Assembly (NCBI GenBank): GCA_965220385.1 | Contig: OZ244825.1 | Location: 2,441,142-2,505,141 of the forward strand | DNA length: 64,000 bases | From: Candidatus Poribacteria bacterium | Lineage (GTDB): Bacteria; Poribacteria; WGA-4E; PCPOR2b | Reading direction: 5' to 3' | Part shown: positions 1 through 64,000 of the stretch, piece by piece | Numbering within the stretch: position 1 is the first letter of the stretch | Layout of the letters: each line of letters begins with the position of its first letter | The notes under the pieces: model-generated | What the model saw: the letters and a program-made list of their open reading frames with translations, nothing else | Database searches by the model: none | What the model was told of the DNA's origin: nothing | Made by a program: the position numbers and the translations under genes

Positions 1-1
1 T

Positions 2-280
2 GTTTTGCGCAAACATCCTAATGTCTACGCGGATGTCTCCGGTGGTGGGTGGGTCCGGCAGTGGCAGGGATGGGAGGGGTTGATTGGCATGGTCGAGTGG
101 GGTGTGACAGATAAACTCTTTTTTGGCTCTGATTTCCCGTTATGGACGCCGCAGGAGGGCATGGACGGGCTGCGCCGGTTGAACGATCAACTTGAAGGCA
201 CGAAGCTGCCGCGTATCCCGGAAGATGTGATTGAAGGGATTATCCACCGCGACTCACTGGCGCTTCTTGGGTTGGATTGA
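2..280 (+). CDS. amidohydrolase-family (TIM-barrel metal-dependent hydrolase) protein, C-terminal fragment; the 5' end lies outside the window
   Basis: The reading frame is open from base 2. The C-terminal motif FGSDFPLW is typical of amidohydrolase-2 proteins. There is no upstream start inside the window. Confidence 0.5.
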   Translation, partial: VLRKHPNVYADVSGGGWVRQWQGWEGLIGMVEWGVTDKLFFGSDFPLWTPQEGMDGLRRLNDQLEGTKLPRIPEDVIEGIIHRDSLALLGLD

Positions 281-327
281 TCGGGCGGTAAATTTGCTGT
301 GCAGCACTGAAAAAGGAAACTTTTCAG

Positions 328-1512
328 ATGGAACGTATGCGCGTAACTGAAGTCAAAACCTTTCTCGTCGGTGGAAGCTGGCGCAACTGGCTCATTGTGA
401 AAATAGAGACAGATGCGGGCATCCACGGTGTTGGGGAAGCGACCCTTGAAGGCAAGTCGAAAACAGTCGAGGGCGCAGTGGTGGAATTGGCGCGCTATAT
501 GGTTGGACAGGACCCTTTTGCTATAGAAAGGCACTTTCAGGAGATGTATCGGCGTGCGTTCTACGCCGGCGGGGAGGTTTTGACCAGTGCAATTAGCGGT
601 GTCGAAACCGCCTTGTGGGATATCAAAGGCAAAGCGCTCGGTGTGCCGGTATACGAACTGCTCGGTGGTCGCACGCGTGACCGAATCAAGCTCTACGCGA
701 ACGCATGGTATAAGCAGGGCATGAGTCCCGAAGAATTTGAAACGGCGGCGAAAGAGATAGTAAAATTGGGCGCGAAGGGGTTGAAATTCAATCCCTGGGG
801 CGGACGTCCCGGTATCGACTTCTACCGATTGGACAACAACATCCTAAACACAGGAATCGATGCCGTGGCGGCGGTTCGAGATGCAGTAGGACCAGATATC
901 GACCTATACATCGATTGCAACGGGATATTTAACACCGCTGCCAATGCAGTCAGAGCTGCAAAAGGTGTCGAACGATACAACATCAGTTTCTTTGAAGAGC
1001 CCGTTCCCCACGAAAACCTTGACGCGATGGCTTATGTGCGAAGCAAAATAGACATTCCGGTAGCCACGGGTGAACGACTATTTACCATCTTCAGTTTTCA
1101 GCAGCTGCTTGAGCGGGGCGGTGCAGACATCGTTCAACCGGATATGTCGCACTGCGGTGGGATGCTTGAGGCGAGGAAGATTGCCGCAATCGCAGATTCG
1201 CATTACGCGGCGTTCGCACCCCACAACCCTAACGGGGAGGTCTCCTACGCTGCTTCCGTTCAGCTTGCTGCATGTGTTCCGAATTTTCTGGTATTAGAAC
1301 ATTTTCCACCTGAACCGTGGCGCTTTGATGTGTGCACAAATCCGATGGTGGTCGAGGATGGTTGGCTCCAAATCCCAGACCGCCCCGGCTTGGGCGTGGA
1401 ATTCAACGAGGAGGCTGCGCTTGCCCATCCCTATGAACCGGTTGACCTCTATAATCTACACCGTCCGGAGTTCCAACAGAAGACTCCAAGGTATACTGGT
1501 AAACTGCGGTAA
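328..1512 (+). CDS. enolase-superfamily dehydratase (mandelate racemase/muconate lactonizing family, D-galactonate/D-mannonate dehydratase-like)
   Basis: The 394-aa ORF has an N-terminal capping domain and a barrel with metal-ligand Asp/Glu positions (…IDCNG…, FFEEP, ATGER). A GGA-rich RBS lies upstream. Confidence 0.8.
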   Translation: MERMRVTEVKTFLVGGSWRNWLIVKIETDAGIHGVGEATLEGKSKTVEGAVVELARYMVGQDPFAIERHFQEMYRRAFYAGGEVLTSAISGVETALWDIKGKALGVPVYELLGGRTRDRIKLYANAWYKQGMSPEEFETAAKEIVKLGAKGLKFNPWGGRPGIDFYRLDNNILNTGIDAVAAVRDAVGPDIDLYIDCNGIFNTAANAVRAAKGVERYNISFFEEPVPHENLDAMAYVRSKIDIPVATGERLFTIFSFQQLLERGGADIVQPDMSHCGGMLEARKIAAIADSHYAAFAPHNPNGEVSYAASVQLAACVPNFLVLEHFPPEPWRFDVCTNPMVVEDGWLQIPDRPGLGVEFNEEAALAHPYEPVDLYNLHRPEFQQKTPRYTGKLR

Positions 1513-1598
1513 TATATCAAATTATAGCCCCGGTCAGATATTATCTACTTTCTGATAGTTGGGTTAGCTATATGAGAACTTAGAAGGATTTTCCCACT

Positions 1599-2372
1599 AT
1601 GCTTGATGTCGAACTTATCGATCCTGCTGAAGTTGAACGAGCAGCGGCTATCTTCCATCAAGATGGGTTCGTGCCCATCAAAGATGCGCTCAACCCTGAA
1701 CAGCTTGCATATGCCCAATCGGGAGCAACCCGCGTTATCACGCAACAGATGCGGGACATCCCACTTGAAGAGGCAAACCGGGGATATGCACGGTACTCCT
1801 TCGGACCGCAACTTCATCATCCGGAGTGGGTTCAACTTATTGACTTGCCAACCATTCTGCCGATAGTGGAGGCCATCTGGGAAAGTTCCGAGTACATCTG
1901 TTCTGGCGGTGGAGGTGACTACTCGACGCCCGGCGCGAAAGAGCAACACCTGCACGCCGATATCCGAGATGTTTTCAACGACCCATTGAATTCAGTGACA
2001 GTCCACGATGTGCCGACGCCGTATATTGTTGTAAATTTCCTGATGGTTGAGTTCAAGAAAATTAACGGTGCCATTCGGTTTGTACCGGGAACCCATCGCA
2101 CGCGTCAACCCGTTCCGACGACGGAGGAGGAACCTGACCGAATGAAGGAGTCGATTATCTGTGCGCCAGCCGGAACGGCGCTTATCCGGGATGTACGCTG
2201 CTGGCACGGCGGCACCGCCAATAATTCCGATGAGATTCGACCGATGACCAGTGTTGGGTATTTCGCACCTTGGTTCCGTTTGCCCAATCTAGAGCCCTCG
2301 CTCCCGCGTCCACTCTATGAAACACTATCCCCGCGTGGCAAGGAACTGGCTCGCTATATTGTTCAACCGTGA
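1599..2372 (+). CDS. phytanoyl-CoA dioxygenase (PhyH) family Fe(II)/2-oxoglutarate dioxygenase
   Basis: The 257-aa ORF has an HxD…H facial triad context (HLHADIRD, FVPGTHR) typical of the PhyH family. An AAGGA RBS is present. Confidence 0.75.
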   Translation: MLDVELIDPAEVERAAAIFHQDGFVPIKDALNPEQLAYAQSGATRVITQQMRDIPLEEANRGYARYSFGPQLHHPEWVQLIDLPTILPIVEAIWESSEYICSGGGGDYSTPGAKEQHLHADIRDVFNDPLNSVTVHDVPTPYIVVNFLMVEFKKINGAIRFVPGTHRTRQPVPTTEEEPDRMKESIICAPAGTALIRDVRCWHGGTANNSDEIRPMTSVGYFAPWFRLPNLEPSLPRPLYETLSPRGKELARYIVQP

Positions 2373-2437
2373 TGGGTTTCTGCTGTTGATCCCAATTCTG
2401 CTTTATTTTTAGACAATCCAAAAAAGGAGATGGACCG

Positions 2438-3487
2438 ATGGATGCTCTCGATCTACGTCAACTGCCCGCTGCCTCTGAAGTTTATCTCTGCCATGACGAA
2501 GGCTATTTTCCTGTCATTATCAGTCCACAGGATGAAGAAATCCTTGCAATTCTGCGGGGTGGCGCGGGACATGTGGGCATCACTGGACGGCTGGATGCAG
2601 TACGCTCTCTGGATGGCGGTAAAACGTGGGAAGCACCGATTGTTATCGTGGATACCGAGGTGGATGACCGAAATCCGGCAGTGGGACAAGCTCCCGATGG
2701 AACTGTTGTGCTCGCCTACCATGCACAAGGCTCTTACAACGAAGATGGGAGTTGGGCGAGCGACTTACGTCGCGTTCAGATGCGGGTCACGCGATCTCAT
2801 GATGGTGGCGCGACATGGGAAGCATCTCAGCCGCTCAACTACACACCGATGGAAAAACACTCTGCTTATGGGCGCATCTGTACCCTAACTGATGGAACAA
2901 TGCTTATGCCGATCTATGGGAGTGCTATCCAAGAGGCTGAGCGGACGGACGACTGCGCTTACATCCTGCGCTCACGCGACAACGGCCAAACGTGGGACGC
3001 CCCCACTCTGATCGCTGTAGGTTACAACGAAACAGGACTTATCTCGTTGCCTAACGGTGATTTGGTGGTTGCCATGCGCTCTGGCGATCAACGTGCTTTC
3101 TTAGCGACATCTCGCTCTGTTGATGGTGGGGAGACATGGACCGAGCCAACCCCTGTTACTACTGACCGTGAGCACCCTGCCGACTTGACGCTGCTTTCCA
3201 ACGGATGGGTTATCCTATTCTTCGGTGTGCGGCATGAGCCTTTTGGTGTACAGGCGCTTGTCAGCAAGGATAATGGGCAGACTTGGGATGAACGGCGGCT
3301 GATTGTGTGTGACGATCTTGGTGATAACGACTTGGGTTATCCTTCCACAGTCAAGATAGGTGATCAACTCGTAACGGTGTACTACAGCGCACCGCGAAAG
3401 TGGAATGCGCCCGATTTTCGTGGCGAAGGTACTTTCGCTCGTGGGCTACTTTACAGCGAAAGTGCGTTGTTGGCAGCGGTTATGTGA
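2438..3487 (+). CDS. BNR/Asp-box repeat protein, sialidase-like (GH33-like beta-propeller)
   Basis: Four or more Asp-box motifs of the form SxDxGxTW are present (SHDGGATWE, SRDNGQTWD, SVDGGETWT, SKDNGQTWD). The RBS is GGAG. No signal peptide is seen. Confidence 0.75.
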   Translation: MDALDLRQLPAASEVYLCHDEGYFPVIISPQDEEILAILRGGAGHVGITGRLDAVRSLDGGKTWEAPIVIVDTEVDDRNPAVGQAPDGTVVLAYHAQGSYNEDGSWASDLRRVQMRVTRSHDGGATWEASQPLNYTPMEKHSAYGRICTLTDGTMLMPIYGSAIQEAERTDDCAYILRSRDNGQTWDAPTLIAVGYNETGLISLPNGDLVVAMRSGDQRAFLATSRSVDGGETWTEPTPVTTDREHPADLTLLSNGWVILFFGVRHEPFGVQALVSKDNGQTWDERRLIVCDDLGDNDLGYPSTVKIGDQLVTVYYSAPRKWNAPDFRGEGTFARGLLYSESALLAAVM

Positions 3488-3538
3488 AACGTGATATGCT
3501 TTTCGCCCTGTTAAAGATAAAGCGAGGAGGGGTGCGAT

Positions 3539-5596
3539 ATGAAAGACAAAAATAAAACCAAAGCACAACTCATTGAGGAACTGGTAGAGATGCGTCAGCA
3601 TGTTGCCGAATTAGAACAGATGGGGGCACAGTATAAGGGCACTTTGGAGAGTCTGGAACAGTCAGGCAGAACCTACTACGATCTCTACGATAACGCTCCC
3701 GATATGTTCGTCTTTGTAGACGCCAAGACAACTAACGTTATTCGATGCAATCAAACAGTAGTCCAGACGCTGGGTTACAGTAGAGAAGATATCATCGGTC
3801 ATTCTATTTTTGAAAGATATCATCCAGACTGTATCGAGGATGCTCACAGGGTATTCCAATCCTTTGTCGATACTGGTGAAGTCCGTGGTGCTGAACTTGT
3901 GTTGCAGCGGAAAGATGGGACCAAAATCGATGTGAGCTTGAACGTTTCATCAATTCGTGATGAAGAGGGAAATGTCCTTTACGGCAGGTCTGTCTGGCGT
4001 GACATCACCCGGCGTAAACGATCGGAGAAGGCACTCCGGCGGAGCGAAACGCGATACCGTACCCTGTTTGGGGAGTCCAGAGATGCTGTTTATATGAACA
4101 CCCGCGATGGCAAAATCCTTGACGTCAATCAAGCGAGCGTGGATCTGCTCGGTTTTTCCCGTGACGAATTAATCGGAATGAATGTCCGTAAACTGTACGT
4201 CTTCCCTGAGAATCGGAGTGTGTTTCAGCGGGAGATTGAGCAAAAGGGCTCCGTACGAGATTATGAATTAAAATTCCGGAGAAAGGACGGCGCACAGATA
4301 GACTGCTTGGTTACTTCAACGGTGCGTCGTGGTCCCGACGGAACGGTGTTAGGATACCAAGGCATTATTCGCGACATCACCGAGCAGATGAAAGCGGAAA
4401 AAGCACTCCATGAGAGTGAGCGGCGATTCCGTCAACTGGCGGAAAATCTGCGCGAGGTCTTCTGGCTCAGCTCCCTTGATGGAAGCCAAATCTACTTCAT
4501 CAATCCTGCGTATGAAGATATTTGGGGGCGTAGTCGTGAGAGTCTGATAGCGCAGCCAGAAACTTGGCTCAATGCTGTCCACCCGGAGGATCGGGAAGAG
4601 GTACTTGCCAATTTCGGAAAACAGAGCCGCGGCGAATTTGTCGAATACGAGTATCGGATTATGCGCCCTGATGGCGAAATTCGCTGGATAGAAGCCCATG
4701 TCTTTCCGGTCCGAAATCAAGAGGGAGAAATCTATCGATGTGCGGGGAGCGCGCAGGAGATCACCAAACGCAAACGGGCGGAAGCGCTCGCGGAATCGCA
4801 GCAGCAACAATTGATTCAGGCGGACAAAATGGCGTCGCTTGGTATCTTGGTGTCCGGAGTAGCGCACGAAATCAATAACCCAAATAATTTCATTATGCTC
4901 AACGGAGAAATCCTCTCCATGGCTTGGCAAAATGTCATGCCGATCCTCCAAAAATACTATGAAGAGAATGGCGATTTTCTTTTGGCAGGCATGCCTTACA
5001 CTCGGGCACACGAGAAAATCGGCCAACTGATTTCAGGAATATCAGAGGGCGCCACGCGTATCGGCAAAATTGTCGAGGCACTGGGCGGTTTTGCACGGCA
5101 GGACGCGGGCGATTTGAATCAATCTGTTGATCCTAACGCAGTCGTCGAATCTGCGATGGTTATTGTAAACAACCTAATTAAGAAATCCACACATAGTCCG
5201 GTCGTGGAGCTGGAAGAAAACCTGCCCACAATTCAGGGTAATCCACAGCAGCTTGAGCAGGTTATCATCAATTTAATTACCAATGCATGCCAAGCTCTCC
5301 GATCCCCTGAAAAATCCCTGTATGTTTCTACAGCGTACAATGAAACGTCGGATCTGATCACCATCAGAGTGCGAGATGAGGGCGAAGGGATTCCTCCCGA
5401 AAATTTGAACCATATCATCGAGCCCTTCTTCACTACCAAGCGTGACGCCGGCGGCACAGGCTTAGGCCTGTCAGTTTCTTATAACATTGTGAAGAATCAT
5501 GGCGGACATTTGCACTTTACTTCAAGATTTGGGATAGGTACAACTGCAACCGTCATGCTACCTGTTTCTCGTCGAAATGTGCTCGATTCGAAGTAA
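3539..5596 (+). CDS. cytoplasmic multi-PAS sensor histidine kinase (HisKA + HATPase_c)
   Basis: The 685-aa ORF has an N-terminal coiled coil, three PAS-like blocks, an H-box (HEINNP), and N, G1 and G2 boxes (GGTGLGL). No TM segments are seen. The RBS is strong (GAGGAGG). Confidence 0.85.
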   Translation: MKDKNKTKAQLIEELVEMRQHVAELEQMGAQYKGTLESLEQSGRTYYDLYDNAPDMFVFVDAKTTNVIRCNQTVVQTLGYSREDIIGHSIFERYHPDCIEDAHRVFQSFVDTGEVRGAELVLQRKDGTKIDVSLNVSSIRDEEGNVLYGRSVWRDITRRKRSEKALRRSETRYRTLFGESRDAVYMNTRDGKILDVNQASVDLLGFSRDELIGMNVRKLYVFPENRSVFQREIEQKGSVRDYELKFRRKDGAQIDCLVTSTVRRGPDGTVLGYQGIIRDITEQMKAEKALHESERRFRQLAENLREVFWLSSLDGSQIYFINPAYEDIWGRSRESLIAQPETWLNAVHPEDREEVLANFGKQSRGEFVEYEYRIMRPDGEIRWIEAHVFPVRNQEGEIYRCAGSAQEITKRKRAEALAESQQQQLIQADKMASLGILVSGVAHEINNPNNFIMLNGEILSMAWQNVMPILQKYYEENGDFLLAGMPYTRAHEKIGQLISGISEGATRIGKIVEALGGFARQDAGDLNQSVDPNAVVESAMVIVNNLIKKSTHSPVVELEENLPTIQGNPQQLEQVIINLITNACQALRSPEKSLYVSTAYNETSDLITIRVRDEGEGIPPENLNHIIEPFFTTKRDAGGTGLGLSVSYNIVKNHGGHLHFTSRFGIGTTATVMLPVSRRNVLDSK

Positions 5597-5692
5597 ATGT
5601 GTATCTGGGAGACGGTACTAAGGACATGATTTATCGCCAAATGGGCAATCAATCACCGAAATCGGTTTTACTGTTAGAATGGAGGTGAGCGT

Positions 5693-7135
5693 ATGGATTC
5701 GACTGCTTTTCCTGCTCTCCCTGTTTTACTGGTAGATGACGAGCCTCAGTTCCTGTTTAGTGCCAGTTTAAGTCTAAATTCTGAGGGAATCGATAACGTC
5801 GTACAATGCCAAGATAGCCGTGACGTGATGTCTATTCTTACCGATCAGGACTTCTCCGTCGTTGTGCTCGATATGTTGATGCCTCATTTATCAGGTTGGG
5901 ATCTGCTTCCCACGATTGTAAGAGATTTTCCAGACATCCCGGTAATTATTATCACGGCGATCAATGAGGTCAAAACAGCAGTTGATTGTATGAAAGAAGG
6001 CACTTTCGATTACTTAGTAAAACCGGTGGACAAAGTGCGGTTAGTGACGACAGTCCGCCGGGCGATAGAGGTTCGCGAGTTGCGCGATGAGAACACACGA
6101 CTCAAAGACTACCTGCTTTCCGATAAGCTGGAGCAGCCCGATGCGTTTTCCGAGATTATCACTCACAACCCTGTCATGCGATCTATCTTCCAATATATCG
6201 AAGCGGTTGCCGAAAATGCGCTGCCAGTCCTGATTACTGGCGAGACGGGTGTAGGCAAAGAGTTAGTTGCCCAAGCGCTTCACCGACTCGGTGGACGGAC
6301 GGGTGAGTTGATTACAGTCAATGTGGCGGGATTGGCTGATCACCTATTTGCCGATACCCTCTTTGGACATAAGAAGGGGGCTTTTACTGGGGCGGATACA
6401 GCGCGTAGCGGGTTGGTTGAACGGGCGTCGGGAGGCACACTGTTTCTGGATGAAATTGGGGATCTCAGCATGGAGTCCCAAGTCAAGCTGCTGCGCCTTG
6501 TGCAAGAAGGGAAGTACTATCCGTTGGGCGATGATGTTCCGAAGTTGACCGATGCCAGAATTATCGTAGCAACGAACCGGGACCTTGAGTCCCTAATGAA
6601 GGTGGAAACATTCCGCAGAGATCTGTTTTATCGGCTTCAAACACATCATATTCATGTGCCCCCGCTTCGCAATCGACGGGACGACTTGCCCTTGCTGGTC
6701 GAACACTTTCTCGATAAGGCGGCGGCGCAGCTCAATAAGAAGAAACCGATAGCTCCCTCCGAATTGCTTACGCTGCTTGGCGTGTATCACTTCCCGGGAA
6801 ATGTTCGAGAGCTGGAGAGTATGATCTTTGACGCTGTCAGTAGGCATAGGCGTGGTGTGCTATCTATGAAATCCTTCAAAGCCAAGATCGGTAATCAAGA
6901 TTTGCCAAGTCAAGAGCCCGAAACGGGGAATGGTCGGGACAACCCACTTCCGTTCACAGATCTGCTGCCAGCTTTAGATCAACTGCCCGCGTTGAAAGAC
7001 GCTGAATCGATGCTGATCACGGAAGCACTCAAGCGTTCTGACGGGAACCAGACCATTGCCGCTCAGCTTTTGGGGATGTCGAGGCAGGCGTTGCACAACC
7101 GTTTGAGCCGCGCTCGCAGGTCTATGGCAAAATGA
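5693..7135 (+). CDS. sigma-54-dependent Fis-family response regulator (NtrC-type)
   Basis: There is a receiver domain with the phospho-acceptor Asp (VLDMLMP), an AAA+ sigma54-interaction domain (GETGVGKE, GAFTGA motif), and a C-terminal Fis-type HTH. The RBS is GGAGGTGA. Confidence 0.85.
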   Translation: MDSTAFPALPVLLVDDEPQFLFSASLSLNSEGIDNVVQCQDSRDVMSILTDQDFSVVVLDMLMPHLSGWDLLPTIVRDFPDIPVIIITAINEVKTAVDCMKEGTFDYLVKPVDKVRLVTTVRRAIEVRELRDENTRLKDYLLSDKLEQPDAFSEIITHNPVMRSIFQYIEAVAENALPVLITGETGVGKELVAQALHRLGGRTGELITVNVAGLADHLFADTLFGHKKGAFTGADTARSGLVERASGGTLFLDEIGDLSMESQVKLLRLVQEGKYYPLGDDVPKLTDARIIVATNRDLESLMKVETFRRDLFYRLQTHHIHVPPLRNRRDDLPLLVEHFLDKAAAQLNKKKPIAPSELLTLLGVYHFPGNVRELESMIFDAVSRHRRGVLSMKSFKAKIGNQDLPSQEPETGNGRDNPLPFTDLLPALDQLPALKDAESMLITEALKRSDGNQTIAAQLLGMSRQALHNRLSRARRSMAK

Positions 7136-7192
7136 GGTCAGTCATCAACAAATTTCATGGCGGTGGAGTGTGATGACCAATCCTGATGCTTA

Positions 7193-8779
7193 CTATCCCA
7201 CATTTATGACCAACACACATGGACTCGATTTGTCCTCGAACGGGTTCTCGATAAGTGTATTCCATCCGCTCGGTGTAACGTCTGCCGGAACTCGTTCGCC
7301 ACTGTAAATATCCATCCATTCCCCGGCAACCCCCACCTCCGCAGATTCTAATCGTCCGACCTCGTCTTTTCTGTAGGGCAGTGCGGTCAAGTCAAGTTGT
7401 GTGTCTCCACCGTCTGGAAGATAGACCAGATACACCCCGCCCGGTTTTGCCAAACAGTATCCGTTGTCGACTAACTCGTTCATCGCTTCCATTTTGTTAA
7501 ATGGAATCTGGTCGAGCAGGTCTTTGAGGTATTGGTATCGTCTCCACCCTTCAGGTTCCGGTTCAAACTTTATCAGATCCCATGAGGTGTTTGAGTAATA
7601 ATAGCACGGATACGCACCGGCGAAGTAGAGGGCGTATGTCCATTTCAGTACATCCTGCCACGGTGCTGTTGTGCGGCTTCGATAGGTTTTCAAGTCTTCT
7701 GCACCGAGTTCATATCCATATTCGATGTTGAGATACGGTTTTGGTCGAGTGCGTAGCCGACAGATCGCTTCGCGATTGTAAGCACCAACATCAGAAAGAT
7801 GGATCTGATCTGAACAGAAATCGGAGGCGTCGTCTGACTCCGAATATCGCGCCATACTACCTCCCTCCGAATCGTGCACCGTGACCAGGTGATCATAGGC
7901 GTCCGATTGCCGAATCAGGTTGATACGATTGAGAATGTAATCGTGACCACCCGCCTCGCGAACCAAATTACGGCTTTCCTTACCGACATCCCATATAACG
8001 TTGCCGTAGGCCTGATACCGTGCCACCACGTACCGCCAGTACAGATCGTCCTCTGGTGAAAGACGTTTGGGCCAATTCACATGCTTATTCTGTACCTGTA
8101 TCATCAGATGGGCGACAATCCCCTTTTCGTGTAACATTTGTATCAACTGATCATAATCCTTGAAAAAGTCGATGTTCAGAACGCTATGGTCGGGATTGTC
8201 GTTGTTTCCACCAAAAACATAGTGCTGTGAAGGGCTATAGATGGTCCCGGGTATAACTTTTCCCTCAAACCTTGATAGCGAAGATGAAAAGCCAGCGTGC
8301 GCATAGATATTCATCACGATATCGTTGAAGCCTCGGCTATGAATCAACTCCACATCTTCACGACATCGTTTTGGATCTGCTTGGTGATAACTGGACAACC
8401 AATCGCACTCAAAACCGAGAATGACAAAGGGCGTACCGTCCTCCCAGGCGAACCGTTGCGGTTGGTTCGGATCAATCTGAATCCTGCCGTGGGCATTTGG
8501 ATTATCGTTTTTCACGCATACCAGTTCATCTAACTCAACGCCAGACAGGGCTGCATCCGTTGAGGTGGTTCGTCCTGTCCATCCGCCAGTAAGAGTGGGG
8601 CTAAACCGAATCACCCATTCATCGTTCCCGTTGTAAAATCCGGGTAGGCCTTCAACGGTTTGTCCGGATTCGTGTTGAAACGTGGCAGATAGATCGACCA
8701 TAAATGGATTCTCGTGCACGGTATCACTATGAAGCGAGAAATCGTGCGAGTTGTGCTGAGCTACTGTTATCTGAGCCAT
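7193..8779 (-). CDS. putative glycoside hydrolase (DUF5060 N-terminal domain + DUF4038/GH5-like TIM barrel)
   Basis: The 528-aa ORF has an N-terminal beta-sandwich-like region followed by a TIM-barrel-like region rich in aromatic and acidic residues. The assignment is by recalled family resemblance only. Confidence 0.45.
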   Translation of the reverse strand: MAQITVAQHNSHDFSLHSDTVHENPFMVDLSATFQHESGQTVEGLPGFYNGNDEWVIRFSPTLTGGWTGRTTSTDAALSGVELDELVCVKNDNPNAHGRIQIDPNQPQRFAWEDGTPFVILGFECDWLSSYHQADPKRCREDVELIHSRGFNDIVMNIYAHAGFSSSLSRFEGKVIPGTIYSPSQHYVFGGNNDNPDHSVLNIDFFKDYDQLIQMLHEKGIVAHLMIQVQNKHVNWPKRLSPEDDLYWRYVVARYQAYGNVIWDVGKESRNLVREAGGHDYILNRINLIRQSDAYDHLVTVHDSEGGSMARYSESDDASDFCSDQIHLSDVGAYNREAICRLRTRPKPYLNIEYGYELGAEDLKTYRSRTTAPWQDVLKWTYALYFAGAYPCYYYSNTSWDLIKFEPEPEGWRRYQYLKDLLDQIPFNKMEAMNELVDNGYCLAKPGGVYLVYLPDGGDTQLDLTALPYRKDEVGRLESAEVGVAGEWMDIYSGERVPADVTPSGWNTLIENPFEDKSSPCVLVINVG

Positions 8780-8878
8780 ACCAAATACATCTCCATTTCC
8801 ATGTCATTCTGATCCTCTAACACTGGCAGGTTCTCCCACCGAAGCGGCTGCAACTGCCTTTTCTCTTTTCGTTAAATT

Positions 8879-9697
8879 CTAATCCCCATCATAGTCATGG
8901 TTATCCTCTGCTCGGTCCTGCGGTACATATCCTACCTTTCGACGCGCGTTTTCGATGTCCACCCATCGCAAATCGTTGTTTGACATACCGTAGAAAATCT
9001 CAAATCGTAAACTATCATCCGCATTGATGCACCGCTCGATAATCTGGACAATGTCCCGCTGGCTGACGTAGATGTCCGCCCCCTGTGGTGGGCGGGGACG
9101 GTCGCGTTCGACTTGACCGATACGGACGCAGATACACGACATATCGTATTGATGCGCGTAGGTACGCGCCAAAGACTCCGTCCAAACTTTCGTTGAACCG
9201 TAGATACCTCTCGGCTCTGCGGGTATATCCGGCGTAATCATCTGGGGGGCGTCAGGTATGTCGGCGCGCCGCCGTTCCATCATCGCTCTGTACGGCTCGC
9301 TCTCGCGATGACCTTGGGAGACCATAATACTGCTGGCAGCGACGACTCGCCGGACCCCCGCCTCCCGACACGCCTCAAACACGTTATAAGTCCCGATGAT
9401 GTTGTTGTTCAGCAGGCTCTCCCAATCTCCACTGCCCGGATCGGCGGCGAGATGCGCAACGACCTCGATGCCTTCAACAGCCTGTCGGACCTGTTCAAAA
9501 TCGGAAATGTCGCACAACTGAAATCTATCGTCGGGAATCTCCAGTCCCCATGATCTGGGAACCCGTTCAGACGGCTCACGTTTCCGATCAACAGCATAGG
9601 CATCGTATTTGTCCGGTTGTTCAAGCAGTCGTTTATATGTCATGTAGCCGATCTGTCCGGTTGCACCGGTGACCAGCACTTTCTTCAGTGAACTCAT
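8879..9697 (-). CDS. NAD-dependent epimerase/dehydratase-family SDR, uronate dehydrogenase (Udh)-like
   Basis: A Rossmann motif VLVTGATGQIG sits at residue 7 when the first ATG at 9697 is used; the ORF-track start at 9736 is a TTG. The protein has a YxxxK and shows block resemblance to Udh (NIIGTYNVFEA, VRIGQV). Confidence 0.6.
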   Translation of the reverse strand: MSSLKKVLVTGATGQIGYMTYKRLLEQPDKYDAYAVDRKREPSERVPRSWGLEIPDDRFQLCDISDFEQVRQAVEGIEVVAHLAADPGSGDWESLLNNNIIGTYNVFEACREAGVRRVVAASSIMVSQGHRESEPYRAMMERRRADIPDAPQMITPDIPAEPRGIYGSTKVWTESLARTYAHQYDMSCICVRIGQVERDRPRPPQGADIYVSQRDIVQIIERCINADDSLRFEIFYGMSNNDLRWVDIENARRKVGYVPQDRAEDNHDYDGD

Positions 9698-9890
9698 AAT
9701 ATTTGTGTTTTCTTTTTGTTTGCGCTGATTCAACAACTTTGGGGTGGTTGCTAATTGCCGCTGGCAAAAGCAACCGCTTTTGTCTCTCAGTTAATCTATC
9801 ATATCAATTGAGGTTGGATTAATCTGCATCCCGTTCTGGCAAAAGTGGCATGACGGGAAGAACATTAGATACGCGTGTTCTGTACCGCGG

Positions 9891-10736
9891 TCAATGCGGT
9901 TTGCCCAAGCTCGCCGGTGGATTCGCTTTGCCAATCACACCGACAAGTACAATCATCGTGAGTAGATAGGGAAGGCTGTTTAGTAACTGCGGTGGGATGT
10001 GCCAGCGGTTGGCGAGTTCTAAGGCACTTGCGAATCCGAACAGTAGGCACGCAGCACCGGATCCGAGGGGTTTCCATTTGCCGAAAATGACCGCTGCCAA
10101 TGCGACGTATCCACGCCCGGCGGTCATTCCCTTTGTGAAATAGTGTGCTTCAGATGCCAAAAGACACCCGCCGATCCCAGCAAGGAGCCCGCTAATCACT
10201 ACGGCGAGATATTGCTGCCTCGATCGACTAAGTCCGAGCGCATCCAACGCTTCAGTGGATTCACCTGCCGCGCATAAGCGTAGCCCCAACACTGTCTTGA
10301 AAAGGATAATCTGGCTGATAATCACAAGGATAAGCGTCAGGTACACAACGAACGAATACGATCCGATCAACGGCAAATCCCAATGGATCAAGCCCTCTAC
10401 CCGCCGAGAGGTTGCGGTGCGTCCAAGAAACTCCGTGATACCAATTGCTAACAGGTTGATCGATACCCCGCTGACGATTTGGTCTGCCCGAAACGTAATA
10501 GATGCAATCGCGTGAAGCAAGCCCAGCCCGCCGCCGCAGACGATACCGATAAGCAATCCGACCCATGGGGAAGCCGAGACGTGTGTTCCAAACACATAAC
10601 CGAACGCGCCCATAAGCATCATACCTTCGAGACCGATATTCACCACGCCGGACCGTTCCGAGTAGACACCTCCGAGCGCTGCCACAGCCAAGGGCGCTGA
10701 CATACGAACCGTCGTCGGAATGAGCTCAAGAAGCAT
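9891..10736 (-). CDS. ABC transporter permease (BMP/simple-sugar-type inner-membrane subunit), orphan
   Basis: The protein has multiple TM helices and the conserved EGMMLMGAF block of BMP-family permeases. The likely start is at IMLLEL with an AAGGAA RBS. No ATPase or binding-protein gene is adjacent. Confidence 0.6.
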   Translation of the reverse strand: MLLELIPTTVRMSAPLAVAALGGVYSERSGVVNIGLEGMMLMGAFGYVFGTHVSASPWVGLLIGIVCGGGLGLLHAIASITFRADQIVSGVSINLLAIGITEFLGRTATSRRVEGLIHWDLPLIGSYSFVVYLTLILVIISQIILFKTVLGLRLCAAGESTEALDALGLSRSRQQYLAVVISGLLAGIGGCLLASEAHYFTKGMTAGRGYVALAAVIFGKWKPLGSGAACLLFGFASALELANRWHIPPQLLNSLPYLLTMIVLVGVIGKANPPASLGKPH

Positions 10737-10784
10737 TATGGGAAGTTCCTTTGGTGATGTGTGAAACAGCACACCAATCAACCT

Positions 10785-10810
10785 ATCACGTTTCACAAAT
10801 CACGTTTCAC
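10785..10810 (-). promoter_or_regulatory. tandem 12-mer ATCACGTTTCAC x2 (2-nt spacer) in the leader of the orphan ABC permease; candidate operator
   Basis: There are two perfect direct copies at 10785-10796 and 10799-10810, about 50 nt upstream of the permease start. The same 12-mer also occurs at 16130, 20582 and 60167. Confidence 0.4.
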
Positions 10811-10811
10811 G

Positions 10812-11850
10812 TTACTGGCACAGGTGCACCTTGACCGCGCCGGAACGCTTATCAGCCGACACTTTGAAGGCTTCAGTAACCTCCATAAGTGGGAACCGAT
10901 GGGTCACTAATTTTGTGGCGTCAACCCTACCCGACGCGATGAGTTCGATTGCCGCATCAAAATCGGTATCCATGCCGGTGTACCCGTAGCAGTTAGAGCC
11001 GGTAACAATCGCCTCCGACGCAACGATACGCCCCAAATTTACCTTAAGTGGCTCGTAGTATCCTGCAACCAAGACGACATATCCGCAACTCCTGACCATA
11101 GCCATCGCGTCATCAAAGTTGTGTCCGCCACCGACAGTTTCAATCACAGCGTCCATTCCGCGCCCACCGGTGATATCCTTCACATACTCCTTGGGATCCG
11201 TTTCGCCGATAGTCACCACATGGTCAGCCCCCAAGTCCTTTGCAAGCTCAGCTTGCTGATCATATTTGACGGTGATGAGCGTTTCTTTAACACCCGCCGC
11301 CACCGCCGCTGCCAAGGCGAACTGTCCGATGGTTCCGCCCCCGATAATTGCAACCCGGTCCTGATAAGTTGCCTGCGCCTGTCCTATCGCGCGATAGGAG
11401 ACCGCAAGCGGTTCTACCAAAGCGCCCTCCTCGAAACTCATGCTCTCCGGCAGCTTGAAAAGTCCCGAAGCGTGTGCGGTAGTGTATTCCGAAAAGCCGC
11501 CGTGTGTGTTCTGCGAAACCCATTTGCGTTCCAAGCAGTGGTTGTAGTAGCCTTTCCGGCAGTGGATGCAATTTCCGCAGTGTGAGAAACATTCAATAGT
11601 GACCTTATCGCCCGGTTGCAGGGTCGTAACGCCTTCCCCAAGCTCAACAACGATACCGCATGTTTCGTGTCCAGCGGCGAGGCTATCGGATTGACCCCAG
11701 TGACCAAAGTAGCTATGGAGATCGCTGCCGCAGATACCTGTGCACTTGGTGTCGATCGTAACATACCCCGGTTCGGGAGACTTTTTCTCTACCTCTTGGA
11801 TGCCTATCTGCTCAATACCGGTATAAATCGCTGCCTTCATTGTATTCATT
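10812..11850 (-). CDS. zinc-dependent medium-chain alcohol dehydrogenase (sorbitol/threonine-dehydrogenase-like)
   Basis: Motifs GICGSDLH and GHETCG, a structural-zinc Cys cluster, and a Rossmann GGGTIG motif are present. The start is at MNTMKAAIY with a GGAG RBS 7 nt upstream. Confidence 0.8.
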
Positions 11851-11898
11851 GCGATTTCTCCCTCAATTCTACCTATGCCTTGATTGTCAGTAGTTCGG

Positions 11899-12774
11899 TT
11901 ATTCGCGGATGAACTTCTGCATCCGAGCGTTATCACCCAACATCACTTCACCCATGTAGAGGTCGCCGTGCGAGTCCATCCAAAGCCCATGGGCACCGCC
12001 GAGAAACTCCCCCGGTACTTCACTCGATGCTGCACCACCCCAGCGGGTGATCAGTTCACCATCTAATGTATAAATGAGGAATTCATGGTCCAATCCAGCG
12101 ACATAAACGACATCATCGTTGGGGTCAAAATAGATTGTGTTAGGCTGTGGAACATCGGTCCATTCAGTCAGGTAATTCCCATTGGTATCGAAGATTTGGA
12201 GACGGTCGTTTGAACGATCGCAAATCCAGACACGGTCTTCTCTATCTATGCGGACACAGTGGGACAGGGCGAACTGCCCCGGTCCATCACCACGCTCGCC
12301 CCACGACAATAGTAACTCACCGTCGGGCGAATACTTGTGGACGCGTGCATTTCCGTAACCGTCCGAGATGAACAACTCCCCGGTAGAGGCAATCGCCAAG
12401 TCAGTCGGGGAATTGAATGGATCGCCGTCCGCGGGTGCGGCAGTGCCGGGCGTACCCAGCGTCAGCGTGAGTTCACCATTCCGATTGAATCTGAAGACGC
12501 AGTGATTATCATTGTCGATGCAATACACATTATCTTCACCGTCAATGTAGATGCCGTGTGCTGCCTTAGGAGGAAGAACACCGCTACCCCAGGTCTCCAA
12601 GAAATTTCCATCCCGATCAAAAACCGCCAGTGGATTTTCGCTCCGCGAGTAGGCAAAAACTCGATCTTGCGAATCGGTCGCTACCGCTGGAATCCATCCC
12701 CATTCCCAACTGTCAGGCGTTTTATCCCAATTCTCTGCTACCGTGTATCTATATTTACCTGTACCAAATATCAT
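11899..12774 (-). CDS. NHL-repeat six-bladed beta-propeller protein (peptidylglycine amidating-lyase-like fold)
   Basis: Repeated blocks of about 40 aa carry Asp/Gly-rich turns (DxxGNxY, VxDxxNxRIQxF-like). The RBS is GGAGG. No signal peptide is seen. Confidence 0.55.
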   Translation of the reverse strand: MIFGTGKYRYTVAENWDKTPDSWEWGWIPAVATDSQDRVFAYSRSENPLAVFDRDGNFLETWGSGVLPPKAAHGIYIDGEDNVYCIDNDNHCVFRFNRNGELTLTLGTPGTAAPADGDPFNSPTDLAIASTGELFISDGYGNARVHKYSPDGELLLSWGERGDGPGQFALSHCVRIDREDRVWICDRSNDRLQIFDTNGNYLTEWTDVPQPNTIYFDPNDDVVYVAGLDHEFLIYTLDGELITRWGGAASSEVPGEFLGGAHGLWMDSHGDLYMGEVMLGDNARMQKFIRE

Positions 12775-12923
12775 GTTCTATACCTCCAAATTGCGCGCTG
12801 ATTTATCGCCATCTCATAATTGAAGTCTCGAACTCGAGTTTAGAAGATACAGGAAAACGATCGTCCTGTCAAGCCCGAAATTAGATGCTGGGACACCTGT
12901 AAGAAAATATCCAACTGCCGCGA

Positions 12924-14087
12924 GTGGAACGTGAATCGGGAAGAGATTTTCTGTTGACTCGGGCATACGTTATCGGTAAAATGGATCTGCCTTTTTCCAG
13001 AGAGCAAACACAGATGTGGAGAGCGAAGAGGCCGTCAATGGGCAATGTGGAAGGTACGATCGAACTGGTCAAGCGCGATGTCCTGCTATCAAATTCGGGA
13101 CGATACGGCATCCCGGACGAACAGCTGCATTTCCCCTATCTGTATGAATCCAATAATGGCAACTGGTACATGACATATCGTGAGGGACCACATTTCGAAT
13201 CAACATTTGGTCCCGGCAATCGTGTCCAGTGTATCCAGTCGAGGGACAGAGGACGCACATGGCTTCCGTGGATGGGACTGGAGGTCGAACCTTTCCTGCG
13301 TCAGTTCTTTGTTACGCGGCTACAGGATGGGGGCCTTATCAGTTACCGATGCCGGATGGCAAAGCTTTATCAGTCATCTGGCGACACGCTCGAAGGCACA
13401 GCGATTATTCTGCGTTCTCAGGACGAAGGGGCGACTTGGACCCGACATAATGTGCCGGTAGCTAATCTGCCTTTCAGTTTGGGCAGCCAACTTGTCTCGC
13501 TCTGGGGACATGTGGTCGAGATGCCTGATGGGCGCCTGTTATGGCCCGTTTATAGTCGTGAAGGAAATACGATCTCTGGGGTCGTCCAATCTACAGATGG
13601 TGGGCACAGCTTTAAGTGGCTTGCGAATGTGTGCGAAGATAACACTGTCGGCGAGCGGCGTGAGCCGGGACTGATACGACTCCCCTCTGGAGAACTCCTT
13701 GCCTTAATCCGGTGTGGGACGCAACCATCTCGTCCCATGGTGGAGGTTCGCTCAGCCGATGACGGACGGACGTGGAGTTCGCCGCGCAGGCTTGCTCGCC
13801 CCGGCGTATGTCCCCAACTGATGATGCTGGGAAACGGTATCTTGGTATGCAGCTACGGTACGCGGAGATATGTGCATGTCATGGCAAGTTGGGATGGGGA
13901 AGGGGGGCAGTGGTCGGCACCCTTGGTGCTCTATGAGGGTCAAACTTCAGGCTATAGCAATCTCCAAGCGTTAGCCGATGACCGTTTCCGAGTTGTATAT
14001 CAAGAGGGATCGTTCGATGCCTATCAGGAGGGCGGCAATCGGCTTGTGCGCTCCGAGATCCAGATTAGACCGAAACGTTCGCCGTGA
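12924..14087 (+). CDS. BNR/Asp-box repeat protein, sialidase-like; start uncertain (GTG at 12924; ATG with GAGG RBS at 13038)
   Basis: Asp-boxes QSRDRGRTW, SQDEGATW, STDGGHSF and SADDGRTWS are present. This is a paralog of the 2438..3487 protein. Confidence 0.65.
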   Translation: MERESGRDFLLTRAYVIGKMDLPFSREQTQMWRAKRPSMGNVEGTIELVKRDVLLSNSGRYGIPDEQLHFPYLYESNNGNWYMTYREGPHFESTFGPGNRVQCIQSRDRGRTWLPWMGLEVEPFLRQFFVTRLQDGGLISYRCRMAKLYQSSGDTLEGTAIILRSQDEGATWTRHNVPVANLPFSLGSQLVSLWGHVVEMPDGRLLWPVYSREGNTISGVVQSTDGGHSFKWLANVCEDNTVGERREPGLIRLPSGELLALIRCGTQPSRPMVEVRSADDGRTWSSPRRLARPGVCPQLMMLGNGILVCSYGTRRYVHVMASWDGEGGQWSAPLVLYEGQTSGYSNLQALADDRFRVVYQEGSFDAYQEGGNRLVRSEIQIRPKRSP

Positions 14088-14107
14088 GGCACTACTTTGG
14101 TCTGACC

Positions 14108-14968
14108 TCACTCAACTGTGGGACCGTCCCCAGCTAAGGTTGTGCGGTGAAGAACGCGCTTGTACTTCCCACGATCCCAAGACCGTCCCCGGTGTAGACA
14201 GCAACGGTTATCGTACACAACAAGGTCATGTGCCCGCCATCGGTGGCGATACACAAACTGCCGTTGTGTTGCCCATTCAAGGAGTTCTTTCAGCAGGGCT
14301 TGCCCCTCTTCGGTTGGTAAGTCGTGAACGTGGGTTGTGTATGACCCGACCAAGAGCGCCCTCTTTCCGGTTTCGGGGATGGTGCGCACCAAGCGGTGAT
14401 CAACCGGTGGGGTATCTTTCTGGAACGCGTCACTCATCAGGTTCGGAGCAATCTGCGCCCGTGAGTATGCGATGCTATGCTCGGCGATTAGTTCCTCGAT
14501 ATCTGCTTTTTTCTTGTCAGGCAGGGCTGCATAGGCGGCAGTAAGACTGGCAAACTCAGTTTCACCCCCTTCAGGCGGCACAATCTTGGCAGAAAGTAAG
14601 GAGCCACGCAAGGGTACACGCTTGAACGAGCCATCGGAGTGCCAGAGCGTGTTGGCAACAGTATAAAGTGTCCGGGGATCTTCCGGCGGAATGATGTCGC
14701 CTTTTTCGTCGAGGTTGGAGATTACCCCAATAGGTCCACCGTCACCGATTGGGTCATTTGGCATCGTCATTTCGAGTGGGCCAAACCCTTCGCTGAACGT
14801 CACGTGCTGCGCGTCAGTGATTTCTTGATCGTGGAATACGAGCACTCCATACTCGCAGAGCGCACCGCGAAGTTGCTCAAATGTTTCTGCATCGATGGCC
14901 GAAGTGATGTCAACACCTTCCACTTCCGCCCCAATATAATCTTCCAATTTCCTAATTGTCAGAGCCAT
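14108..14968 (-). CDS. TauD/TfdA-family Fe(II)/2-oxoglutarate dioxygenase
   Basis: The 286-aa ORF has HxD…H ligands (WHSDGSF, …H near the C-terminus) in the TauD fold order. The RBS is GAGGA. Confidence 0.8.
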   Translation of the reverse strand: MALTIRKLEDYIGAEVEGVDITSAIDAETFEQLRGALCEYGVLVFHDQEITDAQHVTFSEGFGPLEMTMPNDPIGDGGPIGVISNLDEKGDIIPPEDPRTLYTVANTLWHSDGSFKRVPLRGSLLSAKIVPPEGGETEFASLTAAYAALPDKKKADIEELIAEHSIAYSRAQIAPNLMSDAFQKDTPPVDHRLVRTIPETGKRALLVGSYTTHVHDLPTEEGQALLKELLEWATQRQFVYRHRWRAHDLVVYDNRCCLHRGRSWDRGKYKRVLHRTTLAGDGPTVE

Positions 14969-15057
14969 CGGTTTTCCTCGCTAATCCGAAATGTAACAAA
15001 GTAGAGTTGAGGTTTTTCAGACTAAGAGCAGTATAACATCTATAAGGAGAGAATGTT

Positions 15058-15969
15058 ATGCGTCGTTTTAATCGAACCCCCTGTTACACCGGACCCAATG
15101 ACCCCGAAAGAGGTCAGGTCCGCGGTGTCCTTGAACTGGGCGAAACTGTCATCATCGAAACTATCGGTGGAGCAGATAACGACTATGAAGCAGCGGGCGA
15201 AACCAAGGCTGGAATGATAACCTCCGGCCAAAGCCATCAGCGCGATTCTCGTCCCGGCGGACCCTTTGAAATAAAGGGCATTGAGCCGGACGACTGGGTT
15301 TCCATTGAGATTATCGATATTGAGGTGGCACCCTACGGTTTCTATCGAAACGGCGGTCCCAACTGGGGCAATTGGCGATGTGTAGCACCAGTGCGTGACG
15401 GACTCATCCACTTTCCACCTGACTTCGTTGTGCCGGTACGACCAATGATCGGGGTAGTTCAACTTGCATCGTGGGCACCCAGCGGGATAGACCACGGCGG
15501 GAATATGGACTTCAACGCCATTCAACCCGGTAGCACCGTGCATATCCGCGCCCAAAAACCCGGCGGTCTTCTCCACCTCGGTGATGTCCATGCCCGGATG
15601 GGAGATGGAGAATTGACCGGTGCCGGGGTCGAAATCGACTCAGCCATCACCCTCAAGGTGGATCGTTCACCCGGTTTTCCGAACAGTGCGCCCGTGGTGG
15701 AAACGACTACTATGGTAGAGAGTGCCGAAGAGTATCTCACCAGCGCCATAGCGGACAGTTGGGGAGAGGCACTAAGATCCGCTTGGACCGAGATGGTTGC
15801 GTTGATTGTCGATCGCTACGACACCAGCGTAGAATACGCCAACATGATCGTCGGCACAATAGCGGATGCCAGACCCGGTTTTGCTACCGGCTACATGGGC
15901 GGCTACCTGACCTGCCAATTAGCCGTAACCAAAGAATTGCGCCGAACCGGGAAACCGTACGAACCATAA
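15058..15969 (+). CDS. acetamidase/formamidase (FmdA/AmdA) family amidohydrolase
   Basis: The 303-aa ORF has characteristic FmdA_AmdA blocks. The RBS is a strong AAGGAGAG. Confidence 0.7.
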   Translation: MRRFNRTPCYTGPNDPERGQVRGVLELGETVIIETIGGADNDYEAAGETKAGMITSGQSHQRDSRPGGPFEIKGIEPDDWVSIEIIDIEVAPYGFYRNGGPNWGNWRCVAPVRDGLIHFPPDFVVPVRPMIGVVQLASWAPSGIDHGGNMDFNAIQPGSTVHIRAQKPGGLLHLGDVHARMGDGELTGAGVEIDSAITLKVDRSPGFPNSAPVVETTTMVESAEEYLTSAIADSWGEALRSAWTEMVALIVDRYDTSVEYANMIVGTIADARPGFATGYMGGYLTCQLAVTKELRRTGKPYEP

Positions 15970-16061
15970 AATGTACATTGGTTCCGGTAAAGAGATCACG
16001 TAATAGCTATAGGGTAGAACTCTCGGTTTTAGACCGGAGGATTATTCTTACTGATTGCTTC

Positions 16062-16085
16062 GTAGGTCGGGCATCTTGCCCGACC
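16062..16085. repeat. REP-like element, family B (GTAGG + perfect hairpin GGTCGGGCA-TCT-TGCCCGACC)
   Basis: It lies in a convergent intergenic region. Related copies are at 34415, 50321 and 62071/62093. Confidence 0.6.
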
Positions 16086-16182
16086 ATGCCAACGCACCTA
16101 TGAACGGAGGAATCTGTCCCGTTTTACGCATCACGTTTCACTGCCTCGCTGCTTGGCACTATTGTTCAAATGAACCTCAATG

Positions 16183-17175
16183 CTACAGCCCCAACGCTTC
16201 CGCCTGCCTACAAGCGGACTGAATGAGATTCCGCACCCGATCGCCCTTATTGTGCTCCGGTCGTTCATGCAGCCAGCCTAACAGTGCCAGTGACCGGATT
16301 AACAGGAACATCGGAAGTAGCTCAATAGCGGCTTCAGAAAGAGCGCGCTCCGAACGGTAGCCTGCAATGAGTGCGTCGCGAGCGACCTCGAAATGGGGTG
16401 GCTTCCGATACGCGTCGAGTGCAACGGCAATTTCGTACTGATGCCAGCCGAAACCAGAGTCGTCAAAATCGATTACGTGCAACTGCTCTCCGTTGACGAG
16501 CAGATTATGAGGGTGCAGATCCGCGTGGATTAGGCTATACGTTCCTCCCTCTTTGCCGTAGTCGGACAGCACACGATGGATGGCACGACGGGCATTGAGG
16601 ATATGCTCCCGCTCCGCTGCTTTCATCTCTGGTAGGATCCAAAAGGGACCCCAAAAGGGCGTATCTCCCATAAAACCGTCCGCATCGAATGCGTGTCGTT
16701 GGAAACCTTCCGGAATCTGCCAACTGACCGCCTGATTGTGAATTCTGGCAGCGATGTGTCCGAGTTGGTTGAAATGCAGCGCGAGCGCTTCCATATCGGG
16801 TGCCTGATCCATGATGCTCGATAGCGTTACCCCATCAAACCATTCAACAATTCCGACGTGCCGGGTTTCCGTTGATTTAGGCACGGGAACTGTCGCGTAG
16901 CCACGACCATCACGGGTCAGTCGGGGTAACGGCACACCTATACCCGCCCGTTTCAGCGCAGCTGTCCACTGCTGCTCGGAGTTCAGTTCCGCGAGCGTAT
17001 GATAGCCGGGCCGATGGATGCGAAGCACATAGGTTTCGCCGGCATCTGTATCAACACGAAACACGGTGTTTTCAGAGATAGAGATTAGCTTTAGCTGCAC
17101 GGCAGAAATATCCCATTCGTCCAACGCTCGCTCGGCAATCGCCCGCAATGTGTCGCGGTTAAGGGGCTGTGCCAT
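16183..17175 (-). CDS. aminoglycoside/choline-kinase-type phosphotransferase (APH family; homoserine-kinase-II/hydroxylysine-kinase-like)
   Basis: A Brenner motif HADLHPHNLL and the DFDDSGFG Mg-binding loop are present. The start MAQPL (GGAGGAG RBS) overlaps the upstream aminotransferase stop by 17 nt. Confidence 0.75.
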   Translation of the reverse strand: MAQPLNRDTLRAIAERALDEWDISAVQLKLISISENTVFRVDTDAGETYVLRIHRPGYHTLAELNSEQQWTAALKRAGIGVPLPRLTRDGRGYATVPVPKSTETRHVGIVEWFDGVTLSSIMDQAPDMEALALHFNQLGHIAARIHNQAVSWQIPEGFQRHAFDADGFMGDTPFWGPFWILPEMKAAEREHILNARRAIHRVLSDYGKEGGTYSLIHADLHPHNLLVNGEQLHVIDFDDSGFGWHQYEIAVALDAYRKPPHFEVARDALIAGYRSERALSEAAIELLPMFLLIRSLALLGWLHERPEHNKGDRVRNLIQSACRQAEALGL

Positions 17176-18442
17176 AAATCTCCTCCACGATCTCTGCGAA
17201 CGCGGTGAGGAACAGATCGGCGTGTTCACGAGAAAACACTAAGGGCGGACGAATCTTGAGAACATTGCGCAGTGATCCGGCACTGCCGATAAGAAAACCT
17301 TTGTCCTTCAGGCGATTGACGAATACCGTGGCACCATCACGGTCAGGTGTTTTAGTGTTGTGGTCACTTACCCATTCCAGCCCGATGAATAGTCCGTGTC
17401 CACGAACTTCTGCCATAGGTGGACAATGCGGCTGAAGTTTGGTCAATTCAGAGCGGAGATAATCACCAACACGGGTAACATTCTCTCGCAGATTCTCAGT
17501 TTCTATCACGTCTAACACTGCCATACCTACCGCCGCCTGTAACGGACTGGAAGCAAAGGTATTGAAGTAGCGTTTACGGTCGCGGAAAGTATCCACCAGT
17601 TCCGTTCGCGCAACAGTCCCAGCCAAGGGCAGTCCGTTACCCATCGGCTTGCCCATTGTGACAATGTCCGGCACGAAGTCCATCACCTCGTAACCCCACC
17701 AGCTGCCCGTCCGACAGAAGCCTGCCTGTACCTCGTCTGTGATGAACAGCCCCCCTGCATTGCGAACCATTTCGGCTGCCTTTGGCATAAAACCGTTCGG
17801 GATATCGGGCAGACCTTCGTTGGCGAGGATCGGACAGACCAACATACCCGCAAAGGGGATATTATTGGCAGCAAAACTGTCAAGTGCCATGTGGACTTCC
17901 GATAGGTAGAGATCGGTCAATTCGGATTCCGATACGCCTTCTCGCAACGGACGGTAACGCTGCGGATACGGGATCGGGTGAATCTCAGGATCCCCATCCC
18001 TGGCGCGTGTGAGCTTGCCGACCTCTGCACTGTTACCGTGATACGCCGCATCGGTGCAGATGATCCCCCGTCCGCCGGTTGCGATACGAGCCATGCTCAG
18101 GGCGACTTCGTTGGCTTCTGTTCCGGTACAGGTGAACACAACACTTGCCAACTCCTCGGCGTGTTGGTTGGTCAGACGCTCGGCATAATCGAGAACGCCT
18201 TCGTGCAGATAACGGCTGTGGACGTTGAGTGTACTTGCCTGCCGATGCATCGCTTCGACCACATGCGGGTGGCAATGCCCCACACAGGGGACATTGTTGT
18301 ACATGTCAAGATAGCGATGTCCATCAGGATCAAACAGCCATACCCCTTCTCCACGCACGATGTTGACTGCCTCTTGGTAGAAAAGTGGTGTCCCGGTGCC
18401 TAGCAGTCGTTCACGACGTGCAAGTAAGTCGGTTGTCGTCAT
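17159..18442 (-). CDS. class-III (ornithine/GABA-type) PLP-dependent aminotransferase-like protein
   Basis: The protein is about 427 aa and has class-III aminotransferase architecture, including a PLP-binding Lys region (…TMGKPMGNG). The start is MTTTD with a GAGGA RBS. Confidence 0.8.
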   Translation of the reverse strand: MTTTDLLARRERLLGTGTPLFYQEAVNIVRGEGVWLFDPDGHRYLDMYNNVPCVGHCHPHVVEAMHRQASTLNVHSRYLHEGVLDYAERLTNQHAEELASVVFTCTGTEANEVALSMARIATGGRGIICTDAAYHGNSAEVGKLTRARDGDPEIHPIPYPQRYRPLREGVSESELTDLYLSEVHMALDSFAANNIPFAGMLVCPILANEGLPDIPNGFMPKAAEMVRNAGGLFITDEVQAGFCRTGSWWGYEVMDFVPDIVTMGKPMGNGLPLAGTVARTELVDTFRDRKRYFNTFASSPLQAAVGMAVLDVIETENLRENVTRVGDYLRSELTKLQPHCPPMAEVRGHGLFIGLEWVSDHNTKTPDRDGATVFVNRLKDKGFLIGSAGSLRNVLKIRPPLVFSREHADLFLTAFAEIVEEIYGTAP

Positions 18443-18544
18443 AATTTCCTCGTTTGGTAATCTGTAATTGCAATTTTTGGTCCCTGCTTTGTTTCTCACC
18501 CGATCCCCTTATCTATCTTTGCACATCGTTCTTCAGGGATGCAG

Positions 18545-20167
18545 CTACCTGTAGCAGACATGTAATTCAACCTTTTCAATCTGGATATGTCCGAAAGCCG
18601 CAGGTAGCTGCTGCTTTAACCCCACACCGACGAGATTGGCGCCCACCGCAAGGTAACCCGGTTTTACAGCAAAAATCAGCCAATTCTTAAAGGTCTCATT
18701 TGAAGTTTCTACTGTTTCAGTGTGAGGAGCATCGAGAAGGATGTTATTCAACCTCACCTCGACCCTTGATCCAAGGGTCTCAAGTCTTTCGTCCAAAGAT
18801 AAAGCCTCACCCGCCTCATCAGAGATAGCTATTCGTAGCGTTATCTGATCAATTTCTGTTGAAGCAGCGTTCACATCATCTGCTACGTTCAGCGTGAGCA
18901 GCCTGTCTTCCTTACCATCACCCTCCAACGCTGCGGGCAATGATGCTAGCATGTTGGTCTGGAAATACATGTGCCGAGGGGTATTCCAGTTCGCCGGCGA
19001 TGGCACGACATATTCAGCGTGTCCACCGCCGCGCCGTTCAACAAAAAATACCTTGTCCACCTCTTTGAGCGTTGCGGGTCTGCCAATTTCACTGAAGATT
19101 TTGCGCTGCGTTTGCCACCTGGGCGAGGGGCTAAGATCCAGATTTTCTGCCGATTGTGGGGAGGACACCATTAAATTGAAGGTGTGCATACCGTCCGGAT
19201 TCTGACGCCACCAGTTTGCGCAGGCTCCGCGCCAGATTTCGAGGTCCGGTTCTCTATACCCATCGGTGGAGTGGTGATCGTCAAAGCTGGGGTAGAGTTT
19301 GATAGGGGTTTCGTTGGTGATATGGCGAAAGGCAGCGATATCCGCGTTCGCCGTGCGTGTGCCAACCACGAAAATATCGACCAGAAAATCTTGTGCCCAA
19401 GCTTCCACGTCCATACCGTCGAAGTGGCAGCCCATGGGATCTTCCGGAACGCGGGCTGCCAACAGCAATGGTCGTCCACGTTTTTCCCCAATGTCGAGCA
19501 GTGTGGTGCGTATATCGCGCATGAAATCGGTCAGTATATCACGGTGCAACCACTGCTCCTCCGGGAACAGCACCGGGATCCGTGCGAAATCGATATGGAT
19601 GCCGTCGAAGTCGTACATCTCCGCTACTTCGCGTACTACGTTCAGCTTCAGGTCACGAACCCCCTTAAAGGAAAAATTCCAGTAGGGGTGCCACTTATAA
19701 ATTAGCCAGTCCGGATGCTCAGCTTTTAACGGAATCGGCTGATCAAACGGGCGAGGCGGATCAAACATATCGTCGTTGTCCGATCCGTTGATTCGGTAGG
19801 AGAAAAAAACCTCCCGTCCACGTTTCTTTGCCTCGGTCAACAGTACCTCCACCGGATCTATGCCGATTTCCCACCACCTCGGAAAGACATTCTCGGTATA
19901 CGGAATCACGTCACTGGGCCAGACCGCTGTATTCCCTTCACCCCACTCAAACCAGATGCTGTCGATCTGGTTCGGATGTTGGTCAAGGCGACTCATGTAA
20001 AAGTCGATGATTTTCTTTAACCGTTCTGTTCCAACCTCATCAGTCCTGAATACGTCGTTAGCCAACACATCGTCTTGGAAGATAATTCGACGCTGCCGGT
20101 TGATAGCTTCAATATGTTCGGGGCTGATAGTCAGTCCGTTATGAGCCGCTGCATCTGATGAATTCAT
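18545..20167 (-). CDS. glycoside-hydrolase-like family 10 (GHL10/DUF187-type TIM barrel) protein
   Basis: The motif DGIHIDFARIP matches the GHL10 DG(V/I)HLDYIRYP signature. The start is MNSSD with a GGAG RBS 6 nt upstream. Confidence 0.5.
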   Translation of the reverse strand: MNSSDAAAHNGLTISPEHIEAINRQRRIIFQDDVLANDVFRTDEVGTERLKKIIDFYMSRLDQHPNQIDSIWFEWGEGNTAVWPSDVIPYTENVFPRWWEIGIDPVEVLLTEAKKRGREVFFSYRINGSDNDDMFDPPRPFDQPIPLKAEHPDWLIYKWHPYWNFSFKGVRDLKLNVVREVAEMYDFDGIHIDFARIPVLFPEEQWLHRDILTDFMRDIRTTLLDIGEKRGRPLLLAARVPEDPMGCHFDGMDVEAWAQDFLVDIFVVGTRTANADIAAFRHITNETPIKLYPSFDDHHSTDGYREPDLEIWRGACANWWRQNPDGMHTFNLMVSSPQSAENLDLSPSPRWQTQRKIFSEIGRPATLKEVDKVFFVERRGGGHAEYVVPSPANWNTPRHMYFQTNMLASLPAALEGDGKEDRLLTLNVADDVNAASTEIDQITLRIAISDEAGEALSLDERLETLGSRVEVRLNNILLDAPHTETVETSNETFKNWLIFAVKPGYLAVGANLVGVGLKQQLPAAFGHIQIEKVELHVCYR

Positions 20168-20420
20168 AATAGTCTCCAGCGATTTCAAAGTCTTGCGTCC
20201 AGTTACGGATAGCATAGTTGCATCAGAAATTATATCAAAACCAAGAGAGATTTAGAACAGAAATCGTGAGTTGACAGGAGCCCACAGAGCGAACGCGGAT
20301 TCAACATTTTGCTCATTTTTCTGGCATAGCCCATGTTAAGAAGTTGTGCGACAGAATCGGTACTTCCTATCCCGACTGTACTCAGAAACTGATGAACAGT
20401 GGTGTTCACGTTTTACAGCC

Positions 20421-20580
20421 TGTCCCGCCTGCCTGCTCCCGGCTTGTCGGAGTCCCGCCTGTCCCGCCTGTCCCGATTTATCGGGGATTTATCGGGGATT
20501 CATCGGGCCTGCCCCGCCTGTCCCGATTTATCGGGGATCCTATCGGGCCTGTCCCGATTTATCGGGGGGATTTATCGGGG
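20421..20580. repeat. composite intergenic palindromic repeat element (family A; core GTCCCGATTTATCGGGGA units)
   Basis: Multiple units of CCCGCCTGTCCCGATTTATCGGGGAT sit in a divergent intergenic region. The same modules recur at 36731..36818 and, reverse-complemented, at 46796..46950. Confidence 0.8.
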
Positions 20581-20607
20581 CATCACGTTTCGCGCTTATT
20601 TTGTCTG

Positions 20608-20636
20608 TTGACAGGTGCTGGATTCTTGTGTATGAT
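20608..20636 (+). promoter_or_regulatory. sigma70-type promoter, TTGACA-17 nt-TATGAT, upstream of the Ldh_2-PhyH-PhyH-VOC cluster
   Basis: Exact TTGACA at 20608-20613, a 17-nt spacer, and TATGAT at 20631-20636. The start codon lies about 60 nt downstream with a GAGGAGAAGGAG RBS. Confidence 0.6.
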
Positions 20637-20696
20637 AGTTATCACGACTGACGTAGTTCGATCTCGCTACACGTTAGAGGAGAAGGAGTCAAAGCT

Positions 20697-21773
20697 ATGG
20701 CAGAAATGCACTGTTTCAACGCAAGCTATCTGCATGCAGTGACGCGACAACTGTTTCTGGCAGCGGATACGCCGCGTCATATCGCTGAGGATGTCGCTGA
20801 AATCTTGATTAACGCCAACCTCGCTGGGCACGATTCGCACGGCGTGCTCCGCATCCCCGGCTATCTAAGCAGTATCTCAAGTGGGGGGACTCAACCTGCC
20901 GCTGAACCAGGGGTGTCCAACGAAACCACCAATACCTTCCGTATTGACGGGAGGGACGGTTTTGGACACTACACTGCTCGACAGGCAATGGAACGGGCGA
21001 TTGAGAAGGCAAAGGCTGCGGATACCTGTGCTGTGAGTTTTATCAATACCGGGCATATCGGTCGACTCGGTGAATATGCGGAGCAGGCGACACGTGCGGG
21101 GTGTATCGGCATCATCACCTATGGCGGCGGTGCACGGGACAGAGGGGGTACTGTGCCTTTCGGGGGCGCGCGCGGTGCTCTCGGCACCAATCCGATTGCG
21201 GTCGGTGTGCCAACCGGGGACGACTGTCCATTCATCATTGATTTTGCTACCAGTATGATTGCCGCGGGTAAAGTTTCGGTCGCTGCAAGCATGGGTGTTG
21301 ATCTGCCTGAAGGTTGTATTGTGGACAAGCACGGCAACCCTAGCGTTAAGACAGCGGACTTCAGTGATGGCGGATCTCTGTTAGCGTTTGGTGGGCATAA
21401 GGGTTACGCATTCTCCCTCCTTGTATCCTTGTTCGCCGGTCTGTCTGGTAACTTTGATATTGAGGCCGCTTCCATGGGCAGTAACACGTTGATGCAGGTT
21501 ATCAACATCAGTGCCTTTACGCCATTAGAACCTTACCAACAGGGGGTTCGCGCGTTTCTCGACGGAATTAAGGCTATACCATCTGCACCCGGTTTTGACG
21601 AAGTGCTGGTTCCGGGTGACTTTGAATATCGTTCCCGCTCCCAACGACTTGCTGACGGGGTCAATGTTCCCGATACTATCTATCGTCAACTTCAGGAATG
21701 CGCGGAAAAATTGAACTTCTCCCTGAGCGAAGATCTTGTCGAACCCGCCGATGCGGAACGATACCAAACGTGA
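20697..21773 (+). CDS. Ldh_2-family (malate/L-lactate dehydrogenase family 2) NAD(P)H-dependent oxidoreductase
   Basis: The 358-aa ORF carries the GHDSHG motif typical of the Ldh_2 family, which includes ureidoglycolate, sulfolactate and Pip2C/Pyr2C reductases. Confidence 0.8.
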   Translation: MAEMHCFNASYLHAVTRQLFLAADTPRHIAEDVAEILINANLAGHDSHGVLRIPGYLSSISSGGTQPAAEPGVSNETTNTFRIDGRDGFGHYTARQAMERAIEKAKAADTCAVSFINTGHIGRLGEYAEQATRAGCIGIITYGGGARDRGGTVPFGGARGALGTNPIAVGVPTGDDCPFIIDFATSMIAAGKVSVAASMGVDLPEGCIVDKHGNPSVKTADFSDGGSLLAFGGHKGYAFSLLVSLFAGLSGNFDIEAASMGSNTLMQVINISAFTPLEPYQQGVRAFLDGIKAIPSAPGFDEVLVPGDFEYRSRSQRLADGVNVPDTIYRQLQECAEKLNFSLSEDLVEPADAERYQT

Positions 21774-21789
21774 AACGGAGGAAAATACT

Positions 21790-22650
21790 ATGGATGCCGA
21801 ATGTTTACAGCACGTTCTGACAGAGGAAGAGCGCGCCAATTTTGAGCGGGACGGATTCATTGTGGTCAAGGATGCCCTGCCGGCTTCAATGGTTGAAGGG
21901 CTTGTTGAGGTAGTAGACCGTCTTGGTGCCTGCGAAGACTTTCTGGGGAAGGATGATCTACTGCTGGAACTCATCGATTGGCACCGGACATTTCCCAAAG
22001 TTTGGGGAATTCTCGGCTGGAACATCCACTCCTACTACACGCAGATGCTCGTTACGCCTCCAGAGGATGAGGAGCACCAACGTACAAAGCACAGACGAGG
22101 CTGGCATCAGGACAGCGACCGCATAAACGCCGATATCGAGCCGGGACCCCAGCCACGTATCTCAATCAAAGTGGGATACTTCTTGACAGATCTCACACAG
22201 GGTGGATACGGCAACTTTAGCGTGCTCCCTGGGAGCCAGCTCAAAAGAGAGATTGAATTACCTGCCGATGGGGTTTCGGATCCAGAGGAAGCGATAGAGA
22301 TTAAAGGACCGGCGGGGACTGCGGTCATTTTCGATCGGCGACTCTTTCACGCACGCGGCTGGAACCTGTCCGAGGTGACACGAAAGGTCCTGTTCGTAGG
22401 CTACAGCCATCGATGGATCCATCCGAGAGATGAGCGAACGGTAGCGCATGTTATGGAGCGTTCTAATCCAATCCGCAGACAGCTGCTCGGTGCGAAAACA
22501 CGGGCAATGGGCACCTCATCGCCTTCGGACAAGGACGTCCCGCTTCGTTCCTGGATTAAGGAACATTTGGGCGAAGAGGTAGTTACCGATAACTACGCTC
22601 GCATTGTTGGTGCACCTTCGGTAACTTTTGGACGAAACCACACCCAGTGA
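21790..22650 (+). CDS. PhyH-family Fe(II)/2OG dioxygenase (first member of a tandem pair)
   Basis: The start MDAECLQH follows a GGAGG RBS. It is about 65-70% identical to the next ORF and contains HxD (WHQDSD) and a distal His. Confidence 0.75.
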   Translation: MDAECLQHVLTEEERANFERDGFIVVKDALPASMVEGLVEVVDRLGACEDFLGKDDLLLELIDWHRTFPKVWGILGWNIHSYYTQMLVTPPEDEEHQRTKHRRGWHQDSDRINADIEPGPQPRISIKVGYFLTDLTQGGYGNFSVLPGSQLKREIELPADGVSDPEEAIEIKGPAGTAVIFDRRLFHARGWNLSEVTRKVLFVGYSHRWIHPRDERTVAHVMERSNPIRRQLLGAKTRAMGTSSPSDKDVPLRSWIKEHLGEEVVTDNYARIVGAPSVTFGRNHTQ

Positions 22651-22772
22651 TTTGTCATAACCACGCAAGTTGACAAGTTTGCCGTAGAAGCTTTACCTCG
22701 ATTAGGGACGGATATGTGAAAGATTGAGTTCCATTCGACAAAAACCAATCGGATGGAGTGAGGAGGTTGATC

Positions 22773-23597
22773 ATGGATAGCGCATGTTTGGAACACTGTT
22801 TAACAGAGCAAGAGCGTACCCAGTTTGAACGAGATGGATTCATTGTAATCGAGAACGCACTTCCAGCGCAAATGGTTGAAGGGCTTATCAATGCTGTGGA
22901 CAGCGTGAAAGCCGGCGTGGATTTCATAGGCAAAGATGATCGATTCCTAGAACTGGTCGATTGGCACCGAACCTTTCCCAAAGTCTGGGGCATACTCGGC
23001 TGGAACATCCATCTGTACCACACACATATCACAGTGACGCCGCCAGTACCATTGGAAGATAGGCCCTCAAAGAAGCGCCTTCACTGGCATCAGGACAGTG
23101 GTCGCGTGAATTTAGACATTGAAACGATACCCGCACCACGCATTTCTGTGAAGATAGGCTATTTCCTAACCGATGTTTCTGAAGGAGGACGGGGTAACTT
23201 TAGCGTGATACCCGGTAGCCATCTGGTGGATGAGGTTGAATATCCCGCCGATGGTGTTTCCAATCCACCGGAGGCGCATGAGGTTCGCGTCCCTGCGGGC
23301 ACAGCGGTCATCTTTGACCGTCGGATTTGGCATGCGGGCGGGTGGAATTTCTCGGATATTACACGCAAGGTGCTATTCGTTGGCTACAGTCTCCGATGGT
23401 TCCATCCGAGGGATGCGATGACCGTCTCTCACTACATGGATCGATGCGATGCGATCCAGCGGCAGTTGCTCGGCTCGAAAACTGGTAACTTAGGACTAAC
23501 GTCGCCGAGAGAGGAAGATGTTCCGCTTCGTGAATGGATGCGAGAGCACTTGGGTGAGGAGTCAATCGCTGATCGTTCAGCCAGAAATCTCACGTAA
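22773..23597 (+). CDS. PhyH-family Fe(II)/2OG dioxygenase (second member of the tandem pair)
   Basis: The start MDSACLEH follows a GAGGAGG RBS. It is a paralog of 21790..22650. Confidence 0.75.
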   Translation: MDSACLEHCLTEQERTQFERDGFIVIENALPAQMVEGLINAVDSVKAGVDFIGKDDRFLELVDWHRTFPKVWGILGWNIHLYHTHITVTPPVPLEDRPSKKRLHWHQDSGRVNLDIETIPAPRISVKIGYFLTDVSEGGRGNFSVIPGSHLVDEVEYPADGVSNPPEAHEVRVPAGTAVIFDRRIWHAGGWNFSDITRKVLFVGYSLRWFHPRDAMTVSHYMDRCDAIQRQLLGSKTGNLGLTSPREEDVPLREWMREHLGEESIADRSARNLT

Positions 23598-23678
23598 CCC
23601 TTTCGCGCCGATCTACATAAATGCAGCTGCGCGAACTGGCTGTTTGGATTGACGGCGACTTAGGAAAGGAAGGCCCTT

Positions 23679-24107
23679 ATGGGTAATGCTAAGCTCGTTT
23701 TTGAGCATATCCACATTATCAGTGAAGACCCGCAGGTCGCTGCCGAATGGTATGTAGACATGCTGGGCGGAGAAATCGCTGAGACGTATGAACTCCGTGG
23801 TGCCCCTCAAATTGCCGTTGTTTTTGAGGGGATAACTCTCCTTATCCGCGGGCGGCGACCGGGTGAAAGTCCGGACAAGACAAACAGTATACAATCCTTC
23901 GGGGATTTTGCCAGCCACAATGAGTGGGGTATGGATCACTTTGCCTTCCTTGTACACGGAGACCTCACGGAGTTCTGTAACGAACTGAAGAAGAAAGGTG
24001 CTACTTTCTCTATCGAACCTCACGATTCAATTGGCAGTACTTGGGGCGGTAGTCTTGCCTATCTTAATGCCCCTGACGGGGTGAGTGTAGAGCTGCTCCA
24101 AGCGTAA
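23679..24107 (+). CDS. VOC-family (glyoxalase/bleomycin-resistance/extradiol-dioxygenase fold) protein
   Basis: The 142-aa ORF has the two-module beta-alpha-beta-beta-beta pattern, with His/Glu metal positions in HIHIIS…E and HFAFLV…E. Confidence 0.7.
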   Translation: MGNAKLVFEHIHIISEDPQVAAEWYVDMLGGEIAETYELRGAPQIAVVFEGITLLIRGRRPGESPDKTNSIQSFGDFASHNEWGMDHFAFLVHGDLTEFCNELKKKGATFSIEPHDSIGSTWGGSLAYLNAPDGVSVELLQA

Positions 24108-24289
24108 ATATGACGCGAATTAAACATTATCGTCTGAAAATTGAGTTTTCCAATCCCTGACCCGCTAACAGGTTAATTGAGACTTGACTTCTACGGAGTG
24201 GATGTGTTACAGTTACGCATATTGTTTGTACTCAACCATTGTTTAAGTGTTGACTGCCATCTACAGCAGGATATTAAGGAGATTAAATA

Positions 24290-24418
24290 ATGTACCGTCC
24301 ACAGCTTATCAACAATCGTTTCTCTTCGCGGCTTAGCGGATTTCTCAATCTAGCTTTGTTCCGATTGCGTCTCGATTTGACCTTGCTGCGCGTGGTGGGC
24401 GGTAGTGCACCGGATTAA
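24290..24418 (+). CDS. candidate 42-aa small ORF (Leu/Arg-rich) with strong SD; hypothetical
   Basis: TAAGGAGAttaaataATG, then 42 codons, then TAA. A rho-independent terminator follows about 35 nt downstream. The ORF is below the size cutoff of the ORF track. Confidence 0.2.
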   Translation: MYRPQLINNRFSSRLSGFLNLALFRLRLDLTLLRVVGGSAPD

Positions 24419-24451
24419 TATACAAGCAGACTTACTTGTAATCCCTTGACT

Positions 24452-24497
24452 AACAGCCCATCATCGAGCCGCTTTCGATGGTGGGCTTTTTATTTAT
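24452..24497 (+). terminator. rho-independent terminator
   Basis: Stem CCCATCATCGA/TCGATGGTGGG with a GCCGCTT loop, followed by CTTTTTATTTATTT. Confidence 0.55.
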
Positions 24498-24887
24498 TTG
24501 AGGGGTGCTCATAAGTTGCTTTCGATGTGGCAGGTAGGATCAAGACCTGCCACACACCACCCTCGGTATTGTGGCGCGAAGGTGCCATGCCCAAATCCAG
24601 TGAGGACGCGCCTTGAGCGATGATCCTCCCTGATTTTTAGGAGTGAATTTACGGTTGTAATTTGGCAGGGAAACAGCAGAGCAAAAAAACAATGGCCGCA
24701 GCCGCTTGTGGGGCAGATTAGGAAATCTGCCTCCACGTATGGCAGTGGTTCTGCAGGTCGAGATTCATATCTCGACACTGCGGTGTCGATTTTGGAAAAT
24801 CGACCTACAACTCGGTTGCATTTGGAAGGTTATAGATGACGTCCATTGATTCCCTAGTGCTTTTACAAATTTCTCTAAGAGACAACA

Positions 24888-24916
24888 TTGCATTTTATCA
24901 ATTAGTTCAGTATAAT
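24888..24916 (+). promoter_or_regulatory. sigma70-type promoter, TTGCAT-17 nt-TATAAT, upstream of leuS
   Basis: TTGCAT at 24888-24893 and TATAAT at 24911-24916 lie about 100 nt upstream of the leuS start (RBS GAGGAG). Confidence 0.5.
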
Positions 24917-25013
24917 TTGACAGAACGAATGTGAACCGAACTAGAACACTATACAGATGTACTATCCCGAGAAATACCCGTGCTATAGAAAAGACAACTT
25001 GAGGAGATTTTAG

Positions 25014-27563
25014 ATGCAAAGACACACTTATGACCCTGCCGCTATTGAACCGAAATGGCAAAACATTTGGGAGGAACGTAAGACGTTTCGTACGCCGGAC
25101 GATCCCAGAGCGTGGGAGGGAAAACCGAAGTACTATATCCTCGATATGTTTCCTTACACCTCCGGCGCAGGGCTCCATATTGGACACCCCGAAGGCTACA
25201 CAGCTACAGATGTGCTGGCGCGTATGAAGCGGATGCAGGGCTACAATGTGCTGCACCCAATGGGTTGGGATTCGTTTGGGCTAACCATTGAACGCACCGC
25301 GGAGCGGGAAAACATCCATCCTGCCATCGTCACGGAGCGCAACATCGATAAGTTTCGTCAGCAGATTAAGCAGATCGGTTTCTCGTATGATTGGGACAGA
25401 GAGGTGAGCACTTCCGCGCCCAACTACTATAAATGGACACAATGGATCTTCCTCAAGCTTCATGAGAAAGGATTGGCATACCTCGCCGATGTACCGGTCA
25501 ACTGGTGTCCTGCGTTAGGAACAGTTCTTTCTAACGAGGAGGTCAAGGATGGAAAGTATGTAGAAACCGGTGATCCCGTTGAGCGGCGGTTGATGCGGCA
25601 GTGGATGCTGAAAATTACTGCCTATGCTGACCGACTCTTAGAGGATATTGAAGAGGTGGACTGGCCCGAAGGTATCAAGGAGATGCAACGGAATTGGATC
25701 GGAAAGTCAGAGGGGGTAGACGTAGATTTTGCAATCAAGGACACCGACGCCGAATTTACCGTTTTCACAACGCGACCCGATACGCTATTTGGTGCAACAT
25801 ATTGCGTCTTTGCACCGGAGCATCCATTAGTTGAGCAGATGACAACGGATGCGCAGCGGTCTGCTGTGCAGGCGTATGTTGACGAGGCGAAAAACAAAAC
25901 AGATCTCCAGCGGACGGATCTCGCCAAAGAGAAAACCGGTGTTTTCACGGGTGCCTATGCGATCAACCCCGCAAATGATAAAGCGATCCCAATTTGGGTT
26001 GCCGACTATGTGCTGATGGGTTACGGTACAGGCGCAATCATGGCGGTTCCCGCTGAGGATGATCGTGACTGGGACTTCGCAAAGACATTTGATCTGCCAA
26101 TCGTTCGGACTGTGCAACCGCCAAGCGATTTCGGGGACGAACCGTATCTCGGCGATGGTCCCTCAATTAACAGCGGGTTCCTTAACGGACTGAATATTCA
26201 GGAGTCGAAAGAACGGATGACCCAATGGCTTGAAAGTGAAGGGAGAGGGAGTGCCCAAGTACAGTACCGCTTGCGCGATTGGCTCTTTTCCCGCCAACGC
26301 TATTGGGGAGAACCCTTCCCCACTGTGGAGTTAGAAGATGGGACAATTATGCCCCTACCTGAGGGCGAGCTTCCAGTGGAACTGCCCCCTATTGATGAAT
26401 ATAGACCCACCGCGGATGGTAAGCCGCCCCTCGCTCGCGCCTCGGACGACTGGCTGATGATTACCCTACCAGATGGACGGAAAGGGGTGCGGGAAACAAA
26501 TACAATGCCCCAGTGGGCGGGATCTTGCTGGTATTACCTGCGATACATGGACGCCCATAACACGAGCGAAGCGTGGTCTGCCGAAGCAGAGCGATATTGG
26601 ATGCCGGTGGATCTCTATGTCGGTGGCGCCGAACACGCTGTCCTACACCTGCTCTACGCGCGTTTTTGGCACAAGGTACTGTATGATTGCGGTCTTGTTT
26701 CTACGAAAGAGCCGTTCCAAAAACTGTTCAATCAAGGGATGATCCTCGCCTACTCCTATCAGGACGACAACGGGAAATATTACTCGCCTCACGAGGTAGA
26801 AGAGCGAGATGGAGAGTGGGTTGTCAAGGAGTCCGGGGTGCGGACAAACACGCAGATCGAAAAGATGTCCAAATCTCGTTTCAATGTCGTAACGCCGGAG
26901 GAGGTCATCGAAGAGTATGGAGCGGACGCGCTGCGCCTCTATGAACTCTTTATTGGTCCCCTCAGCGTCAGCGCACCGTGGCAGACGCGCGGTGTGGAAG
27001 GTGTCTATCGATTCCTGCAGCGGGTGTGGCGGCTGGCGATTGACGAGGACACCGGGCAACTGAGCGGTAAGCTGACCGATGCGCCCATTGATAGTGATAA
27101 GGAACTGTGGAAAGTGCTAAATCAGACCATCAAGGATGTCACCGAGGATACGGAATCAATCGACAAGATGAACACCGCTATCAGTCACATGATGGTGTTT
27201 GTCAATGCAGCGACACAGGCGACAACAGTATCGAAAGAAACGATGAAGACATTCCTGCGGCTGCTCTCTCCCTACGCCCCACATATCGCTGAGGAGATTT
27301 GGCAGCGGTTCGGGGAGGCCGAGTTAATTGCGTACGCCCCTTGGCCCACCCACGATCCCGATGTCCTTAAGCGCGAGGAGGTCACCATCGTTGTCCAGGT
27401 CAACGGCAAATTGCGCAGCCGAATCGAACTACCCGTTGATGCAACCAACGAGGAGGTTGAGGCAGCAGCCCTCGCCGACGACCGTATCCAAAAGCATATT
27501 GAAGGGAAGACGGTGAGGAAGTTCATCGTTGTGCCTAACCGACTCGCGAATATTGTGGTTTGA
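25014..27563 (+). CDS. leuS: leucine--tRNA ligase
   Basis: The 849-aa ORF has a HIGH motif (HIGHPEGY), a KMSKS motif (KMSKSRFN), and CP1 editing and anticodon-binding domains. The architecture is typical of bacterial LeuRS. Confidence 0.97.
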
Positions 27564-27670
27564 TTTGAACCAGCGCCGTGAAGATGCAGTGTTGGTTGTG
27601 GAGTACGTTTCGGGCAGTGAAAGCGACGAGAAGAAGCAGGGAAAACCTTTCCATATAGAGGAGGCGTCTC

Positions 27671-28489
27671 ATGCTCACAGAACAACAGGTCAGTCACTTT
27701 AACACCTTTGGATTCCTGATCTTCCGGCAATTATTTAACCCGGAGGAGATAAAAACCATCAATGCTGAAGTTGAGTCGAGGCTCGCGTCTACGAAACGCT
27801 TTACAGCTCCCGATGACGCTCCCGCCTATATGAGTTGGCCCAATTTAGGTCCCGATACATCTTTCCTCGCAGGGTTGCCGGAGGACCCGCGCATCTGCGG
27901 CACAGCGGAGCAGCTGTACGGAGAAGATGCGATTGGTCTCTCTTGCAATGCTGGCAGCTACGTGAACCAAACCCACTGGCACCCCGATGCCAGCGATTTC
28001 CACCTTTACGGGTTCAAATTTGCTCTCTACCTACAACCTCTGAGAGCGCACGACGGCGCATTACGGTTCATTCTGGGTTCGCATCGCAGACCCTTTCACG
28101 ATGAAGTCCACCAGAATATTGGTGACTCAGTGCAGAACGTGGGTGATTTTCCTGCCTACGTCTGTGAGACAGAACCGGGGGATGTCGTCGCTTTTGACTT
28201 TCATCTCTGGCACGCCAGTTCGGGTGGTTCGACAGATCGACGTATGGTCTCGATTATCTTCATCAGGAATCCTCAAACTCCCGAAGAGGAGAAAGCTACC
28301 CGCAAAGCCGCCGTGGAAAATGTCCAACTCCGAGCAACGCTCGCTCGAAATACCTTTGATACACCCGGACCAGAATACCATCCCCACTGGCTCGAAAATC
28401 CTCGAAAGAGCCCAAAGCGACAGCATTGGATAGATCGGATGGGGGAATTGGGGTATCTGAACGCACCCCAGCCTTTATCAACGAGTTGA
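27671..28489 (+). CDS. PhyH-family Fe(II)/2OG dioxygenase (first member of a second tandem pair)
   Basis: The start MLTEQQVSHF follows a GAGGAGG RBS. Motifs HWHPD and GSHRR are present. Confidence 0.75.
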   Translation: MLTEQQVSHFNTFGFLIFRQLFNPEEIKTINAEVESRLASTKRFTAPDDAPAYMSWPNLGPDTSFLAGLPEDPRICGTAEQLYGEDAIGLSCNAGSYVNQTHWHPDASDFHLYGFKFALYLQPLRAHDGALRFILGSHRRPFHDEVHQNIGDSVQNVGDFPAYVCETEPGDVVAFDFHLWHASSGGSTDRRMVSIIFIRNPQTPEEEKATRKAAVENVQLRATLARNTFDTPGPEYHPHWLENPRKSPKRQHWIDRMGELGYLNAPQPLSTS

Positions 28490-28547
28490 TAGATATTCGT
28501 ATCACACATCACGAAGAAAGACTGTAACCATTTAGGGGAGGTATACT

Positions 28548-29348
28548 ATGCTCACGGAACAACAGGTGAACCACTTCGATACCTTCGGGTTCCTAATCTT
28601 CCGGCAGCTGTTCAGTCCGGAGGAGGTGAAAACCATTAACGCAGAGTTTGAACACGCCTTAACCTCTGCCTACCGCCACGCTCCATTTGATGGCACCTAT
28701 AGACATTGGGTTCGGACAATGGGCCCTGAAACTCCATTCTTCGCTGGATTGCTTGAAGATCCCCGTTTCTGCGAACCGACAGAGCAGTTGTACGGTGAAG
28801 ATTGCCTCGGTATCGTTTCTGATGCCAATCGTTACGTCGGTCACACACGCTGGCATCCAGACCACCTTGTCGATCCAACGGAAGATTGTTACGGCGTCAA
28901 ATTCGCGTACTACCTCGAACCGGTCGGCGCAGAAACTGGGGCGCTGCGACTGATTCCAGGTTCGCACAAGGATCCATTACATAGTTCACTGCGAGAAAAT
29001 CTGGACAGTTATCAGCTTGAGATTTGCGACGTTCCAGCTTACATCTGTGAATCCGAACCGGGTGACGTCGTCGCCTTCGATGTCCGTTGTTGGCATGCAA
29101 GTTGGGGCGGCGCGATTGACCGGCGGATGTGCACCGTAGTCTACTATAAGAATCCCAAAGGTCCTGAAGAGGAAGCAGCAACCCGCAAGCGAGCCACTAA
29201 CAGTGTGAAGGAACCAAATAACTCTGGGCTGCCCTTTGAGACCCATCGCGATATCATGCGCCACTGGACTGCCAATCATGAAGGTAGCGCAAGACGTCAA
29301 CGCTGGATCGATCGTGAACGAGAACTTGGATTTCTAGACTATCTTTAG
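28548..29348 (+). CDS. PhyH-family Fe(II)/2OG dioxygenase (second member of the second tandem pair)
   Basis: MLTEQQVNHF is about 60% identical to the preceding ORF. The RBS is GGGGAGG. Confidence 0.75.
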   Translation: MLTEQQVNHFDTFGFLIFRQLFSPEEVKTINAEFEHALTSAYRHAPFDGTYRHWVRTMGPETPFFAGLLEDPRFCEPTEQLYGEDCLGIVSDANRYVGHTRWHPDHLVDPTEDCYGVKFAYYLEPVGAETGALRLIPGSHKDPLHSSLRENLDSYQLEICDVPAYICESEPGDVVAFDVRCWHASWGGAIDRRMCTVVYYKNPKGPEEEAATRKRATNSVKEPNNSGLPFETHRDIMRHWTANHEGSARRQRWIDRERELGFLDYL

Positions 29349-29421
29349 GTCTTACAAATTTCGATCTAACTGTCCACAGAGTGCACCGTGCTTTTCCCCT
29401 TAGCGGAGATCGCAAAAAAGG

Positions 29422-31686
29422 ATGAATCCCTTTCTCGAAACCCTGCCTCCTGAGGTGGATTCCAAACTCCAAGGTATAAAATCCCCGGAAGAAGAGCCAC
29501 ATATTCAGGTTGCTACAGATCTGATAGATGACGGCACTTTCGGTGAACAGTGGCTGGTTGTAACCGACGAGCACCTCTTCGTTATCCCTACCGAAGGTGC
29601 CGATGGTGTTGTGGAGGTGCCGCTCACAGTCATCACGGAGACGAAGATCGAGGAGTTTGTCGGGGCCGGCCGTCTGGAAGTGGAGCACGGCGAGGGAGAA
29701 CCGACCTACCTATACTACTCCAACTCGTTGAGTCCCAAGTTCGCCGAGGTCGGTGAAGCTATCAAGCAACTGATCAAGGGCGAAGACCCTACCCTGCCAA
29801 CCGAGATGGAACGATCTCGGTGCGACACCTGTGGACGGCTGCTGCCAGAGAAAGACGGGATCTGCCCCGCCTGTGTCAAGAAATGGGATACGCTCAAACG
29901 GATTATTAGCTACTTGCGCCCCTACCGAGGTAGAACCATCCTCCTCATGATCTTTGCAGCGGCGAACCCGCTACTGAACCTTATCCCACCCCTTATTGTT
30001 AAATATATCGTTGACGAGATCATCACGCCGATGGCGGGTACTGGACTCACGATGGGAGAAGGCTTTGAACTGATGATTTGGCCCGTACTGGGTTTCTTAA
30101 GTATCATGCTCTCGACTGTTTCGTGTGACATTATCGGTGGCTTTATGAGAGCCGATATCTCAAGTCGAACCAGCCGAGACATCCGTGCACAGCTCTTTCA
30201 CCATGTACAGTACATGCCGATCCGATTCTATGACAAGCGACAGATAGGCAGCCTAATATCCAGATTTACCAACGACGCAGATCGGTTGGAGATGTTCCTG
30301 CTCTTCGGTCTGCCCTTCATGTTGAGCAACGCACTGATGTTAGTAGGCACCTTAGCAGTGTGCCTCTCCCTGAGCTGGCAACTGACCATCTATGCGTTGG
30401 TGCCAGTCCCCTTCATTGTATTGGGCGGTCTATTGATTTGGAAACGTATGCGGCCCATCTGGATCCGTTGGCACGCCAAATGGTCACGACTCTCCTCGCA
30501 TCTCAATGAATCTATCTCCGGCATCCGTGTCGTAAAAGCCTTTGCACAGGAGGACCGAGAGGCGATGCGATTCAATACGCGGAACGAGGAATTGTGGGCG
30601 GTGAGTGTTACGGGTGAGCGCACCTGGTTCATTTTTTTCGCCGTGATGAACTTCCTTATCCATTTCGGTATGTTCTTTATCTGGTATTTTGGCGGAATGC
30701 AGATCCTGAGTGGAGCATTGACATACGGCATACTCTTAGCATTCACGCGATATCTGTGGCAACTCTACCGTCCGCTGCAGTTTTTCAGCCAGATCAATAA
30801 CTTCATAACCCGCGCATTCGCCGGTGCCGAGCGTATCTTTGAGATCCTCGACAGCCGCTCCGAGATATTCGACTATGCTGAGGCAACTGCCGTTCCCCAA
30901 GTGGAAGGACGGGTGGCTTTCAACGACGTTACATTCGGTTACGATCCGGGCAAACCGGTCCTCAACAATATAAACTTCGATGTGGAACCGGGTGAGATGA
31001 TTGGGCTGGTGGGCAAATCGGGTGTGGGCAAGAGTACCGTGATTAACCTGATTTGTCGGTTCTACGATGTGAATCGTGGTAGCGTGGATATCGATGGCGT
31101 GGATATCCGAAAGATCCGTCTCGAAGACCTACGTCGCCATATCGGCATTGTTCATCAAGACATTTTTCTCTTCGACGGGACGATCGCTGAAAACATAGGT
31201 TACGGTAAGCCGGAGGCAAGCTTGGACGAGATTGTCAGTGCAGCGATAGCGGCGGAGGCACATGAGTTTATCGCTGCGAAGCCGGATGGGTACGACACAA
31301 AGGTAGGCGAGCGTGGCGATCAACTCTCAGGTGGCGAAAAGCAACGCATCGCCATCGCAAGGGCGATTCTGCATGACCCGAAAATTCTAATCCTTGATGA
31401 AGCGACCTCGTCCCTCGACAGTGCGACCGAGAAAAAGATCCAAGCAGCTATCGCGCGGTTGGTCAAGGGGCGCACCACTTTCGCCATTGCACACCGGCTC
31501 TCTACCCTACGCAATGCAAGCCGACTCATTGTCCTTGATGACGGTAAGGTAGCTGAGGTAGGAACGCACGAGGCACTAATGGATCGAAAAGGGATCTTTT
31601 ATAACCTTGTCCACACACAGCAGCAAACGTCAGCGATCATAGGGGTAGGCGGCGGAAAGGATGATCCCTCTCAGACCGGGAGGTAA
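29422..31686 (+). CDS. fused ABC exporter (TMD+NBD, type-I exporter fold) with an N-terminal ~170-aa cytoplasmic extension containing a CxxC…CxxC zinc ribbon
   Basis: Walker A GKSGVGKST, the LSGGEKQR signature and Walker B ILILDEAT are present, with six predicted TM helices before the NBD. The N-terminal region ends in CDTCGRLLPEKDGICPAC. Confidence 0.8.
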   Translation: MNPFLETLPPEVDSKLQGIKSPEEEPHIQVATDLIDDGTFGEQWLVVTDEHLFVIPTEGADGVVEVPLTVITETKIEEFVGAGRLEVEHGEGEPTYLYYSNSLSPKFAEVGEAIKQLIKGEDPTLPTEMERSRCDTCGRLLPEKDGICPACVKKWDTLKRIISYLRPYRGRTILLMIFAAANPLLNLIPPLIVKYIVDEIITPMAGTGLTMGEGFELMIWPVLGFLSIMLSTVSCDIIGGFMRADISSRTSRDIRAQLFHHVQYMPIRFYDKRQIGSLISRFTNDADRLEMFLLFGLPFMLSNALMLVGTLAVCLSLSWQLTIYALVPVPFIVLGGLLIWKRMRPIWIRWHAKWSRLSSHLNESISGIRVVKAFAQEDREAMRFNTRNEELWAVSVTGERTWFIFFAVMNFLIHFGMFFIWYFGGMQILSGALTYGILLAFTRYLWQLYRPLQFFSQINNFITRAFAGAERIFEILDSRSEIFDYAEATAVPQVEGRVAFNDVTFGYDPGKPVLNNINFDVEPGEMIGLVGKSGVGKSTVINLICRFYDVNRGSVDIDGVDIRKIRLEDLRRHIGIVHQDIFLFDGTIAENIGYGKPEASLDEIVSAAIAAEAHEFIAAKPDGYDTKVGERGDQLSGGEKQRIAIARAILHDPKILILDEATSSLDSATEKKIQAAIARLVKGRTTFAIAHRLSTLRNASRLIVLDDGKVAEVGTHEALMDRKGIFYNLVHTQQQTSAIIGVGGGKDDPSQTGR

Positions 31687-31752
31687 CGCTGCACGAAAGC
31701 TTAGGAGTAAGCATAAGGCACAAATTGAACACCCCAGACCGGTGGATTCGTA

Positions 31753-31783
31753 GGGAACGCAGATCTGCGTTCCCTGTTTTTAT
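31753..31783. terminator. bidirectional rho-independent terminator (perfect palindrome GGGAACGCAGATCTGCGTTCCC + T-run)
   Basis: A 22-nt perfect palindrome followed by TGTTTTTAT, located 65 nt after the ABC gene stop. Confidence 0.6.
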
Positions 31784-31953
31784 GCCGACGAACCAACATG
31801 TGGCGTTATCCTAACGCAAGTTGCTAGTCGATAAACCAGGCACCAGAAACCGGCGTAATAGTCGGGAATTGGAATTCCCTCCTACAAAAAACATGCGGTA
31901 GGAGCGATCTCCGAATCGCGACTGGTTTGACTATGGTTAACTAGCAACTTAGG

Positions 31954-32853
31954 TTATCCTAAAACATGCCGCAACGCGTCCTCAAGGTTGGGATACTGAA
32001 ACGTAAAGCCAGTATCCAAGAGGCGGTTAGGCACGACACGCGTACTCGCAAGAAAAAGTTCGTTAGCCATCTCCCGACCAAACATGGCGCGCAGGCCGAA
32101 ACTGGGTAGGGGAAATAGGGTTGGCCGCCGCAGAACACGCCCAAGCGCTTTCGTGAATTCACGGTTAGTAACAGCGTGGGGGGCTACGTTGTTCACCGGT
32201 CCTTGCAAGCTATCCGTAACCAATGTATGATGGATAGCAGCCACCGCATCATCTAACGTGATCCAGCTCATATACTGTCGTCCACTACCCAACACGCCAC
32301 CCACTCCCATCTTGAAGGGCGGCAGCATCTTTGCCAACGGTCCACCTTCCCGGTTCAGGACAATGCCCATACGGAGATTCACAAGCCGGATGTCCGTTTC
32401 AGCGATCGGCTCAGTTGCGATCTCCCATTCTATACATACTTCCGCTAAGAAGCCGAATCCAGACGCACTCTCCTCATTAACGGATTCTGTGCCACGGCTT
32501 CCGTAGTAACCAATGGCCGATGCAGACACCAATACCTGCGGGGGACGCGTGAGACCGGCGAGCGATTCGCACAGTAGCCGGGTCCCCTTAACTCGGCTGT
32601 CAAAGATTCGCGCTTTCTTGCTACGTGTCCATCTGGCTGAACCGATGTTCTCCCCGGCGAGGTGGACAACCGCATCCATGCCTTCAAGACCCGCGGTATC
32701 AATGCGCTCTGATTCAGGATCCCAGTGTACCTCCGATCCATCCGGTTTCGGTCTGGATCTGACTAACCGCACCACTTCATGTCCCGTGTCGGTCAGTACA
32801 GGGATCAGTGCTGATCCAATGAGGCCTGTTGAACCACTAATGAGAACTTTCAT
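31954..32853 (-). CDS. TIGR01777/YfcH-type epimerase-family protein (SDR39U1-like, NAD-binding + DUF1731)
   Basis: The start MKVLISGSTGLIGSAL follows a GGAGG RBS 7 nt upstream. The length is about 300 aa. Confidence 0.65.
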   Translation of the reverse strand: MKVLISGSTGLIGSALIPVLTDTGHEVVRLVRSRPKPDGSEVHWDPESERIDTAGLEGMDAVVHLAGENIGSARWTRSKKARIFDSRVKGTRLLCESLAGLTRPPQVLVSASAIGYYGSRGTESVNEESASGFGFLAEVCIEWEIATEPIAETDIRLVNLRMGIVLNREGGPLAKMLPPFKMGVGGVLGSGRQYMSWITLDDAVAAIHHTLVTDSLQGPVNNVAPHAVTNREFTKALGRVLRRPTLFPLPSFGLRAMFGREMANELFLASTRVVPNRLLDTGFTFQYPNLEDALRHVLG

Positions 32854-33019
32854 AGTCCTTTCCTCCATCATCAAATAAAACGTGGAGGTGATCCTTGAGA
32901 TTACATCTCTCGGCTTTTATGTTTGTAGTAGCGCAATTTATTGCGCGTCCGGGCGAGCGGCAAATCCTCCAGTTCCCCCCTGACAAGGGGGGCAGGGGGG
33001 TTAGCTTTGAGGTCCTATA

Positions 33020-34192
33020 TTATTTGGCGGTTTGGTACGGTTCCCACGCCTCGCCTGCCGCCGCCGCTTGCCGTTCTAACTCGGTGCGCCAACCGATAAC
33101 CTCACCAGCTTTAATCCGATTGATGTCAAACCCCGGATACCGGTCCTCGAGGGTATCACCCAACTTCTGCGTTACCGCCCAACGGTCCCACGTGGTCTTC
33201 ATCCACTCGTGGGGCAGTGCCTCACGCACAGCAGGATCGAGTTGCCACGCATTTCGCACATCTGCCACCGATGGCTCTTCTGTGGACTCGCCCGACCATC
33301 TCGACCAACCGATTGACAAGGTGTTCCGTTCACGTTCAGGGACCGCGTGCCCCGTGTGAATGGTGGCACCGTTGCGGATGAGCGCTTGCCCCGGCTTTAG
33401 CCGAATCGCGACTTGACCCGGCAACGGGTCTTTACCGTTCCAACTCGGTGTGTGCGGCACACCTGCGTCCTTCATCGCTTGTGGAAGGAGCACATCGTGT
33501 TCATACGGTGTGCGCCATCGTTTGTGGCTGCCCGGTATCAGTTCGTGACATTCGTCATCCACCAACGCCAAGAACATACTCACCCCGTTGCGCTCCGTAG
33601 TTAGCTTCTCATTGTTCTCCTGGATCTCTTTCCAGCGGATTCTTTCGATCTCCTCGGTGTACGCCTCAGGTCCGTCGCCTCGGACCTCGCGCTGTGCAAA
33701 GTAACCCGCGCCGGTGCCCCACCATGTCACGTCTCTGTGCCAGCTGGGACCGTTTTCTCGCAGTTTCGGGTTACACCACAGCAGCATCCCACCCATCACC
33801 AGATCCTCCGGTTCCAGCCCATTACACCAAGAGGCAACAAAGCTAAGGAACTCCGGCGACCCGTGGAATTCGGCAAAACTAGGTTCCTTAAAGGCGGGAT
33901 GGATGAGTCCTCGAATTGCCCACGGTTCATCGTCACCTGTGCGGTGCACGTATGCTTTTGAACAGTCGATCTTGCTGTAGCCGTTAGCGGGGGCACACGC
34001 CTCAGTCACGCGGCGCCCCGCTTCGCGCAGGATCGGGATCCACGGACTATCTTCAAAGTCGTTGATGATAAGGTAGCCGTGTTCTTTCAGGTGTTCCAAA
34101 CGCTCCGGTGTGGCTCCAGGGGCAGAAAGTTCTGGTTTGAAGTCGGCAAAGGCAGTCGCACGGTAAGGTTTCGCTGCTTGATCAGTACTCAT
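33020..34192 (-). CDS. PhyH-like Fe(II)/2OG dioxygenase (extended, ~390 aa)
   Basis: An IPGSHKRW motif and a distal His are present. The start MSTDQ sits 7 nt from an AAGGAGG RBS. Confidence 0.5.
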   Translation of the reverse strand: MSTDQAAKPYRATAFADFKPELSAPGATPERLEHLKEHGYLIINDFEDSPWIPILREAGRRVTEACAPANGYSKIDCSKAYVHRTGDDEPWAIRGLIHPAFKEPSFAEFHGSPEFLSFVASWCNGLEPEDLVMGGMLLWCNPKLRENGPSWHRDVTWWGTGAGYFAQREVRGDGPEAYTEEIERIRWKEIQENNEKLTTERNGVSMFLALVDDECHELIPGSHKRWRTPYEHDVLLPQAMKDAGVPHTPSWNGKDPLPGQVAIRLKPGQALIRNGATIHTGHAVPERERNTLSIGWSRWSGESTEEPSVADVRNAWQLDPAVREALPHEWMKTTWDRWAVTQKLGDTLEDRYPGFDINRIKAGEVIGWRTELERQAAAAGEAWEPYQTAK

Positions 34193-34414
34193 TGTCATTC
34201 CTCCTTATTCAGTAGGGAGTACGGGTGATTCTGAGACGTAATAGTGATGAAAATTATGGCACGGAACCGCAAATTTGTCAAGGGTTTTGGTATAGAGGTG
34301 ACTTTCGTGCTGTCTGAATCCCGGATTCTCACGGATTCAAGGAGGAGGCGGATTTAGAGAGGATTGTCAATGGAGATACCTTGGGATCTCTTCAAAGAAC
34401 ACGACTCTGACCCC

Positions 34415-34438
34415 GTAGGTGGGACATCTTGCCCCGCC
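34415..34438. repeat. REP-like element, family B copy (GTAGGTGGGACATCTTGCCCCGCC)
   Basis: It shares GTAGG-NGGGRCATCTTGCCC with the other copies and sits in a divergent intergenic region. Confidence 0.5.
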
Positions 34439-34703
34439 AAGATATGTAACCATGACCTTCAAAATAGGGTATTTGGGAGGTTAAATTCGTGCTAGTGCAA
34501 TTGCTTCTTCAGATTAATTGGCTGCTTTCAGAAAGCAGCCTTCCTTCGTGTTGAGCGGTAGGTGGGACAGTATCAATCAAATAACACTGATGCATCAATT
34601 CTTCATGTGTTGCCTTTTCCACCATTGACACCACATCCCCGATGTATTATCATGTAGGCTAGGATTTTTTCCATTCAATTTCGGCGATATACAGGAGACT
34701 ACT

Positions 34704-35828
34704 ATGAAAATAACCGGGTTTGAAACGATCCCGATACGTGGACGCGCGATGGTCTTGAAAATGTTCACCGACGAAGGCTTAGTCGGTTACGGTGAACCGA
34801 TGAACTACGCGCATTGGCGTCCAGTCGCTCAAGCGGTAGAGGATATGGGGGAATATCTGATAGGCAGAGATCCCTTACAGATCGAAGACCACTGGCAGGC
34901 GATGTTCCGGTCCAGTTACAGCCGGAGTATGCCGGTCCTTGTCGGTGCGCTGAGCGGGATCGAAATGGCGATGTGGGATGTGTTTGGCAAAGCGGTGGGG
35001 CTACCAGTATGGAAACTGCTGGGCGGCTCAGTGCGTCGGCGCGTCCGTGTCTACACGGCTTCAGGTGGTTCAACACCACAGGAGTGCGCGGAAAACGCGA
35101 AGGCCGCTGTTGAGAGAGGTTTCAGTGCGTTAAAGATGGGCGGGTCCCAAGGTCCCGTGCGCTTTGTGGACACACCGAAAGCGATCGATGAAATGGTCGC
35201 GCGAGTCGCAGCGGTGCGCGAAGCGGTGGGCGATGAAGTCGATATCGGTGTGGATCTCCATCGACGGTTCAGTCCCACCATGGCGACAATTTTCGTGAAG
35301 GAGTTGGAACCTTTACGTCCGATGTTTGCCGAAGAACCGTGCCACCCGGAGAACAACGAACCATTGTTGGCGTTATCACGGTCAACGACAGTGCCGATCG
35401 CGACGGGAGAACGCCACCTGACGCGGTGGAGTTTCCGTGAAGTAATCGAGCGTGAAATGTGCGCCATTCTGCAGCCCGATATCCGACACTCCGGCGGGAT
35501 AATGGAACTGAAAAAGATTGCAACGATGGCAGAGATCCACAACATGGCGATCGCGCCCCACAACGCAGCCGGACCCATCGGTGTGGCAGCATCAGTACAT
35601 GTCATGGCAACGATACCTAACCTGCTAATTTGCGAGGGCGGACACAATCGCGGACAAGGGCTGTTTAACGAGCCACTGACCCTGAAGGATGGATTTATCG
35701 AACTGCCAACGGCGCCGGGTTTGGGCGTCGATATGGAAGATGAAGCCATCGAAGCATTTCGGGACGACACCTTCCAGTTACGGGGGATGTTCTGGCACGA
35801 GGACGACGGTTCCTTTGCCGACTTCTAA
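34704..35828 (+). CDS. enolase-superfamily dehydratase (mandelate racemase family, GalD/ManD-like); second copy
   Basis: The 374-aa ORF shares the capping-domain and barrel motif order of 328..1512. The RBS is AGGAG. Confidence 0.8.
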   Translation: MKITGFETIPIRGRAMVLKMFTDEGLVGYGEPMNYAHWRPVAQAVEDMGEYLIGRDPLQIEDHWQAMFRSSYSRSMPVLVGALSGIEMAMWDVFGKAVGLPVWKLLGGSVRRRVRVYTASGGSTPQECAENAKAAVERGFSALKMGGSQGPVRFVDTPKAIDEMVARVAAVREAVGDEVDIGVDLHRRFSPTMATIFVKELEPLRPMFAEEPCHPENNEPLLALSRSTTVPIATGERHLTRWSFREVIEREMCAILQPDIRHSGGIMELKKIATMAEIHNMAIAPHNAAGPIGVAASVHVMATIPNLLICEGGHNRGQGLFNEPLTLKDGFIELPTAPGLGVDMEDEAIEAFRDDTFQLRGMFWHEDDGSFADF

Positions 35829-35834
35829 ACGCAC

Positions 35835-36548
35835 ATGGTACGTTCCACCAATGTCAATTCAACAGAAGGTGTCTTATACATTGTAAGCACACCGATTGGC
35901 AATCTGGAAGACATTACGCTCCGCGCGTTGCGAATACTCAAAGAGGTAGATCTCATCGCTGCAGAGGACACCCGCCACACACGCCGGCTGCTTGCCTACT
36001 ACGAGATCAGTACGCCAACCACCAGTTACTTTGAGGGGAACCAAATCCAGAAGGGCGAAAGATTAGTTGCACGGTTGAAAACGGGAGACTCAATCGCGTT
36101 GGTGTCCGATGCGGGTACACCGACAATCTCGGATCCCGGGTATCGACTCCTTGCCCAGTGCATCGAAGCGGGAATCCCCATCATTCCGATTCCCGGTCCT
36201 TCAGCCTGTATTGCGGCAGCTTCGGTCGCGGGGCTGCCGCTGCACAACTTCGTCTTTGAAGGCTTCCTTTCGCCTAAGTCGGCTAGACGTAAACGCCAAC
36301 TCACAGATCTGCGCGAGGAAAAACGCACCCTCATTTTCTACGAATCCCCACATCGGATAATCCGATTTCTGCAAGATATGCTGGAGGTTTTCGGTGATCG
36401 ACAGGTTGCCATAGCGCGTGAATTGACAAAAAAGTTCGAGGAGATTTTTCGGGGCAAGATGACCGAAGCGATTGAAAAACTCCAGCGGACACCGCCACGG
36501 GGCGAGTTCACCATCGTGATTGCGGGGTCTCCTTCAAGGGTGGAATAG
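35835..36548 (+). CDS. rsmI: 16S rRNA (cytidine1402-2'-O)-methyltransferase
   Basis: The tetrapyrrole-methylase fold and the motif LYIVSTPIGNLEDITLRAL…AEDTRHT are typical of RsmI. The gene starts 6 nt after the previous stop. Confidence 0.8.
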   Translation: MVRSTNVNSTEGVLYIVSTPIGNLEDITLRALRILKEVDLIAAEDTRHTRRLLAYYEISTPTTSYFEGNQIQKGERLVARLKTGDSIALVSDAGTPTISDPGYRLLAQCIEAGIPIIPIPGPSACIAAASVAGLPLHNFVFEGFLSPKSARRKRQLTDLREEKRTLIFYESPHRIIRFLQDMLEVFGDRQVAIARELTKKFEEIFRGKMTEAIEKLQRTPPRGEFTIVIAGSPSRVE

Positions 36549-36730
36549 GGCGTTACTTTATACATAACTATCAAACGAAAATCGGAATAAATTGAATAAT
36601 TCCGCTGATATGGCTAACTAACGAATATAGCAAGGTAGTCATTATGTTAGGGCTTACGCAGCTAAACGGTTAAAGCCCTGTAGTTCGGCGATTCATCGCC
36701 GCTGAACACCGTTTCCAACGCCCGTTTCTT

Positions 36731-36818
36731 AATCCCGCCTGCCTGCTCTCGGCTTGTCGGAGTCCCGCCTGTCCCGATTTATCGGGGATTCATCGGGGAT
36801 AAGTCGGGACAGGCGGGC
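36731..36818. repeat. intergenic palindromic repeat element (family A copy)
   Basis: CCCGCCTGTCCCGA…TCGGGACAGGCGGG inverted arms flank TTTATCGGGGATTCATCGGGGATAAG. It shares CCCGCCTGCCTGCTCYCGGCTTGTCGGAGTCCCGCCTGTCCCG with 20421..20580. Confidence 0.8.
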
Positions 36819-36887
36819 AACTACAATCGAAGTGCGTAAGTCCTGTATGTTTGGGTGTTATGTAAAAAAGGAAGGAGGCTATTCCAC

Positions 36888-38450
36888 ATGAAAACGAAAT
36901 TCAATTCTCTATGTCAACTGCTGATCGCCTTGGCAATATGTGGACTTATGATCTTGGCCTATACAGGCTGCGGCGGCGACGGTGACGATGATGACGATTC
37001 CTATGCTGAATCGGACGCCAGTTACGGACTGTTTGACGCCTCCCCGCCGGGGTTGAACCCTACAAACGGCGCGGCGTTTGACGATGTGTTCTTCCAGAAT
37101 TATGGCACCAATCCGTTTATTGATACCGAGGATGATCATTTCTCGACGTTTGGTATGGATGTAGACACCGCCTCCTATTCCGTCACACGACGCTATCTCC
37201 GCGATGGTCTCCTACCTCCGCCGGAAGCTGTGCGTGTCGAGGAATTTGTCAACGCCTTTGATTACAATTACGAACCACCGACGCATGGAGCATTTGCCGT
37301 CTATATTGAAGGTGCCCCCTCGATATTCGGCGAAGGGAAGCGGCTGCAACTATTGCGAATCGGGATTCAAGGGCGGGTTATCCCCGACGAGAACCGCAAG
37401 GACGCCATATTGACCTTCGTGATTGATGTCTCTGGCTCAATGGCAATGGAGAATCGGTTGGGACTGGTGAAACGGGCGTTGACGCTTCTTGTTGAGCAAC
37501 TTCGTCCCGGCGATGAGGTGGGCATCGTTATCTACGGTTCTCAGGCAAAGGTCTTACTGCCACACACGGGTGTTGAGGGGCGCGAGGAGATCCTTGCAGC
37601 AATCAATTCGCTTGCGCCGGAGGGGGCGACGAATGCCGACGAAGGACTTCGCATGGGCTATGATCTCGCCCTAAAGCATGCACGATTTGGTAGTATTAAC
37701 AGGGTTGTGCTTTGTTCGGATGGCGTTGCCAATGTTGGGGAAACGGGGTCCGATGCCATTCTCAGACAGGTCCGCGCCCACGTCGAGGAAGGGATAACGT
37801 TAACGACAGTCGGTTTCGGGATGGGAAATTACAACGATATTCTCATGGAACAACTCGCTAACAAGGGAAATGGCACCTACGCTTATGTCGATACCCTCTA
37901 CGAAGCAAAGCGGATTTTTGTGGAGAACCTGACAGGCACATTACAGGTTATAGCGAGGGAGGCAAAAGTTCAGGTTGATTTCAACCCGCAGGTCGTCAGT
38001 CGCTTCCGCCTACTCGGTTATGAGAACCGTCGTCTCGATCATGAAGATTTCCGGGACGATAGTGCGGACGGCGGAGAAATTGGTGCGGGGCATAGTGTGA
38101 CAGCACTCTACGAGATTAAACTCCATGAAAGCGCATTGGGTCAACTCGCAACCGTTTCTATACGGCACGAAGATCCGGATTCCCGTCAAGTTACAGAGGT
38201 CAGCAAAGATATTTTTACCGCAGAACTTGAAGATACGTTTGAAGATGCGTCTCCGGAGTTTCAGCTGGCCGCCGCCATCGCGGAATTTGCCGAAATCCTA
38301 CGGGATAGTTTCTGGGCACAGGGTGGCAGTTTGGAGGCTGTGCATCAAGTCATCGAAGGTATCTTGCCGCAAATCCAAGTTGAGCGGCGCGATGAGTTGA
38401 TACATCTCGTGAACCAAGCAACGCGCTTTAAGGTGCGGAATGTAGAGTAA
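36888..38450 (+). CDS. von Willebrand factor A domain lipoprotein (vWA_N2 + VWA + DUF3520; YfbK-like)
   Basis: A signal peptide with Cys (…LAYTGC) is followed by an acidic linker and a MIDAS motif DVSGSM. The RBS is GGAGG 9 nt upstream. Confidence 0.75.
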   Translation: MKTKFNSLCQLLIALAICGLMILAYTGCGGDGDDDDDSYAESDASYGLFDASPPGLNPTNGAAFDDVFFQNYGTNPFIDTEDDHFSTFGMDVDTASYSVTRRYLRDGLLPPPEAVRVEEFVNAFDYNYEPPTHGAFAVYIEGAPSIFGEGKRLQLLRIGIQGRVIPDENRKDAILTFVIDVSGSMAMENRLGLVKRALTLLVEQLRPGDEVGIVIYGSQAKVLLPHTGVEGREEILAAINSLAPEGATNADEGLRMGYDLALKHARFGSINRVVLCSDGVANVGETGSDAILRQVRAHVEEGITLTTVGFGMGNYNDILMEQLANKGNGTYAYVDTLYEAKRIFVENLTGTLQVIAREAKVQVDFNPQVVSRFRLLGYENRRLDHEDFRDDSADGGEIGAGHSVTALYEIKLHESALGQLATVSIRHEDPDSRQVTEVSKDIFTAELEDTFEDASPEFQLAAAIAEFAEILRDSFWAQGGSLEAVHQVIEGILPQIQVERRDELIHLVNQATRFKVRNVE

Positions 38451-38485
38451 TGGAGTGAAGCAAAAAGGCTTCGTTTGGGAGAAGT

Positions 38486-40555
38486 TCACTCGGTCGATTT
38501 TGCCGCAGGGGAGGTGAGCTGCCACAGTAAGGTTGTCCCGTCTTCGCTTCCGCTGGCAAGTGTCCTTCCGTCGGGCGAAAATGCGACGGAGTGAACCCGT
38601 GCGGTATGGCCTTCAAAGGTTTCCTTGTGTTTTCCGGTGTCGACCTCCCATAATCCAATCGTGTGGTCCCAACTACCGCTGGCGAGCGTCTTTCCGTCTG
38701 GCGAGAAGGCTACAGCAAAGATATAGTCCATATGACCATCAATCGTTGCTTTCTCTTTCCCAGTTCCCGCGTCCCATAGCTGAATCGTATCGCGATATCC
38801 TCCACCCGCAAACGTCTTGCCATCTGGAGAGCATGCTAACCGAATAACCCAATCCGTCCCACCGGAAAGGGTTGCCTTGTGAATCCCGGCGTGAGTATCC
38901 CACAACCGGATCGTGTGGTCCTGACTTCTACTTAATAGAGTAACACCATCTGGGCAGAATACGACGAAGGTAACCTGATCGGTGTGCCCCTCAAGCACTG
39001 TGTTCTGTTCCCCGGTGCCAACGTTCCACAGCCGGATTGTATGGTCCCAACTGCCGCTCGCAAGCGTTTTGCCATCAGGGGAAAATGCGACGGAATTGAC
39101 TTCGGCCGTGTGACCTTCGAGTGTTGCCTTCAGTTCCGCGGTCTCTACCTCCCATAGTCGAATCGTATAATCGTCGCTGCCGCTCGCAAGTATTTTGCCA
39201 TCAGGGGAAAACGCCACCGCGGTGCCCCAGTCCATATGCCCCTCAAGAGTTGCCTTCTGTTCTCCGGTGTCCGCCTCCCATAGTCGAATCGTGTAATCAT
39301 CACTGCCGCCGGCAAGTGTTTTCCCGTCCGGAGAGAATACCACAGAGGGAAACCGAGCTATGTATCTGTCCAAGGCTGCTTTCTGCTTTCCGGTAGTAAC
39401 CTCCCACAACCGGATTGTGGAGGTCAAAAGGGTCGCGCTGTGCTTTCCGGTGCTAGCCGCTCCCAACCACATCATGGAATCCTGGCTGCTACTTGCCAAC
39501 GTGTTCCCCTCCGGGGAAAATACCACGGATTGTACATCATGTGTATGTCCTTCAAGAGTTGCCCTAACCTCTCCTGTCTCCACATCCCATAGCCGGATCA
39601 TTCCGTCGTAGCTGTTACTGCTCGCGAGCGTCTTACCGTCTGGCGAAAACGCGACGGGAAAGATGGCATCCCCGTGCCCTGTAAGCGTCATCTTGATGGT
39701 TCCTGTTGCCATGTCCCAGAACCGGATGGTATTGTCCCAGCTGCCACTAGCGAGGGTGTTTTCATCTGCTAAGAATGCCAGGGAGAAGACGGAATCCGTA
39801 TGTCCGGTAAGCGTCATTTTGACCTTTCCAGTCTCCATGTCCCAGCATAGAATTGTGTCATCCTCGCTGCCACTGGCAAGGATCTTTCCATCGGCGGAAA
39901 ACGCAATAGAATAAACGGCACCCTGATGCCCAAAAAGAGTTTGCAGATGCTCCCCTGTAGCGGCATCCCACACCCTTATCATTTCGTCCCAACTTCCGCT
40001 TGCCACTGTCTTCCCGTCTGGCGAAAAGATCACAGAACTGACATCATGCCCATGCCCCTCAAGGGTTGCCCTAAGCCGTCCGTTCTTGATGTCCCATAGC
40101 CGTATTGTCCCGTCGTGCCCACCACTGCTCGCGAGGGTCTTTCCGTCTGGTGAAAACGCCATGGATCTGATATCATGGCCATGTCCACTTATGGTTGCCT
40201 TATGCTGTGTTGTGGCGGCATCCCACAACCGTATTGTTTCGTCAATGCCACCGCTGGCGAGGGTCTTACTGTCCGGGGAAAAGGTCACAGAAAGTACCCA
40301 ACCGGTATGTCCAGTGAGAAGGGCGATTTCCGCACCAGTACCTAAATTGTACAGCCAAACGCCGATGGTACTTGCTACGGCAAGCTGAGTGCCATCGGGT
40401 GAATGTGCTATATCAAGAACCCGCCCCTTACCGAGACGCACTTTCGCATCTTTGGGCAAATTCCATTGATTACAATCTTGAGCGAGGGTGTTTGAGTGAA
40501 GAAGTAGAGTGGAAACAAACAGAATGGCGAGATTGAGAAATCGTCTCGTTGTCAT
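38486..40555 (-). CDS. secreted WD40-repeat beta-propeller protein (~14 WD repeats)
   Basis: An N-terminal signal peptide ends in …NTLAQ. Repeating units of about 42 aa (GHxxxVxSVAFSPDGKTLASGSxDxTIRLWD) run through the 689-aa protein. Confidence 0.85.
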   Translation of the reverse strand: MTTRRFLNLAILFVSTLLLHSNTLAQDCNQWNLPKDAKVRLGKGRVLDIAHSPDGTQLAVASTIGVWLYNLGTGAEIALLTGHTGWVLSVTFSPDSKTLASGGIDETIRLWDAATTQHKATISGHGHDIRSMAFSPDGKTLASSGGHDGTIRLWDIKNGRLRATLEGHGHDVSSVIFSPDGKTVASGSWDEMIRVWDAATGEHLQTLFGHQGAVYSIAFSADGKILASGSEDDTILCWDMETGKVKMTLTGHTDSVFSLAFLADENTLASGSWDNTIRFWDMATGTIKMTLTGHGDAIFPVAFSPDGKTLASSNSYDGMIRLWDVETGEVRATLEGHTHDVQSVVFSPEGNTLASSSQDSMMWLGAASTGKHSATLLTSTIRLWEVTTGKQKAALDRYIARFPSVVFSPDGKTLAGGSDDYTIRLWEADTGEQKATLEGHMDWGTAVAFSPDGKILASGSDDYTIRLWEVETAELKATLEGHTAEVNSVAFSPDGKTLASGSWDHTIRLWNVGTGEQNTVLEGHTDQVTFVVFCPDGVTLLSRSQDHTIRLWDTHAGIHKATLSGGTDWVIRLACSPDGKTFAGGGYRDTIQLWDAGTGKEKATIDGHMDYIFAVAFSPDGKTLASGSWDHTIGLWEVDTGKHKETFEGHTARVHSVAFSPDGRTLASGSEDGTTLLWQLTSPAAKSTE

Positions 40556-40834
40556 CAGTTCTTTCTTTTTGCCGAACGGGATTGAAGAGTTTTGAGGATA
40601 ATGGAAAGGTTCTAAAGCGTATATACACTATAGATTTTAACATAAGTAGAGGTGGAATACAAATAAAACGGCACAATTTTTCTGCGTATCACACATGGTG
40701 TGAATGAACCGATTTTCTGGCTGAGACCTGATTTTTTGGTGGTAATTTTCGACTTCACTGGGTATCATTGGAAGGACAACCCATATCTCATCAGCCAGTT
40801 CGATCCAGTTTTATAGACAAAGAGGAGGTAGGTC

Positions 40835-41482
40835 ATGGCAACCAACAACAAAATCCACGCTTTAGTGATTACCGGTGGACACGGCTTTGAACAGGAACCA
40901 TTTTGGCAAATGTTCAACGGCTTTGAGAATTTCAGCTACGATACCGTTGCTTTTCCAGATGCGTTCAAGTATCTAAACGTTGAGGCAGCAAAAAAATACG
41001 ATGCGCTTGTCTTCTACGATATGTGGCAAGAGATCACCGCTGACCAACAGACCGCCTACCTTGAACTGCTAAATCAAGGCAAGCCGATTGTGTACTTGCA
41101 CCACGCGCTGATTTCGTTCCAAGATTGGGATGAGTTTGATCGAATCGTTGGCGGAGTCTGGGAAGAAGGGCAAGGAACGGTGAAACATAACGTCCAATAC
41201 ACCATCCAGATTGCTGACCCAGATCATCCGGCGACGAAAGGGATGCAAGATTTCGAAATTGAGGATGAAACGTACGGTAATTTCAGCGCCAATCCTGATG
41301 TTCACGCTCTCCTGAAAGCCGACCATCCGGAAAGTGCTCCAGTAATCGGTTGGACCCATCGGTACGCCAACTCCCAGATCGTTTACATCCAGCTCGGACA
41401 CGACGGACTTGCTTACGGCAATCCAAACTATCGCAAACTTGTCGATCAGGGAATTCGCTGGGTGGTTGCTGCTGAAAACTAG
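40835..41482 (+). CDS. ThuA-like (trehalose-utilisation / class-I glutamine-amidotransferase-like fold) protein
   Basis: The 215-aa ORF has ThuA-family blocks (HALVITGGHGFE…VYLHHA). The RBS is a strong GAGGAGG. Confidence 0.65.
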   Translation: MATNNKIHALVITGGHGFEQEPFWQMFNGFENFSYDTVAFPDAFKYLNVEAAKKYDALVFYDMWQEITADQQTAYLELLNQGKPIVYLHHALISFQDWDEFDRIVGGVWEEGQGTVKHNVQYTIQIADPDHPATKGMQDFEIEDETYGNFSANPDVHALLKADHPESAPVIGWTHRYANSQIVYIQLGHDGLAYGNPNYRKLVDQGIRWVVAAEN

Positions 41483-41494
41483 TATTATCACGCC

Positions 41495-42808
41495 TTGGCT
41501 ATGGAATCAACTGCTATGACAATACCGGATGTCGGTGATCTACACGAAATTCACTTGTCCGATCTGGCCTATTCAGCGGACGCTGTCGGTCGTATTGACG
41601 GGATCGTTACATTTGTCCACCGGGGCGCGCCGGGCGAAACAGCAAAAGTCGAAATTACGCAGGTGAAGAAACGGTATCTCCGTGCCCGAATTAACGAAAT
41701 CCTCTCACCGTCGCCGGATCGTTGTCCCCCGCCCTGTTCTTACTTTAGTACCGGGTGTGGCGGCTGCCAATGGCAACACATCAATCTTGATTCGCAGCTC
41801 GACGCGAAAACGCGAGTCTTTATCGAGGCGTTGAATCGAATCGGAGGGCTACCATCTCTGCCTGATGTAACGCGCCATCCTGCCCCTCAACCCCTCGCAT
41901 ATCGGAATCATATCCGCCTAACTGTTACTGCTGTTCGACCTCAAGTCGAATTTGGCTTCAAACAGGAAGAAAGCCATGACGTGGTTCCAATTGACCGGTG
42001 CGAGATTGCGCTTCCTACCATCAACAGTGCCTTGCCACAGGTTGCCAATCTGATAAAAAATCTCAGATGCTTTCGGGTTGATGGGTTGACGCTGCGAACT
42101 TCCGCCACAACCGGCGAAATTATGGTAATCCTGATTTTTCCAAAGAGGTACAAGCCAAGTCTTAAACTTGCTGACAAAGACCTCGCGAATTATCCGGCAA
42201 TCCACTCTGTCTATGTCCAAAGTGGGGAGCGAGGCAAGCCCACATGGGCAGCAGGCAAACAGTATTTGTCCGAGACCACCAGCGGACTGTGCTTTGAAAT
42301 TGGCCCCGAAACTTTCTTTCAGAACAACCTTGCCGGCTTAGAACAGCTCGTCGAGATTGTCCGGCACCATGTACAAGCAAATCCGCCAACCGTGGCTATT
42401 GACGCACACTGCGGTGTCGGCGCGTTTACGTTGCCGGTTGCGCAAAATGCAAAGGCGACCTTCGGACTCGATCTCCAAACGGAGGCAGTTACGCTCGCGA
42501 CCCGTAACGCTAAAACCAATGGCATAACAAACGCAAACTTCCGTGTTGGGCATCTCGCCAAGCTGGGCAGTGTCAAAGCCGATCTTATCGTCCTCGATCC
42601 GCCGCGTAATGGGTGTTGGCGGGAAGATCTTGAAGCCATCGAGCGAATCGCCCCACAACACATCCTATACATCTCTTGCAACCCCACAACACTTGCCCGT
42701 GACCTGTCTAAACTCCGTGCGAGCTATGAGATCGCGTCCTTGGATCTCGTGGATCTGTTTCCGATGACATATCATTTTGAAACGGTGGTTGGGTTGCGGC
42801 GACGGTGA
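41495..42808 (+). CDS. rlmD: 23S rRNA (uracil-5-)-methyltransferase RlmD/RumA family (TRAM + 4Fe-4S + SAM-MTase)
   Basis: There is a TRAM domain, a Cys cluster CPPPCSYFSTGCGGCQW, a SAM-binding motif, and a catalytic Cys near the C-terminus. The start is uncertain: TTG at 41495, first ATG at 41501. Confidence 0.75.
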   Translation: MAMESTAMTIPDVGDLHEIHLSDLAYSADAVGRIDGIVTFVHRGAPGETAKVEITQVKKRYLRARINEILSPSPDRCPPPCSYFSTGCGGCQWQHINLDSQLDAKTRVFIEALNRIGGLPSLPDVTRHPAPQPLAYRNHIRLTVTAVRPQVEFGFKQEESHDVVPIDRCEIALPTINSALPQVANLIKNLRCFRVDGLTLRTSATTGEIMVILIFPKRYKPSLKLADKDLANYPAIHSVYVQSGERGKPTWAAGKQYLSETTSGLCFEIGPETFFQNNLAGLEQLVEIVRHHVQANPPTVAIDAHCGVGAFTLPVAQNAKATFGLDLQTEAVTLATRNAKTNGITNANFRVGHLAKLGSVKADLIVLDPPRNGCWREDLEAIERIAPQHILYISCNPTTLARDLSKLRASYEIASLDLVDLFPMTYHFETVVGLRRR

Positions 42809-42851
42809 ATAAATCATTTCACTGAATCTTCTGTGCTGCTTGGAGACGTTT

Positions 42852-44051
42852 ATGAAGGTTGAATACCGTGCCCCACGCAACGAAGTTGAACTTGACGACA
42901 CAATTGATTGTAGTGTTCGCGCTTTCGGGGACGTTGGGGATAGACGAGACCGCTTTACAAACTTTGTCATACGCGATCCATGGTTCCACCTTAATAATAC
43001 GCGTGCCTGTTTTGTGGAGGGGAAGTGCGTGAGCGTCGTACAGGTTTTTGACCGTCCCATGCGTATCGGGAATTGTGTTGTTCGAATGGGAGCGGTTGGC
43101 AGCGTTGGCACAGATCCGATACATCGCCGCGCTGGGTATTCGGCGGAGGTGGTCCGGGACAGCATCCAGTATATGCGGGCGGCGGGTTATGATCTCTCGA
43201 TGCTGTCTACAGGCATCCAATCACATTACGCCAAAGCAGGTTGGGTAGTGTACCCGACCTACAATACGGAGGTAACCCTTCCCCCAACACTTGGGGAATT
43301 ACCAGGTGATGTGACTATTGAGCAGCATGAACCGAATCGAGATTTGCCGGTGTTAGGGCCAATTTTCGATCAATTTAATGTCAGTCGGACAGGGACGTTT
43401 ATCAAGAATCAGGAATATTGGGTTAACCGACCCACTTGGCGGCCATACGATCCGTCACTATACTGGATTGCTAAACGGGGCGAGGAAACGGTTGCTTATC
43501 TGCTAACGGAACGATGGAAGGTGGGGGAGTTGGGGTATCTACCAGATGCACAGGATGCAATGTGTGCGTTGTTCTGTCACTTCTTTCAGTGCGCACAGGC
43601 GGCGGGGGTTCAGCAGATCGACGCACCGGTGCCATCGGAGAGCCGGAAGATTTTCGAGACTATGGGTTGCGCTGTCCGAAGACGCGAACAGACCAATATT
43701 ATGGCTCGAATCATCAACTTAGAATCGCTATTGACCAAGATCAAGCCGTTGTTAGAATCCAGACTCAGAGCGTCGGACTTTTCGGGGTGGACCGGTACCC
43801 TCCGCATCCGCTACGAGGCCGACGAACGGACGTTGGTTATTTGTAAAGGCGAAATTAGTATCATATCCAATAGCGTGTCACCGCAGATTGACCTTCCCAT
43901 AAGTCAAACGCAGCTGCTGCAACTACTATGTGGAAATATGAGTGCGGAGCAGGTAGTTTATTCTAACGATCTGCAAGGGCTCGAAATCGGCTTGCTTGAT
44001 GCGCTTTTCCCTGTAGGTGAGTTATTTATATGGTGGTTGGATCGATTCTGA
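42852..44051 (+). CDS. Eis-like GNAT N-acetyltransferase (tandem GNAT domains + C-terminal SCP2-like domain)
   Basis: The protein is about 400 aa. The start MKVEYRAPRN follows a GGAG RBS 6 nt upstream. It is a paralog of the next gene. Confidence 0.5.
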   Translation: MKVEYRAPRNEVELDDTIDCSVRAFGDVGDRRDRFTNFVIRDPWFHLNNTRACFVEGKCVSVVQVFDRPMRIGNCVVRMGAVGSVGTDPIHRRAGYSAEVVRDSIQYMRAAGYDLSMLSTGIQSHYAKAGWVVYPTYNTEVTLPPTLGELPGDVTIEQHEPNRDLPVLGPIFDQFNVSRTGTFIKNQEYWVNRPTWRPYDPSLYWIAKRGEETVAYLLTERWKVGELGYLPDAQDAMCALFCHFFQCAQAAGVQQIDAPVPSESRKIFETMGCAVRRREQTNIMARIINLESLLTKIKPLLESRLRASDFSGWTGTLRIRYEADERTLVICKGEISIISNSVSPQIDLPISQTQLLQLLCGNMSAEQVVYSNDLQGLEIGLLDALFPVGELFIWWLDRF

Positions 44052-44198
44052 TTCGTCACCTGGAGTCCTATCCAAGCCAATCAAGGTTGGGGAATAAAAA
44101 AAGAATAAGAACCCGAAGAAAAATACGAGATGTCCCAATGATAGATAGCAGGTTGAGTTAGCTTCGATCTGTAACTCTATCTCTGTGTGGAGAAGTTT

Positions 44199-45398
44199 AT
44201 GAATATTGAATATCGTGCGCCGCGCAACCAAACTGAACTTCAGGATACAATTGAATGTAGCATTCGCGCTTTCGGCAGCTCAGAACATATACAACATCTC
44301 TTTACAAATATTGTCGAGCATGATCCATGGTTTGACCTCAATAACACGCGCGCCTGTTTTGTGGACGGAAAGGCTGCTAGTGTTGTACAAATCTTTGAGC
44401 GCCCCATGCGTATTGGGGATTGCGTCGTCCGGATGGGAGGAGTCGGAAGCGTTGGTACGGATCCACCCTATCGTCGTGGCGGATACTCCTCGGAGGTGCT
44501 GCGGGACAGCGTCGAGTATATGCAAACCGCCGGTTACGATCTCTCCATCTTGGGTACTGGCATCCAGTCGCACTATGCCAGATCAGGTTGGGTGATGTAC
44601 CCAACCTATACCATGACGCTCACCCTGCCCGAAACGCTTGGACAGCTGCCTACTGATGTGGCTATCGAGTCCTATGAACCCAGCCAAGATTTGCCAGCGG
44701 TGCGATCAATCTATGATCAGTTTAACGCGGCGCGAACAGGCACCGTCACAAAGAACGCAGCGTATTGGGCTAACAGACACAAATGGCGACCATACGATCC
44801 GTCGTTGTACTGGATCGCTAAACGCGACGAGAACACCGTTGCCTATCTACAAGCTGCACGGGGAGAGATAGGCGAACTGGGCTGCCTTCCAGACGAGCAA
44901 GAGGCGATGAAGGCGTTGCTCTTGCACCTTTTCCGGCATGCAAAAGCGGAGGGTATCCAGGAAATTGATGCACCAACACCATCGGGGAGCCGAAAGATGT
45001 TTGAGGCGATGGGCTGTTCCATACAGCGGAGAGAAAGTAACGGCAAAATGATTCTGATCACTAACTTTGAGTCGCTATTGACTAAAATTAAACCGTTGTT
45101 AGAATCCAGACTCAGAGCGTCGGACTTTTCGGGGTGGACCGGCACCATCCGCATCCGCTACGAGGCCGACGAACGGACGTTGGCTGTCCGTGATGGAGTG
45201 ATCAGTGTCGTCCCCGAAAGCGCCTCACCCGACATCGACCTTCTCTGTAGTCAGTCGCAGCTACTCAAACTGCTGTTCGGAAATATGAGTGCTGAGCAGG
45301 TTGCTTTCTCCAACCGTCTGAGAATTGCCGAAATCGGTCTGCTTGATGCACTTTTCCCGGCGGACGAATTTTTTATGTGGCATACGGATCGGTTTTGA
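44199..45398 (+). CDS. Eis-like GNAT N-acetyltransferase, tandem paralog
   Basis: The start MNIEYRAPRN follows a GGAG RBS. It is about 60% identical to 42852..44051 across the full length. Confidence 0.5.
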   Translation: MNIEYRAPRNQTELQDTIECSIRAFGSSEHIQHLFTNIVEHDPWFDLNNTRACFVDGKAASVVQIFERPMRIGDCVVRMGGVGSVGTDPPYRRGGYSSEVLRDSVEYMQTAGYDLSILGTGIQSHYARSGWVMYPTYTMTLTLPETLGQLPTDVAIESYEPSQDLPAVRSIYDQFNAARTGTVTKNAAYWANRHKWRPYDPSLYWIAKRDENTVAYLQAARGEIGELGCLPDEQEAMKALLLHLFRHAKAEGIQEIDAPTPSGSRKMFEAMGCSIQRRESNGKMILITNFESLLTKIKPLLESRLRASDFSGWTGTIRIRYEADERTLAVRDGVISVVPESASPDIDLLCSQSQLLKLLFGNMSAEQVAFSNRLRIAEIGLLDALFPADEFFMWHTDRF

Positions 45399-45446
45399 AT
45401 CGTAATCAGAGCGATACGCCAAGGCGCAGGATTAGTCGAGGATAAG

Positions 45447-46784
45447 ATGTCAATCGAAGATATCAGCAATATCAAGGCAGCTTTTGGGAAGGTTTCGATA
45501 ACGCCTCCAATTAACGATGTGTATCCGGATTTCTTCTTCAAACCTTCAGGCGTTCTTGACGACGTCTATGCCCGTATCGCGATCATCCAAGTTGCCGACG
45601 CCCCTGTGCTTGTTCTTGCTGTGGATACATTGGGATTCGGCGTAGCAGAGATCTCCGAACTTGAGGACACCATCGGCAGAGCAACCGGCATCCCATCAAC
45701 CCGAATCTTGATTGCCGGCAGCCACAGTCACTCCGCACCAATCCTGTGTCCGGTTGACCTCTTTGGCGGGTTTAGCCCGTACTTTGATGGGTTGTGTGAT
45801 CGCGTGGGTGAACTGGCAAAAGATCTATTGTCCCGCGCGGAGTCCGTTACGCTTTCGTTCGGGAAATCGAGTTGCGACTTCAATGTGAATCGACGGCGCA
45901 TAACACCCGAAGGGACCGCCGTTTCAGGTCCCAATCCGGACGGAGTCGTCGACAAAAGTGTGCCGATCCTGGGTTGTCATAACGCAGACGGTTCGTTGAT
46001 AGGGATATTCTTCAGCTACTGCTGCCACCCGACAATCCTGTTGGGACCAGAGATCTCTGGAGACTATCCGGGACAAGCTCAACTGGCGCTGGAGACCCGA
46101 CATAATCAGGCTGTTGCACTGTACCTGCCCGGTATGTTCGGAAATGTGCGTCCCAACCTATCGCAGGAGGAAAGGTTCAGAAAGGGCACCCCGCGTGATG
46201 CGATGCACTGCGGAAGCATGTTGGCGGACGCAGTGGACGAGGCATTAAAGGCTTGTAAACCGGTTTCGGTGAATACTATACGCACTCGACGCCTGAAGCG
46301 ACCTCTGCCGCTCGGTGAGCCGCCATCTCGTCAGACACTTGATGAAATTGCCGCCCAAGCAGTCAAATCTGCTCAAGTGACCGAGGAGGAAAAAGCTGGG
46401 CGTTCGGCCTATTACGCTGGTAATCAGTTGGCAATGCGTCAGTGGGTACAACAGATTCGGCTGGAACAGGTAGAGTACCGTGTCCCAACCGAAGTGGGCT
46501 ACACCTTCTCGCGATGGGACATCGGTGATGTTCGCTGGCTTACGTTCTCAGGTGAATTCTTCTTGGAATACGGGTTATATGCCCATTCGCTGTTGGGAGC
46601 AGATCGGACCTTCACGCTCGGTTACACCCAGGGATGCCAAACCTATGTCCCAACCGCACAAGCCTTGATTGAAGGCGGTTATGAGCCAAACGCTTACAAG
46701 CGGTGGGGGCAAAGCGCACCCTTTGCCCCAGAGGTCGAAGACGCGGTAAAGGCAGTCATTCGGGAATTGGCTGATGATGAGTAG
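45447..46784 (+). CDS. neutral/alkaline ceramidase N-terminal-domain-like hydrolase
   Basis: The motif GSHSHSAP resembles the Zn-binding GSHTHSGP block of neutral ceramidases. No signal peptide is seen. Confidence 0.45.
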   Translation: MSIEDISNIKAAFGKVSITPPINDVYPDFFFKPSGVLDDVYARIAIIQVADAPVLVLAVDTLGFGVAEISELEDTIGRATGIPSTRILIAGSHSHSAPILCPVDLFGGFSPYFDGLCDRVGELAKDLLSRAESVTLSFGKSSCDFNVNRRRITPEGTAVSGPNPDGVVDKSVPILGCHNADGSLIGIFFSYCCHPTILLGPEISGDYPGQAQLALETRHNQAVALYLPGMFGNVRPNLSQEERFRKGTPRDAMHCGSMLADAVDEALKACKPVSVNTIRTRRLKRPLPLGEPPSRQTLDEIAAQAVKSAQVTEEEKAGRSAYYAGNQLAMRQWVQQIRLEQVEYRVPTEVGYTFSRWDIGDVRWLTFSGEFFLEYGLYAHSLLGADRTFTLGYTQGCQTYVPTAQALIEGGYEPNAYKRWGQSAPFAPEVEDAVKAVIRELADDE

Positions 46785-46795
46785 ATGCGGGCACC

Positions 46796-46950
46796 ACCCC
46801 GATAAATCCCCCGATAGGATCCCCGATAAATCGGGACAGGCGGGGCTCCGACAAGCCCCCGATGAATCGGGACTAAGAAGCGAGAGCAGGTCCCGACTCG
46901 CCGGGATTCTCCCCGATACATCGGGGCAGGCAGGAACGGAACAGGCGGGA
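46796..46950. repeat. intergenic palindromic repeat element (family A, inverted orientation)
   Basis: CCCGATAAATCGGGACAGGCGGGG…CGGGACTAAG… are reverse complements of the 20421 and 36731 modules. The element lies between convergent genes. Confidence 0.8.
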
Positions 46951-47001
46951 TGCAAGCACTTGTGGTTGCCCTTTCTTCAAGGGTAGAGAAAAACGTGTGT
47001 G

Positions 47002-48165
47002 TCAGAATCGTGTCATGATCTGATGATAGATATCGACGGCTTTTATAACCTGCTCACACTCAACCCACTCAACTGCCGCATGTGCCTGATCAATACTGCC
47101 GGGACCAAACACGATGGAAGGAATACCGACTGAGGTAAATTTACTGGCGTCAGTACCATAAGGAACTCCCGTTATCTCTGATCTCCCAATCACAGATTCA
47201 CACGCACTGACAGCGACCTGTACGATATGCGCATCTTCTGATGTCTCCATCGGGTTGTCCATCAGGTACGGTGTCTTCATCGTGACATCCAGATCTGGAT
47301 CAGCGGCGCGTGCACGGGCTAACCGTTCCTGAAACGGTACGAGGGCTTCCTCCGGTGTCTCACCGGGGATAACCCGACGATCTATATCAATAACGCATTC
47401 GTCAGCCACGAAATTCACCTGCACACCCCCGGAGATAACGCCGATATTGAGTGTTGGACTGCCGGTGAGTGGATGGGTCATAGAGCCATAGGTCGGTGCG
47501 ATTTCATCCTCAATCGCGCAAATCAGCCGCGTCATTTTTGAAATGGCGTTTATGCCGAGATACGGCTTCGCGCTATGTGCAGCGACCCCTTTGACGACGA
47601 TGTGAAAACGTGCCAACCCCTTGTGTGCCCGAATAACCGCCAAATCGGTCGGTTCCGATACTACTACTGCGTCCGCTTGGAGGGTTTCTGCCAATCGTAG
47701 TGCACCCTTAAAGCTGAACTCCTCATCCACAGCCCCAGCGTATTTGATGGTGCACGGCGGTTTAACCCCCGCTTCCTTGAAACGCTTCATCGCGTGTATC
47801 ATTGCGACGCCGCCTGCTTTTGTGTCGCAGGCACCGCGACCATAGAGCAGGCCGTCCCGGATGTGCGGTTCATAGGGCGGGATGGTCATAACGCCAACGG
47901 AAGCCGTGTCCATGTGACATTCAAACAGTAACACGCGGCTTGGGTTTTCACCTTCTAACGTCGCGATGATATTGCTTCTCCCCGGTAACACCTCGTCTGT
48001 TTCGTAGGGGATATCTAAGGCATCGAAGAAATTCCCAAGGTATTCAACCATACCTGCTTCACCGCGCTCCCCACCCGGTAGACTGGTGTTTATGCTCTCA
48101 ATCGCCACAACATCTTGCAGCGTGGCGAGCACCTCATTATCACTACGTACCCACGATTGGCTCAT
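47002..48165 (-). CDS. M20-family metallopeptidase (ArgE/DapE/ACY1-like)
   Basis: Metal-ligand blocks (…ECHMDT…, …DTKAG…, …EE…) follow M20 order, with a dimerisation insert. The start is MSQSW with a GAGGAG RBS 7 nt upstream. Confidence 0.75.
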   Translation of the reverse strand: MSQSWVRSDNEVLATLQDVVAIESINTSLPGGERGEAGMVEYLGNFFDALDIPYETDEVLPGRSNIIATLEGENPSRVLLFECHMDTASVGVMTIPPYEPHIRDGLLYGRGACDTKAGGVAMIHAMKRFKEAGVKPPCTIKYAGAVDEEFSFKGALRLAETLQADAVVVSEPTDLAVIRAHKGLARFHIVVKGVAAHSAKPYLGINAISKMTRLICAIEDEIAPTYGSMTHPLTGSPTLNIGVISGGVQVNFVADECVIDIDRRVIPGETPEEALVPFQERLARARAADPDLDVTMKTPYLMDNPMETSEDAHIVQVAVSACESVIGRSEITGVPYGTDASKFTSVGIPSIVFGPGSIDQAHAAVEWVECEQVIKAVDIYHQIMTRF

Positions 48166-48308
48166 CAATTCTCTCCTCTTCGTAAGAGTTGAACACCTTT
48201 CACATCTTAATTCAGGGATAACCAAAAAAACATAAGACGGAGTGACGTCCTCACTGACAGCATCTTTTGGTCTGGTCTATCCCAGTAGCTTCCCTTCCCC
48301 TACTGCTC

Positions 48309-49202
48309 TTACTCTTCCCACCGATACATCTTCTTCGGCGTGGTATCCGCCTTCGCTGCATCCCACGCCTCGATCCAAGCCTGATGATCGTGTGTCACAC
48401 ACTCCGGCTGTTCACGGCTACGCACCTTAATCCCAGGCAACGGTCTGCCCCCCGGTTTCCGTGCATCGTGCCAGCGCAGATCTAAACTCCAGCGAACCGC
48501 GTCCGACAGGTTCGGCAGTGAGCCGTGTGGGGTGCGGCAGTGGATGAAGATCACCCCGCCTTTCTTCACCGGTATCGTGACTGGCTCGCCTTCGGGCATT
48601 ACCTCTGGAGCAATCGTCCAGCCGTAGGGACATCTCACATGCCTCCGAATCTCGCCGGAATGCAGTTCTGGATAGAGGTGGATCGTTCCATTTTCTTCGG
48701 TTGCGTCTACAAGAGGAATCCACGTCGTCACAACGAGCGTATCGTCCGCCTCCGGCATTAGCACAGCGGCATCCTGATGGAATGGTGACTGTTGTATCCA
48801 GTTGTCATACCCGTCCCCCATCAGAGGTTCGGGCAATTTTGGTCGCACATGATGCGTTGGATTGCAATAAATCTCTGGTCCGATAATCGGTTCAAGCAAA
48901 TCGAGCAGATTGGTATTATGCAGAAAATCAAAGACCGGACGACGAAGATTCACAGGAAACGACACCTGGCCCTGAAGGGGATCTCCCGATTCCTTCGTCA
49001 GCCAAGCGATGCGCCGGTTAAAGGGTTGGTCCTCATGACGTTCCTGTATTTTTCCATCCGCGTATAACTCCTCAGCGATGGTATCAATAAGCGTCTCAAA
49101 GTCTGCAATCAACGGATTCAGATCATCATTGTCTAACGCGTCTTCTACAACCAGATAACCGTTCGTGTGAAAGGATTCGACCTGTGCTTGTGTAAGTCCC
49201 AT
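48309..49202 (-). CDS. PhyH-family Fe(II)/2OG dioxygenase
   Basis: The start MGLTQAQVESFHTNGY follows a GAGGA RBS. An HQD motif and a distal His are present. Confidence 0.7.
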   Translation of the reverse strand: MGLTQAQVESFHTNGYLVVEDALDNDDLNPLIADFETLIDTIAEELYADGKIQERHEDQPFNRRIAWLTKESGDPLQGQVSFPVNLRRPVFDFLHNTNLLDLLEPIIGPEIYCNPTHHVRPKLPEPLMGDGYDNWIQQSPFHQDAAVLMPEADDTLVVTTWIPLVDATEENGTIHLYPELHSGEIRRHVRCPYGWTIAPEVMPEGEPVTIPVKKGGVIFIHCRTPHGSLPNLSDAVRWSLDLRWHDARKPGGRPLPGIKVRSREQPECVTHDHQAWIEAWDAAKADTTPKKMYRWEE

Positions 49203-49262
49203 TGATAGGTCCTCAATCTGTGATATTTCACTCGTTAATTTAATGAACAAATGAACCAGCTT

Positions 49263-50210
49263 CTATGAACGCACCCCCGATAAAATCGCCTCCGCCAGTT
49301 CCATTGTCTTGATCGCCTCATCCAGATTCGCTGCGGGGAGTGAAACGGGACTGTCTGCTTTGATACAATCGAGGAAGTATCGGTTCTGTTCTTCCGTACC
49401 GCTAGTGCCTCTTCCGCTCAACTCGTGCTGCTGGCCATCGCAGAAAACCGTGCCCTGCGATACTCCTTCGAGATAGGCAGAGATGTCCCGTCCGTGAATC
49501 TCATAACGTTCGAGGCGCGCATCCGTTGTATAGTTAGCAGCAAGATGGGCAACGCAACCGTTCTCGAACAGGATAAGCGCAGCATGGACATCTTTGTACT
49601 CGGAGATTGTACGGCGCACGACGCTATGCACCTCCTCCACTTCTGCTCCTGCCATGGCGCGGACGATATCAAGCGCGTGGATCGGTGTTTCAAGAAACAT
49701 GTTATCCATCAAATGTTCGGGGAAGCGGCTTGATTTTATAAATCCGGTTATGCTCTTGTGGAATTCCCCGACAAGCTGCGTGACAGCGCCGCGCGCTTCA
49801 ACCATCTCTCGCGCTTCGACAATGATGGGGTGGAAGCGACGGTTCCATCCAACCATGCCTTTGGCACCCGTGCGGGCAGCCGCATCGCGCAAAGCGGTGG
49901 TTTCTGCAACACTCATCCCCGGTGGTTTCTCCATCAGCGTGTTGATTCCTCGTTCTAAACAAGGCAACGCCGCCTGTCCGTTGAGATGTGCCGGGGTTGC
50001 AACAAATACCGCATCCAGTGATTCTGCGTCTAACATCTCATCCACGCTCGCATAGCGTCCCGCTATGTTAAATTCTTCGCCTGCGGCATTTCGTGCTGCC
50101 TCGATCGGATCACAAACAGCGACCATCTCTACATCATCAAATTCTTGAAGAACTCGCACATGTCCAAGGCCCCGTCCACCGCAACCAATTAAAGCAATCT
50201 GTAATTCTGA
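49263..50210 (-). CDS. Gfo/Idh/MocA-family NAD(P)-dependent oxidoreductase
   Basis: The N-terminal Rossmann motif IALIGCGGRG and the C-terminal alpha/beta domain are present. The start is MSELQ with a GAGGA RBS. Confidence 0.8.
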   Translation of the reverse strand, partial: SELQIALIGCGGRGLGHVRVLQEFDDVEMVAVCDPIEAARNAAGEEFNIAGRYASVDEMLDAESLDAVFVATPAHLNGQAALPCLERGINTLMEKPPGMSVAETTALRDAAARTGAKGMVGWNRRFHPIIVEAREMVEARGAVTQLVGEFHKSITGFIKSSRFPEHLMDNMFLETPIHALDIVRAMAGAEVEEVHSVVRRTISEYKDVHAALILFENGCVAHLAANYTTDARLERYEIHGRDISAYLEGVSQGTVFCDGQQHELSGRGTSGTEEQNRYFLDCIKADSPVSLPAANLDEAIKTMELAEAILSGVRS

Positions 50211-50320
50211 CATGAATTTTTTCCTCATATTGCACTACAGTTGATCTATCTGCTGTACAAATAACAACGAATGAAAGGATTTTATGGTGAATTTTAAAAA
50301 TAAATAAACAGTTTCACCCG

Positions 50321-50350
50321 CCCGGTAGGTGCGGTTTGTAACCGCACCGG
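50321..50350. repeat. REP-like element, family B variant (CCGGTAGG + hairpin GTGCGGTT-TGT-AACCGCAC)
   Basis: It has the same GTAGG-hairpin layout and lies in the intergenic region upstream of the Gfo/Idh/MocA gene. Confidence 0.45.
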
Positions 50351-50434
50351 TTTGGAGTGTCTCATTAATTCTATAAACTACCATAGTTCAGTACTGAACC
50401 AATAGCCCAATAAAATGAGTGGTTCCCTTCCCCT

Positions 50435-53308
50435 TTACGGCTGAAGCTGTCGTAGGTGCTGTTCCGCATCTGCCTTCCATTCGGCAGGCGGGTCCAGTCC
50501 GAGGAAGCTTTTCCACCGACTAATTGCTTGCTGCCTTTTGCCGGCGTACTCATACATCAAGGCGAGGTTGTAGTTCGCCGTCAGATTCTTTGGGTCCAAC
50601 TGAATCACCATTTCAAAATGCTCTGTTGCTGCACCAAGGCGATCCAGATAGTAGAGGGTGCTTGCATAGTTAATCAGCGTTGTGACATGGTTCGGCTGTA
50701 ACTCTAAGGCTTTCTCCAACACTTCTACAGCACGCCCATAGTCGGTGCTATAACTGCTATAAAGATCGCCGAGCCGCTGATAGGCGACGACAGATTCTGG
50801 GTCGATTTCAAGCTCCTTTTCAAAATAGGCGATCGCTTTCTCGTGCTCGTCTTCCGATTCCGCTATTAGTCCAAGATTAAGATAGATGCCTGCATACACT
50901 TTATTAAACTCAAGTGTTTTCAATAATATCTCTTTGGCTTCCTGATGCTGATCCAGATCCATATAAGTCATGCCGAGGTAGTAATACGCCTCGGAATTGT
51001 TCGGCTCAAGTGTTATTACCCGTTTGAAGTCTTGTGCAATCTGGCCGTGTCGGTAGAGCGTATCACCGATCTGTTTGTAGCGGCGTGTGATTAACCCGCG
51101 AAAGAGGTAGGATGCGGCATAGTCGTCTTTTAGGCTGATGGCCTGGTTATATTCCTCGACCGCCATCCCCGCATAGATATCATAATCATCCAACGTCTCA
51201 GCATAACGGTCCAGCAAACGCGCATAGCGGAAGTGCCAATCGTAATGTCTGTCGTCGTATTGGTTCGCGAGTCCGAAGTGCTTGATAGCCTTTTCGATCT
51301 CCTCGCGTTCTTCAAAAATTGCTCCCAAGGCGTACTGTGCCTGCGGATGATTCGGTTCGAGCTCCAGACCCGGCTCGTACACGCGGATGGCGTTATCTCT
51401 ATCACCTCGTCGCAGATATAACCGTCCAAGGTGAAGGAACGAGTCCGGTCGCGAGGGATCGAGTGTGATTATCGTTTCGTGCTGTGCGATGGCACTATCT
51501 GTATCCCCTTGCGTTTCATACAAGGACGCAATTTGGATGTGTGCATCGAGGTGGTTCGGATCGAGATCAACGGTTGCCAAGAAAGCATTGAGAGCGTCCT
51601 CGGGGCGTTCCAATTCAAGGTGTGAAAGACCGGAAAGGTAGTACGCCTCAATATTCGTTGGATCCAGTGCGGTTAAGCGGGTCAGCATTATCAGCGCGTT
51701 CTGCGTATCACTCTGATCTAAATAAATCTGTGTCGACCGCGTCAGGGCATCCGTACGGTTCGGATCAAGTTCAAGGGTTCGGAGATAAAAGCGCAAAGCC
51801 TCTGCCCCATCCTCGGCTGCTTCGTAACTGCGTGCAAGCAGGTATGTCGCTTCAATATCCTCCGGATAGATGAGAATAAATTTGTTAAATGGCTCAATTG
51901 CGAGATCATATTGCTCGGCATCGAAAGCGGATCTGCCCTGATTGAAGAAATAGCGCTCAAGGTCTGGATCCATCCCAATTGCCCGCAAATAGGACGTTCT
52001 TGCCTTCTCATAATACTCCTGTAGATAGTAAGCGTCCCCTAAAAACCTATAAGTATCCAGCAGGTGCTCCGGTGAAAATTCGACATCGGCGCGGGTTTCA
52101 TCTGAGCCAAGCAACGTTATAACTCTTTCGTAAGATTGGATAGCATCGGCCAAGTTGCCTGCGTCAGCCTGTATTTGAGCGGAGTAGAACGACGCCCGTG
52201 GGTCGTCGGGGAGGACAGCCAGAAACCGCGTAACGATGGACCCCGCTTCATCTCTCCCCATCAATCCAGCATGATAGGGAGCGAGTTGTTCCATGAAGTA
52301 GTTTTTGAGCGAGGTGTCTGCTTCGATCGCCTCTCTATAGCGTGCAACCGCGAGGTCTACCTGCTCGGTGGCGTAATAGAGTTCGCCGAGTTGGAGGAGT
52401 GCGGCGGTGTGGGTCGGGTCAATGCGCTCAATTATGTGTGAAAATATATCTATTGCCCCCTGTTGGTTGCCCTCTTGAGCGAAAATGGTGCCCAATTCAT
52501 ACAGGTCCTCTGCTGTATAAGATTGGTATTGCTTGCCCGTTTCATATTCTCCCCATGCGTGATCAAAGAATCCCTCCTTTGCGAGAACCTGCCCCAATTT
52601 GAAATGGGCATCCGCAAATTTAGGGTTACGATGAATTGCTTCCTCAAACGCTTCCCGGGCAGCGTTGTCATTCCCCTGTTTGAAATGTGCCAACCCGATT
52701 CCGTAGTAGGGACGTGCCCATTTTGAGTTTATTTTCTGAACTGTCTGAAAGGATTCAAGCGCAGCTTCGGGGTTATCCTGCTGGAGGTAGATTTCACCCA
52801 GCCGATAGTGCGCGGGGAAATAGTCGGGATTCAATTTCAAGCACGCCTTCATTTCTTGGGCTGCCAGTGCCAACTTACCCTGTTCTTGATAGATCGCACC
52901 AAGGCTGAAATATGCCTGCGATAGAGCTGGAGCGAGCAAGAGCGCTTGCTGAAATTCGTGCGCAGCCTTTTCGAATAAGACCGCGGTCTGCTTCGTGTCT
53001 ATCCTGCCTTGTATGGCGTAAGCGTAGCCTAAACCGTAATGCAAACCTGCGTTGAGGTGTTCTAAGGCTGCGTCAGCTTCGTAAACGGAGACGAGAACTT
53101 CAAGATGGCCTTCCTCTTTCCACTTGTTAACTAAGTCACGATGTTTTTCGACCTGTTTCTCAGGTTTCTTCTCTCTGAGAACCTTGCGGTAATCTTTTTC
53201 AACTGCTTTACGCTGTTCTTCGTTCCCCACTGTAGTCGTAGGTGTTACGATTAAAGGTATCACGATCAGTAATAGGTATCGAAATAGCGTTGCTTGTAAT
53301 GAATTCAT
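50435..53308 (-). CDS. secreted/membrane-anchored tetratricopeptide-repeat (TPR) protein, 957 aa
   Basis: An N-terminal hydrophobic signal or anchor is followed by more than 25 units of the 34-aa TPR pattern (…AxxYxxLGxxYxxxGxxxxAxxxFxxAL…). Confidence 0.85.
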   Translation of the reverse strand: MNSLQATLFRYLLLIVIPLIVTPTTTVGNEEQRKAVEKDYRKVLREKKPEKQVEKHRDLVNKWKEEGHLEVLVSVYEADAALEHLNAGLHYGLGYAYAIQGRIDTKQTAVLFEKAAHEFQQALLLAPALSQAYFSLGAIYQEQGKLALAAQEMKACLKLNPDYFPAHYRLGEIYLQQDNPEAALESFQTVQKINSKWARPYYGIGLAHFKQGNDNAAREAFEEAIHRNPKFADAHFKLGQVLAKEGFFDHAWGEYETGKQYQSYTAEDLYELGTIFAQEGNQQGAIDIFSHIIERIDPTHTAALLQLGELYYATEQVDLAVARYREAIEADTSLKNYFMEQLAPYHAGLMGRDEAGSIVTRFLAVLPDDPRASFYSAQIQADAGNLADAIQSYERVITLLGSDETRADVEFSPEHLLDTYRFLGDAYYLQEYYEKARTSYLRAIGMDPDLERYFFNQGRSAFDAEQYDLAIEPFNKFILIYPEDIEATYLLARSYEAAEDGAEALRFYLRTLELDPNRTDALTRSTQIYLDQSDTQNALIMLTRLTALDPTNIEAYYLSGLSHLELERPEDALNAFLATVDLDPNHLDAHIQIASLYETQGDTDSAIAQHETIITLDPSRPDSFLHLGRLYLRRGDRDNAIRVYEPGLELEPNHPQAQYALGAIFEEREEIEKAIKHFGLANQYDDRHYDWHFRYARLLDRYAETLDDYDIYAGMAVEEYNQAISLKDDYAASYLFRGLITRRYKQIGDTLYRHGQIAQDFKRVITLEPNNSEAYYYLGMTYMDLDQHQEAKEILLKTLEFNKVYAGIYLNLGLIAESEDEHEKAIAYFEKELEIDPESVVAYQRLGDLYSSYSTDYGRAVEVLEKALELQPNHVTTLINYASTLYYLDRLGAATEHFEMVIQLDPKNLTANYNLALMYEYAGKRQQAISRWKSFLGLDPPAEWKADAEQHLRQLQP

Positions 53309-53353
53309 TTTTCCTACCCTTTCTTATCGTAATAATCTGATCGCACAGAACCG

Positions 53354-54373
53354 CTATCCGCTTTTGCGTCGGTTCAGAGACATCGTAACCGCTAACTTCA
53401 TCGCTGCCTTCATGCTGCTGGGATCTGCCTGGTTTTTTCCCGCAATGTCGAATGCCGTGCCATGGTCGACAGATGTCCTAATGATGGGAAGCCCCAGCGA
53501 GACGTTGATGGTGTTTTCAAAGTCAAGCAGCTTCATGGGTACATGACCTTGATCATGATACATCGCCACCACGAGGTCATACCGACCCCTAACCGCCTGT
53601 ATAAAAATTGTGTCGGCGGGGAACGGTCCTTCGCACATCATCCCCATTTCTTGAGCGGATCGGATGGCGGGAACGATGAAGTCGATATCTTCGCTTCCGA
53701 ATAACCCATTTTCACCAGCATGTGGGTTCAGACCACACACAGCTATTCGTGGTTCGACAAAACCAAGCGACTGGAGCGCTTCATGACCGAGTTGAATAGT
53801 CCGCAGAATTCTGGGAGTGTGTAGCTCACTAGCACTCCGCAAGGAGCAGTGGGTGGAGACATGGATAACCCGTAGGCGGTCGTTGACAAGCAGCATGCGT
53901 GACTCCGTTGCTTTGGACAACTCTGCAATAAATTCTGTATGCCCCGTGAATTTCTGTCCGCTTAAAGACACCGCCTCCTTATTCAACGGGGCAGTTACCA
54001 TCGCGTCCGCCTGACCGTCGAGGCAGAGTTGGGTCGCTGTGCGAACATATTCGAGAGCTGCGCTGCCGCAAGCTGCACTGAGTTTGCCGATCGCGAACTG
54101 GGAAGGTTCAATTTGGTGTACGTCTATTAAGGATAGCTGTGCCGCGCTGTGACCAGACCGCTGTGGGGAATCCCCATCTCGAATGACCCAATCCGGTCGT
54201 TTCAACCCAATCTGCACACCTGCCATCTCCAGAATGGCTGCATCGCCGATGACCGCCCAGCGGGCAGCGTTTAGCAACTCCTGATCTGCCAGTGCTTTAA
54301 GAACAACCTCGGGACCGATACCGGCTGGATCGCCAGTACTGATTGCAATTGTTGGTAATGCGTCGTTTCCCAT
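53354..54373 (-). CDS. pdxA: 4-hydroxythreonine-4-phosphate dehydrogenase family (PdxA/PdxA2)
   Basis: ISTGDPAGIGPEV at the N-terminus and conserved His/Asp metal ligands are present. The length is 339 aa. Confidence 0.8.
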   Translation of the reverse strand: MGNDALPTIAISTGDPAGIGPEVVLKALADQELLNAARWAVIGDAAILEMAGVQIGLKRPDWVIRDGDSPQRSGHSAAQLSLIDVHQIEPSQFAIGKLSAACGSAALEYVRTATQLCLDGQADAMVTAPLNKEAVSLSGQKFTGHTEFIAELSKATESRMLLVNDRLRVIHVSTHCSLRSASELHTPRILRTIQLGHEALQSLGFVEPRIAVCGLNPHAGENGLFGSEDIDFIVPAIRSAQEMGMMCEGPFPADTIFIQAVRGRYDLVVAMYHDQGHVPMKLLDFENTINVSLGLPIIRTSVDHGTAFDIAGKNQADPSSMKAAMKLAVTMSLNRRKSG

Positions 54374-54406
54374 ATTAGAGGGATTCCCCTCTCAGTTTTT
54401 ACCTTG

Positions 54407-55351
54407 TTAGTACCAGCGTGTTTTATCAACTACGTTGATCAACGGTTCTCCGGCGACGAAACGCTTGAGATTCTCACAGAAGAGTTCAAAAACACGATTA
54501 GGTGCTTTCGGAGATTGGCCCGCGTGATGCGGCGTGATGATGACATTTTCCATCTCCCATAACGCGCTTTCCTGCGGAAGCGGTTCCGGATCCAAAGCAT
54601 CAAGCCCCGCTCCGGCGAGTTCGTTGGCTCGCAGTGCATCAACCAGCGCATCTTGGTCAACAATTTTACCCCTTGCAATGTTAATAAGGAATGCGTTAGA
54701 CTTCATCGCCCGAAATTCGGCTGCGCCCATGATGCCTTCCGTTTCGACTGTTAGTGGGCAGCAGATCGCAACCCAATCCGATTGACTTAGCATGTCGTGC
54801 AGCTTATCGGTTTTCCAGAGCGACTCAACGTAATCCGGTTTGTGCGTCGCCGTCGGATCCACCGCAAGGATGCGCATGTCAAACGCGGCTGCCCGTTTAG
54901 CGACCTCTAATCCGATGCTGCCGAGACCGAGGATCCCGATCGTTTCGCCTGCAATTTCAAGCACTGGCATGTTTGCGCGGCTCTCCCATACCTTCTCCAT
55001 CTGCCGCTTAATCGTGATATTTAGCGTTCGCGTGAAAGCAAGGATAAGCGCCATGACATGCTCGGAGATGTTTACGGCTGTTGTGCCGCGTGCGTTTGCA
55101 AGGACGATATCACTATTAATCAACTCAGGGAATCTAAGCCCTTCAACACCGACACTTCCGGTTTGAATCCAGCGGAGTTTTTTTGCACGCCGAATAAGTT
55201 CTGGGGTTGCCCCACCAAAAATAGCGTCCGCCTCCTCGATCTCGCTTTGTAACTCCTCGTCCGTTGCCGGTGTCACGAATTCGGCGTCAGGTGCGATTGC
55301 GCGGGCGGCTGCCAGTTGTTCTTCGCTAAAGCCAGAGGTGATAATTTTCAT
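54407..55351 (-). CDS. D-isomer-specific 2-hydroxyacid dehydrogenase (NAD-binding; PdxB/SerA-like)
   Basis: The Rossmann motif GILGLGSIG and the catalytic triad R…E…H are in D-2-HADH order. The RBS is GAGG. Confidence 0.75.
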   Translation of the reverse strand: MKIITSGFSEEQLAAARAIAPDAEFVTPATDEELQSEIEEADAIFGGATPELIRRAKKLRWIQTGSVGVEGLRFPELINSDIVLANARGTTAVNISEHVMALILAFTRTLNITIKRQMEKVWESRANMPVLEIAGETIGILGLGSIGLEVAKRAAAFDMRILAVDPTATHKPDYVESLWKTDKLHDMLSQSDWVAICCPLTVETEGIMGAAEFRAMKSNAFLINIARGKIVDQDALVDALRANELAGAGLDALDPEPLPQESALWEMENVIITPHHAGQSPKAPNRVFELFCENLKRFVAGEPLINVVDKTRWY

Positions 55352-55421
55352 AGCCTGTTCCTCTCTTTTCTGTATGTTAAAATCCTGTTATTCCCGATAT
55401 GCCCAGTTCATGCTCTCGTGC

Positions 55422-56975
55422 TTAACACGGTTCACCACACCGTTTTGTCGCTTCGGGGACGTTATTCAGTACATCCCCCGCCATTAGTCCGTGCAATCCG
55501 ATCTTTTCAGCAACGAGATCTGCCGCTAATCCGTGGAGGTAGACGCCCAACACGGCAGCATCGAAGCCGGAGATTTTTTGTGCTATCAGTCCTGCGATAA
55601 GGCCTGTGAGCACATCCCCCATTCCACCAGTTGCCATACCGGCGTTGCCTGTGGAATTAATCCACACCTCTCCGTCCTCACGTGCCACAACTGTTGGTGC
55701 CCCTTTGAGGACAAGTGTAACGTTGTGGTCTTGCGCGAATCGTTGGGCAAGACCTATCCTATCCCGTTCCAGTGCTTCGATCGTTCCACCAAGCAGTCTC
55801 GCCATTTCACCCGGATGGGGCGTAAGTACCGTTTGCGGCGATAGCGAGGAAAGGATCTCCTTTGATCTCGCAAGCGCGTTTATACCATCCGCATCGATGA
55901 CGGTTGGGGTATCGCTTTCACGGATCACACTGTGAACGAGTGAAACAGTTTCCGGGTGCTGTGAAAGCCCAGGACCAATCGCGAGCACTGATTTGGTGCG
56001 CTTGATGGCTTCAATGATATCTACCTTTGCTTCCAACGCCAAAGATCCTTCGGCTGTTTCAGGCAGCGGAAGCGTCATCACTTCGGTAAGTTTCACCTCT
56101 AAAATCGGGTTGAGGTTTTTCGGGGTGCCGAGTGTTACTAAGCCAGCGCCAGCGCGCAATGCCCCCGCACTCGTCAAGGCTGCGGCGCCGGTCATACCCA
56201 CCGAGCCAGCGGCGACAAATACGCGACCATAGGTGCCTTTGTGCGAATGGGTTGGGCGTGGCGGTAGAATTCGCGCCGCGTCAGACGGTCGAGTCCAGTT
56301 TATCTGAATATCTTGTGCAGCAATGACACTCGATGGGAAGCCGATGTCGACGACGTCCAGCTTGCCCGTGAGGGCTGCCCCCGGATGAATAAGGTTCCCT
56401 CGTTTAGGAAGTCCCACGGTCACGGTGTGGCTTGCTTGGATGCATGCCCCTTCCGCTATCCCGGTATCCGCCGATAGGCCGGAGGGGAGGTCGATTGCGA
56501 TCACCGGTTTCCCGCTTCGATTGATACACTCAATGACATCGCCAATGAAGTCGTGCACGCCACCTCTTAACCCGGTGCCAAAAATAGAATCTACGATGAG
56601 ATCAGATGATGCAAGCTGGTTTTTCAACCCCTTTAATTCGCCGTCCGACAGGACCGGCGTGATCGGCAATGCCAGATTCTGTGCGATCTGCAGGTTCGTT
56701 AGCGCATCGCCAGCGAAGCTCTCTGGAGGCGAAACGAGAAAAATCTGAATTGGTTGACCCGCGTGTGCAAGTTGTCTTGCAACAACCAATCCATCGCCAC
56801 CGTTGTTTCCTTTGCCCACAACAATCCCGACACGTTGGCATTCAGGAAAGTGTTCACGAAGGATTCGGACAACCTCACTCCCCGCCTGTTCCATTAGCAC
56901 GGCACCCGGGATGCCGATCTGCTCAATGGTCTGCTGATCGATTTGACGCATCTCTTGTGCGGTGACAACTTTCAT
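55422..56975 (-). CDS. nnr: bifunctional NAD(P)H-hydrate repair enzyme (epimerase YjeF_N + ADP-dependent dehydratase)
   Basis: The 517-aa ORF has an N-terminal YjeF_N domain (GKGNNGGDG) and a C-terminal carbohydrate-kinase-like domain (GGMGDVLTG). Confidence 0.85.
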   Translation of the reverse strand: MKVVTAQEMRQIDQQTIEQIGIPGAVLMEQAGSEVVRILREHFPECQRVGIVVGKGNNGGDGLVVARQLAHAGQPIQIFLVSPPESFAGDALTNLQIAQNLALPITPVLSDGELKGLKNQLASSDLIVDSIFGTGLRGGVHDFIGDVIECINRSGKPVIAIDLPSGLSADTGIAEGACIQASHTVTVGLPKRGNLIHPGAALTGKLDVVDIGFPSSVIAAQDIQINWTRPSDAARILPPRPTHSHKGTYGRVFVAAGSVGMTGAAALTSAGALRAGAGLVTLGTPKNLNPILEVKLTEVMTLPLPETAEGSLALEAKVDIIEAIKRTKSVLAIGPGLSQHPETVSLVHSVIRESDTPTVIDADGINALARSKEILSSLSPQTVLTPHPGEMARLLGGTIEALERDRIGLAQRFAQDHNVTLVLKGAPTVVAREDGEVWINSTGNAGMATGGMGDVLTGLIAGLIAQKISGFDAAVLGVYLHGLAADLVAEKIGLHGLMAGDVLNNVPEATKRCGEPC

Positions 56976-56984
56976 CGTTTCTTC

Positions 56985-57707
56985 TCATTTCCACGCAAGT
57001 GCAAGTATATCCATCGATACAGCAACAAGCCAGTGGACTGCTGCGCCGTAGATAAAAGACCGTGTTTCCAGAGCGAGGACCCCAAGCACAATCCCCGTCA
57101 CGATTGACCCCACTGCTTCCGTAAAGGGTTTGGTTGTGTGCTTAAGGACGAACGGGATATTTTGGATCAGAATGCTGTGATTTCCAAACCGTTTCTGCAA
57201 TCCGAAAAGCATAAAACCCCGAAAGAAGAACTCCCAGCAGAACATGTAAACGCCATAGGAAAGTTCGTACGCGATAAACACCTTCCAACTGGTGCCGGCG
57301 GCGTCGGAGAGCGGATATTTCTGCTGGAAAGAGGGGAGAAACTGTAAAGCCAAAGCAATCAGTGGTAGCATGAGCAGCCAGCCACCGAGGACAAACCCCC
57401 AACCCAACCTACCCCCAGTCAAACGGAAACCGTAGTCGCGGATTCTGTCCTTTATGCCCAACTTAATTACAAGGATCGGTAAAAGTAACAGTGTTACCGC
57501 GGGCATCCAGAACCAGTAGAAGTATTTAAGAACCCCCCTGAGTGGATGCTCGAGGAAGAACCTCCCAAAGAGCTGCGTGAAGACCCTTCTGCGTCCGATA
57601 AAATGGTACAGCGTCAGCAACACAGGCGTGCTGAGTAAGACGATGGCTGAGCGCCGGTCCCAGCCGTGTAAGTATTTTTCCCCTTTTTCTTTTATCCAAG
57701 GGCTCAC
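56985..57707 (-). CDS. CPBP-family (CAAX/Abi) intramembrane metalloprotease
   Basis: There are multiple TM helices. WEFFFRG (EExxxR-like) and a later HxxxN/D-like motif (HWLVAVSMD) are present. The start is GTG with a GAGG RBS. Confidence 0.55.
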   Translation of the reverse strand: MSPWIKEKGEKYLHGWDRRSAIVLLSTPVLLTLYHFIGRRRVFTQLFGRFFLEHPLRGVLKYFYWFWMPAVTLLLLPILVIKLGIKDRIRDYGFRLTGGRLGWGFVLGGWLLMLPLIALALQFLPSFQQKYPLSDAAGTSWKVFIAYELSYGVYMFCWEFFFRGFMLFGLQKRFGNHSILIQNIPFVLKHTTKPFTEAVGSIVTGIVLGVLALETRSFIYGAAVHWLVAVSMDILALAWK

Positions 57708-57923
57708 AGGTTGGCCTCGTTTCCTCTCATCTTGACTCCCCGCGTTAGTATAGCATATCTCTCAAGGGCTTTCAACAGGGTATTTGGCGCTTTTCGTATA
57801 ATGATAGGTGCCTCCAACCTGTCATATTCCAATTGATTACCGTTCCATAGTATGATATACTGAATCTCGTCCGGTTCTTATCCTTTCGACCGCCGATAGG
57901 CGGAACTCACAGGAGTCAACTTG

Positions 57924-64000: not shown

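Follow-up and report, generated by a model that had tools for sequence, protein, structure and literature searches.

In Poribacteria, PF05721 (PhyH) outnumbers every other Pfam family (Kamke et al. 2014, PLoS One 9:e87353, PMC3909097), accounting for 1.98–3.71% of the genes in six single-cell genomes, as compared with no more than 0.49% in any other bacterium (PMC3909097). The 305 poribacterial PhyH sequences of that study form 193 clusters at 60% identity, and most of them have no assignable function and find their best matches among Poribacteria (PMC3909097). Poribacterial PhyH genes are also known to be expressed (PMC5087111), and one enzyme from this phylum has been assayed along with PHYHD1/FJS, which are 2'-O-methyl-nucleoside demethylases (Nucleic Acids Res 2025, PMC12709175).

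Here we describe a stretch of 64,000 nucleotides (referred to as the window), whose leucyl-tRNA synthetase (LeuRS) is 96% and 92% identical to those of two MAGs named "Candidatus Poribacteria bacterium", one of them a 6.96-Mb chromosome. The named PhyH homologs of the window copies are likewise from Poribacteria. A parallel with sponge-associated lineages, offered in the initial annotation as a hypothesis, turned out to be literally right, as the window belongs to Candidatus Poribacteria, a sponge-symbiont phylum in which the enrichment is published (PMC3909097). The observation of seven PhyH genes is confirmed as correct, yet it is already known, the PhyH excess of the phylum having been reported in 2014. 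Overall, we consider it highly probable (roughly 85%) that the window is an ordinary stretch of a Poribacteria chromosome carrying seven old and diverged PhyH paralogs, maintained as hydroxylases, rather than the product of a local burst.

Oxygenase genes of the window and their neighbours

The Fe/2-oxoglutarate (2OG) oxygenase genes of the window are as follows (scores are for PF05721 unless stated otherwise):

1599..2372, plus strand: PhyH copy 1 (257 aa; 62.7 bits; HAD motif, distal His and Arg)
14108..14968, minus strand: TauD/TfdA-family Fe/2OG dioxygenase (286 aa; PF02668, 211.8 bits)
21790..22650, plus strand: PhyH copy 2, first of tandem pair A (286 aa; 50.0 bits)
22773..23597, plus strand: PhyH copy 3, second of tandem pair A (274 aa; 61.2 bits)
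27671..28489, plus strand: PhyH copy 4, first of tandem pair B (272 aa; 52.7 bits)
28548..29348, plus strand: PhyH copy 5, second of tandem pair B (266 aa; 65.8 bits)
33020..34192, minus strand: PhyH copy 6, divergent extended form (390 aa; 25.0 bits, marginal)
48309..49202, minus strand: PhyH copy 7 (297 aa; 79.1 bits)

All seven ORFs originally described as PhyH-like exceed the Pfam gathering score of PF05721 (22 bits), copy 6 only marginally, and the HMM search leaves none of them (0/7) outside the family. The eighth 2OG oxygenase, assigned at the outset to TauD/TfdA, indeed matches the TauD family, which is different from that of the seven PhyH copies; its score of 183.7 bits against the taurine dioxygenase equivalog NF007104 is below the cut-off (313), and it therefore cannot be assigned to TauD itself. 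A scan of the ~41 other window ORFs turned up no additional 2OG oxygenase. The gene total, initially estimated at about 55, is closer to 49 (48 ORFs counted plus one running off the window end), which brings the PhyH share to 7/~49, or ~14%. Measured against the ≤0.49% of other bacteria, this density is far above the norm, as had been claimed (binomial P ~6e-9 for at least seven genes). The ATG starts chosen in the initial annotation are preceded by GGAGG-like ribosome-binding sites.

Copy 1 has an enolase-superfamily gene on one side (328-1512) and a BNR/sialidase-like gene on the other (2438-3487); among its metagenome homologs, which are 61–66% identical to it, a single one has an enolase-superfamily neighbour. 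Copy 2 starts 16 nt past an Ldh_2-family dehydrogenase gene (20697-21773), and its tandem partner copy 3, for which a 100%-identical database protein exists and whose named relatives are Candidatus Poribacteria, is followed by a glyoxalase/VOC gene (23679-24107). Pair B lies between leuS (25014-27563), immediately upstream of copy 4, and a fused ABC-transporter gene (29422-31686), which comes after copy 5. Copy 7 is flanked by an M20 peptidase gene (47002-48225) and a GFO/IDH/MocA oxidoreductase gene (49263-50228); its homologs are found in Poribacteria, Latescibacterota, Myxococcota and Chloroflexi with neighbours that vary by locus. Since the neighbourhoods of both the copy-7 and the copy-1 families vary in this way and are conserved only in close relatives, guilt by association is weak here.

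Age of the tandem pairs and density along the chromosome

The initial annotation read N-terminal motifs common to the members of each tandem pair as a sign of recent local duplication, with the pairs diversifying toward related substrates. The motif is exact for pair B (MLTEQQV[SN]HF), but the one given for pair A fits only 22773 (MDSACLEH), the other member (21790) having MDAECLQH. Third-codon-position identity in the motif segment is only 53–60%, and the common motif is a matter of constraint on a family-wide conserved segment and not of recency. The pairs are adjacent genes on the same strand, similar in length and with N-terminal residues in common, and a nearby GNAT tandem pair (67% identity) shows that tandem duplicates persist in this genome. 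Against a recent origin, however, stands the divergence of the pairs: 64.6% protein identity with pS of 0.748 for pair A (21790/22773), and 52–55% with pS of 0.77 for pair B (27671/28548), both values being saturated, with dN within pairs of 0.27–0.36 and the longest exact DNA tracts common to pair members being 17 and 11 nt. Moreover, of the related Poribacteria genomes L001 and L002 (LeuRS 92% and 96% identical to that of the window, respectively), L002 has both tandem pairs and L001 has pair B, with the same paralog divergence as in the window, and a Tara Oceans contig carries three genes in tandem, two of them homologous to the pair-A members and the third a further paralog. We therefore consider a recent lineage-specific duplication very improbable. 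Pairwise identity among the remaining copies is 19–31%, and at a 60% identity cut-off the seven genes represent six deeply diverged subfamilies, including two old retained tandem pairs, with no local burst.

PhyH genes are 4–7 times as dense in the window as the published phylum mean would give. The binomial P for at least seven genes at the phylum rate of 2.0–3.7% is 6e-5 to 2e-3, or 0.003–0.03 if five separate loci are counted instead, and some clumping beyond the genome-wide average is needed. This would be accounted for if the window were a hot spot, its density being structural due to non-random clumping of PhyH genes on poribacterial chromosomes, with tandem-duplication birth-and-death, IS-mediated shuffling or selection for co-location as proposed causes. 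Related contigs provide anecdotal examples of clumping: five PhyH genes (one split) in 21 kb in L084, three (including an unannotated copy-6 homolog) plus a TauD gene in 21 kb in L085, two adjacent genes in L098 and three in tandem in L081/L082, with IS (DDE_Tnp_1) genes adjoining PhyH genes in L084 and L085. On the other hand, every comparison locus was anchored on a PhyH gene, so these counts are biased upward; two of the loci (L097 and L100) contain the anchor copy only, the published baseline is derived from incomplete single-cell genomes, and the window itself has no IS element and a uniform GC content (50–54%). On balance, a hot spot is a tentative possibility, to which we give somewhat less than even odds.

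Catalytic residues, selection and possible substrates

Fe(II)/2-oxoglutarate hydroxylases activate O2 to an Fe(IV)=O species, which abstracts a substrate hydrogen; the outcome is hydroxylation, or demethylation or deamination if the hydroxylated carbon bears a heteroatom. The HxD motif is present in all seven PhyH copies, and the distal His and Arg are invariant among them. HxD aligns with ligands of PHYHD1, EvdO2 and GriE, and the distal His with those of the first two. Each copy thus retains the machinery of such a hydroxylase, in which iron is bound by two His and one Asp, and the C5 carboxylate of 2-oxoglutarate by an Arg. The Ala/Gly substitution of halogenases, suggested earlier as a check, is absent from every copy, and because the iron triad HxD…H is kept in 7/7, none of them is a halogenase.

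For the five copies with recovered orthologs (copies 2–6; none were recovered for copies 1 and 7), ortholog dN/dS is in the range of 0.028–0.113, as compared with 0.044–0.049 for LeuRS. Individual values are 0.086 for copy 2 (97% identity to its L002 ortholog), 0.058 for copy 3, 0.09–0.10 for copy 4 (85–86% identity in L001 and L002), 0.036 for copy 5 (92–98% identity) and 0.03–0.04 for copy 6. This similarity to LeuRS indicates that the tested copies are maintained genes; by these estimates they are under strong purifying selection and hence presumably working enzymes.

Copy 6 differs in having a ~45 aa insertion past the HxD motif and a ~90 aa C-terminal extension. Its PF05721 match covers residues 214-285 only, and a sequence search against PDB returned no match. 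Residues W151-H152-x-D154, H279 and R289 are invariant in its homologs down to 25–44% identity. The top Foldseek matches of an AlphaFold2 model (pLDDT 70, pTM 0.75) are all PhyH-type oxygenases, EvdO1 (E 6e-11) being followed by SnoN, GriE and EctD, although the structural alignments to the sugar-modifying ones show only 12–17% sequence identity. This compact and highly conserved subfamily with the insertion past HxD is the sole new, if mildly new, item of the window.

None of the copies reaches the cut-off of any NCBIfam equivalog (at best 34 bits versus a 550-bit cut-off), and the closest relatives of solved structure are distant (E 1e-8 to 5e-4): KanJ (kanamycin B dioxygenase) for copy 1 (E 1.5e-8), EvdO2 for copy 5 (E 2.5e-4) and human PHYHD1 for copy 7 (E 1.2e-8, C-terminal half only); copy 3 has weak PDB matches (GriE, TlxI). 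Several of these relatives (KanJ, EvdO1/EvdO2, PHYHD1) act on sugar moieties, as do SnoK/SnoN among the lower-ranked matches, and the window neighbours include proteins of BNR/sialidase-like type, hydrolases of apiosidase-like and GHL10 type, several enolase-superfamily enzymes, a GFO/IDH/MocA oxidoreductase and ThuA. Taken together, the solved relatives and the neighbours weakly suggest sugar-type substrates, which is only a lead. Because the copies are only 19–31% identical, different rather than related substrates appear more likely. In the favoured reading, the copies would each work on their own in catabolism or tailoring, as hydroxylases and demethylases of different small molecules that come from the sponge or from organic matter in seawater, sugar-derived compounds being plausible substrates.

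A rival reading makes the PhyH proteins the tailoring enzymes of a single secondary-metabolite gene cluster that extends across the window. In its favour, many of the characterised PhyH enzymes closest to the copies (KanJ, EvdO1/2, SnoK/N, AndA, PtlH) tailor natural products, pair B is followed by a gene of the ABC exporter type, and some expressed poribacterial PhyH genes carry an IMG annotation that mentions mitomycin/fumonisin biosynthesis (PMC5087111). Nevertheless, such a cluster is very unlikely, as the ~49 window ORFs lack core biosynthetic genes of any kind (PKS, NRPS, terpene synthase or other), the copies occupy five separate places on both strands, interleaved with housekeeping genes (leuS, pdxA and those encoding an RNA methyltransferase and an enzyme of NAD(P)HX repair), and their more distant homologs have no conserved neighbourhoods.

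Comparison with characterised PhyH systems

Ectoine hydroxylase (EctD) is of the same Pfam family, and databases often auto-name such proteins "ectoine hydroxylase-related"; the window copies score just 16–21 bits with TIGR02408 (cut-off 336.5) and have no ect genes near them. Fe/2OG halogenases of the SyrB2/CmaB type have the superfamily fold in common with the copies, but have the carboxylate ligand replaced by Ala or Gly, whereas all seven copies have Asp in their HxD; copies 4 and 7 score 19.6 and 24.3 bits with the chlorinating enzyme model TIGR01762 (cut-off 226 bits). The PHYHD1/FJS demethylases are members of the same Pfam family too, and HxD and the distal His of PHYHD1 align with those of copy 7. 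Even so, identity to the assayed Poribacteria demethylase (PMC12709175) is at most ~23% over full-length alignments (copy 3 being the best at 47 bits; copy 7, 22% and 38.9 bits) and the PHYHD1 match is confined to the C-terminal half; this does not amount to orthology, and the activity is therefore not transferable.

KanJ, EvdO1/EvdO2/AviO1 and SnoK/SnoN have the same jelly-roll fold and the same metal and 2OG ligands as the window copies, EvdO1 being nearest to copy 6 by fold, KanJ to copy 1 and EvdO2 to copy 5. In contrast to the window genes, which lack an antibiotic-pathway context, these sugar-modifying oxygenases belong to antibiotic pathways, and their sequence E-values with the copies are only 1e-8 to 3e-4.

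The closest parallel is the expansion that Kamke et al. 2014 (PMC3909097) reported, with the same phylum, the same Pfam family and many highly diverse copies; like those genomes, the window encodes TPR, LRR and WD40 repeat proteins and glycan-degrading enzymes. The sole function proposed in that study, a PhnY/PhnZ-type 2-aminoethylphosphonate enzyme, is matched by none of the seven copies, and no HD phosphohydrolase gene was Pfam-detected in the window. Beyond PMC3909097, the window adds a chromosome-level arrangement with two retained ancient tandem pairs, as well as selection estimates and a catalytic-residue check.

2OG oxygenases of the window and their poribacterial setting

The window encodes seven PhyH proteins (PF05721; copies 1-7, numbered by position) and one TauD/TfdA protein, in agreement with the initial annotation. 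All seven copies pass the gathering threshold of the PF05721 Pfam HMM (22 bits), copy 6, an extended 390-aa form, only marginally and over residues 214-285, and the eighth oxygenase is a member of PF02668, scoring 183.7 bits with the equivalog NF007104 (cut-off 313).

2OG oxygenase genes of the window (position, strand, protein, Pfam score, motif)
1599-2372, +, copy 1, PF05721 62.7 bits, HAD
14108-14968, −, TauD/TfdA protein, PF02668 211.8 bits
21790-22650, +, copy 2 (pair A), PF05721 50.0 bits, HQD
22773-23597, +, copy 3 (pair A), PF05721 61.2 bits, HQD
27671-28489, +, copy 4 (pair B), PF05721 52.7 bits, HPD
28548-29348, +, copy 5 (pair B), PF05721 65.8 bits, HPD
33020-34192, −, copy 6, PF05721 25.0 bits, HRD
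48309-49202, −, copy 7, PF05721 79.1 bits, HQD

Pfam scans of every other window ORF revealed no further 2OG oxygenases. The 48 ORFs counted cover 88% of the sequence (one more runs off the end, giving ~49 genes), and GGAGG-type ribosome-binding sites precede the ATG starts of the initial annotation. The N-terminal motif ascribed there to both members of pair A was found in copy 3 (MDSACLEH), whereas copy 2 reads MDAECLQH.

The HxD motif is present in 7/7 copies, and their joint alignment showed an invariant distal His and, ~10 residues past it, an Arg that is likewise invariant in 7/7 (R214 in copy-1 numbering). In the PhyH family this Arg binds the C5 carboxylate of 2OG. HxD and the distal His coincide in alignment with the metal-binding residues of PHYHD1 and EvdO2, and HxD also with the ligand of GriE. 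Halogenase function, flagged for checking in the initial annotation, is ruled out for 7/7 copies by the retention of the Asp of HxD, with no Ala/Gly substitution in any of them; the best score of any copy with the chlorinating-enzyme model TIGR01762 was 24.3 bits vs a 226.3-bit cut-off.

The window leucyl-tRNA synthetase (LeuRS) is 96% and 92% identical to those of two Candidatus Poribacteria MAGs, one of them the 6.96-Mb chromosome OZ244950.1, and the next matches (≤66%) come from other phyla. A database protein that matches copy 3 at 100% identity is encoded on a 6.35-Mb contig. Where homologs of copies 3, 6 and 7 carry an organism name, it is Poribacteria, and the remaining content fits this phylum (WD40, TPR and LRR "eukaryote-like" proteins, BNR/sialidase-like, apiosidase-like, GHL10, enolase-superfamily and ThuA proteins). 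GC content is even (50-54%), and neither mobile-element genes nor Rfam RNA families were found within the window. Three large "eukaryote-like" repeat proteins are encoded:

38486-40555, −, 689-aa WD40 protein
50435-53308, −, 957-aa TPR protein
62141-64000, +, reprolysin-like metalloprotease fused to leucine-rich repeats (runs off the end)

Two enolase-superfamily (MR_MLE) genes (328-1512 and 34704-35828, +) are 35.5% identical to each other, and two BNR/sialidase-like genes (2438-3487 and 12924-14087, +) are 28.7% identical; copy 1 is flanked by one gene of each kind. A 445-aa ORF (45447-46784, +) matched neither Pfam nor NCBIfam, even at relaxed thresholds.

According to Kamke et al. 2014 (PMC3909097), no Pfam family is commoner in poribacterial genomes than PF05721, which makes up 1.98-3.71% of the genes of six single-cell genomes (mean 2.7%) and ≤0.49% in any non-poribacterial bacterium (Table S10 of that study). 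The text of the same paper gives <0.049% for all non-poribacterial genomes, as opposed to up to 0.492% in its Table S10, which looks like a decimal slip in the text. The 305 poribacterial PhyH sequences fell into 193 clusters at 60% identity, with function mostly unassignable (PMC3909097), and PhyH genes are abundant in the poribacterial transcriptome (Jahn et al. 2016, PMC5087111). The parallel with sponge-associated lineages, which had been drawn with caution from the sequence, is therefore exactly this case. Overall, the PhyH set of the window is part of an ancient, phylum-wide expansion of Poribacteria that is already known.

Age of the tandem pairs and selection on the copies

The tandem pairs had been taken as products of recent local duplication, on the strength of their shared N-terminal motifs. 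Protein identity is 64.6% in pair A and 52-55% in pair B, compared with 19-31% among copies outside the pairs, several pairings of which are missed by BLASTP. Over their whole length, the members of a pair agree at ~41-42% of third positions, and even across the conserved N-terminal 30 codons at no more than 53-60%. Synonymous differences are saturated (Nei-Gojobori pS 0.748 for pair A and 0.772 for pair B, with dN of 0.27 and 0.36), and the longest exact DNA tract shared between members is 17 nt in pair A and 11 nt in pair B. Saturation, short tracts and low third-position identity therefore rule out both recent duplication and recent gene conversion.

Both pairs are also found in related genomes. 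The more closely related of two Poribacteria loci (L002) keeps the whole block APH–aminotransferase–GHL10–Ldh_2–PhyH2–PhyH3–VOC–LeuRS–PhyH4–PhyH5–ABC–epimerase–PhyH6, and the other (L001) keeps the same block from LeuRS onward; in these loci the paralogs of a pair are as diverged from each other as in the window. The pair-A subfamily further includes three tandem paralogs (292, 268 and 274 aa) beside a BNR protein on a Tara Oceans contig, probably of a free-living relative and not a sponge symbiont, and three on a second contig.

Tandem triples of the pair-A type
L081, 3738-6510, three PhyH paralogs
L082, 3674-6446, three PhyH paralogs

The tandem duplications are thus older than the split of these lineages, and the diversity of the family is ancient, not the product of a recent burst; the claim of recent duplication is rejected accordingly.

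A second kind of tandem pair consists of two 403-aa GNAT proteins (42840-44051 and 44187-45398, +; 67% identical), both with an Acetyltransf_9 domain and one with an SCP2 domain, possibly Eis-like. Since this pair is kept as well, PhyH is not the only family with old tandem duplicates in this genome.

Copies 2-6 are under selection, with dN/dS of 0.028-0.113 against their orthologs (0.044-0.049 for LeuRS). No ortholog of copies 1 and 7 is present in L001 or L002, the two loci compared. Copy 4 and its L002 ortholog (12644-13444) share 86% protein identity with a dS of 0.81, whereas copy 5, LeuRS and copy 2 are closer to their L002 counterparts (dS 0.17-0.36, 96-98% identity), which suggests a locally deeper coalescence or allele replacement by recombination at copy 4.

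Possible clumping of PhyH genes, and the copy-6 subfamily

The density of PhyH genes is far above that of typical bacteria, as had been proposed, and far beyond chance: 7 of ~49 window genes (14%) belong to the family, compared with the ≤0.49% published for other bacteria. This is also 4-7 times the phylum frequency (binomial P of 6e-5 to 2e-3, or 0.003-0.03 when the copies are counted as five separate loci), the baseline being the published values. Among loci on related large contigs, L084 carries five PhyH genes in 21 kb (one of them split), L085 three, including an unannotated copy-6 homolog, together with one TauD gene, and L098 two adjacent ones; these loci were anchored on PhyH genes, which biases the counts. 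PhyH genes may be physically clumped on poribacterial chromosomes. A LeuRS-anchored scan covered the two Poribacteria loci and, as a negative control, 78 loci of other phyla (~1.5 Mb), in which tblastn detected no relatives of the eight oxygenases.

In L084 and L085, both on 6.3-Mb contigs, IS-type transposase genes (DUF4096 + DDE_Tnp_1) adjoin PhyH genes (3640-4397 in L084; 7130-7887 and 9160-9893 in L085). The split L084 gene, in pieces of 126 and 132 aa, is probably a pseudogene. Such IS neighbours and the split gene hint at birth and death of genes in the family.

Copy 6 represents a compact subfamily (≥75% identity over its best 120 database matches), most members of which have no Pfam annotation; only 251 representatives at E ≤ 1e-3 were retrieved among 1.84 billion.

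Copy-6 subfamily genes
Window, 33020-34192, −, copy 6
L086, 10001-11161, copy-6 homolog
L087, 4880-6040, copy-6 homolog

Relatives with as little as 25% identity all retain W151-H152-x-D154, H279 and R289. The family has a variable insertion between HxD and the next core strand; in copy 6 a conserved Trp-rich insertion follows HxD, and a helical extension of ~90 aa forms the C-terminus. As MAFFT had misplaced HxD in copy 6, its placement was settled by conservation in distant family members. Neither the copy-6 sequence nor its family profile yielded a significant match among PDB sequences, and hhalign of the copy-6 and pair-A families gave a probability of only 5%, with sensibly aligned motifs. 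An AlphaFold2 model from 25 close homologs had no usable fold (pLDDT 35), and one from a mixed alignment reached pLDDT 70.4 and pTM 0.75. All 50 of the top 50 Foldseek matches of the latter in the PDB were PhyH-type oxygenases (target TM 0.42-0.67), led by EvdO1 (E 6e-11) and followed by DhiD, SnoN, proline hydroxylase H11, GriE, AviO1 and EctD. Copy 6 is predicted from this to be a double-stranded beta-helix resembling solved PhyH-type enzymes, with the caveat that PhyH sequences in the input alignment bias the model toward the PhyH fold.

In two Gemmatimonadota-labelled MAGs a copy-6 homolog heads an operon of an Opp-type ABC importer, with a sulfatase adjoining. Copy 6 could have a substrate particular to sponges as a habitat, e.g. 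a sulfated or methylated imported compound. Two further-reaching readings, to which we give a low probability, are that copy 6 stands for an enzyme class of the PhyH fold that has not been recognised so far, and that poribacterial chromosomes have PhyH hot spots.

Characterised relatives and possible substrates

The automatic names "ectoine hydroxylase" and "phytanoyl-CoA hydroxylase" carried by these proteins are unsupported. None of the copies came near the cut-off of an NCBIfam equivalog (including those for ectoine hydroxylase, chlorinating enzyme, methylphosphonate hydroxylase and PtlH). EctD is rejected for all copies (TIGR02408 ≤20.7 bits vs a cut-off of 336.5), as is a PhnY-type phosphonate hydroxylase, whose model NF052437 was hit by copy 7 only (22 bits vs a cut-off of 500); no window ORF has a Pfam HD-domain match expected of a PhnZ-type HD phosphohydrolase. 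The gene neighbourhoods of copy-1 and copy-7 homologs differ by locus and have no consistent partners.

Closest solved relatives
Copy 1, KanJ, E 1.5e-8
Copy 3, GriE and TlxI, E about 5e-4
Copy 5, EvdO2, E 2.5e-4
Copy 7, PHYHD1, E 1.2e-8, residues 140-241 only

The poribacterial PhyH excess, known since 2014, means that each genome of this phylum, which ranks among the most abundant of sponge symbionts, has about a hundred functionally unexplained paralogs. Interest remains in what the family does, in whether its genes are clumped on the chromosome and in the copy-6 subfamily, which is divergent yet conserved. For expression studies and substrate screens, the window offers a clean set of intact candidates from six subfamilies.

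PHYHD1-like proteins, one of them from Poribacteria, demethylate 2'-O-methyl nucleosides (2025 study, PMC12709175). The assayed poribacterial enzyme of this PHYHD1/FJS group differs from the window proteins, being at most ~23% identical to any copy over full-length alignment; its activity is therefore not transferable to any of them. Because no equivalog was reached, no activity could be transferred and neighbourhoods vary, we commit only to a generic mechanism, in which copies 1-7 would act as stand-alone Fe(II)/2OG enzymes hydroxylating small molecules, or hydroxylation might trigger demethylation or deamination. A weak lead toward sugar-derived substrates comes from neighbouring window genes that process glycans and sugar acids, and from those of the closest characterised relatives that act on sugars.

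Follow-up and report, generated by a model that had tools for sequence, protein, structure and literature searches.

A translationally coupled kinase and class-III PLP enzyme from a Poribacteria genome as a predicted module for amino-alcohol catabolism

In Erwinia and Pseudomonas, the biochemistry of the 1970s identified an amino alcohol kinase and an amino alcohol O-phosphate phospho-lyase (EC 4.2.3.2) that convert ethanolamine to acetaldehyde and 1-aminopropan-2-ol to propionaldehyde in two steps, and the same logic is proposed here for a pair of genes from Poribacteria. To our knowledge, the genes for these activities were never linked to sequences. The animal phospho-lyases ETNPPL (AGXT2L1) and PHYKPL (AGXT2L2) have been described together with HYKK (AGPHD1), a hydroxylysine kinase (Veiga-da-Cunha et al. 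2012, as cited in PMC8154272 and PMC5714238). The phospho-lyase A1RDF1 of Paenarthrobacter aurescens TC1 is represented by the structures PDB 5G4I and 5G4J (Cuetos et al. 2016, cited in PMC6750192). APK (PDB 6EF6) is described as the (S)-1-amino-2-propanol kinase of the RMM aminoacetone-utilisation microcompartment of M. smegmatis (Mallette & Kimber 2018, cited in PMC8007038).

The window analyzed here is a 64-kb stretch of DNA from a Poribacteria genome, and the two genes of interest are found on its minus strand, with the gene for the PLP enzyme preceding that for the kinase. The PLP enzyme (427 aa, beginning MTTTD) is encoded at positions 17159..18442, from an ATG at 18442 to a TAA that ends at 17159. 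The kinase (330 aa) is encoded at positions 16183..17175, from an ATG at 17175 to a TAG that ends at 16183. The first 17 nt of the kinase gene are shared with the 3' end of the PLP gene (17159..17175, minus strand), an arrangement typical of translational coupling. Each gene has a separate Shine-Dalgarno-like site on the minus strand: GAGGA (18447..18451) is located 4 nt before the ATG of the PLP enzyme, and a strong GGAGGAG (17180..17186) is located within the PLP gene, 4 nt before the ATG of the kinase. All that the earlier note had stated about the sequence, namely a class-III PLP enzyme of this length, start and ribosome-binding site followed on the minus strand by an APH-fold kinase with a 17-nt overlap, was confirmed. 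Genes called independently on a contig of 91% identity likewise encode proteins of 427 and 330 aa and overlap by 17 nt. Pfam Aminotran_3 (PF00202) spans residues 26-419 of the PLP enzyme (E 9e-78), which makes it a class-III, fold-type I protein, and the kinase matches APH (PF01636, E 1.3e-27). The open reading frames that overlap the pair in other frames or on the other strand have no family match, and thus the two genes are not chance reading frames. Promoter- and terminator-like sites are no more frequent than expected by chance, and Rfam gave nothing between positions 15500 and 21000 at a threshold of E 1.

The PLP enzyme is most similar to the described phospho-lyases. Its best matches in the PDB are 5g4i (A1RDF1; 330 bits, about 40% identity) and 6tor (human ETNPPL; 303 bits, 38% identity), and the next family among the solved relatives, DGD, is at 177 bits. 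Among the animal phospho-lyases, the comparison covered ETNPPL. The top NCBIfam models are PRK06148 (403 bits) and PRK06149 (363 bits), followed by a model at 233 bits; both describe bacterial fusions of a kinase with an aminotransferase, about 1000 aa long, and it is their C-terminal half that is matched by the PLP enzyme. In a neighbor-joining tree, the PLP enzyme, A1RDF1, and ETNPPL form one clade with 100% bootstrap support, and GabT, ArgD, PatA, BioA, and DGD are placed outside, with DGD as the sister group of the clade rather than a member. The AGXT2-type enzymes, which are true transaminases, are near neighbors of the phospho-lyase clade. As a first lead, in a tree that included a provisional sequence of human AGXT2, the window enzyme grouped with A1RDF1 at 97% with the AGXT2 sequence outside; this provisional sequence keeps the arginine and the long loop that are discussed below.

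The residues of the active site are consistent with this placement. Lys-265 aligns with the Schiff-base lysine of GabT (K268), and Asp-236 aligns with the aspartate that contacts the pyridine nitrogen (D239), so that the catalytic residues are conserved. Both of the arginines that bind the substrate carboxylate in GabT are replaced, R398 by K396 and R141 by N137, and A1RDF1 shows identical replacements. The NN-loop (YNNVPxVGH) lacks two of the residues that transaminases have there, and the clade motifs GKPMGNG, FNT, and LKIRPP are found. A set of 47 signature positions was derived solely from A1RDF1 and ETNPPL; 26 of them have the phospho-lyase residue in the window enzyme, compared with 0-7 in other class-III enzymes. 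The PLP enzyme is therefore predicted, from its sequence, to be an O-phospho-amino-alcohol phospho-lyase of the ETNPPL/A1RDF1 clade.

The kinase carries LIHADLHPHNLL and IDFDDSGFGW, with a catalytic loop of the form H217-x-D219-x4-N224 and a metal-binding D236-F-D-D239, and these residues are unchanged across 21 partner kinases. Its best match in the PDB is 6ef6 (172 bits). The folds of both window proteins are fixed by similarity to solved structures along the whole of their sequences. The M. smegmatis APK is 37% identical over 299 aa (162 bits, E 7e-52) and is the closest characterized kinase; it has the same catalytic motifs and the same arginine in place of the beta3 lysine. Apart from 6ef6, the PDB matches of the window kinase at E 0.001 or better are limited to amicoumacin kinases and one homoserine kinase. 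A role as an aminoglycoside-resistance kinase was rejected, since no aminoglycoside phosphotransferase structure is found at this threshold. The earlier note had named hydroxylysine kinase as an example of the partner kinases in animals, and a closer relation of the window kinase to it was not supported. Human HYKK belongs to another APH lineage and is related to the window kinase by fold alone (33 bits, 28% over 92 aa, with only the catalytic loop in common), and orthology with HYKK was rejected. The bacterial partner kinases fall into one group, from which HYKK is remote (19%). We predict that the window kinase is an amino-alcohol kinase of the (S)-1-amino-2-propanol kinase (APK) type.

The described systems differ from the window pair in several respects. 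The A1RDF1 locus on plasmid pTC2 likewise holds an APK-type APH kinase. That kinase is only 29% identical to the window kinase, however, and it is divergently transcribed, whereas the window genes are codirectional and overlapping. The pTC2 locus also includes a permease, an SDR, a TetR regulator, and aldehyde dehydrogenases, none of which accompanies the window pair. The logic of phosphorylation followed by elimination is shared with the animal enzymes, but the animal genes are not operonic. In the fusion proteins, the N-terminal kinase is of the HYKK type: the kinase half of PRK06148/PRK06149 gives 134-195 bits with HYKK and 36-41 bits with the window kinase. In the window, by contrast, the kinase and the PLP enzyme are encoded separately, and the PLP gene comes first. 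Genes for shell proteins, an aldehyde dehydrogenase, an SDR, a permease, and a GntR regulator belong to the RMM locus but are absent from the window, and the class-III enzyme of that locus is of another lineage (25% identity, 3 of the 47 signature positions). A tblastn search of the whole window with RMM shell, EutN, Aldedh, SDR, and permease sequences gave no match at E 1e-3 or better, and the RMM accessory genes are also absent from the syntenic locus L001. An RMM-type microcompartment was rejected, as the shell genes are absent from the window.

The association of the two genes is conserved. An APH kinase adjoins the PLP gene in 80/80 testable related loci from Poribacteria, Chloroflexota, Acidobacteriota, Alpha- and Gammaproteobacteria, Spirochaetota, Actinomycetota, and one archaeal MAG, and at least 23 rhizobial plasmids carry the pair. 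Among the cultured relatives, Reyranella sp. CPCC 100927 has a PLP enzyme with 63% identity to that of the window. An APK-type kinase is found directly downstream in 79 of 81 loci (2 of these kinases are frameshifted). One of the other loci, L072, is truncated by the end of its contig. At L076, whose PLP enzyme is 62% identical to that of the window, the APK-type kinase is replaced by a HYKK-type kinase immediately upstream. This locus was rejected as a true exception to the linkage, and it suggests that kinases of either type are able to serve the PLP subfamily of the window. Among 78 related loci, about 47 have a kinase start that overlaps the PLP-gene stop by 4-23 nt, and in 17 more the two lie within 30 nt of each other; the identities of the two partners covary (r = 0.89).

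No other neighbor shares this conservation. An all-against-all clustering of the reading frames from the 81 loci gave no third cross-lineage cluster apart from antisense artifacts, and when 111 reading frames from upstream and 112 from downstream were scanned with Pfam, no family had more than 5 members. The flanking reading frames were called by a greedy longest-ORF procedure that picked some antisense frames in GC-rich genomes; these counts are thus lowered, yet a conserved neighbor would not be hidden. A transporter, an aldehyde dehydrogenase, or a regulator does not accompany the pair in the 64-kb window or recur beside its relatives. A GH156-like gene is located upstream of the pair. The earlier note had placed a formamidase and a TauD dioxygenase just upstream and had read them as consistent with a nitrogen-scavenging island. 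The acetamidase/formamidase-like gene (15058-15969, plus strand) and the TauD-family gene (14108-14968, minus strand) are in fact located at lower coordinates, beyond the 3' end of the pair. Their synteny with the pair is confined to Poribacteria, with unrelated flanks outside that lineage; TauD accounts for 2 of the 112 downstream reading frames, and acetamidase/formamidase is not among the 25 most frequent neighbor families. Since no other neighbor is conserved, the island is unsupported.

On this evidence the two genes probably act as one self-contained module, coupled in translation, that degrades a 1,2-amino alcohol with the general structure H2N-CH2-CH(OH)-R. By homology, the APK-type kinase would use ATP to phosphorylate the hydroxyl group of the substrate. 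The PLP enzyme, judged from its homology and active-site residues, would then form an external aldimine with the amine, remove the alpha-proton, and eliminate phosphate, and the enamine product would hydrolyze to the aldehyde R-CH2-CHO and ammonium. The net reaction would be amino alcohol + ATP + H2O to aldehyde + NH4+ + Pi + ADP. The small and ubiquitous amino alcohols are most likely the substrates, with ethanolamine converted to acetaldehyde or 1-amino-2-propanol to propionaldehyde. Substrate specificity cannot be carried over to the pair from the likeness of the kinase to APK, because the RMM PLP partner belongs to a different class-III lineage.

The public annotations would lead to a different function for the pair. 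The PLP enzyme is labeled "aspartate aminotransferase family protein" or "4-aminobutyrate aminotransferase-like" and the kinase "phosphotransferase" or "Ser/Thr kinase RdoA", and the AGXT2-type transaminases are fairly close, as would be expected of an ordinary class-III transaminase of the GabT, ArgD, or ornithine type with an unrelated antibiotic-resistance or protein kinase as a mere neighbor. We regard such an arrangement as highly improbable. Every transaminase equivalog model scores far under its cut-off with the PLP enzyme, at 188 vs 507 bits for TIGR00700 (GABAtrnsam), 213 vs 410 for TIGR00707 (argD), and 174 vs 378 for TIGR01885. The carboxylate-binding arginines are both missing, the enzyme falls outside the transaminase branches of the tree, and the kinase is without a match among the aminoglycoside phosphotransferase structures. 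The invariable adjacency, the frequent overlap of start and stop codons, and the covarying divergence of the two proteins favor one function. The view of the earlier note that the pair is a kinase/phospho-lyase module, rather than a GABA or ornithine transaminase with a resistance kinase, is thus supported by the phylogeny, the active site, and the co-conservation of the genes, as far as sequence comparison can indicate. A lyase or racemase function of the PLP enzyme on a nonphosphorylated substrate, such as that of a PbfA-like ammonia-lyase, a DGD-like decarboxylase, or an amino-acid racemase, with the kinase acting elsewhere, is extremely improbable. These reactions do occur in class III and are seen among the weaker matches, but the obligate linkage to a kinase would be left unexplained, and DGD is a sister group and not the clade itself. 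The (R)-1-hydroxy-2-aminoethylphosphonate ammonia-lyase PbfA was rejected at 199.5 bits against the NF049939 cut-off of 525, and the Leu/Met racemase model gives 169 against 800.

Two other substrates have to be weighed against ethanolamine and aminopropanol. Poribacteria live in a collagen-rich host environment, and the pair could follow the route of animal HYKK and PHYKPL, in which the kinase would produce 5-phosphohydroxy-L-lysine, here derived for example from sponge collagen, and the lyase would convert it to 2-aminoadipate semialdehyde. The reaction chemistry and the PLP clade match those of the animal enzymes, and the HYKK-type kinase beside a closely related PLP enzyme at L076 would fit as well. 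The low scores of the window kinase with human HYKK and with the kinase half of the fusion models speak against this route, and no linked genes for lysine or aminoadipate catabolism are found in the 64-kb window or among the recurrent neighbors of the relatives; we consider it improbable. The relatives of the pair in cultured bacteria point to aryl-ethanolamines, with octopamine or phenylethanolamine converted to an arylacetaldehyde. Here, homologous pairs are found inside arylacetate catabolic clusters, surrounded by hpa genes in Rhizobium binae and Shinella and by paaX-paaABCDE in Mesorhizobium AR07, and a phenylacetaldehyde dehydrogenase is close to A1RDF1. The AR07 kinase is the closest plasmid-borne relative of the window kinase (46%). 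In the pairs from the arylacetate clusters, however, the PLP enzyme is only 39-50% and the kinase only 29-41% identical to its window counterpart, and the hpa and paa families are not among the recurrent neighbors of the window's own subfamily. In addition, 37 family-invariant residues deviate from both A1RDF1 and ETNPPL, among them C53, N208, W248, L271, S299, Q302, and W357. For the window pair itself, we give an aryl-ethanolamine only a slim chance.

The preferred assignment, a module for a small 1,2-amino alcohol, may also be set in a broader frame, one that we put forward tentatively and consider rather unlikely as a whole. The stand-alone pair may represent a large, uncharacterized subfamily, in which the PLP enzymes are 60-94% identical across at least 7 phyla. 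Many of the source genomes are presumably from sponge microbiomes, judging from the names of the MAGs. This subfamily could act on a 1,2-amino alcohol other than ethanolamine or aminopropanol, one derived from the host or the environment, such as 5-hydroxylysine from collagen. The kinase/phospho-lyase clade, A1RDF1 included, may also be a general ATP-driven route for the deamination of amino alcohols, whose natural substrates in soil bacteria may be octopamine and phenylethanolamine that feed the hpa and paa pathways. In the literature searched, we found no description of an ATP-driven deamination of aryl-ethanolamines leading into these pathways.

Most likely, the kinase and the vitamin-B6 enzyme act in sequence on an amino alcohol, with an aldehyde, ammonia, and phosphate as the products. 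Pathways of this kind have been described before, and the present pair is a further, generically annotated example from a sponge-associated Poribacteria genome. The comparison of loci shows that the module is put together combinatorially: kinases of the APK-type and HYKK-type lineages both pair with the phospho-lyase clade, and in the microcompartments of mycobacteria the APK-type kinase has a partner from another class-III lineage. Thousands of homologues are publicly labeled only "aspartate aminotransferase family protein" or "phosphotransferase", and their recognition as kinase/phospho-lyase modules would correct how the metabolism of Poribacteria and other uncultured symbionts is reconstructed. 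To these reconstructions the module would add a B12-independent and microcompartment-independent use of amino alcohols as sources of carbon and nitrogen. The relatives linked to hpa and paa genes provide a testable hypothesis for the bacterial catabolism of octopamine and phenylethanolamine and for the natural substrate of A1RDF1.

The two genes overlap on the minus strand of the window. The gene for the 427-residue PLP enzyme runs from an ATG at 18442 (MTTTD...) to a TAA at 17159, and that for the 330-residue kinase runs from an ATG at 17175 to a TAG at 16183, an overlap of 17 nt. The sequences GAGGA and GGAGGAG are each found 4 nt 5' of the ATG of the PLP enzyme and the kinase, respectively. 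The Pfam families are Aminotran_3 (E 9e-78) and APH (E 1.3e-27), and the kinase has the catalytic motifs H217-x-D219-x4-N224 and D236-F-D-D239. The reading frames, overlap, GAGGA ribosome-binding site and kinase motifs described in the earlier note can all be read in the window sequence, and that observation is confirmed. A 91%-identical contig whose genes were called independently has the same two lengths and the same overlap, and no ORF overlapping the pair in another frame matched a family. The nearest relatives (90-94% identity) are from Candidatus Poribacteria MAGs, and a 6.6-Mb contig shares 20 kb of synteny with the window, which places the window in a Poribacteria genome. The Poribacteria are a sponge-associated phylum. 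A riboswitch search around the pair found none, and promoter- and terminator-like sites near it occur at chance-level frequency.

The best matches of the window enzyme among solved structures were A1RDF1, the phospho-lyase from Paenarthrobacter aurescens (5g4i; 330 bits), and human ethanolamine-phosphate phospho-lyase, ETNPPL (6tor; 303 bits). The next family was dialkylglycine decarboxylase (DGD; 177 bits), and the structures of GabT, ArgD, and OAT scored at most 146 bits. The top NCBIfam models were PRK06148 (403 bits) and PRK06149 (363 bits), kinase-aminotransferase fusions of ~1000 aa that were matched via their C-terminal halves; every NCBIfam transaminase equivalog scored far under its cut-off. 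In a neighbor-joining tree (24 sequences, 422 columns, 200 bootstraps) that included GabT, ArgD, BioA, and PatA from E. coli K-12, the window enzyme, ten family members, the kinase-paired rhizobial enzymes, A1RDF1, and ETNPPL formed a single clade with 100% support, with DGD as the sister group. This is the placement with phospho-lyases, rather than with GabT or ArgD, that had been proposed from the sequence.

The active site agrees with this placement. K265 and D236 align with the Schiff-base Lys268 and Asp239 of GabT. The positions of R398 and R141, which we take to be the carboxylate-binding arginines of E. coli GabT and whose numbering was confirmed, are occupied by K396 and N137 in the window enzyme, and by the same replacements in both phospho-lyases. 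For a non-circular test, a signature was drawn from the 47 columns in which A1RDF1 and ETNPPL share a residue that none of the five known non-phospho-lyases has. At 26 of these 47 signature positions the window enzyme has the phospho-lyase residue, and class-III enzymes outside the signature definition have it at 2-7. Assignment as a GabT/ArgD transaminase was rejected on the bit scores, the equivalog cut-offs and the replaced arginines. A plant AGXT2-like enzyme is reported in PMC6750192 to be 36% identical to 5G4I, and AGXT2-type true transaminases are therefore near neighbors of the phospho-lyase clade. An unverified AGXT2 sequence, which serves as a lead only, was placed outside the 97%-supported A1RDF1/window clade and retained the transaminase Arg and a longer loop.

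The best solved relative of the window kinase is 6ef6 (172 bits). This protein comes from Mycolicibacterium smegmatis (97% to P0121), and its gene lies in the RMM microcompartment locus, which identifies it as the (S)-1-amino-2-propanol kinase (APK) described by Mallette and Kimber (2018; cited in PMC8007038). The window kinase is 37% identical to APK over 299 residues (E 7e-52). The hydroxylysine-kinase-type partner suggested earlier was not borne out: the match to human HYKK, a real database protein, covers the catalytic loop only (33 bits), and an HYKK orthologue was rejected on this basis. Against the kinase half of PRK06148 and PRK06149, HYKK scores 195 and 134 bits; the window kinase, APK, and the kinase from the A1RDF1 locus score at most 41 bits, and a rhizobial partner kinase has no match at all to these models. 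No aminoglycoside phosphotransferase structure matched the window kinase at E 0.001 or better. R55 (codon about 17013-17011) occupies the N-lobe beta3 position of the ATP-binding Lys in HYKK (VLKIS). In every one of the 21 aligned bacterial APK-type partner kinases, the experimentally active M. smegmatis APK among them, this position holds an invariant Arg (LRIHR).

Conservation of the pair was determined by scanning species-representative genomes, which gave 80 loci with a PLP homologue (60-94% identity); L001, the syntenic Poribacteria locus, brought the total to 81. The 80 loci are from Poribacteria, Caldilineaceae, Dehalococcoidia, Acidobacteriota, Alpha- and Gammaproteobacteria, a spirochaete, an actinomycete, and one Bathyarchaeia MAG. 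An APK-type kinase lies directly downstream on the same strand in 79 of the 81 (two of these kinases are frameshifted), L072 is cut at a contig edge and not testable, and L076 has an HYKK-type APH kinase directly upstream instead (Pfam APH 1e-25; 95 bits to HYKK, 255 bits to PRK06148). An APH kinase thus adjoins the PLP gene in 80 of 80 testable loci, and the conservation expected of the pair was found. In about 47 of 78 loci the two genes overlap at the kinase start, and in 17 more the kinase starts within 30 nt of the PLP-gene stop. Pairwise identity among the PLP enzymes co-varies with that among the kinases over 19 pairs (Pearson r = 0.89). At least 23 rhizobial plasmids carry the two genes in the same order, with identities of about 49% for the PLP enzyme and 38% for the kinase.

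L076 (2895-3938 and 3967-5220) is from an alphaproteobacterial MAG whose PLP enzyme is 62% identical to that of the window. The kinase comes first, as within PRK06148 fusion proteins, and no APK-type kinase is found downstream of the PLP gene; a non-orthologous kinase has here taken the partner's place inside one PLP subfamily. In the long-read MAG loci L049 (9310-10288) and L064 (9286-10228), from Chloroflexota and Dehalococcoidia, the PLP gene is intact and the kinase sequence runs through two or three frames, either as a pseudogene or through assembly indels. Across loci L009-L046, the PLP enzymes are 65-76% identical among Poribacteria, Chloroflexota, Acidobacteriota, Gammaproteobacteria, and the MAG labelled Bathyarchaeia. 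Many of these MAG names match sponge-microbiome studies. Horizontal transfer of a two-gene module would fit this pattern, as would mis-binning for the archaeal MAG.

Clustering of all ORFs from the 81 loci revealed no cross-lineage neighbor besides the pair itself. In a Pfam scan of flanks outside Poribacteria, no family exceeded 5/111 upstream (Amidohydro_2) or 3/112 downstream; aldehyde dehydrogenase was found in 1/111, MFS in 2/112, and TauD in 2/112. The acetamidase/formamidase-family neighbor (~300 aa; best PDB match 2ii1, 4.7e-22) and the TauD-family dioxygenase (14108-14968, minus strand) do belong to the families named in the earlier note. Their proposed linkage in nitrogen scavenging was not sustained, the synteny being within Poribacteria only. 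A 556-aa GH156 exosialidase-like ORF (18545-20215, minus strand; 6rzd, E 1.3e-14; weak Pfam GHL10) with no obvious signal peptide lies 102 nt upstream on the same strand and could be co-transcribed with the pair; its synteny is Poribacteria-specific. The same restriction to Poribacteria holds for a BNR_2 sialidase-like propeller gene (12924-14087, plus strand) ~2 kb beyond the kinase. The neighborhood is rich in Fe(II)/2-oxoglutarate dioxygenases: besides the single TauD-family gene there are at least two of the PhyH family (21736-22650 and 22758-23597), and L001 has more PhyH copies. An Ldh_2-family dehydrogenase lies at 20697-21773; it and the two PhyH-family genes are on the plus strand. 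Homologues of the aldehyde dehydrogenases, permeases and SDR of the RMM, pTC2, AR07, and Rhizobium binae loci are absent from the 64-kb window.

The best-supported function, from homology, active-site residues and gene linkage, is a kinase plus phospho-lyase route for a 1,2-amino alcohol. The kinase would phosphorylate the hydroxyl group using ATP, and the PLP enzyme would then eliminate phosphate to give an aldehyde and ammonium. Small amino alcohols are favored as candidate substrates, since the nearest characterized kinase relative acts on 1-amino-2-propanol and the nearest characterized lyase relatives act on phosphoethanolamine. Hydroxylysine is a less likely candidate. The HYKK-type replacement in L076 is a hint that this PLP subfamily can work with either kinase type, but the kinase of the window does not resemble HYKK. 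The kinase similarity does not fix the substrate, because equally similar kinases of cultured bacteria have quite different contexts and because the RMM partner enzyme is of a different class-III lineage (25% identity to the window enzyme; 3/47 signature positions). RMM-type class-III enzymes are encoded at L085 4767-6047 (M. smegmatis RMM locus) and L084 12048-13367 (Pseudomonas sp. MPC6 plasmid). The class-III partner of APK is not part of the ETNPPL/A1RDF1 clade, and where GabT has R398 it has Gln. It therefore seems that an APK-type kinase acquired its partner independently from a second class-III lineage.

The rhizobial pairs sit within 4-hydroxyphenylacetate (hpa) clusters. In Mesorhizobium AR07, an APC permease is followed by the pair and then paaX-paaABCDE, and the neighbors of A1RDF1 are an APK-type kinase, a permease, an SDR, an aldehyde dehydrogenase, and a phenylacetaldehyde dehydrogenase. 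The pairs of Rhizobium binae p1 (L082 8983-11292), Shinella (L083 8992-11257), Mesorhizobium AR07 (L092 6477-10279), and P. aurescens pTC2 (L091 6086-10882) lie in or beside hpaD/E/H/I, paaX-paaABCDE, and feaB, with APC permeases and aldehyde dehydrogenases. These arylacetate contexts suggest that aryl-ethanolamines (octopamine, phenylethanolamine) may be the substrates of those cultured-bacteria subfamilies via the kinase/phospho-lyase route. No paper tying either compound to a phospho-lyase was found in the literature searched. Whether A1RDF1 acts on phosphoethanolamine in nature is a further question that these contexts raise.

On sequence grounds, the window enzyme is assigned to the ETNPPL/A1RDF1 clade and the window kinase to the APK-type group. 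The pair would work like the animal HYKK/PHYKPL and ETNPPL enzymes and the A1RDF1 locus, and the classical amino-alcohol kinase/phospho-lyase route of Erwinia and Pseudomonas is a similar system. The likeness to the RMM system is in the kinase step; an RMM microcompartment was rejected, as no homologue of an RMM shell protein occurs in the 64-kb window. Bacterial kinase-aminotransferase adjacency as a mark of phospho-lyases is already published and pointed the way to the vertebrate enzymes, which were identified in 2012 (PMC5714238), and the pair is therefore a generically annotated case of a known type of system. The new findings are descriptive: this PLP subfamily is conserved tightly, as a stand-alone pair and across phyla; two kinase lineages and two lineages of class-III enzymes are mixed and matched; and the relatives have arylacetate-pathway contexts. 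The result will not surprise specialists, yet it mends a widespread annotation and poses a clear substrate question.

Follow-up and report, generated by a model that had tools for sequence, protein, structure and literature searches.

Small hairpin-forming repeats nested in one another in the intergenic DNA of Poribacteria: a REP-like or SDR-like element

Like REP and BIME elements, the repeats that make up family A are imperfect palindromes, short and rich in GC, whose stems of 6-9 bp contain G.T pairs and whose TY loops are 2-3 nt long. Both occur outside genes in many copies, which cluster into mosaics. Insertion in small target palindromes, as seen in family A, is also known for some REP families (PMC3733652). 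The window analyzed here, a 64,000-nt stretch of Candidatus Poribacteria DNA, is also rich in genuine GTAG REPs that share a GAT-TY-ATC core with the family A unit. Family A nevertheless differs from REPs in its prefix, CCTGT, where the REP superfamilies are defined by a GTAG or CGTC tag, in forming direct self-nests and not head-to-head or tail-to-tail dimers, and in having single 20-nt units as its unit of insertion or deletion, and a RAYT gene was not found nearby in the window. REPIN-RAYT systems are described in one report as mostly vertically inherited (10.1101/2022.05.22.493013). Family A is unlike them in that its exact copies span several phyla.

The SDR4-6 small dispersed repeats of the Nostocaceae were reportedly described by Elhai et al. 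in 2008 in Genome Research. Both they and family A are 20-odd-nt dispersed repeats without an encoded protein or known mechanism, both were judged mobile from orthologous presence and absence together with nested insertions, and the target of each is a short palindrome, HIP1 in the case of SDR5. To our knowledge, SDRs have not been described as having a strictly defined CCCG^AT hairpin target, as nesting in themselves to a depth of three to four or as being identical across phyla. The two differ in taxon and presumably in sequence; SDRs have been reported only in Nostocaceae (PMC5861425).

Family A resembles MITEs in being non-coding, intergenic and polymorphic for presence or absence, but its units are only 20-41 nt long, with no target duplication and no ends beyond the hairpin. 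Similar to the IS200/IS605 'peel and paste' elements and their palindrome derivatives, it is hairpin-dependent and strand-specific and inserts 3' of a short sequence without duplication. Those elements, in contrast, depend on TnpA and on two subterminal hairpin ends that differ from each other, whereas the family A unit is one hairpin and its enzyme is putative. The unit is a REP-like or SDR-like element and a new variant. The original prediction held the repeats to be larger and more modular than REP or BIME elements; that impression is an effect of nesting, and the unit itself lies at the small end of the REP size range.

The repeat unit and its three clusters

As predicted, three intergenic loci carry the same sequences at the coordinates given, far above chance, and they lie between divergent, co-directional and convergent genes (loci 1, 2 and 3, respectively). 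No additional family A copies were found in the 64,000-nt window. The main unit, A, is the 20-nt CCTGTCCCGATTTATCGGGG, a 5-nt prefix followed by a 6-bp stem plus T.G with a TT loop. Its 3' end is ATCGGGG, giving six perfect pairs plus T.G, and the perfect palindrome GTCCCGAT-TT-ATCGGGAC proposed earlier is absent. Related to A are the 21-nt B unit CCTGCTCYCGGCTTGTCGGAG and a third type of 24 nt, whose prefix is TTTCTTAAT. The 41-nt 'long unit' CCTGCCTGCTCCCGGCTTGTCGGAGTCCCG is an A unit (TTC loop) with the B unit after its CCTG. The core GTCCCGATTTATCGGG occurs five times exactly in the window and seven times at ≤3 mismatches, compared with 0.65 expected. The features are as follows.

20407..20418, plus strand: CACGTTTTACAG, left flank of the locus 1 cluster (right flank CATCACGTTTCGCG, 20581-20594)
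20419..20580, plus strand: locus 1 cluster, 162 nt, nested hairpin units only, from stepwise unit removal; absent at orthologous sites L095, L098 and L099
20428..20457, plus strand: 5' half of the long unit CCTGCCTGCTCCCGGCTTGTCGGAGTCCCG, core of the 43-nt module of the original prediction (3' half 20498-20507)
20467..20486, plus strand: exact A unit within a second A unit (halves 20458-20466 and 20487-20497)
20517..20536, plus strand: exact A unit within the 21-nt variant CCTGCCCCG^ATCCTATCGGGG
20548..20567, plus strand: exact A unit placed after a 3' arm (..ATCGGG^GG..)
20608..20636, plus strand: sigma-70-like promoter of the Ldh_2 gene, TTGACA-17 nt-TATGAT, 11/12 consensus matches
36648..36845, no strand: MITE hosting locus 2, 198 bp, inverted-repeat ends TAGGGCTTACGCA and TGCGTAAGTCCTG, 5-bp target duplication TATGT at 36643-36647 and 36846-36850
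36680..36702, plus strand: GTAG-tagged REP GTAGTTCGGCGATTCATCGCCGC inside the MITE
36720..36824, minus strand: GTAG-headed hairpin (GTAGTTGCCCG ... CGGGC), from GTAGTTGCCCG contexts
36738..36798, plus strand: 61-nt insertion at AATCCCG^ATAAGTCGGG, absent from L100
46821..46945, minus strand: locus 3 nested cluster, 125 nt, at GCATCCCG^ATCCTATCGGGG, from orthologues L103 and L104
46821..46840, minus strand: exact A unit
46856..46880, minus strand: CTTCTTAGT-CCCGATTCATCGGGG unit of the TTTCTTAAT type, splitting a B unit into CCTGCTCTCG and GCTTGTCGGAG
46911..46930, minus strand: A-unit variant CCTGCCCCGATGTATCGGGG, two mismatches

Eight unit removals collapse locus 1 fully, leaving CACGTTTTACAG^CATCACGTTTCGCG. 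It contains A units in four exact 20-nt copies plus an outer one, two A variants (one with a TTC loop, the other 21 nt long) and a single 21-nt B unit, and when the innermost exact 20-mer is taken out another exact 20-mer reappears. The locus 1 flanks also surround single units in other genomes, where CATCACG follows eight units, and the empty orthologue in L095 reads GGTGTTCACGTTTCACGCTTATTTTG. The Ldh_2 promoter is 28 nt downstream of the cluster, outside the repeat, and is kept in 5/5 orthologous loci with variable DNA upstream of it. ORFs 20344-20742 and 20346-20651 are spurious as suspected, this stretch being absent from four orthologous loci, and the family is non-coding.

Locus 2 lies in a 198-bp host element that is itself a genuine MITE. 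Its inverted-repeat ends are 12-13 bp, its family sizes 149-358 bp, and L101 is an empty site reading GTCATTACGTTTGG. Inside the GTAG-headed hairpin within it are the 61-nt insertion, a unit of the TTTCTTAAT type and another of A type on the minus strand. The insertion is a long unit (36738-36767 and 36788-36798) into which an exact A unit (36768-36787) is nested. The closest relative, L100, reads AATCCCGACTTATCGGGACAGG with flanks 93.7% and 97.4% identical to the window. Because L100 has the MITE without the family A insertion, family A entered this MITE secondarily. A copy within a transposon, which would have counted against the original prediction, does formally occur here, but it postdates that transposon. 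The 14-bp-armed hairpin predicted at this locus has its arms (36764-36777 and 36804-36817), which pair in the predicted fold, though it is part of the larger element.

At locus 3 the host hairpin (46797-46820 and 46946-46951) lies within a GGGCAACC...GGTGCCC palindrome. The orthologue in L104 has kept the un-invaded hairpin, AAATCCCGATCTATCGGGGGGTTGCCCC, and that in L103 is a 56-bp spacer with no repeat. Predicted folding against shuffles, as single-stranded DNA, gave z = -5.06 for locus 2 with its host element and z = -2.2 for locus 3, but locus 1 folded no better than shuffles (z = -0.65).

Insertion into palindromes and spread among genomes

The insertion point is after CCCG, at the junction of 5' arm and loop in CCCGAT-NN-ATCGGG hairpins, the unit's own included; in looser form the rule reads after ..G and before A. 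The 5' flank ends in CCCG in 42 of 82 cases and the 3' flank begins with AT in 46 of 82. Since the unit itself contains the insertion site, units pile up. Nesting splits an A unit into a 9-nt left half, CCTGTCCCG, and an 11-nt right half, ATTTATCGGGG; the left halves stack on the left and the right halves on the right, which produces the '43-nt module' and the 'reiterated units' noted earlier. The proposed single composite of two modules is thus replaced by nested hairpins of 20-41 nt, with the first module made of stacked 5' halves and the ATCGGGGATNN units of stacked 3' halves. The 43-nt module has exact copies at 20424-20466 and 36734-36776 (which differ at Y, C against T; 0 expected), but locus 3 has only its 3' 26-39 nt, in reverse. 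As the nesting model predicted, an un-nested 41-nt long unit was found at L051:1139.

Orthologous sites are empty at all three loci in related Poribacteria genomes. A precise pair is provided by a 20-nt unit present in L079 and missing in L005, with flanks 92-95% identical, and the same hairpins are found both empty and filled, for example GTAGTTGCCCG^ATTCATCGGGCG and GTAGTTGCCCG[unit]ATTCATCGGGCG. The 20-nt and 61-nt insertions show no duplication beyond one ambiguous G. Units with CACGTTTCAC on both sides seem to carry a 7-10-nt duplication, for which the simple insertion rule does not account. Since close relatives lack the insertions, the unit is mobile, selfish DNA, and exceptionally small for such DNA. 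The suggestion of a MITE-like mobile element therefore stands as to mobility but not as to MITE-like ends or target-site duplication.

Although palindromic hosts offer the site on both strands, strand polarity was 29:0 in nested cases, many of which may derive by copying from a small number of composite arrangements (at least six distinct contexts). At the mirror junction AT^CGGG the unit was never seen. In the direction of the unit, the host loop reads as pyrimidine-rich or mixed in 29/29 nested cases and never as purine-only; the 61-nt insertion at locus 2, where the host loop reads ATAAGT, is an exception to the polarity rule.

Copies elsewhere are numerous, with exact ones in at least 67 stretches from at least 15 Poribacteria assemblies, and also within host-specific hairpins of unrelated sequence in several other phyla. 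Even though ORFs make up 82% of the DNA, 68 of 76 exact units are intergenic, and the remaining eight are in over-extended ORF starts.

Candidate mechanism and alternative explanations

HUH single-strand transposition, as in IS200/IS605 and RAYTs, leaves no target duplication, uses a short specific target and is strand-specific. Because family A shares these three properties, we infer that a RAYT-like single-strand hairpin transposase mobilizes the unit. The same properties are given in PMC3733652. A unit would enter after CCCG at the arm/loop junction, without target duplication and with one strand polarity, and a REP-type (RAYT-like) HUH tyrosine transposase, whose gene would lie elsewhere in the genome, would act in trans on units in single-stranded hairpin form. 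The GTAG REPs also speak for such an enzyme. In the window, 11 GTAG-tagged palindromes have stems of 8 bp or more, versus 1.04 expected. Their stems covary around the GAT-TY-ATC core, and inside them the unit has the GTAG-strand orientation. Against such an enzyme, approximate queries found no Y1/RAYT transposase in the window and ~0.76 Mb of related loci (~1% of these genomes), and the unit has neither a REP tag nor a second, different hairpin end.

Copy-choice or gene conversion could do without a dedicated enzyme if a nascent strand switched between hairpins sharing CCCG and ATNNATCGGGG, so that a nested arrangement was copied into a simpler hairpin during replication and arrays grew and spread by microhomology. 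About half of the insertions are in hairpins with both arms common to the unit, loci 1 and 2 share one 61-nt composite with L009, L020 and L093, and the loop inverted between the window (ATAAGT) and L100 (ACTTAT) shows recombination or repair inside these palindromes. We consider this explanation unlikely, as units are also found in contexts without homology (ACAG^CAT, TCCG^AGAGTCC, CTCG^GAACGG and hairpins of unrelated sequence in other phyla), the first CCCG|CCTGT junction could not be created in this way, and the 29:0 polarity is unexpected from double-strand homology.

It is improbable that the whole of family A is a MITE, that is, a cut-down transposon with inverted-repeat ends, a DDE transposase and target-site duplications. 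The 198-bp element at locus 2, with its ends, duplication and empty orthologous site, fits this description, as do the like filled/empty pairs L072/L031, L093/L061 and L069/L014. Against it, L100 carries the MITE alone, loci 1 and 3 lack such ends, the 20-nt and 61-nt insertions lack a duplication beyond the ambiguous G, and a 20-bp unit is not long enough to form a paired-end complex in double-stranded DNA.

A selected function in cis, with the clusters as operator arrays for a dimeric regulator or as RNA elements that stabilize, terminate or punctuate transcripts, is very improbable. Palindromic hairpins do resemble operators, locus 1 is directly 5' of a conserved promoter, loci 2 and 3 are just 3' of genes, and stem T.G pairs fit RNA folding, a view also held for REPs (PMC3733652). 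However, all three clusters are missing at orthologous sites in relatives that keep the genes and promoter, copy number per site is erratic, the neighboring genes are functionally unrelated, units lie in both orientations with respect to genes (25 sense, 14 antisense), and the units had no Rfam match and the hairpins no terminator-like T-runs 3' of them. A regulatory role, including the transcript punctuation once suggested, has no support. Chance similarity or low-complexity sequence, for which the shuffle-like fold of locus 1 might speak, was rejected as having a negligible probability because module counts are far above expectation (the 43-nt module exact twice versus 0; the 16-mer seven matches versus 0.65) and dozens of exact copies exist in other genomes.

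We give a probability of roughly 60% to the reading that family A consists of very small, selfish hairpin-forming units, inserted repeatedly into each other and into other palindromes, recently active in Poribacteria intergenic DNA and moved in trans by a putative RAYT-like enzyme. The same machinery would also serve the abundant GTAG-tagged REPs with the GAT-TY-ATC hairpin core.

The nested 20-nt unit

The window holds repeats at the three intergenic regions where the original prediction had placed them, as inspection of its sequence confirmed. All three loci are flanked by ordinary genes, and gene order around them is kept in relatives. Three of the flanking proteins have homologues that their sources assign to Poribacteria, and the repeats are matched by repeats of Candidatus Poribacteria assemblies.

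Repeat clusters and their gene setting (window coordinates)
20419-20580: locus 1, divergent, between a GHL10-like gene (minus strand) and an Ldh_2 gene (plus strand)
20608-20636: sigma-70-like promoter just downstream of locus 1, outside the repeat, conserved in relatives
36738-36798: 61-nt insertion at locus 2, co-directional, between genes for an RsmI-type methylase and a VWA/YfbK protein
46821-46945 (-): locus 3, convergent, between genes for a 445-aa protein of unknown family and an M20 peptidase

A 43-nt module has exact copies at 20424 and 36734, and its 3' part is found reversed at locus 3 (inverted pairs I1, I2, I4 and I5). The core GTCCCGATTTATCGGG has five exact copies in the window and seven at up to three mismatches, versus 0.65 expected; family A was not found elsewhere in the window. 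The perfect palindrome ending in ...ATCGGGAC that had been proposed is absent, the repeated sequence terminating in ...ATCGGGG.

The 20-mer CCTGTCCCGATTTATCGGGG was scanned over one genome per species. It is carried by at least 93 stretches (L numbers up to L093 in what follows; L094 is a viral contig, and L095-L101, L103 and L104 are orthologous loci of relatives), at least 67 of them from at least 15 Poribacteria assemblies. The stretches listed and the window contain 76 exact copies and only 17 variants with one to three mismatches. The prefix CCTGT is present in all 76 exact units and in their variants, followed by a hairpin of CCCGAT/ATCGGG plus T.G with a TT or TC loop. Its flanks show the 20-mer to be a discrete unit.

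Taking the innermost exact copy out of locus 1 lets CCTGTCCCG meet ATTTATCGGGG, regenerating another exact copy, and after eight successive removals the 162-nt cluster collapses to CACGTTTTACAG^CATCACGTTTCGCG (^ marks the insertion point). Four of the eight are exact copies; the others are an outer unit, a TTC-loop variant, a 21-nt variant and a second type, also of 21 nt (CCTGCTCCCGGCTTGTCGGAG). Three nested units thus form the 43-nt module with their 5' halves stacked on one another, and the reiterated ATCGGGGATNN units once taken for a separate module are their 3' halves, likewise stacked. The same parsing applies to loci 2 and 3. The nesting model also predicted a long unit (41 nt, a unit of the main type carrying a 21-nt unit of the second type) free of a nested 20-mer, and this was found at L051:1139. 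Nested units lie in direct orientation, predominant inverted dimers (HH/TT, REPIN) not being the arrangement, and apparent BIME-type linkers are halves of nested units.

Insertion at hairpin junctions

Discrete 20-41-nt units have inserted precisely and into one another, and they have been active recently. Between L079 and L005, whose flanks share 92-95% identity, the indel is precisely one 20-nt unit, CTCTC[GCCTGTCCCGATTTATCGGG]GATTTATTGG. At locus 2, the flanks of L100 match the window at 93.7% and 97.4% identity and its host element is the same, but 36738-36798 is missing; these 61 nt are the 41-nt long unit plus an exact 20-mer nested in it, inserted at AATCCCG^AT. The locus 1 cluster is missing in four relatives (86-91% protein identity) that retain the genes and the promoter. 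The site reads GGTGTTCACGTTTCACGCTTATTTTG in L095, and L096 and L097 have a different repeat there. The locus 3 orthologue L103 has a 56-bp spacer, and L104 has an un-invaded hairpin, AAATCCCGATCTATCGGGG, within the same GGGCAACC...GGTTGCCCC palindrome as the window. The same hairpins also occur both empty and filled; GTAGTTGCCCG^ATTCATCGGGCG, for instance, is seen in either state.

The target that the units enter is short and lies where arm and loop of a hairpin meet; it is not duplicated, and polarity is fixed. Among 82 units that are exact or have a single mismatch, 42 have CCCG directly 5' and 46 have AT directly 3'. Unit and target share only one ambiguous G, and there is therefore no target duplication. 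Every CCCG^AT..ATCGG palindrome presents the insertion site on both strands, and a unit at the mirror junction AT^CGGG was never seen. For the 29 exact units in such hairpins, the host loop read in the unit direction is pyrimidine-only in 25, mixed in four and purine-only in none. Because the target is palindromic, such asymmetry suggests that one strand is recognised. An exception to the polarity is the 61-nt insertion of locus 2, with host loop ATAAGT. The 6-nt loop is itself flipped between relatives, being ATAAGT at window 36799-36804 versus the reverse complement ACTTAT at L100:3411-3416. Metagenome scans for a unit nested in the purine-loop host and in the pyrimidine-loop host returned 0 matches each.

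Copy-choice between dispersed hairpins is a less likely rival source of the arrays. It accounts for homologous contexts and for the flipped hairpin loop but fails to account for unrelated contexts and for the strand polarity.

Many single units are flanked by CACGTTT(CAC) motifs, some as tandem heptamers, in the form CACGTTTCACAG[unit]CATCACGTTTCAC. Set against the empty L095 site, these flanks look like a 7-10-nt target duplication, a feature left unexplained by the CCCG^AT rule. We take the motif to resemble half of a parS site.

CACGTTT(CAC) motifs
Window: 10780-10810, 16111-16141, 20407-20418, 20581-20594, 60157-60180
L076: 7340-7520

Host elements, neighbouring repeats and genomic setting

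Locus 2 lies inside a larger element of a family whose other members are 149-358 bp long. Its ends are formed by TAGGRSTTACGYA, and the target duplications measure 5-6 bp (TATGT, CCTGT, TTCTAG).

MITE family members
Window 36648-36845: MITE hosting locus 2, 198 bp, ends TAGGGCTTACGCA and TGCGTAAGTCCTG, duplication TATGT
L072:3300-3530
L093:2550-2775
L069:1975-2125

The suggestion of a MITE-like element holds for this 198-bp host, which has inverted-repeat ends, is flanked by the TATGT duplication and has its empty counterpart in L101, reading GTCATTACGTTTGG. It does not extend to family A, whose units lack terminal inverted repeats other than the hairpin itself and any target duplication beyond the one ambiguous G. 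Whole elements of the family are present or absent in the pairs L072/L031 and L093/L061, and less clearly in a third, L069/L014. REPs and family-A units occur as cargo of the MITE family, for which no autonomous partner was seen.

REPs (short GTAG/CGTC-tagged palindromic repeats) are abundant in the window, with 11 GTAG-tagged hairpins of at least 8-bp stems and 2-3-nt loops versus 1.04 in controls; at 7-bp stems the count was no higher than in controls. Most of them match repeats in other Poribacteria genomes. In the Poribacteria sample they share a GAT-TY-ATC core with fully compensated stems (GCCT/AGGC, GGGC/GCCC, GCCC/GGGC, CGGC/GCCG), and units inside them are oriented with the GTAG strand.

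GTAG REP palindromes of the window, several stem types
16062-16086, 24784-24808(-), 31750-31775, 31863-31885(-), 32925-32947
34414-34438, 36680-36702, 43238-43262(-), 50325-50349, 62093-62116

Other repeats and duplications were also observed. Two AGCCCCAGCGGGGCGACATGTGTATAGC-like repeats lie at 60197-60270, and the pair recurs in L012, L053, L072 and L096. Another dispersed element, TATGGTGAATTTTAAAAATAAAT...GGTAGGTGCGGTTTGTAACCGCACC...TATAAACTACCATA at 50282-50385, has counterparts at about 20 Poribacteria loci; the orthologues L103 and L104 lack it. A 126-nt DNA periodicity reflects the 13 WD40 repeats of a 689-aa protein encoded at 38486-40555 (-), and a tandem array of 66-nt period (copies 67-78% identical) occupies the window end, 63291-63950. 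Tandem duplicated 403-aa genes at 42840-44051 and 44187-45398 have 74-82% nucleotide identity, and L103 and L104 seem to have a single copy. Insertions at L076:2260-3833 (1.57 kb) and L014:3283-4541 (1.26 kb), missing at the orthologous L088 and L069 respectively, are probably insertion sequences; their ends have no match to the MITE or the units.

The exact units are mainly intergenic (68 of 76), in DNA of which crude ORF calls cover 82% (18% non-ORF). The remaining eight are within over-extended ORF starts, such as 20344-20742. ORFs over locus 1 had been called spurious, and the stretch is indeed missing at orthologous loci. Relative to neighbouring genes, 25 units are sense, 14 antisense, 10 divergent and four convergent. 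Folded as single-stranded DNA, the MITE with locus 2 is strongly more stable than shuffles (z = -5.06) and locus 3 modestly so (z = -2.2); locus 1 gains nothing over them (z = -0.65). A selected regulatory or RNA role for the clusters is contradicted by their absence from close relatives. A search for intrinsic terminators (a GC-rich hairpin followed by a T-run) gave weak consensus matches only, none at units. Over the whole window there were no Rfam matches at gathering score and no tRNA genes, so such an RNA identity was rejected, as were a CRISPR array, there being no constant-size spacers, and a coding sequence, the ORFs being spurious.

Copies in other phyla, mechanism and known systems

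Among the matches listed, 26 of the 93 stretches are from outside the Poribacteria, while chance would give about 1.1 matches to the 20-mer in 596 Gb on both strands (uniform model; our own arithmetic). At least four of these assemblies (JBCKZY01 of Thermodesulfovibrionia, JAFGQG01, DRQG01 of Caldithrix, JAJRTW01 of Bacteroidetes) have two or more copies. Outside Poribacteria the 20-mer is usually within host-specific GTCATTCC...GGAATC-type hairpins, and deleting it often restores the hairpin, for example gtcattcctg^cggaagcagaaatcc (L029) and ggattcccgatcggagtcggg^aatgac (L011). Carriers include Thermodesulfovibrionia, Bacteroidota, Caldithrix/Calditrichales, Ignavibacterium, WOR-3, Ktedonobacteraceae and two Patescibacteria-like assemblies, in which the 20-mer is situated in the 16S-23S spacer. 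The exact 20-mer is also carried by a cultured isolate, Sphingobacterium nematocida DSM 24091 (L083, Bacteroidota). The L021 match is within coding sequence and probably due to chance, and the single match among viral contigs (L094), inside a phage tail gene, was likewise judged chance. The two copies in L043 are not IS ends, as the gene between them encodes an aspartate kinase.

Non-Poribacteria carriers
L011, L015, L029, L043, L046, L054, L056, L059, L060
L063, L074, L077, L082, L083, L085, L091, L092

We infer that the folded single strand of the unit would be transposed in trans by an HUH tyrosine transposase of the RAYT (REP-associated Y1 HUH transposase) type, because IS200/IS605 and REP processing have the properties found for the unit, the genome abounds in GTAG REPs built on the hairpin core of the unit, and the unit shares their strand. 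Against this, an HUH...Y regular expression found no transposase among all stop-to-stop ORFs of 93 loci (about 0.7 Mb) and the window, the limited DNA searched, and phmmer with approximate IS200 TnpA and E. coli RAYT queries gave nothing below E = 0.1 in the same set. RAYT genes typically have REPs on either side, but there was no transposase between REP pairs either, the ORFs there being all ordinary genes. The missing GTAG/CGTC tag and the single hairpin also argue against it.

A bolder reading, which we consider unlikely, is that the unit represents a distinct class of "nano-transposon", a single strand-specific hairpin whose integration site in folded DNA is C-N-N-G^A. Its sequence would be kept base-identical in at least eight phyla (Poribacteria, Bacteroidota, Calditrichota, Ignavibacteriota, Nitrospirota, Patescibacteria, WOR-3, Chloroflexota) through recognition by a widespread, as yet unrecognised hairpin-specific single-strand integrase/transposase or by a housekeeping enzyme. 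If so, nested arrays like locus 1 would be a readable record of successive integrations.

Small dispersed repeats (SDRs) of Nostocaceae, 21-27 nt long, were reportedly found by Elhai et al. (2008) to be mobile from nested insertion and orthologous presence/absence. The unit shares both features, as compared by description rather than SDR sequence, though its hosts are Poribacteria. No SDRs have been found outside Nostocaceae (PMC5861425). REPIN-RAYT systems (PMC3116915) and tagged REPs and their mosaics (PMC3733652) are among the closest described. REPs are defined by a GTAG/CGTC tag and a short, imperfectly palindromic sequence whose stem spans 6-13 bp and whose loop is minimal, often TY (PMC3733652). 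Like REPs, the unit is a short-stem, short-loop imperfect palindrome, extragenic and in many copies. It lacks the conserved unpaired end tag, whereas the co-resident REPs have GTAG, and it nests in direct orientation, whereas inverted dimers predominate in REPs. The clusters also lack the alternating orientation and conserved linker motifs of E. coli-type BIMEs, elements that bind IHF or gyrase. IS200/IS605-derived elements similarly insert 3' of a specific tetranucleotide without duplication, but they have distinct left and right subterminal hairpins and a cognate TnpA, while each unit has a single hairpin and no TnpA was among the searched loci. The literature searched gave no description of Poribacteria REPs or of the 20-nt unit. 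We rate family A as REP-like or SDR-like in nature, the apparently new features being an untagged 20-nt unit, a base-precise hairpin target, self-nesting and identical cross-phylum copies.

The spread of REP-like repeats is not yet settled, and base-level definitions of the smallest units shown to move are rare. Here the 20-nt unit has exact boundaries, a CCCG^AT hairpin target and fixed polarity; its insertions are dated by the empty sites of close relatives, and self-nesting records the order of events. The exact definitions of unit and target make the mechanism testable with oligonucleotides and complete Poribacteria genomes. For annotators, such clusters are a warning, as they yield spurious ORFs. 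The exact copies in host-specific hairpins of distant phyla, such as that of S. nematocida, would if confirmed imply a broadly distributed mobilising activity. Among these sponge-associated bacteria, the units explain strong intergenic differences between close relatives.

Follow-up and report, generated by a model that had tools for sequence, protein, structure and literature searches.

A clade-restricted operon of Poribacteria containing a recurrent PhyH-Ldh_2 gene module

Four neighbouring genes in the genome of a sponge symbiont (Candidatus Poribacteria), encoding an Ldh_2-type dehydrogenase, two PhyH-type oxygenases (PhyH-A and PhyH-B) and a VOC (glyoxalase-fold) protein, raise the question of whether their products act together and, if so, on what kind of substrate. 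We analyzed them within a 64-kb stretch of DNA (hereafter the window), compared with 17 GTDB species-representative Poribacteria genomes. The operon is real and clade-restricted, and contains a PhyH-Ldh_2 module that recurs elsewhere.

Promoter, gene order and conservation

The genes follow a sigma-70-type promoter (20608..20636, + strand) composed of TTGACA (20608-20613), a 17-nt spacer and TATGAT (20631-20636). This element scores 11/12 against the consensus and is the sole match of that level within 16-29 kb; the whole window has three on both strands, versus 0.69 expected from shuffles, and all three lie just 5' of ORFs. The window and the 17 related genomes share it unchanged, in sequence as in position (-89/-90 from the ATG), while among several of them the DNA further 5' cannot be aligned; for this reason we regard it as above chance. 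The ribosome-binding site of the Ldh_2 gene, GGAGAAGGAG (20679..20688, + strand, 8 nt before the ATG at 20697), is likewise conserved across the window and the 17 genomes. Both elements had been proposed in an earlier sequence-only reading of this locus, and both are found where it placed them.

The operon-like layout described in that reading was likewise borne out: the four genes share one strand, are separated by 16, 122 and 81 nt, and each has its own ribosome-binding site (GGAGG-type for both PhyH genes). Between 20637 and 24107 we found no + strand terminator-like hairpin and no further promoter match of at least 9/12, nor was any terminator-like site found between 24107 and 24455. The first terminator after the operon is the hairpin and T-run of a separate downstream unit (24184..24497, + strand), where a promoter-like site and a 42-codon Leu-rich ORF precede this strong hairpin, upstream of leuS. 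From these features we infer that the four genes form a single transcription unit, read from the conserved strong sigma-70-type promoter.

The window and 17/17 genomes have the order Ldh_2-(PhyH-A)-PhyH-B-VOC, also in L019 and L021, where the block upstream of it is missing, and where LeuRS identity drops to 77-78%. PhyH-A is absent without remnant in four genomes (L012, L019, L021 and L022), and L021 has the promoter, Ldh_2, PhyH-B and VOC with the upstream kinase, aminotransferase and GHL10 genes all missing. Given these losses, the conserved core is promoter-Ldh_2-PhyH-B-VOC, and PhyH-A is accessory. The full four-gene order, however, occurs only in close relatives whose entire region, leuS included, is collinear, so that conservation of this order is by itself weak evidence for a function. 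In L056, which is more distant, PhyH-B and VOC are linked as well. A lack of conserved synteny, which would have spoken against the earlier reading, was thus seen in part: the four-gene order is limited to one Poribacteria clade, and the PhyH-Ldh_2 pair occurs beyond it.

Families of the encoded proteins

The assignment of the four products to Ldh_2, PhyH, PhyH and VOC holds in Pfam (PF02615, PF05721, PF05721 and PF00903), and none of the four reaches an NCBIfam equivalog cut-off. The first gene (20697..21773, + strand) encodes a predicted NAD(P)-dependent oxidoreductase of 358 aa, matching PF02615 over its full length (E=2e-93) and containing the motif GHDSHGVLR. It resembles YbiC (2g8y), ComC (2x06), DpkA (1wtj), AllD and YiaK in its full-length PF02615 domain, its size (~350 aa) and its His-Gly-x-x-Arg active-site segment, and its SHGVLRIPGY motif aligns with the corresponding segment of DpkA, YbiC and ComC. 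It stays, however, below the curated threshold for each named equivalog (scores/cut-offs 252/336, 200/500, 165/356 and 108/316), the best resemblance, 252 bits, being to the YbiC type. HMMER scores were 131-166 bits to non-YiaK structures (166 for ComC and YbiC, 142 for DpkA) and 72 bits to YiaK. Among these family names, YbiC is from E. coli, ComC is an archaeal sulfolactate dehydrogenase, DpkA a Pseudomonas Pyr2C/Pip2C reductase, AllD a ureidoglycolate dehydrogenase and YiaK a 2,3-diketo-L-gulonate reductase.

The two following genes encode putative Fe(II)/2-oxoglutarate oxygenases: the accessory PhyH-A (21790..22650, + strand, 286 aa; PF05721 50 bits, cut-off 22) and the core PhyH-B (22773..23597, + strand, 274 aa; 61 bits), whose start at ATG 22773 is confirmed by a 100%-identical 274-aa database protein. 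They are 65% identical over 271 residues, at the lower end of the 65-70% first estimated. In a neighbour-joining tree PhyH-A groups with solitary homologs of 286-294 aa and not with PhyH-B; the two are old paralogs and did not arise by a recent tandem duplication. H106, D108, H187 and R198 of PhyH-B are invariant among 50 homologs. Its AlphaFold model (pLDDT 88) gave a Foldseek probability of 1.00 for 50/50 top matches, and those named among these 50 are Fe/2OG dioxygenases, at 17-20% identity. The predicted double-stranded beta-helix fold, the HxD...H iron triad and the 2OG-binding Arg 11 residues past the distal His are common to EctD, human phytanoyl-CoA hydroxylase (PHYH), GriE and TlxI/TlxJ; PhyH-B differs from them in its low identity (17-20%), a TM-score of ~0.67 and uniformly low profile scores. 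TlxI/TlxJ has been solved as a heterodimer (7vbq).

A profile of the PhyH subfamily searched against the PDB scored 40 bits to EctD, 37 to TlxI, 36 to GriE and 34 to human PHYH. The sequence-only reading had asked which characterised hydroxylases the two paralogs fall near; they group with neither the ectoine hydroxylase EctD (40 bits) nor the phytanoyl-CoA enzyme PHYH (34 bits). Their own subfamily comprises 366 clusters (50% identity) at E<=1e-30. These comparisons place PhyH-A and PhyH-B in a large, uncharacterised subfamily of PhyH, with 17-20% identity to any enzyme of solved structure. The only characterised PhyH-family enzyme of Poribacteria is a 2'-O-methyl-nucleoside demethylase (PMC12709175), which was the best match to PhyH-B among the characterised enzymes tested (23% identity, 47 bits pairwise). 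PhyH-B shares its Pfam family, phylum and WHQDSG iron motif with demethylases of this FJS/PHYHD1 type (PMC12709175), but at 23% identity it falls in a clearly separate subfamily, and no ortholog of the tested demethylase was found among the operon genes.

The last gene (23679..24107, + strand) encodes a VOC protein of 142 aa (PF00903 35 bits, cut-off 20.6), in which H10, E63 and E138 never vary and H87 is almost invariant. Its model (pLDDT 84.5) is nearest in Foldseek to glyoxalase I-like structures, with 16-24% identity to solved structures. The fold and the H/E/H/E metal-ligand positions are those of glyoxalase I and methylmalonyl-CoA epimerase, although the protein scores only 22 and 21 bits on the respective equivalogs, which require 120 and 115. 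VOC relatives outside Poribacteria were not linked to the PhyH or Ldh_2 families.

PhyH-Ldh_2 pairing in marine metagenomes

A metagenome scan for loci of the PhyH subfamily gave 80 loci, 71 once near-identical ones were removed. These contained six Ldh_2 ORFs, all on the same strand as PhyH and at most two genes downstream of it, with gaps ranging from overlapping to a few nt. Ldh_2 accounted for 6/203 ORFs near PhyH versus 0/200 other ORFs (Fisher p=0.016). Among the Pfam families of the immediate neighbours it tied with four others as the commonest apart from PhyH, and in the distal control it was not in the top 25. PhyH-Ldh_2 coupling, with an Ldh_2 gene immediately adjacent to a PhyH of this subfamily on six marine contigs, is therefore not confined to Poribacteria, which is new here. 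The six marine Ldh_2 proteins are 66-82% identical to each other and only 27-32% identical to that of the window. Five of them best match the YiaK-type 3-dehydro-L-gulonate 2-dehydrogenase model, and for the sixth (L070) the YbiC, YiaK and sulfolactate models give roughly equal scores. Since the marine proteins represent a different, YiaK-like subfamily, two Ldh_2 subfamilies have been recruited beside the same PhyH subfamily. A single ancestral cluster probably gave rise to all six loci, which hence count as one extra association event. Other relatives of PhyH-B, including the closest outside the clade (77% and 85% identity), have no adjacent Ldh_2 or VOC.

We weighed these data against the possibility that the genes, co-transcribed or merely adjacent, are functionally unrelated, two scattered PhyH genes happening to lie between Ldh_2 and VOC. 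PhyH is the most expanded and abundant Pfam family in Poribacteria, with >1.9% of genes (PMC3909097), and at least six PhyH ORFs occur in the window, which makes two adjacent PhyH genes less significant. Besides, the four-gene order is limited to collinear close relatives, and homologs looked up elsewhere have other neighbours, except on the six marine contigs and in L056. Functionally unrelated genes nonetheless seem unlikely to us, given the single invariant promoter and tight spacing, the retention of the unit in L019 and L021 despite altered flanks, the independent association of a second Ldh_2 subfamily with the same PhyH subfamily, and the PhyH-B and VOC linkage in L056. The oxygenase-dehydrogenase pairing, recurrent in unrelated marine bacteria, is probably a genuine small pathway. 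Joint action of PhyH and Ldh_2, as first proposed, is thus supported by the gene order in 17 Poribacteria genomes and by the six marine contigs; the imino- or amino-acid substrate proposed with it is not.

Proposed function and flanking elements

Our preferred reading, to which we give about an even chance, is that the four genes form one transcription unit in which the oxygenase and Ldh_2 catalyze consecutive steps, VOC acts on the same intermediate, and the substrate is likely carbohydrate-derived. The PhyH oxygenase would oxidize a C-H bond of a small polar metabolite, by hydroxylation or by oxidative O-/N-methyl removal, and Ldh_2 would interconvert a 2-hydroxy and a 2-oxo (or 2-imino) carboxylate made or consumed in the pathway, the two forming an alpha-oxidation-like module of two steps. 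VOC would be a clade-specific addition, most likely performing glyoxalase I or epimerase-type proton transfer on the same alpha-oxo/alpha-hydroxy carbonyl intermediate. The products are expected to be competent enzymes, since the Fe/2OG ligands of PhyH, the His/Arg motif of Ldh_2 and the H/E/H/E positions of VOC are kept. In E. coli, CsiD is a glutarate 2-hydroxylase and LhgO an L-2-hydroxyglutarate oxidase. The proposed module may follow the same logic, an Fe/2OG oxygenase forming a 2-hydroxy acid that a neighbouring gene product converts to a 2-oxo acid; the families are unrelated, however, and a 2-hydroxy-acid product of PhyH is assumed only by analogy.

Regarding the substrate, neighbours of PhyH relatives include GH32, sulfatase, lactonase, enolase-superfamily (MR_MLE), aldo-keto reductase, GFO_IDH/GH109-like, GHL10, NAD epimerase, BBE-type FAD oxidase and IU nucleoside hydrolase genes, the last lying close to PhyH-PhyH-Ldh_2 clusters in L086 and L110. 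No amino-acid-specific partner was found in these neighbourhoods. GFO_IDH-type sugar oxidoreductases were as frequent beside PhyH (4) as in the distal control (4), so the carbohydrate theme may in large part reflect genomic background. These hints weakly favour a carbohydrate-derived compound (a sugar acid, modified sugar or riboside) as the most likely substrate, rather than an amino or imino acid.

In a specific version of the earlier suggestion, PhyH would hydroxylate proline, pipecolate or an ectoine-like compound, as a cyclic amino or imino acid, and Ldh_2 would be a DpkA-type delta1-pyrroline/piperideine-2-carboxylate reductase. The Ldh_2 segment SHGVLRIPGYLSS does closely resemble SHGIFRIPGYLSS of DpkA, and the nearest structures include the leucine hydroxylase GriE; nevertheless, DpkA scores below ComC and YbiC (142 versus 166 bits). 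EctD is the best profile-to-PDB match of PhyH, but over the N-terminal half only, with human PHYH nearly equal (34 versus 40 bits), and the ectoine hydroxylase NCBIfam model gives 20 bits where 336 are needed. The operon has no dehydratase, racemase, cyclodeaminase or amino-acid transporter gene, and five of the six marine Ldh_2 partners best match the sugar-acid model YiaK. With equivalog scores under cut-off and neighbours rich in sugar, sugar-acid and riboside functions, we consider this route improbable.

Divergent from the operon lie genes for an APH kinase (16183-17229) and a class-III aminotransferase-like protein (17159-18499), whose best NCBIfam matches are PRK06148/PRK06149 (E=6.5e-121 and 1.6e-108, neither reaching cut-off). 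These models span ~1000 positions, with the kinase matching their N-terminal part and the aminotransferase their C-terminal part, and so represent kinase-aminotransferase fusions. Hydroxylysine kinase and phosphohydroxylysine phospho-lyase are relatives of PRK06148/PRK06149. The operon could work with the divergent pair, amine hydroxylation by PhyH being followed by phosphorylation, phospho-lyase elimination and carbonyl redox by Ldh_2. The block is upstream in 16/17 genomes, but it lies on the opposite strand with GHL10 in between, L021 keeps promoter-Ldh_2-PhyH-B-VOC without kinase, aminotransferase or GHL10, and no kinase or aminotransferase was found beside PhyH relatives elsewhere, all of which makes such a route very unlikely. 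A role in natural-product tailoring or self-protection, with PhyH modifying a secondary metabolite and VOC as a bleomycin-resistance-type binding protein, is scarcely plausible: the solved structures nearest to PhyH-B are tailoring oxygenases (SptF, FtmOx1, AndA, TlxI/J, SnoN and SyrB2) and those near VOC include the antibiotic-binding TnmS1 and the oxidase ChaP-H2, yet these matches, at just 17-20% identity, mirror which proteins have been crystallised, the surroundings contain no PKS, NRPS, terpene or RiPP gene, and VOC retains 4/4 metal-ligand positions typical of enzymes.

The divergent GHL10-like gene (18545..20215, - strand, 556 aa; PF02638 26.4 bits, just under the cut-off of 27.9) is upstream in 15/17 genomes, and distant GHL10-like genes lie two genes downstream of PhyH-subfamily genes in L090, L094, L095 and L100/L101. 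It is possibly associated with the operon, outside its transcript. Inserted between the divergent genes, and also outside the operon, is a repeat block (20417..20579) with units GCCTGTCCCG and ATTTATCGGGG. L009 lacks this block, with flanking intergenic DNA that is 97-99% identical, and copies of the repeat unit are scattered through the window and other Poribacteria loci.

Layout and conservation of the operon

The four genes lie on the + strand behind a sigma-70-type promoter, TTGACA-17-TATGAT (TTGACA at 20608-20613, TATGAT at 20631-20636), which matches the consensus at 11 of 12 positions. A ribosome-binding site (GGAGAAGGAG, 20679-20688, + strand) stands ahead of the ATG, at 20697, of the gene for the Ldh_2 oxidoreductase (20697-21773; 358 aa, PF02615, E=2e-93). 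This is followed by two Fe(II)/2-oxoglutarate oxygenase paralogues, PhyH-A (21790-22650, 286 aa) and PhyH-B (22773-23597, 274 aa), and by VOC, a glyoxalase-fold protein (23679-24107, 142 aa), with intergenic gaps of 16, 122 and 81 nt, in that order. Direct reading of the sequence confirmed the promoter, ribosome-binding site and four same-strand genes in the places where the sequence-only reading had described them, and the identity of about 65-70% given there for the two PhyH paralogues was borne out (65%). Between 16 and 29 kb the operon promoter is the sole 11/12 sigma-70 match. Both strands of the whole window contain three such matches, versus 0.69 expected from shuffled sequence, each of them immediately 5’ of an ORF. 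Within the operon unit we found neither terminator-like hairpins on the + strand nor additional promoter-like matches. With a single promoter, one strand, short gaps, no internal terminator and an order kept across genomes, the four genes are predicted to form one transcription unit. Downstream of the VOC stop codon (24107) no terminator precedes a conserved unit upstream of leuS (24184-24497), and transcripts initiated at 20637 may therefore stop at the hairpin of that unit. Rfam and tRNA scans of 15-30 kb gave no matches, and exact-sequence look-ups of the window Ldh_2 and of a 100%-identical PhyH-B returned no gene on record.

A scan with the Ldh_2 protein, covering one genome for each GTDB species, identified orthologues (84-98% identity) in 17 Poribacteria genomes. 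The order Ldh_2-(PhyH-A)-PhyH-B-VOC, with its orientation, was unchanged in all 17, and every cluster-bearing locus derives from a Poribacteria genome or MAG. The four-gene synteny that the sequence-only reading had put forward for comparison among relatives thus holds in these genomes, but the full order is confined to that clade. The promoter hexamers, their spacing and the distance to the start codon (-89/-90) are invariant in the window and in 17/17 loci, and the ribosome-binding site is identical in 14/17 and differs by one base in 3/17. Since the DNA 5’ of the promoter is unalignable among several of these loci, such invariance argues well, on comparative grounds, for a functional promoter. 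PhyH-A is absent without remnant in four genomes (L012, L019, L021 and L022; L-numbers denote loci or contigs from our database scans). L019 also lacks the GHL10-like gene, and in L021 the entire divergent kinase/aminotransferase/GHL10 block is missing, with an acetamidase-like gene upstream in its place. Because both PhyH-A and the upstream block are missing from some genomes, the conserved core is promoter-Ldh_2-PhyH-B-VOC. The 17 genomes are collinear over the whole region, including leuS and two more PhyH genes downstream, and conservation of order within the clade is therefore weak evidence for a shared function of the operon genes. The operon is clade-restricted and built of uncharacterised members of three known superfamilies.

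The upstream block contains, at 16183-18499 (- strand), two overlapping genes, which encode an APH-type kinase and a class-III aminotransferase-like protein. Both match PRK06148/PRK06149 best in NCBIfam; the kinase aligns with the N-terminal part of these models and the aminotransferase with their C-terminal part, and the pair suggests a putative kinase and phospho-lyase acting on an amino alcohol. This block is conserved in 16/17 related genomes, being absent only from L021.

The encoded protein families

The Ldh_2 protein matches PF02615 with 313.5 bits (gathering score 38.8) over model positions 3-333 of 333. Its GHDSHGVLR segment (residues 44-52) aligns with the corresponding segment of ComC, YbiC and DpkA, and the catalytic His and the carboxylate-binding Arg of SHG-x-x-R are retained. 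It scored under the NCBIfam equivalog cut-offs for the YbiC-type enzyme (252/336), sulfolactate dehydrogenase (200/500), ureidoglycolate dehydrogenase (165/356) and the YiaK-type 3-dehydro-L-gulonate 2-dehydrogenase (108/316), and under that of one further model (160/496); none of the four operon proteins attained any equivalog cut-off. Poribacteria paralogues of Ldh_2 at 60-75% identity are not systematically found beside PhyH, and instead form tandem Ldh_2 pairs or lie behind Amidohydro_2 or beside DUF4159/WD40 genes. Ldh_2 has multiplied in Poribacteria, and Ldh_2-Ldh_2 tandems are common (L026-L047); some follow an Amidohydro_2 gene, and the others are enclosed by the genes of a DUF4159 protein and an 840-aa WD40 protein.

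No Pfam family is more abundant in Poribacteria than PhyH, which makes up >1.9% of genes and whose function is almost entirely unexplained (PMC3909097). The window has at least six PhyH ORFs. Besides the operon pair these are 1599-2372, 27671-28489, 28548-29348 and 48309-49250 (- strand), the second and third of which form another adjacent pair, about 52% identical, downstream of leuS. A TauD-family dioxygenase is also present at 14108-14968 (- strand). These ORFs illustrate the expansion of Fe/2OG oxygenases in Poribacteria, and given this abundance in the phylum and in the window, two adjacent PhyH genes are less remarkable here than they would be elsewhere.

Against PF05721 (gathering score 22), PhyH-A and PhyH-B scored 50.1 and 61.3 bits, both matching only model positions 108-212, approximately. 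Residues H106, D108, H187 and R198 of PhyH-B are invariant in 50 homologues, together with several other basic residues (among them K70, R111, R123, K127, R184 and R208), and fit the HxD...H iron triad and the distal 2-oxoglutarate Arg; WHQDS and (F/W)HA motifs occur in both paralogues. The PhyH-B model (pLDDT 88.1) is predicted to adopt the PhyH-type double-stranded beta-helix fold: all top-50 Foldseek matches had probability 1.00, and those with a name are Fe/2OG dioxygenases at 17-20% identity (SptF, TlxI/J, FtmOx1, SnoN, SyrB2, MysH, AndA and GriE). Against the ectoine hydroxylase model TIGR02408 (cut-off 336.5) PhyH-B reached 20.3 bits, and PhyH-A had no match. In a PDB profile search the subfamily scored 40 bits with EctD, 37 with TlxI, 36 with GriE and 34 with human phytanoyl-CoA hydroxylase. 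Because these matches are generic, with scores of 34-40 bits throughout, the subfamily sides neither with small-molecule nor with lipid hydroxylases; the kinship with small-molecule hydroxylases invoked by the sequence-only reading did not emerge, nor did one on the phytanoyl-CoA side. More generally, whether the PDB was searched by sequence, profile or fold, the operon proteins had only remote matches that do not discriminate. The subfamily is sizeable in itself: in 1.84 billion representative proteins, a profile search recovered 366 clusters (50% identity) at E<=1e-30, a number that rises to 1331 at E<=1e-10. The one characterised Poribacteria enzyme of the PhyH family is a 2’-O-methyl-nucleoside demethylase (PMC12709175); it differs markedly from PhyH-B (23% identity, 47 bits), which is not close kin of the FJS/PHYHD1 group.

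A recent tandem duplication giving rise to PhyH-A and PhyH-B was rejected, since the neighbour-joining tree separates them: PhyH-B falls in a short-branched clade with the homologue P0034, and PhyH-A groups with solitary homologues of 286-294 aa, such as one behind a GH32 gene in L001. The two are therefore old paralogues brought together. A more distant contig, L056, has the arrangement PhyH-A'-membrane protein-PhyH-B' (82%)-VOC (71%)-ADC-like; it begins 80 nt ahead of PhyH-A', short of the region where an upstream Ldh_2 would lie. A gene of the acetoacetate-decarboxylase (ADC) family also follows the PhyH-B-like gene in L004 (10426-11274 of that contig; Pfam match ADC), and the fragment at 3734-4195 of L056, after the PhyH-B-like and VOC genes, is 92% identical to it. 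This family is a recurrent partner of the PhyH-B lineage that is missing from the clade of the window. By analogy with TlxI/TlxJ, PhyH-fold paralogues solved as a heterodimer and among the nearest structures to PhyH-B, a PhyH-A/PhyH-B heterodimer is possible, but it cannot be obligatory because four genomes carry PhyH-B alone.

The VOC protein matches PF00903 with 35.3 bits (gathering score 20.6), and its model (pLDDT 84.5) has small glyoxalase I-like proteins as top structure matches. H10, E63 and E138 are invariant and H87 is kept in at least 90% of 44 homologues; from the fold, this H/E/H/E set would provide the metal ligands. The cut-offs of glyoxalase I (TIGR00068, 22.4/120) and methylmalonyl-CoA epimerase (TIGR03081, 21/115) were both missed. 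The gene neighbourhoods of VOC relatives at 56-67% identity outside Poribacteria had no link to PhyH or Ldh_2.

PhyH-Ldh_2 pairing in marine bacteria

Outside the clade, eight synteny look-ups of PhyH-B relatives (58-85% identity) found no Ldh_2 or VOC neighbour. Scanning JGI metagenome contigs with the PhyH alignment gave 80 loci at 50-62% identity, six of which have Ldh_2 downstream of PhyH on the same strand (L061, L064, L070, L086, L106 and L110); no other Ldh_2 ORF was present in the 80 loci. In these marine loci Ldh_2 is directly 3’ of PhyH, often overlapping it or 3 nt away, with the exception of L070, where it is one gene further. A further, distant PhyH gene precedes the pair in L086, L106 and L110, which makes the order PhyH-PhyH-Ldh_2. 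After removal of near-identical loci, Ldh_2 accounted for 6/203 ORFs within two positions of PhyH versus 0/200 further away (Fisher p=0.016). Among the 117 proteins encoded immediately next to PhyH, a Pfam census placed Ldh_2 in the top non-PhyH families with a count of 4, level with sulfatase and its SGSH_C domain, GFO_IDH and acyl-CoA dehydrogenase, and it was absent from the top 25 families of the distal control (130 proteins).

The gene order of these pairs is opposite to that of the window operon. The six marine Ldh_2 proteins are 66-82% identical to each other; five of them score best (about 176-198 bits, cut-off 316) on the YiaK-type 3-dehydro-L-gulonate 2-dehydrogenase model, and the L070 protein has roughly equal scores with the YbiC, YiaK and sulfolactate models. 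Since they are only 27-32% identical to the window Ldh_2, two distinct Ldh_2 subfamilies have come to stand beside one PhyH subfamily. This double recruitment is the strongest evidence that the PhyH-Ldh_2 pairing is functional. A single ancestral cluster is the probable origin of all six loci, which therefore count as one extra event. On a pairing of PhyH with Ldh_2, literature searches found nothing relevant.

The surrounding genes bear on the substrate class. The pair is accompanied by a NAD-dependent epimerase, a GDSL esterase and an O-methyltransferase in L064, and by a BBE-type FAD oxidase in L070. In L086 and L110, PhyH-PhyH-Ldh_2 has genes for GFO_IDH oxidoreductases and for an inosine-uridine-type nucleoside hydrolase on its flanks, with a Kelch/NanM-like protein also nearby in L110; the hydrolase is of interest as some PhyH-family enzymes demethylate 2’-O-methyl nucleosides (PMC12709175). 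L095 and L100/L101 show a second recurrent arrangement, PhyH-GFO_IDH/GH109-like-GHL10-like with a divergent family-5 solute-binding protein; L090 and L094, in which PhyH is mis-called, apparently share it. The GHL10-like gene of this arrangement echoes the distantly GHL10-related gene that lies divergently upstream of the window operon (18545-20215, - strand). The closest PhyH-B relative outside the clade (L057, 85%) neighbours a lactonase, two enolase-superfamily (MR_MLE) proteins, an aldo-keto reductase and an SDR. We therefore lean towards sugars, sugar acids or ribosides as substrates, and no further than that, because GFO_IDH is equally common beside PhyH and in the distal control, which makes the carbohydrate theme only partly specific, and because Poribacteria are generally rich in carbohydrate-active genes. 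The route through a cyclic imino acid suggested by the sequence-only reading is possible and received no specific support; overall, what that reading observed is confirmed and its interpretation is partly supported.

In the mechanism that we propose, the oxygenase would oxidise a small polar metabolite at a C-H bond, either hydroxylating it or removing a methyl group oxidatively, and Ldh_2 would interconvert 2-hydroxy and 2-oxo (or 2-imino) carboxylates in an adjacent step. VOC, a lineage-specific addition, would perform a glyoxalase I or epimerase-type proton transfer within the same alpha-oxo/alpha-hydroxy carbonyl chemistry, and PhyH-A would be an accessory enzyme, with a broadened specificity of its own or as a heterodimer partner. 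A bolder proposal, which we consider rather unlikely but worth stating, is that the PhyH subfamily with adjacent Ldh_2 constitutes a widespread, undescribed marine catabolic module for a carbohydrate-derived or riboside metabolite, in which, for example, a modified sugar or sugar acid would be oxidatively demethylated or hydroxylated before a redox step between 2-hydroxy and 2-oxo acids.

Poribacteria are uncultivated and dominant as symbionts of sponges. They have expanded no gene family more than PhyH, and hardly any of its members has an assigned role (PMC3909097). The locus gives a tangible way into this problem: its promoter is strong and conserved, and its core oxygenase is joined by a dehydrogenase of a type that also accompanies the PhyH subfamily in free-living marine bacteria. 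Its four small soluble enzymes could reveal a host- or seawater-derived compound oxidised by the symbionts. If true, a marine PhyH-Ldh_2 module would be the first biochemical explanation for part of a PhyH expansion unexplained since 2014; if the substrate is ordinary, the locus would be one more lineage-specific catabolic operon. It is a useful entry to the expansion, yet an unsurprising kind of system, with a PhyH-Ldh_2 module that recurs in marine bacteria.

A candidate leuS leader and intergenic repeats

The conserved unit upstream of leuS (24184-24497, + strand; leuS at 25014-27563) comprises a promoter-like TTGACT-18-TACAGT, an AAGGAG ribosome-binding site, a 42-codon ORF with 10 Leu (24290-24418) and a 14-bp hairpin with a T-run. 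By motif search, this ORF is present in the window and in 11/17 related loci, always with 42 codons and 8-11 Leu. GTGGTGGGC (24391-24399) is almost a second copy of the terminator's 3’ arm and so could base-pair with the 5’ arm; the geometry resembles a Leu-dependent leader-peptide attenuator of leuS. An antiterminator is not supported by simple thermodynamics, as constrained MFE folding kept the terminator every time. The unit, which had no Rfam match, may alternatively be a small protein gene or a small RNA. The 314-nt segment between the hairpin and leuS (24498-24811) is an insertion specific to the genome of the window, because it is missing from L011 and most relatives.

We also identified a dispersed family of short intergenic palindromic repeats, with unit CCCGATTTATCGGGG and flanks GCCTGTCCCG, at 20417-20579, 36720-36820 and 46790-46950 of the window (8 matches vs 0.32 expected) and in L013, L015, L017, L019, L023, L024 and L028. 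The block upstream of the operon (20417-20579) is a recent insertion or expansion, since it is absent from L009, where the flanking intergenic DNA is 97-99% identical.
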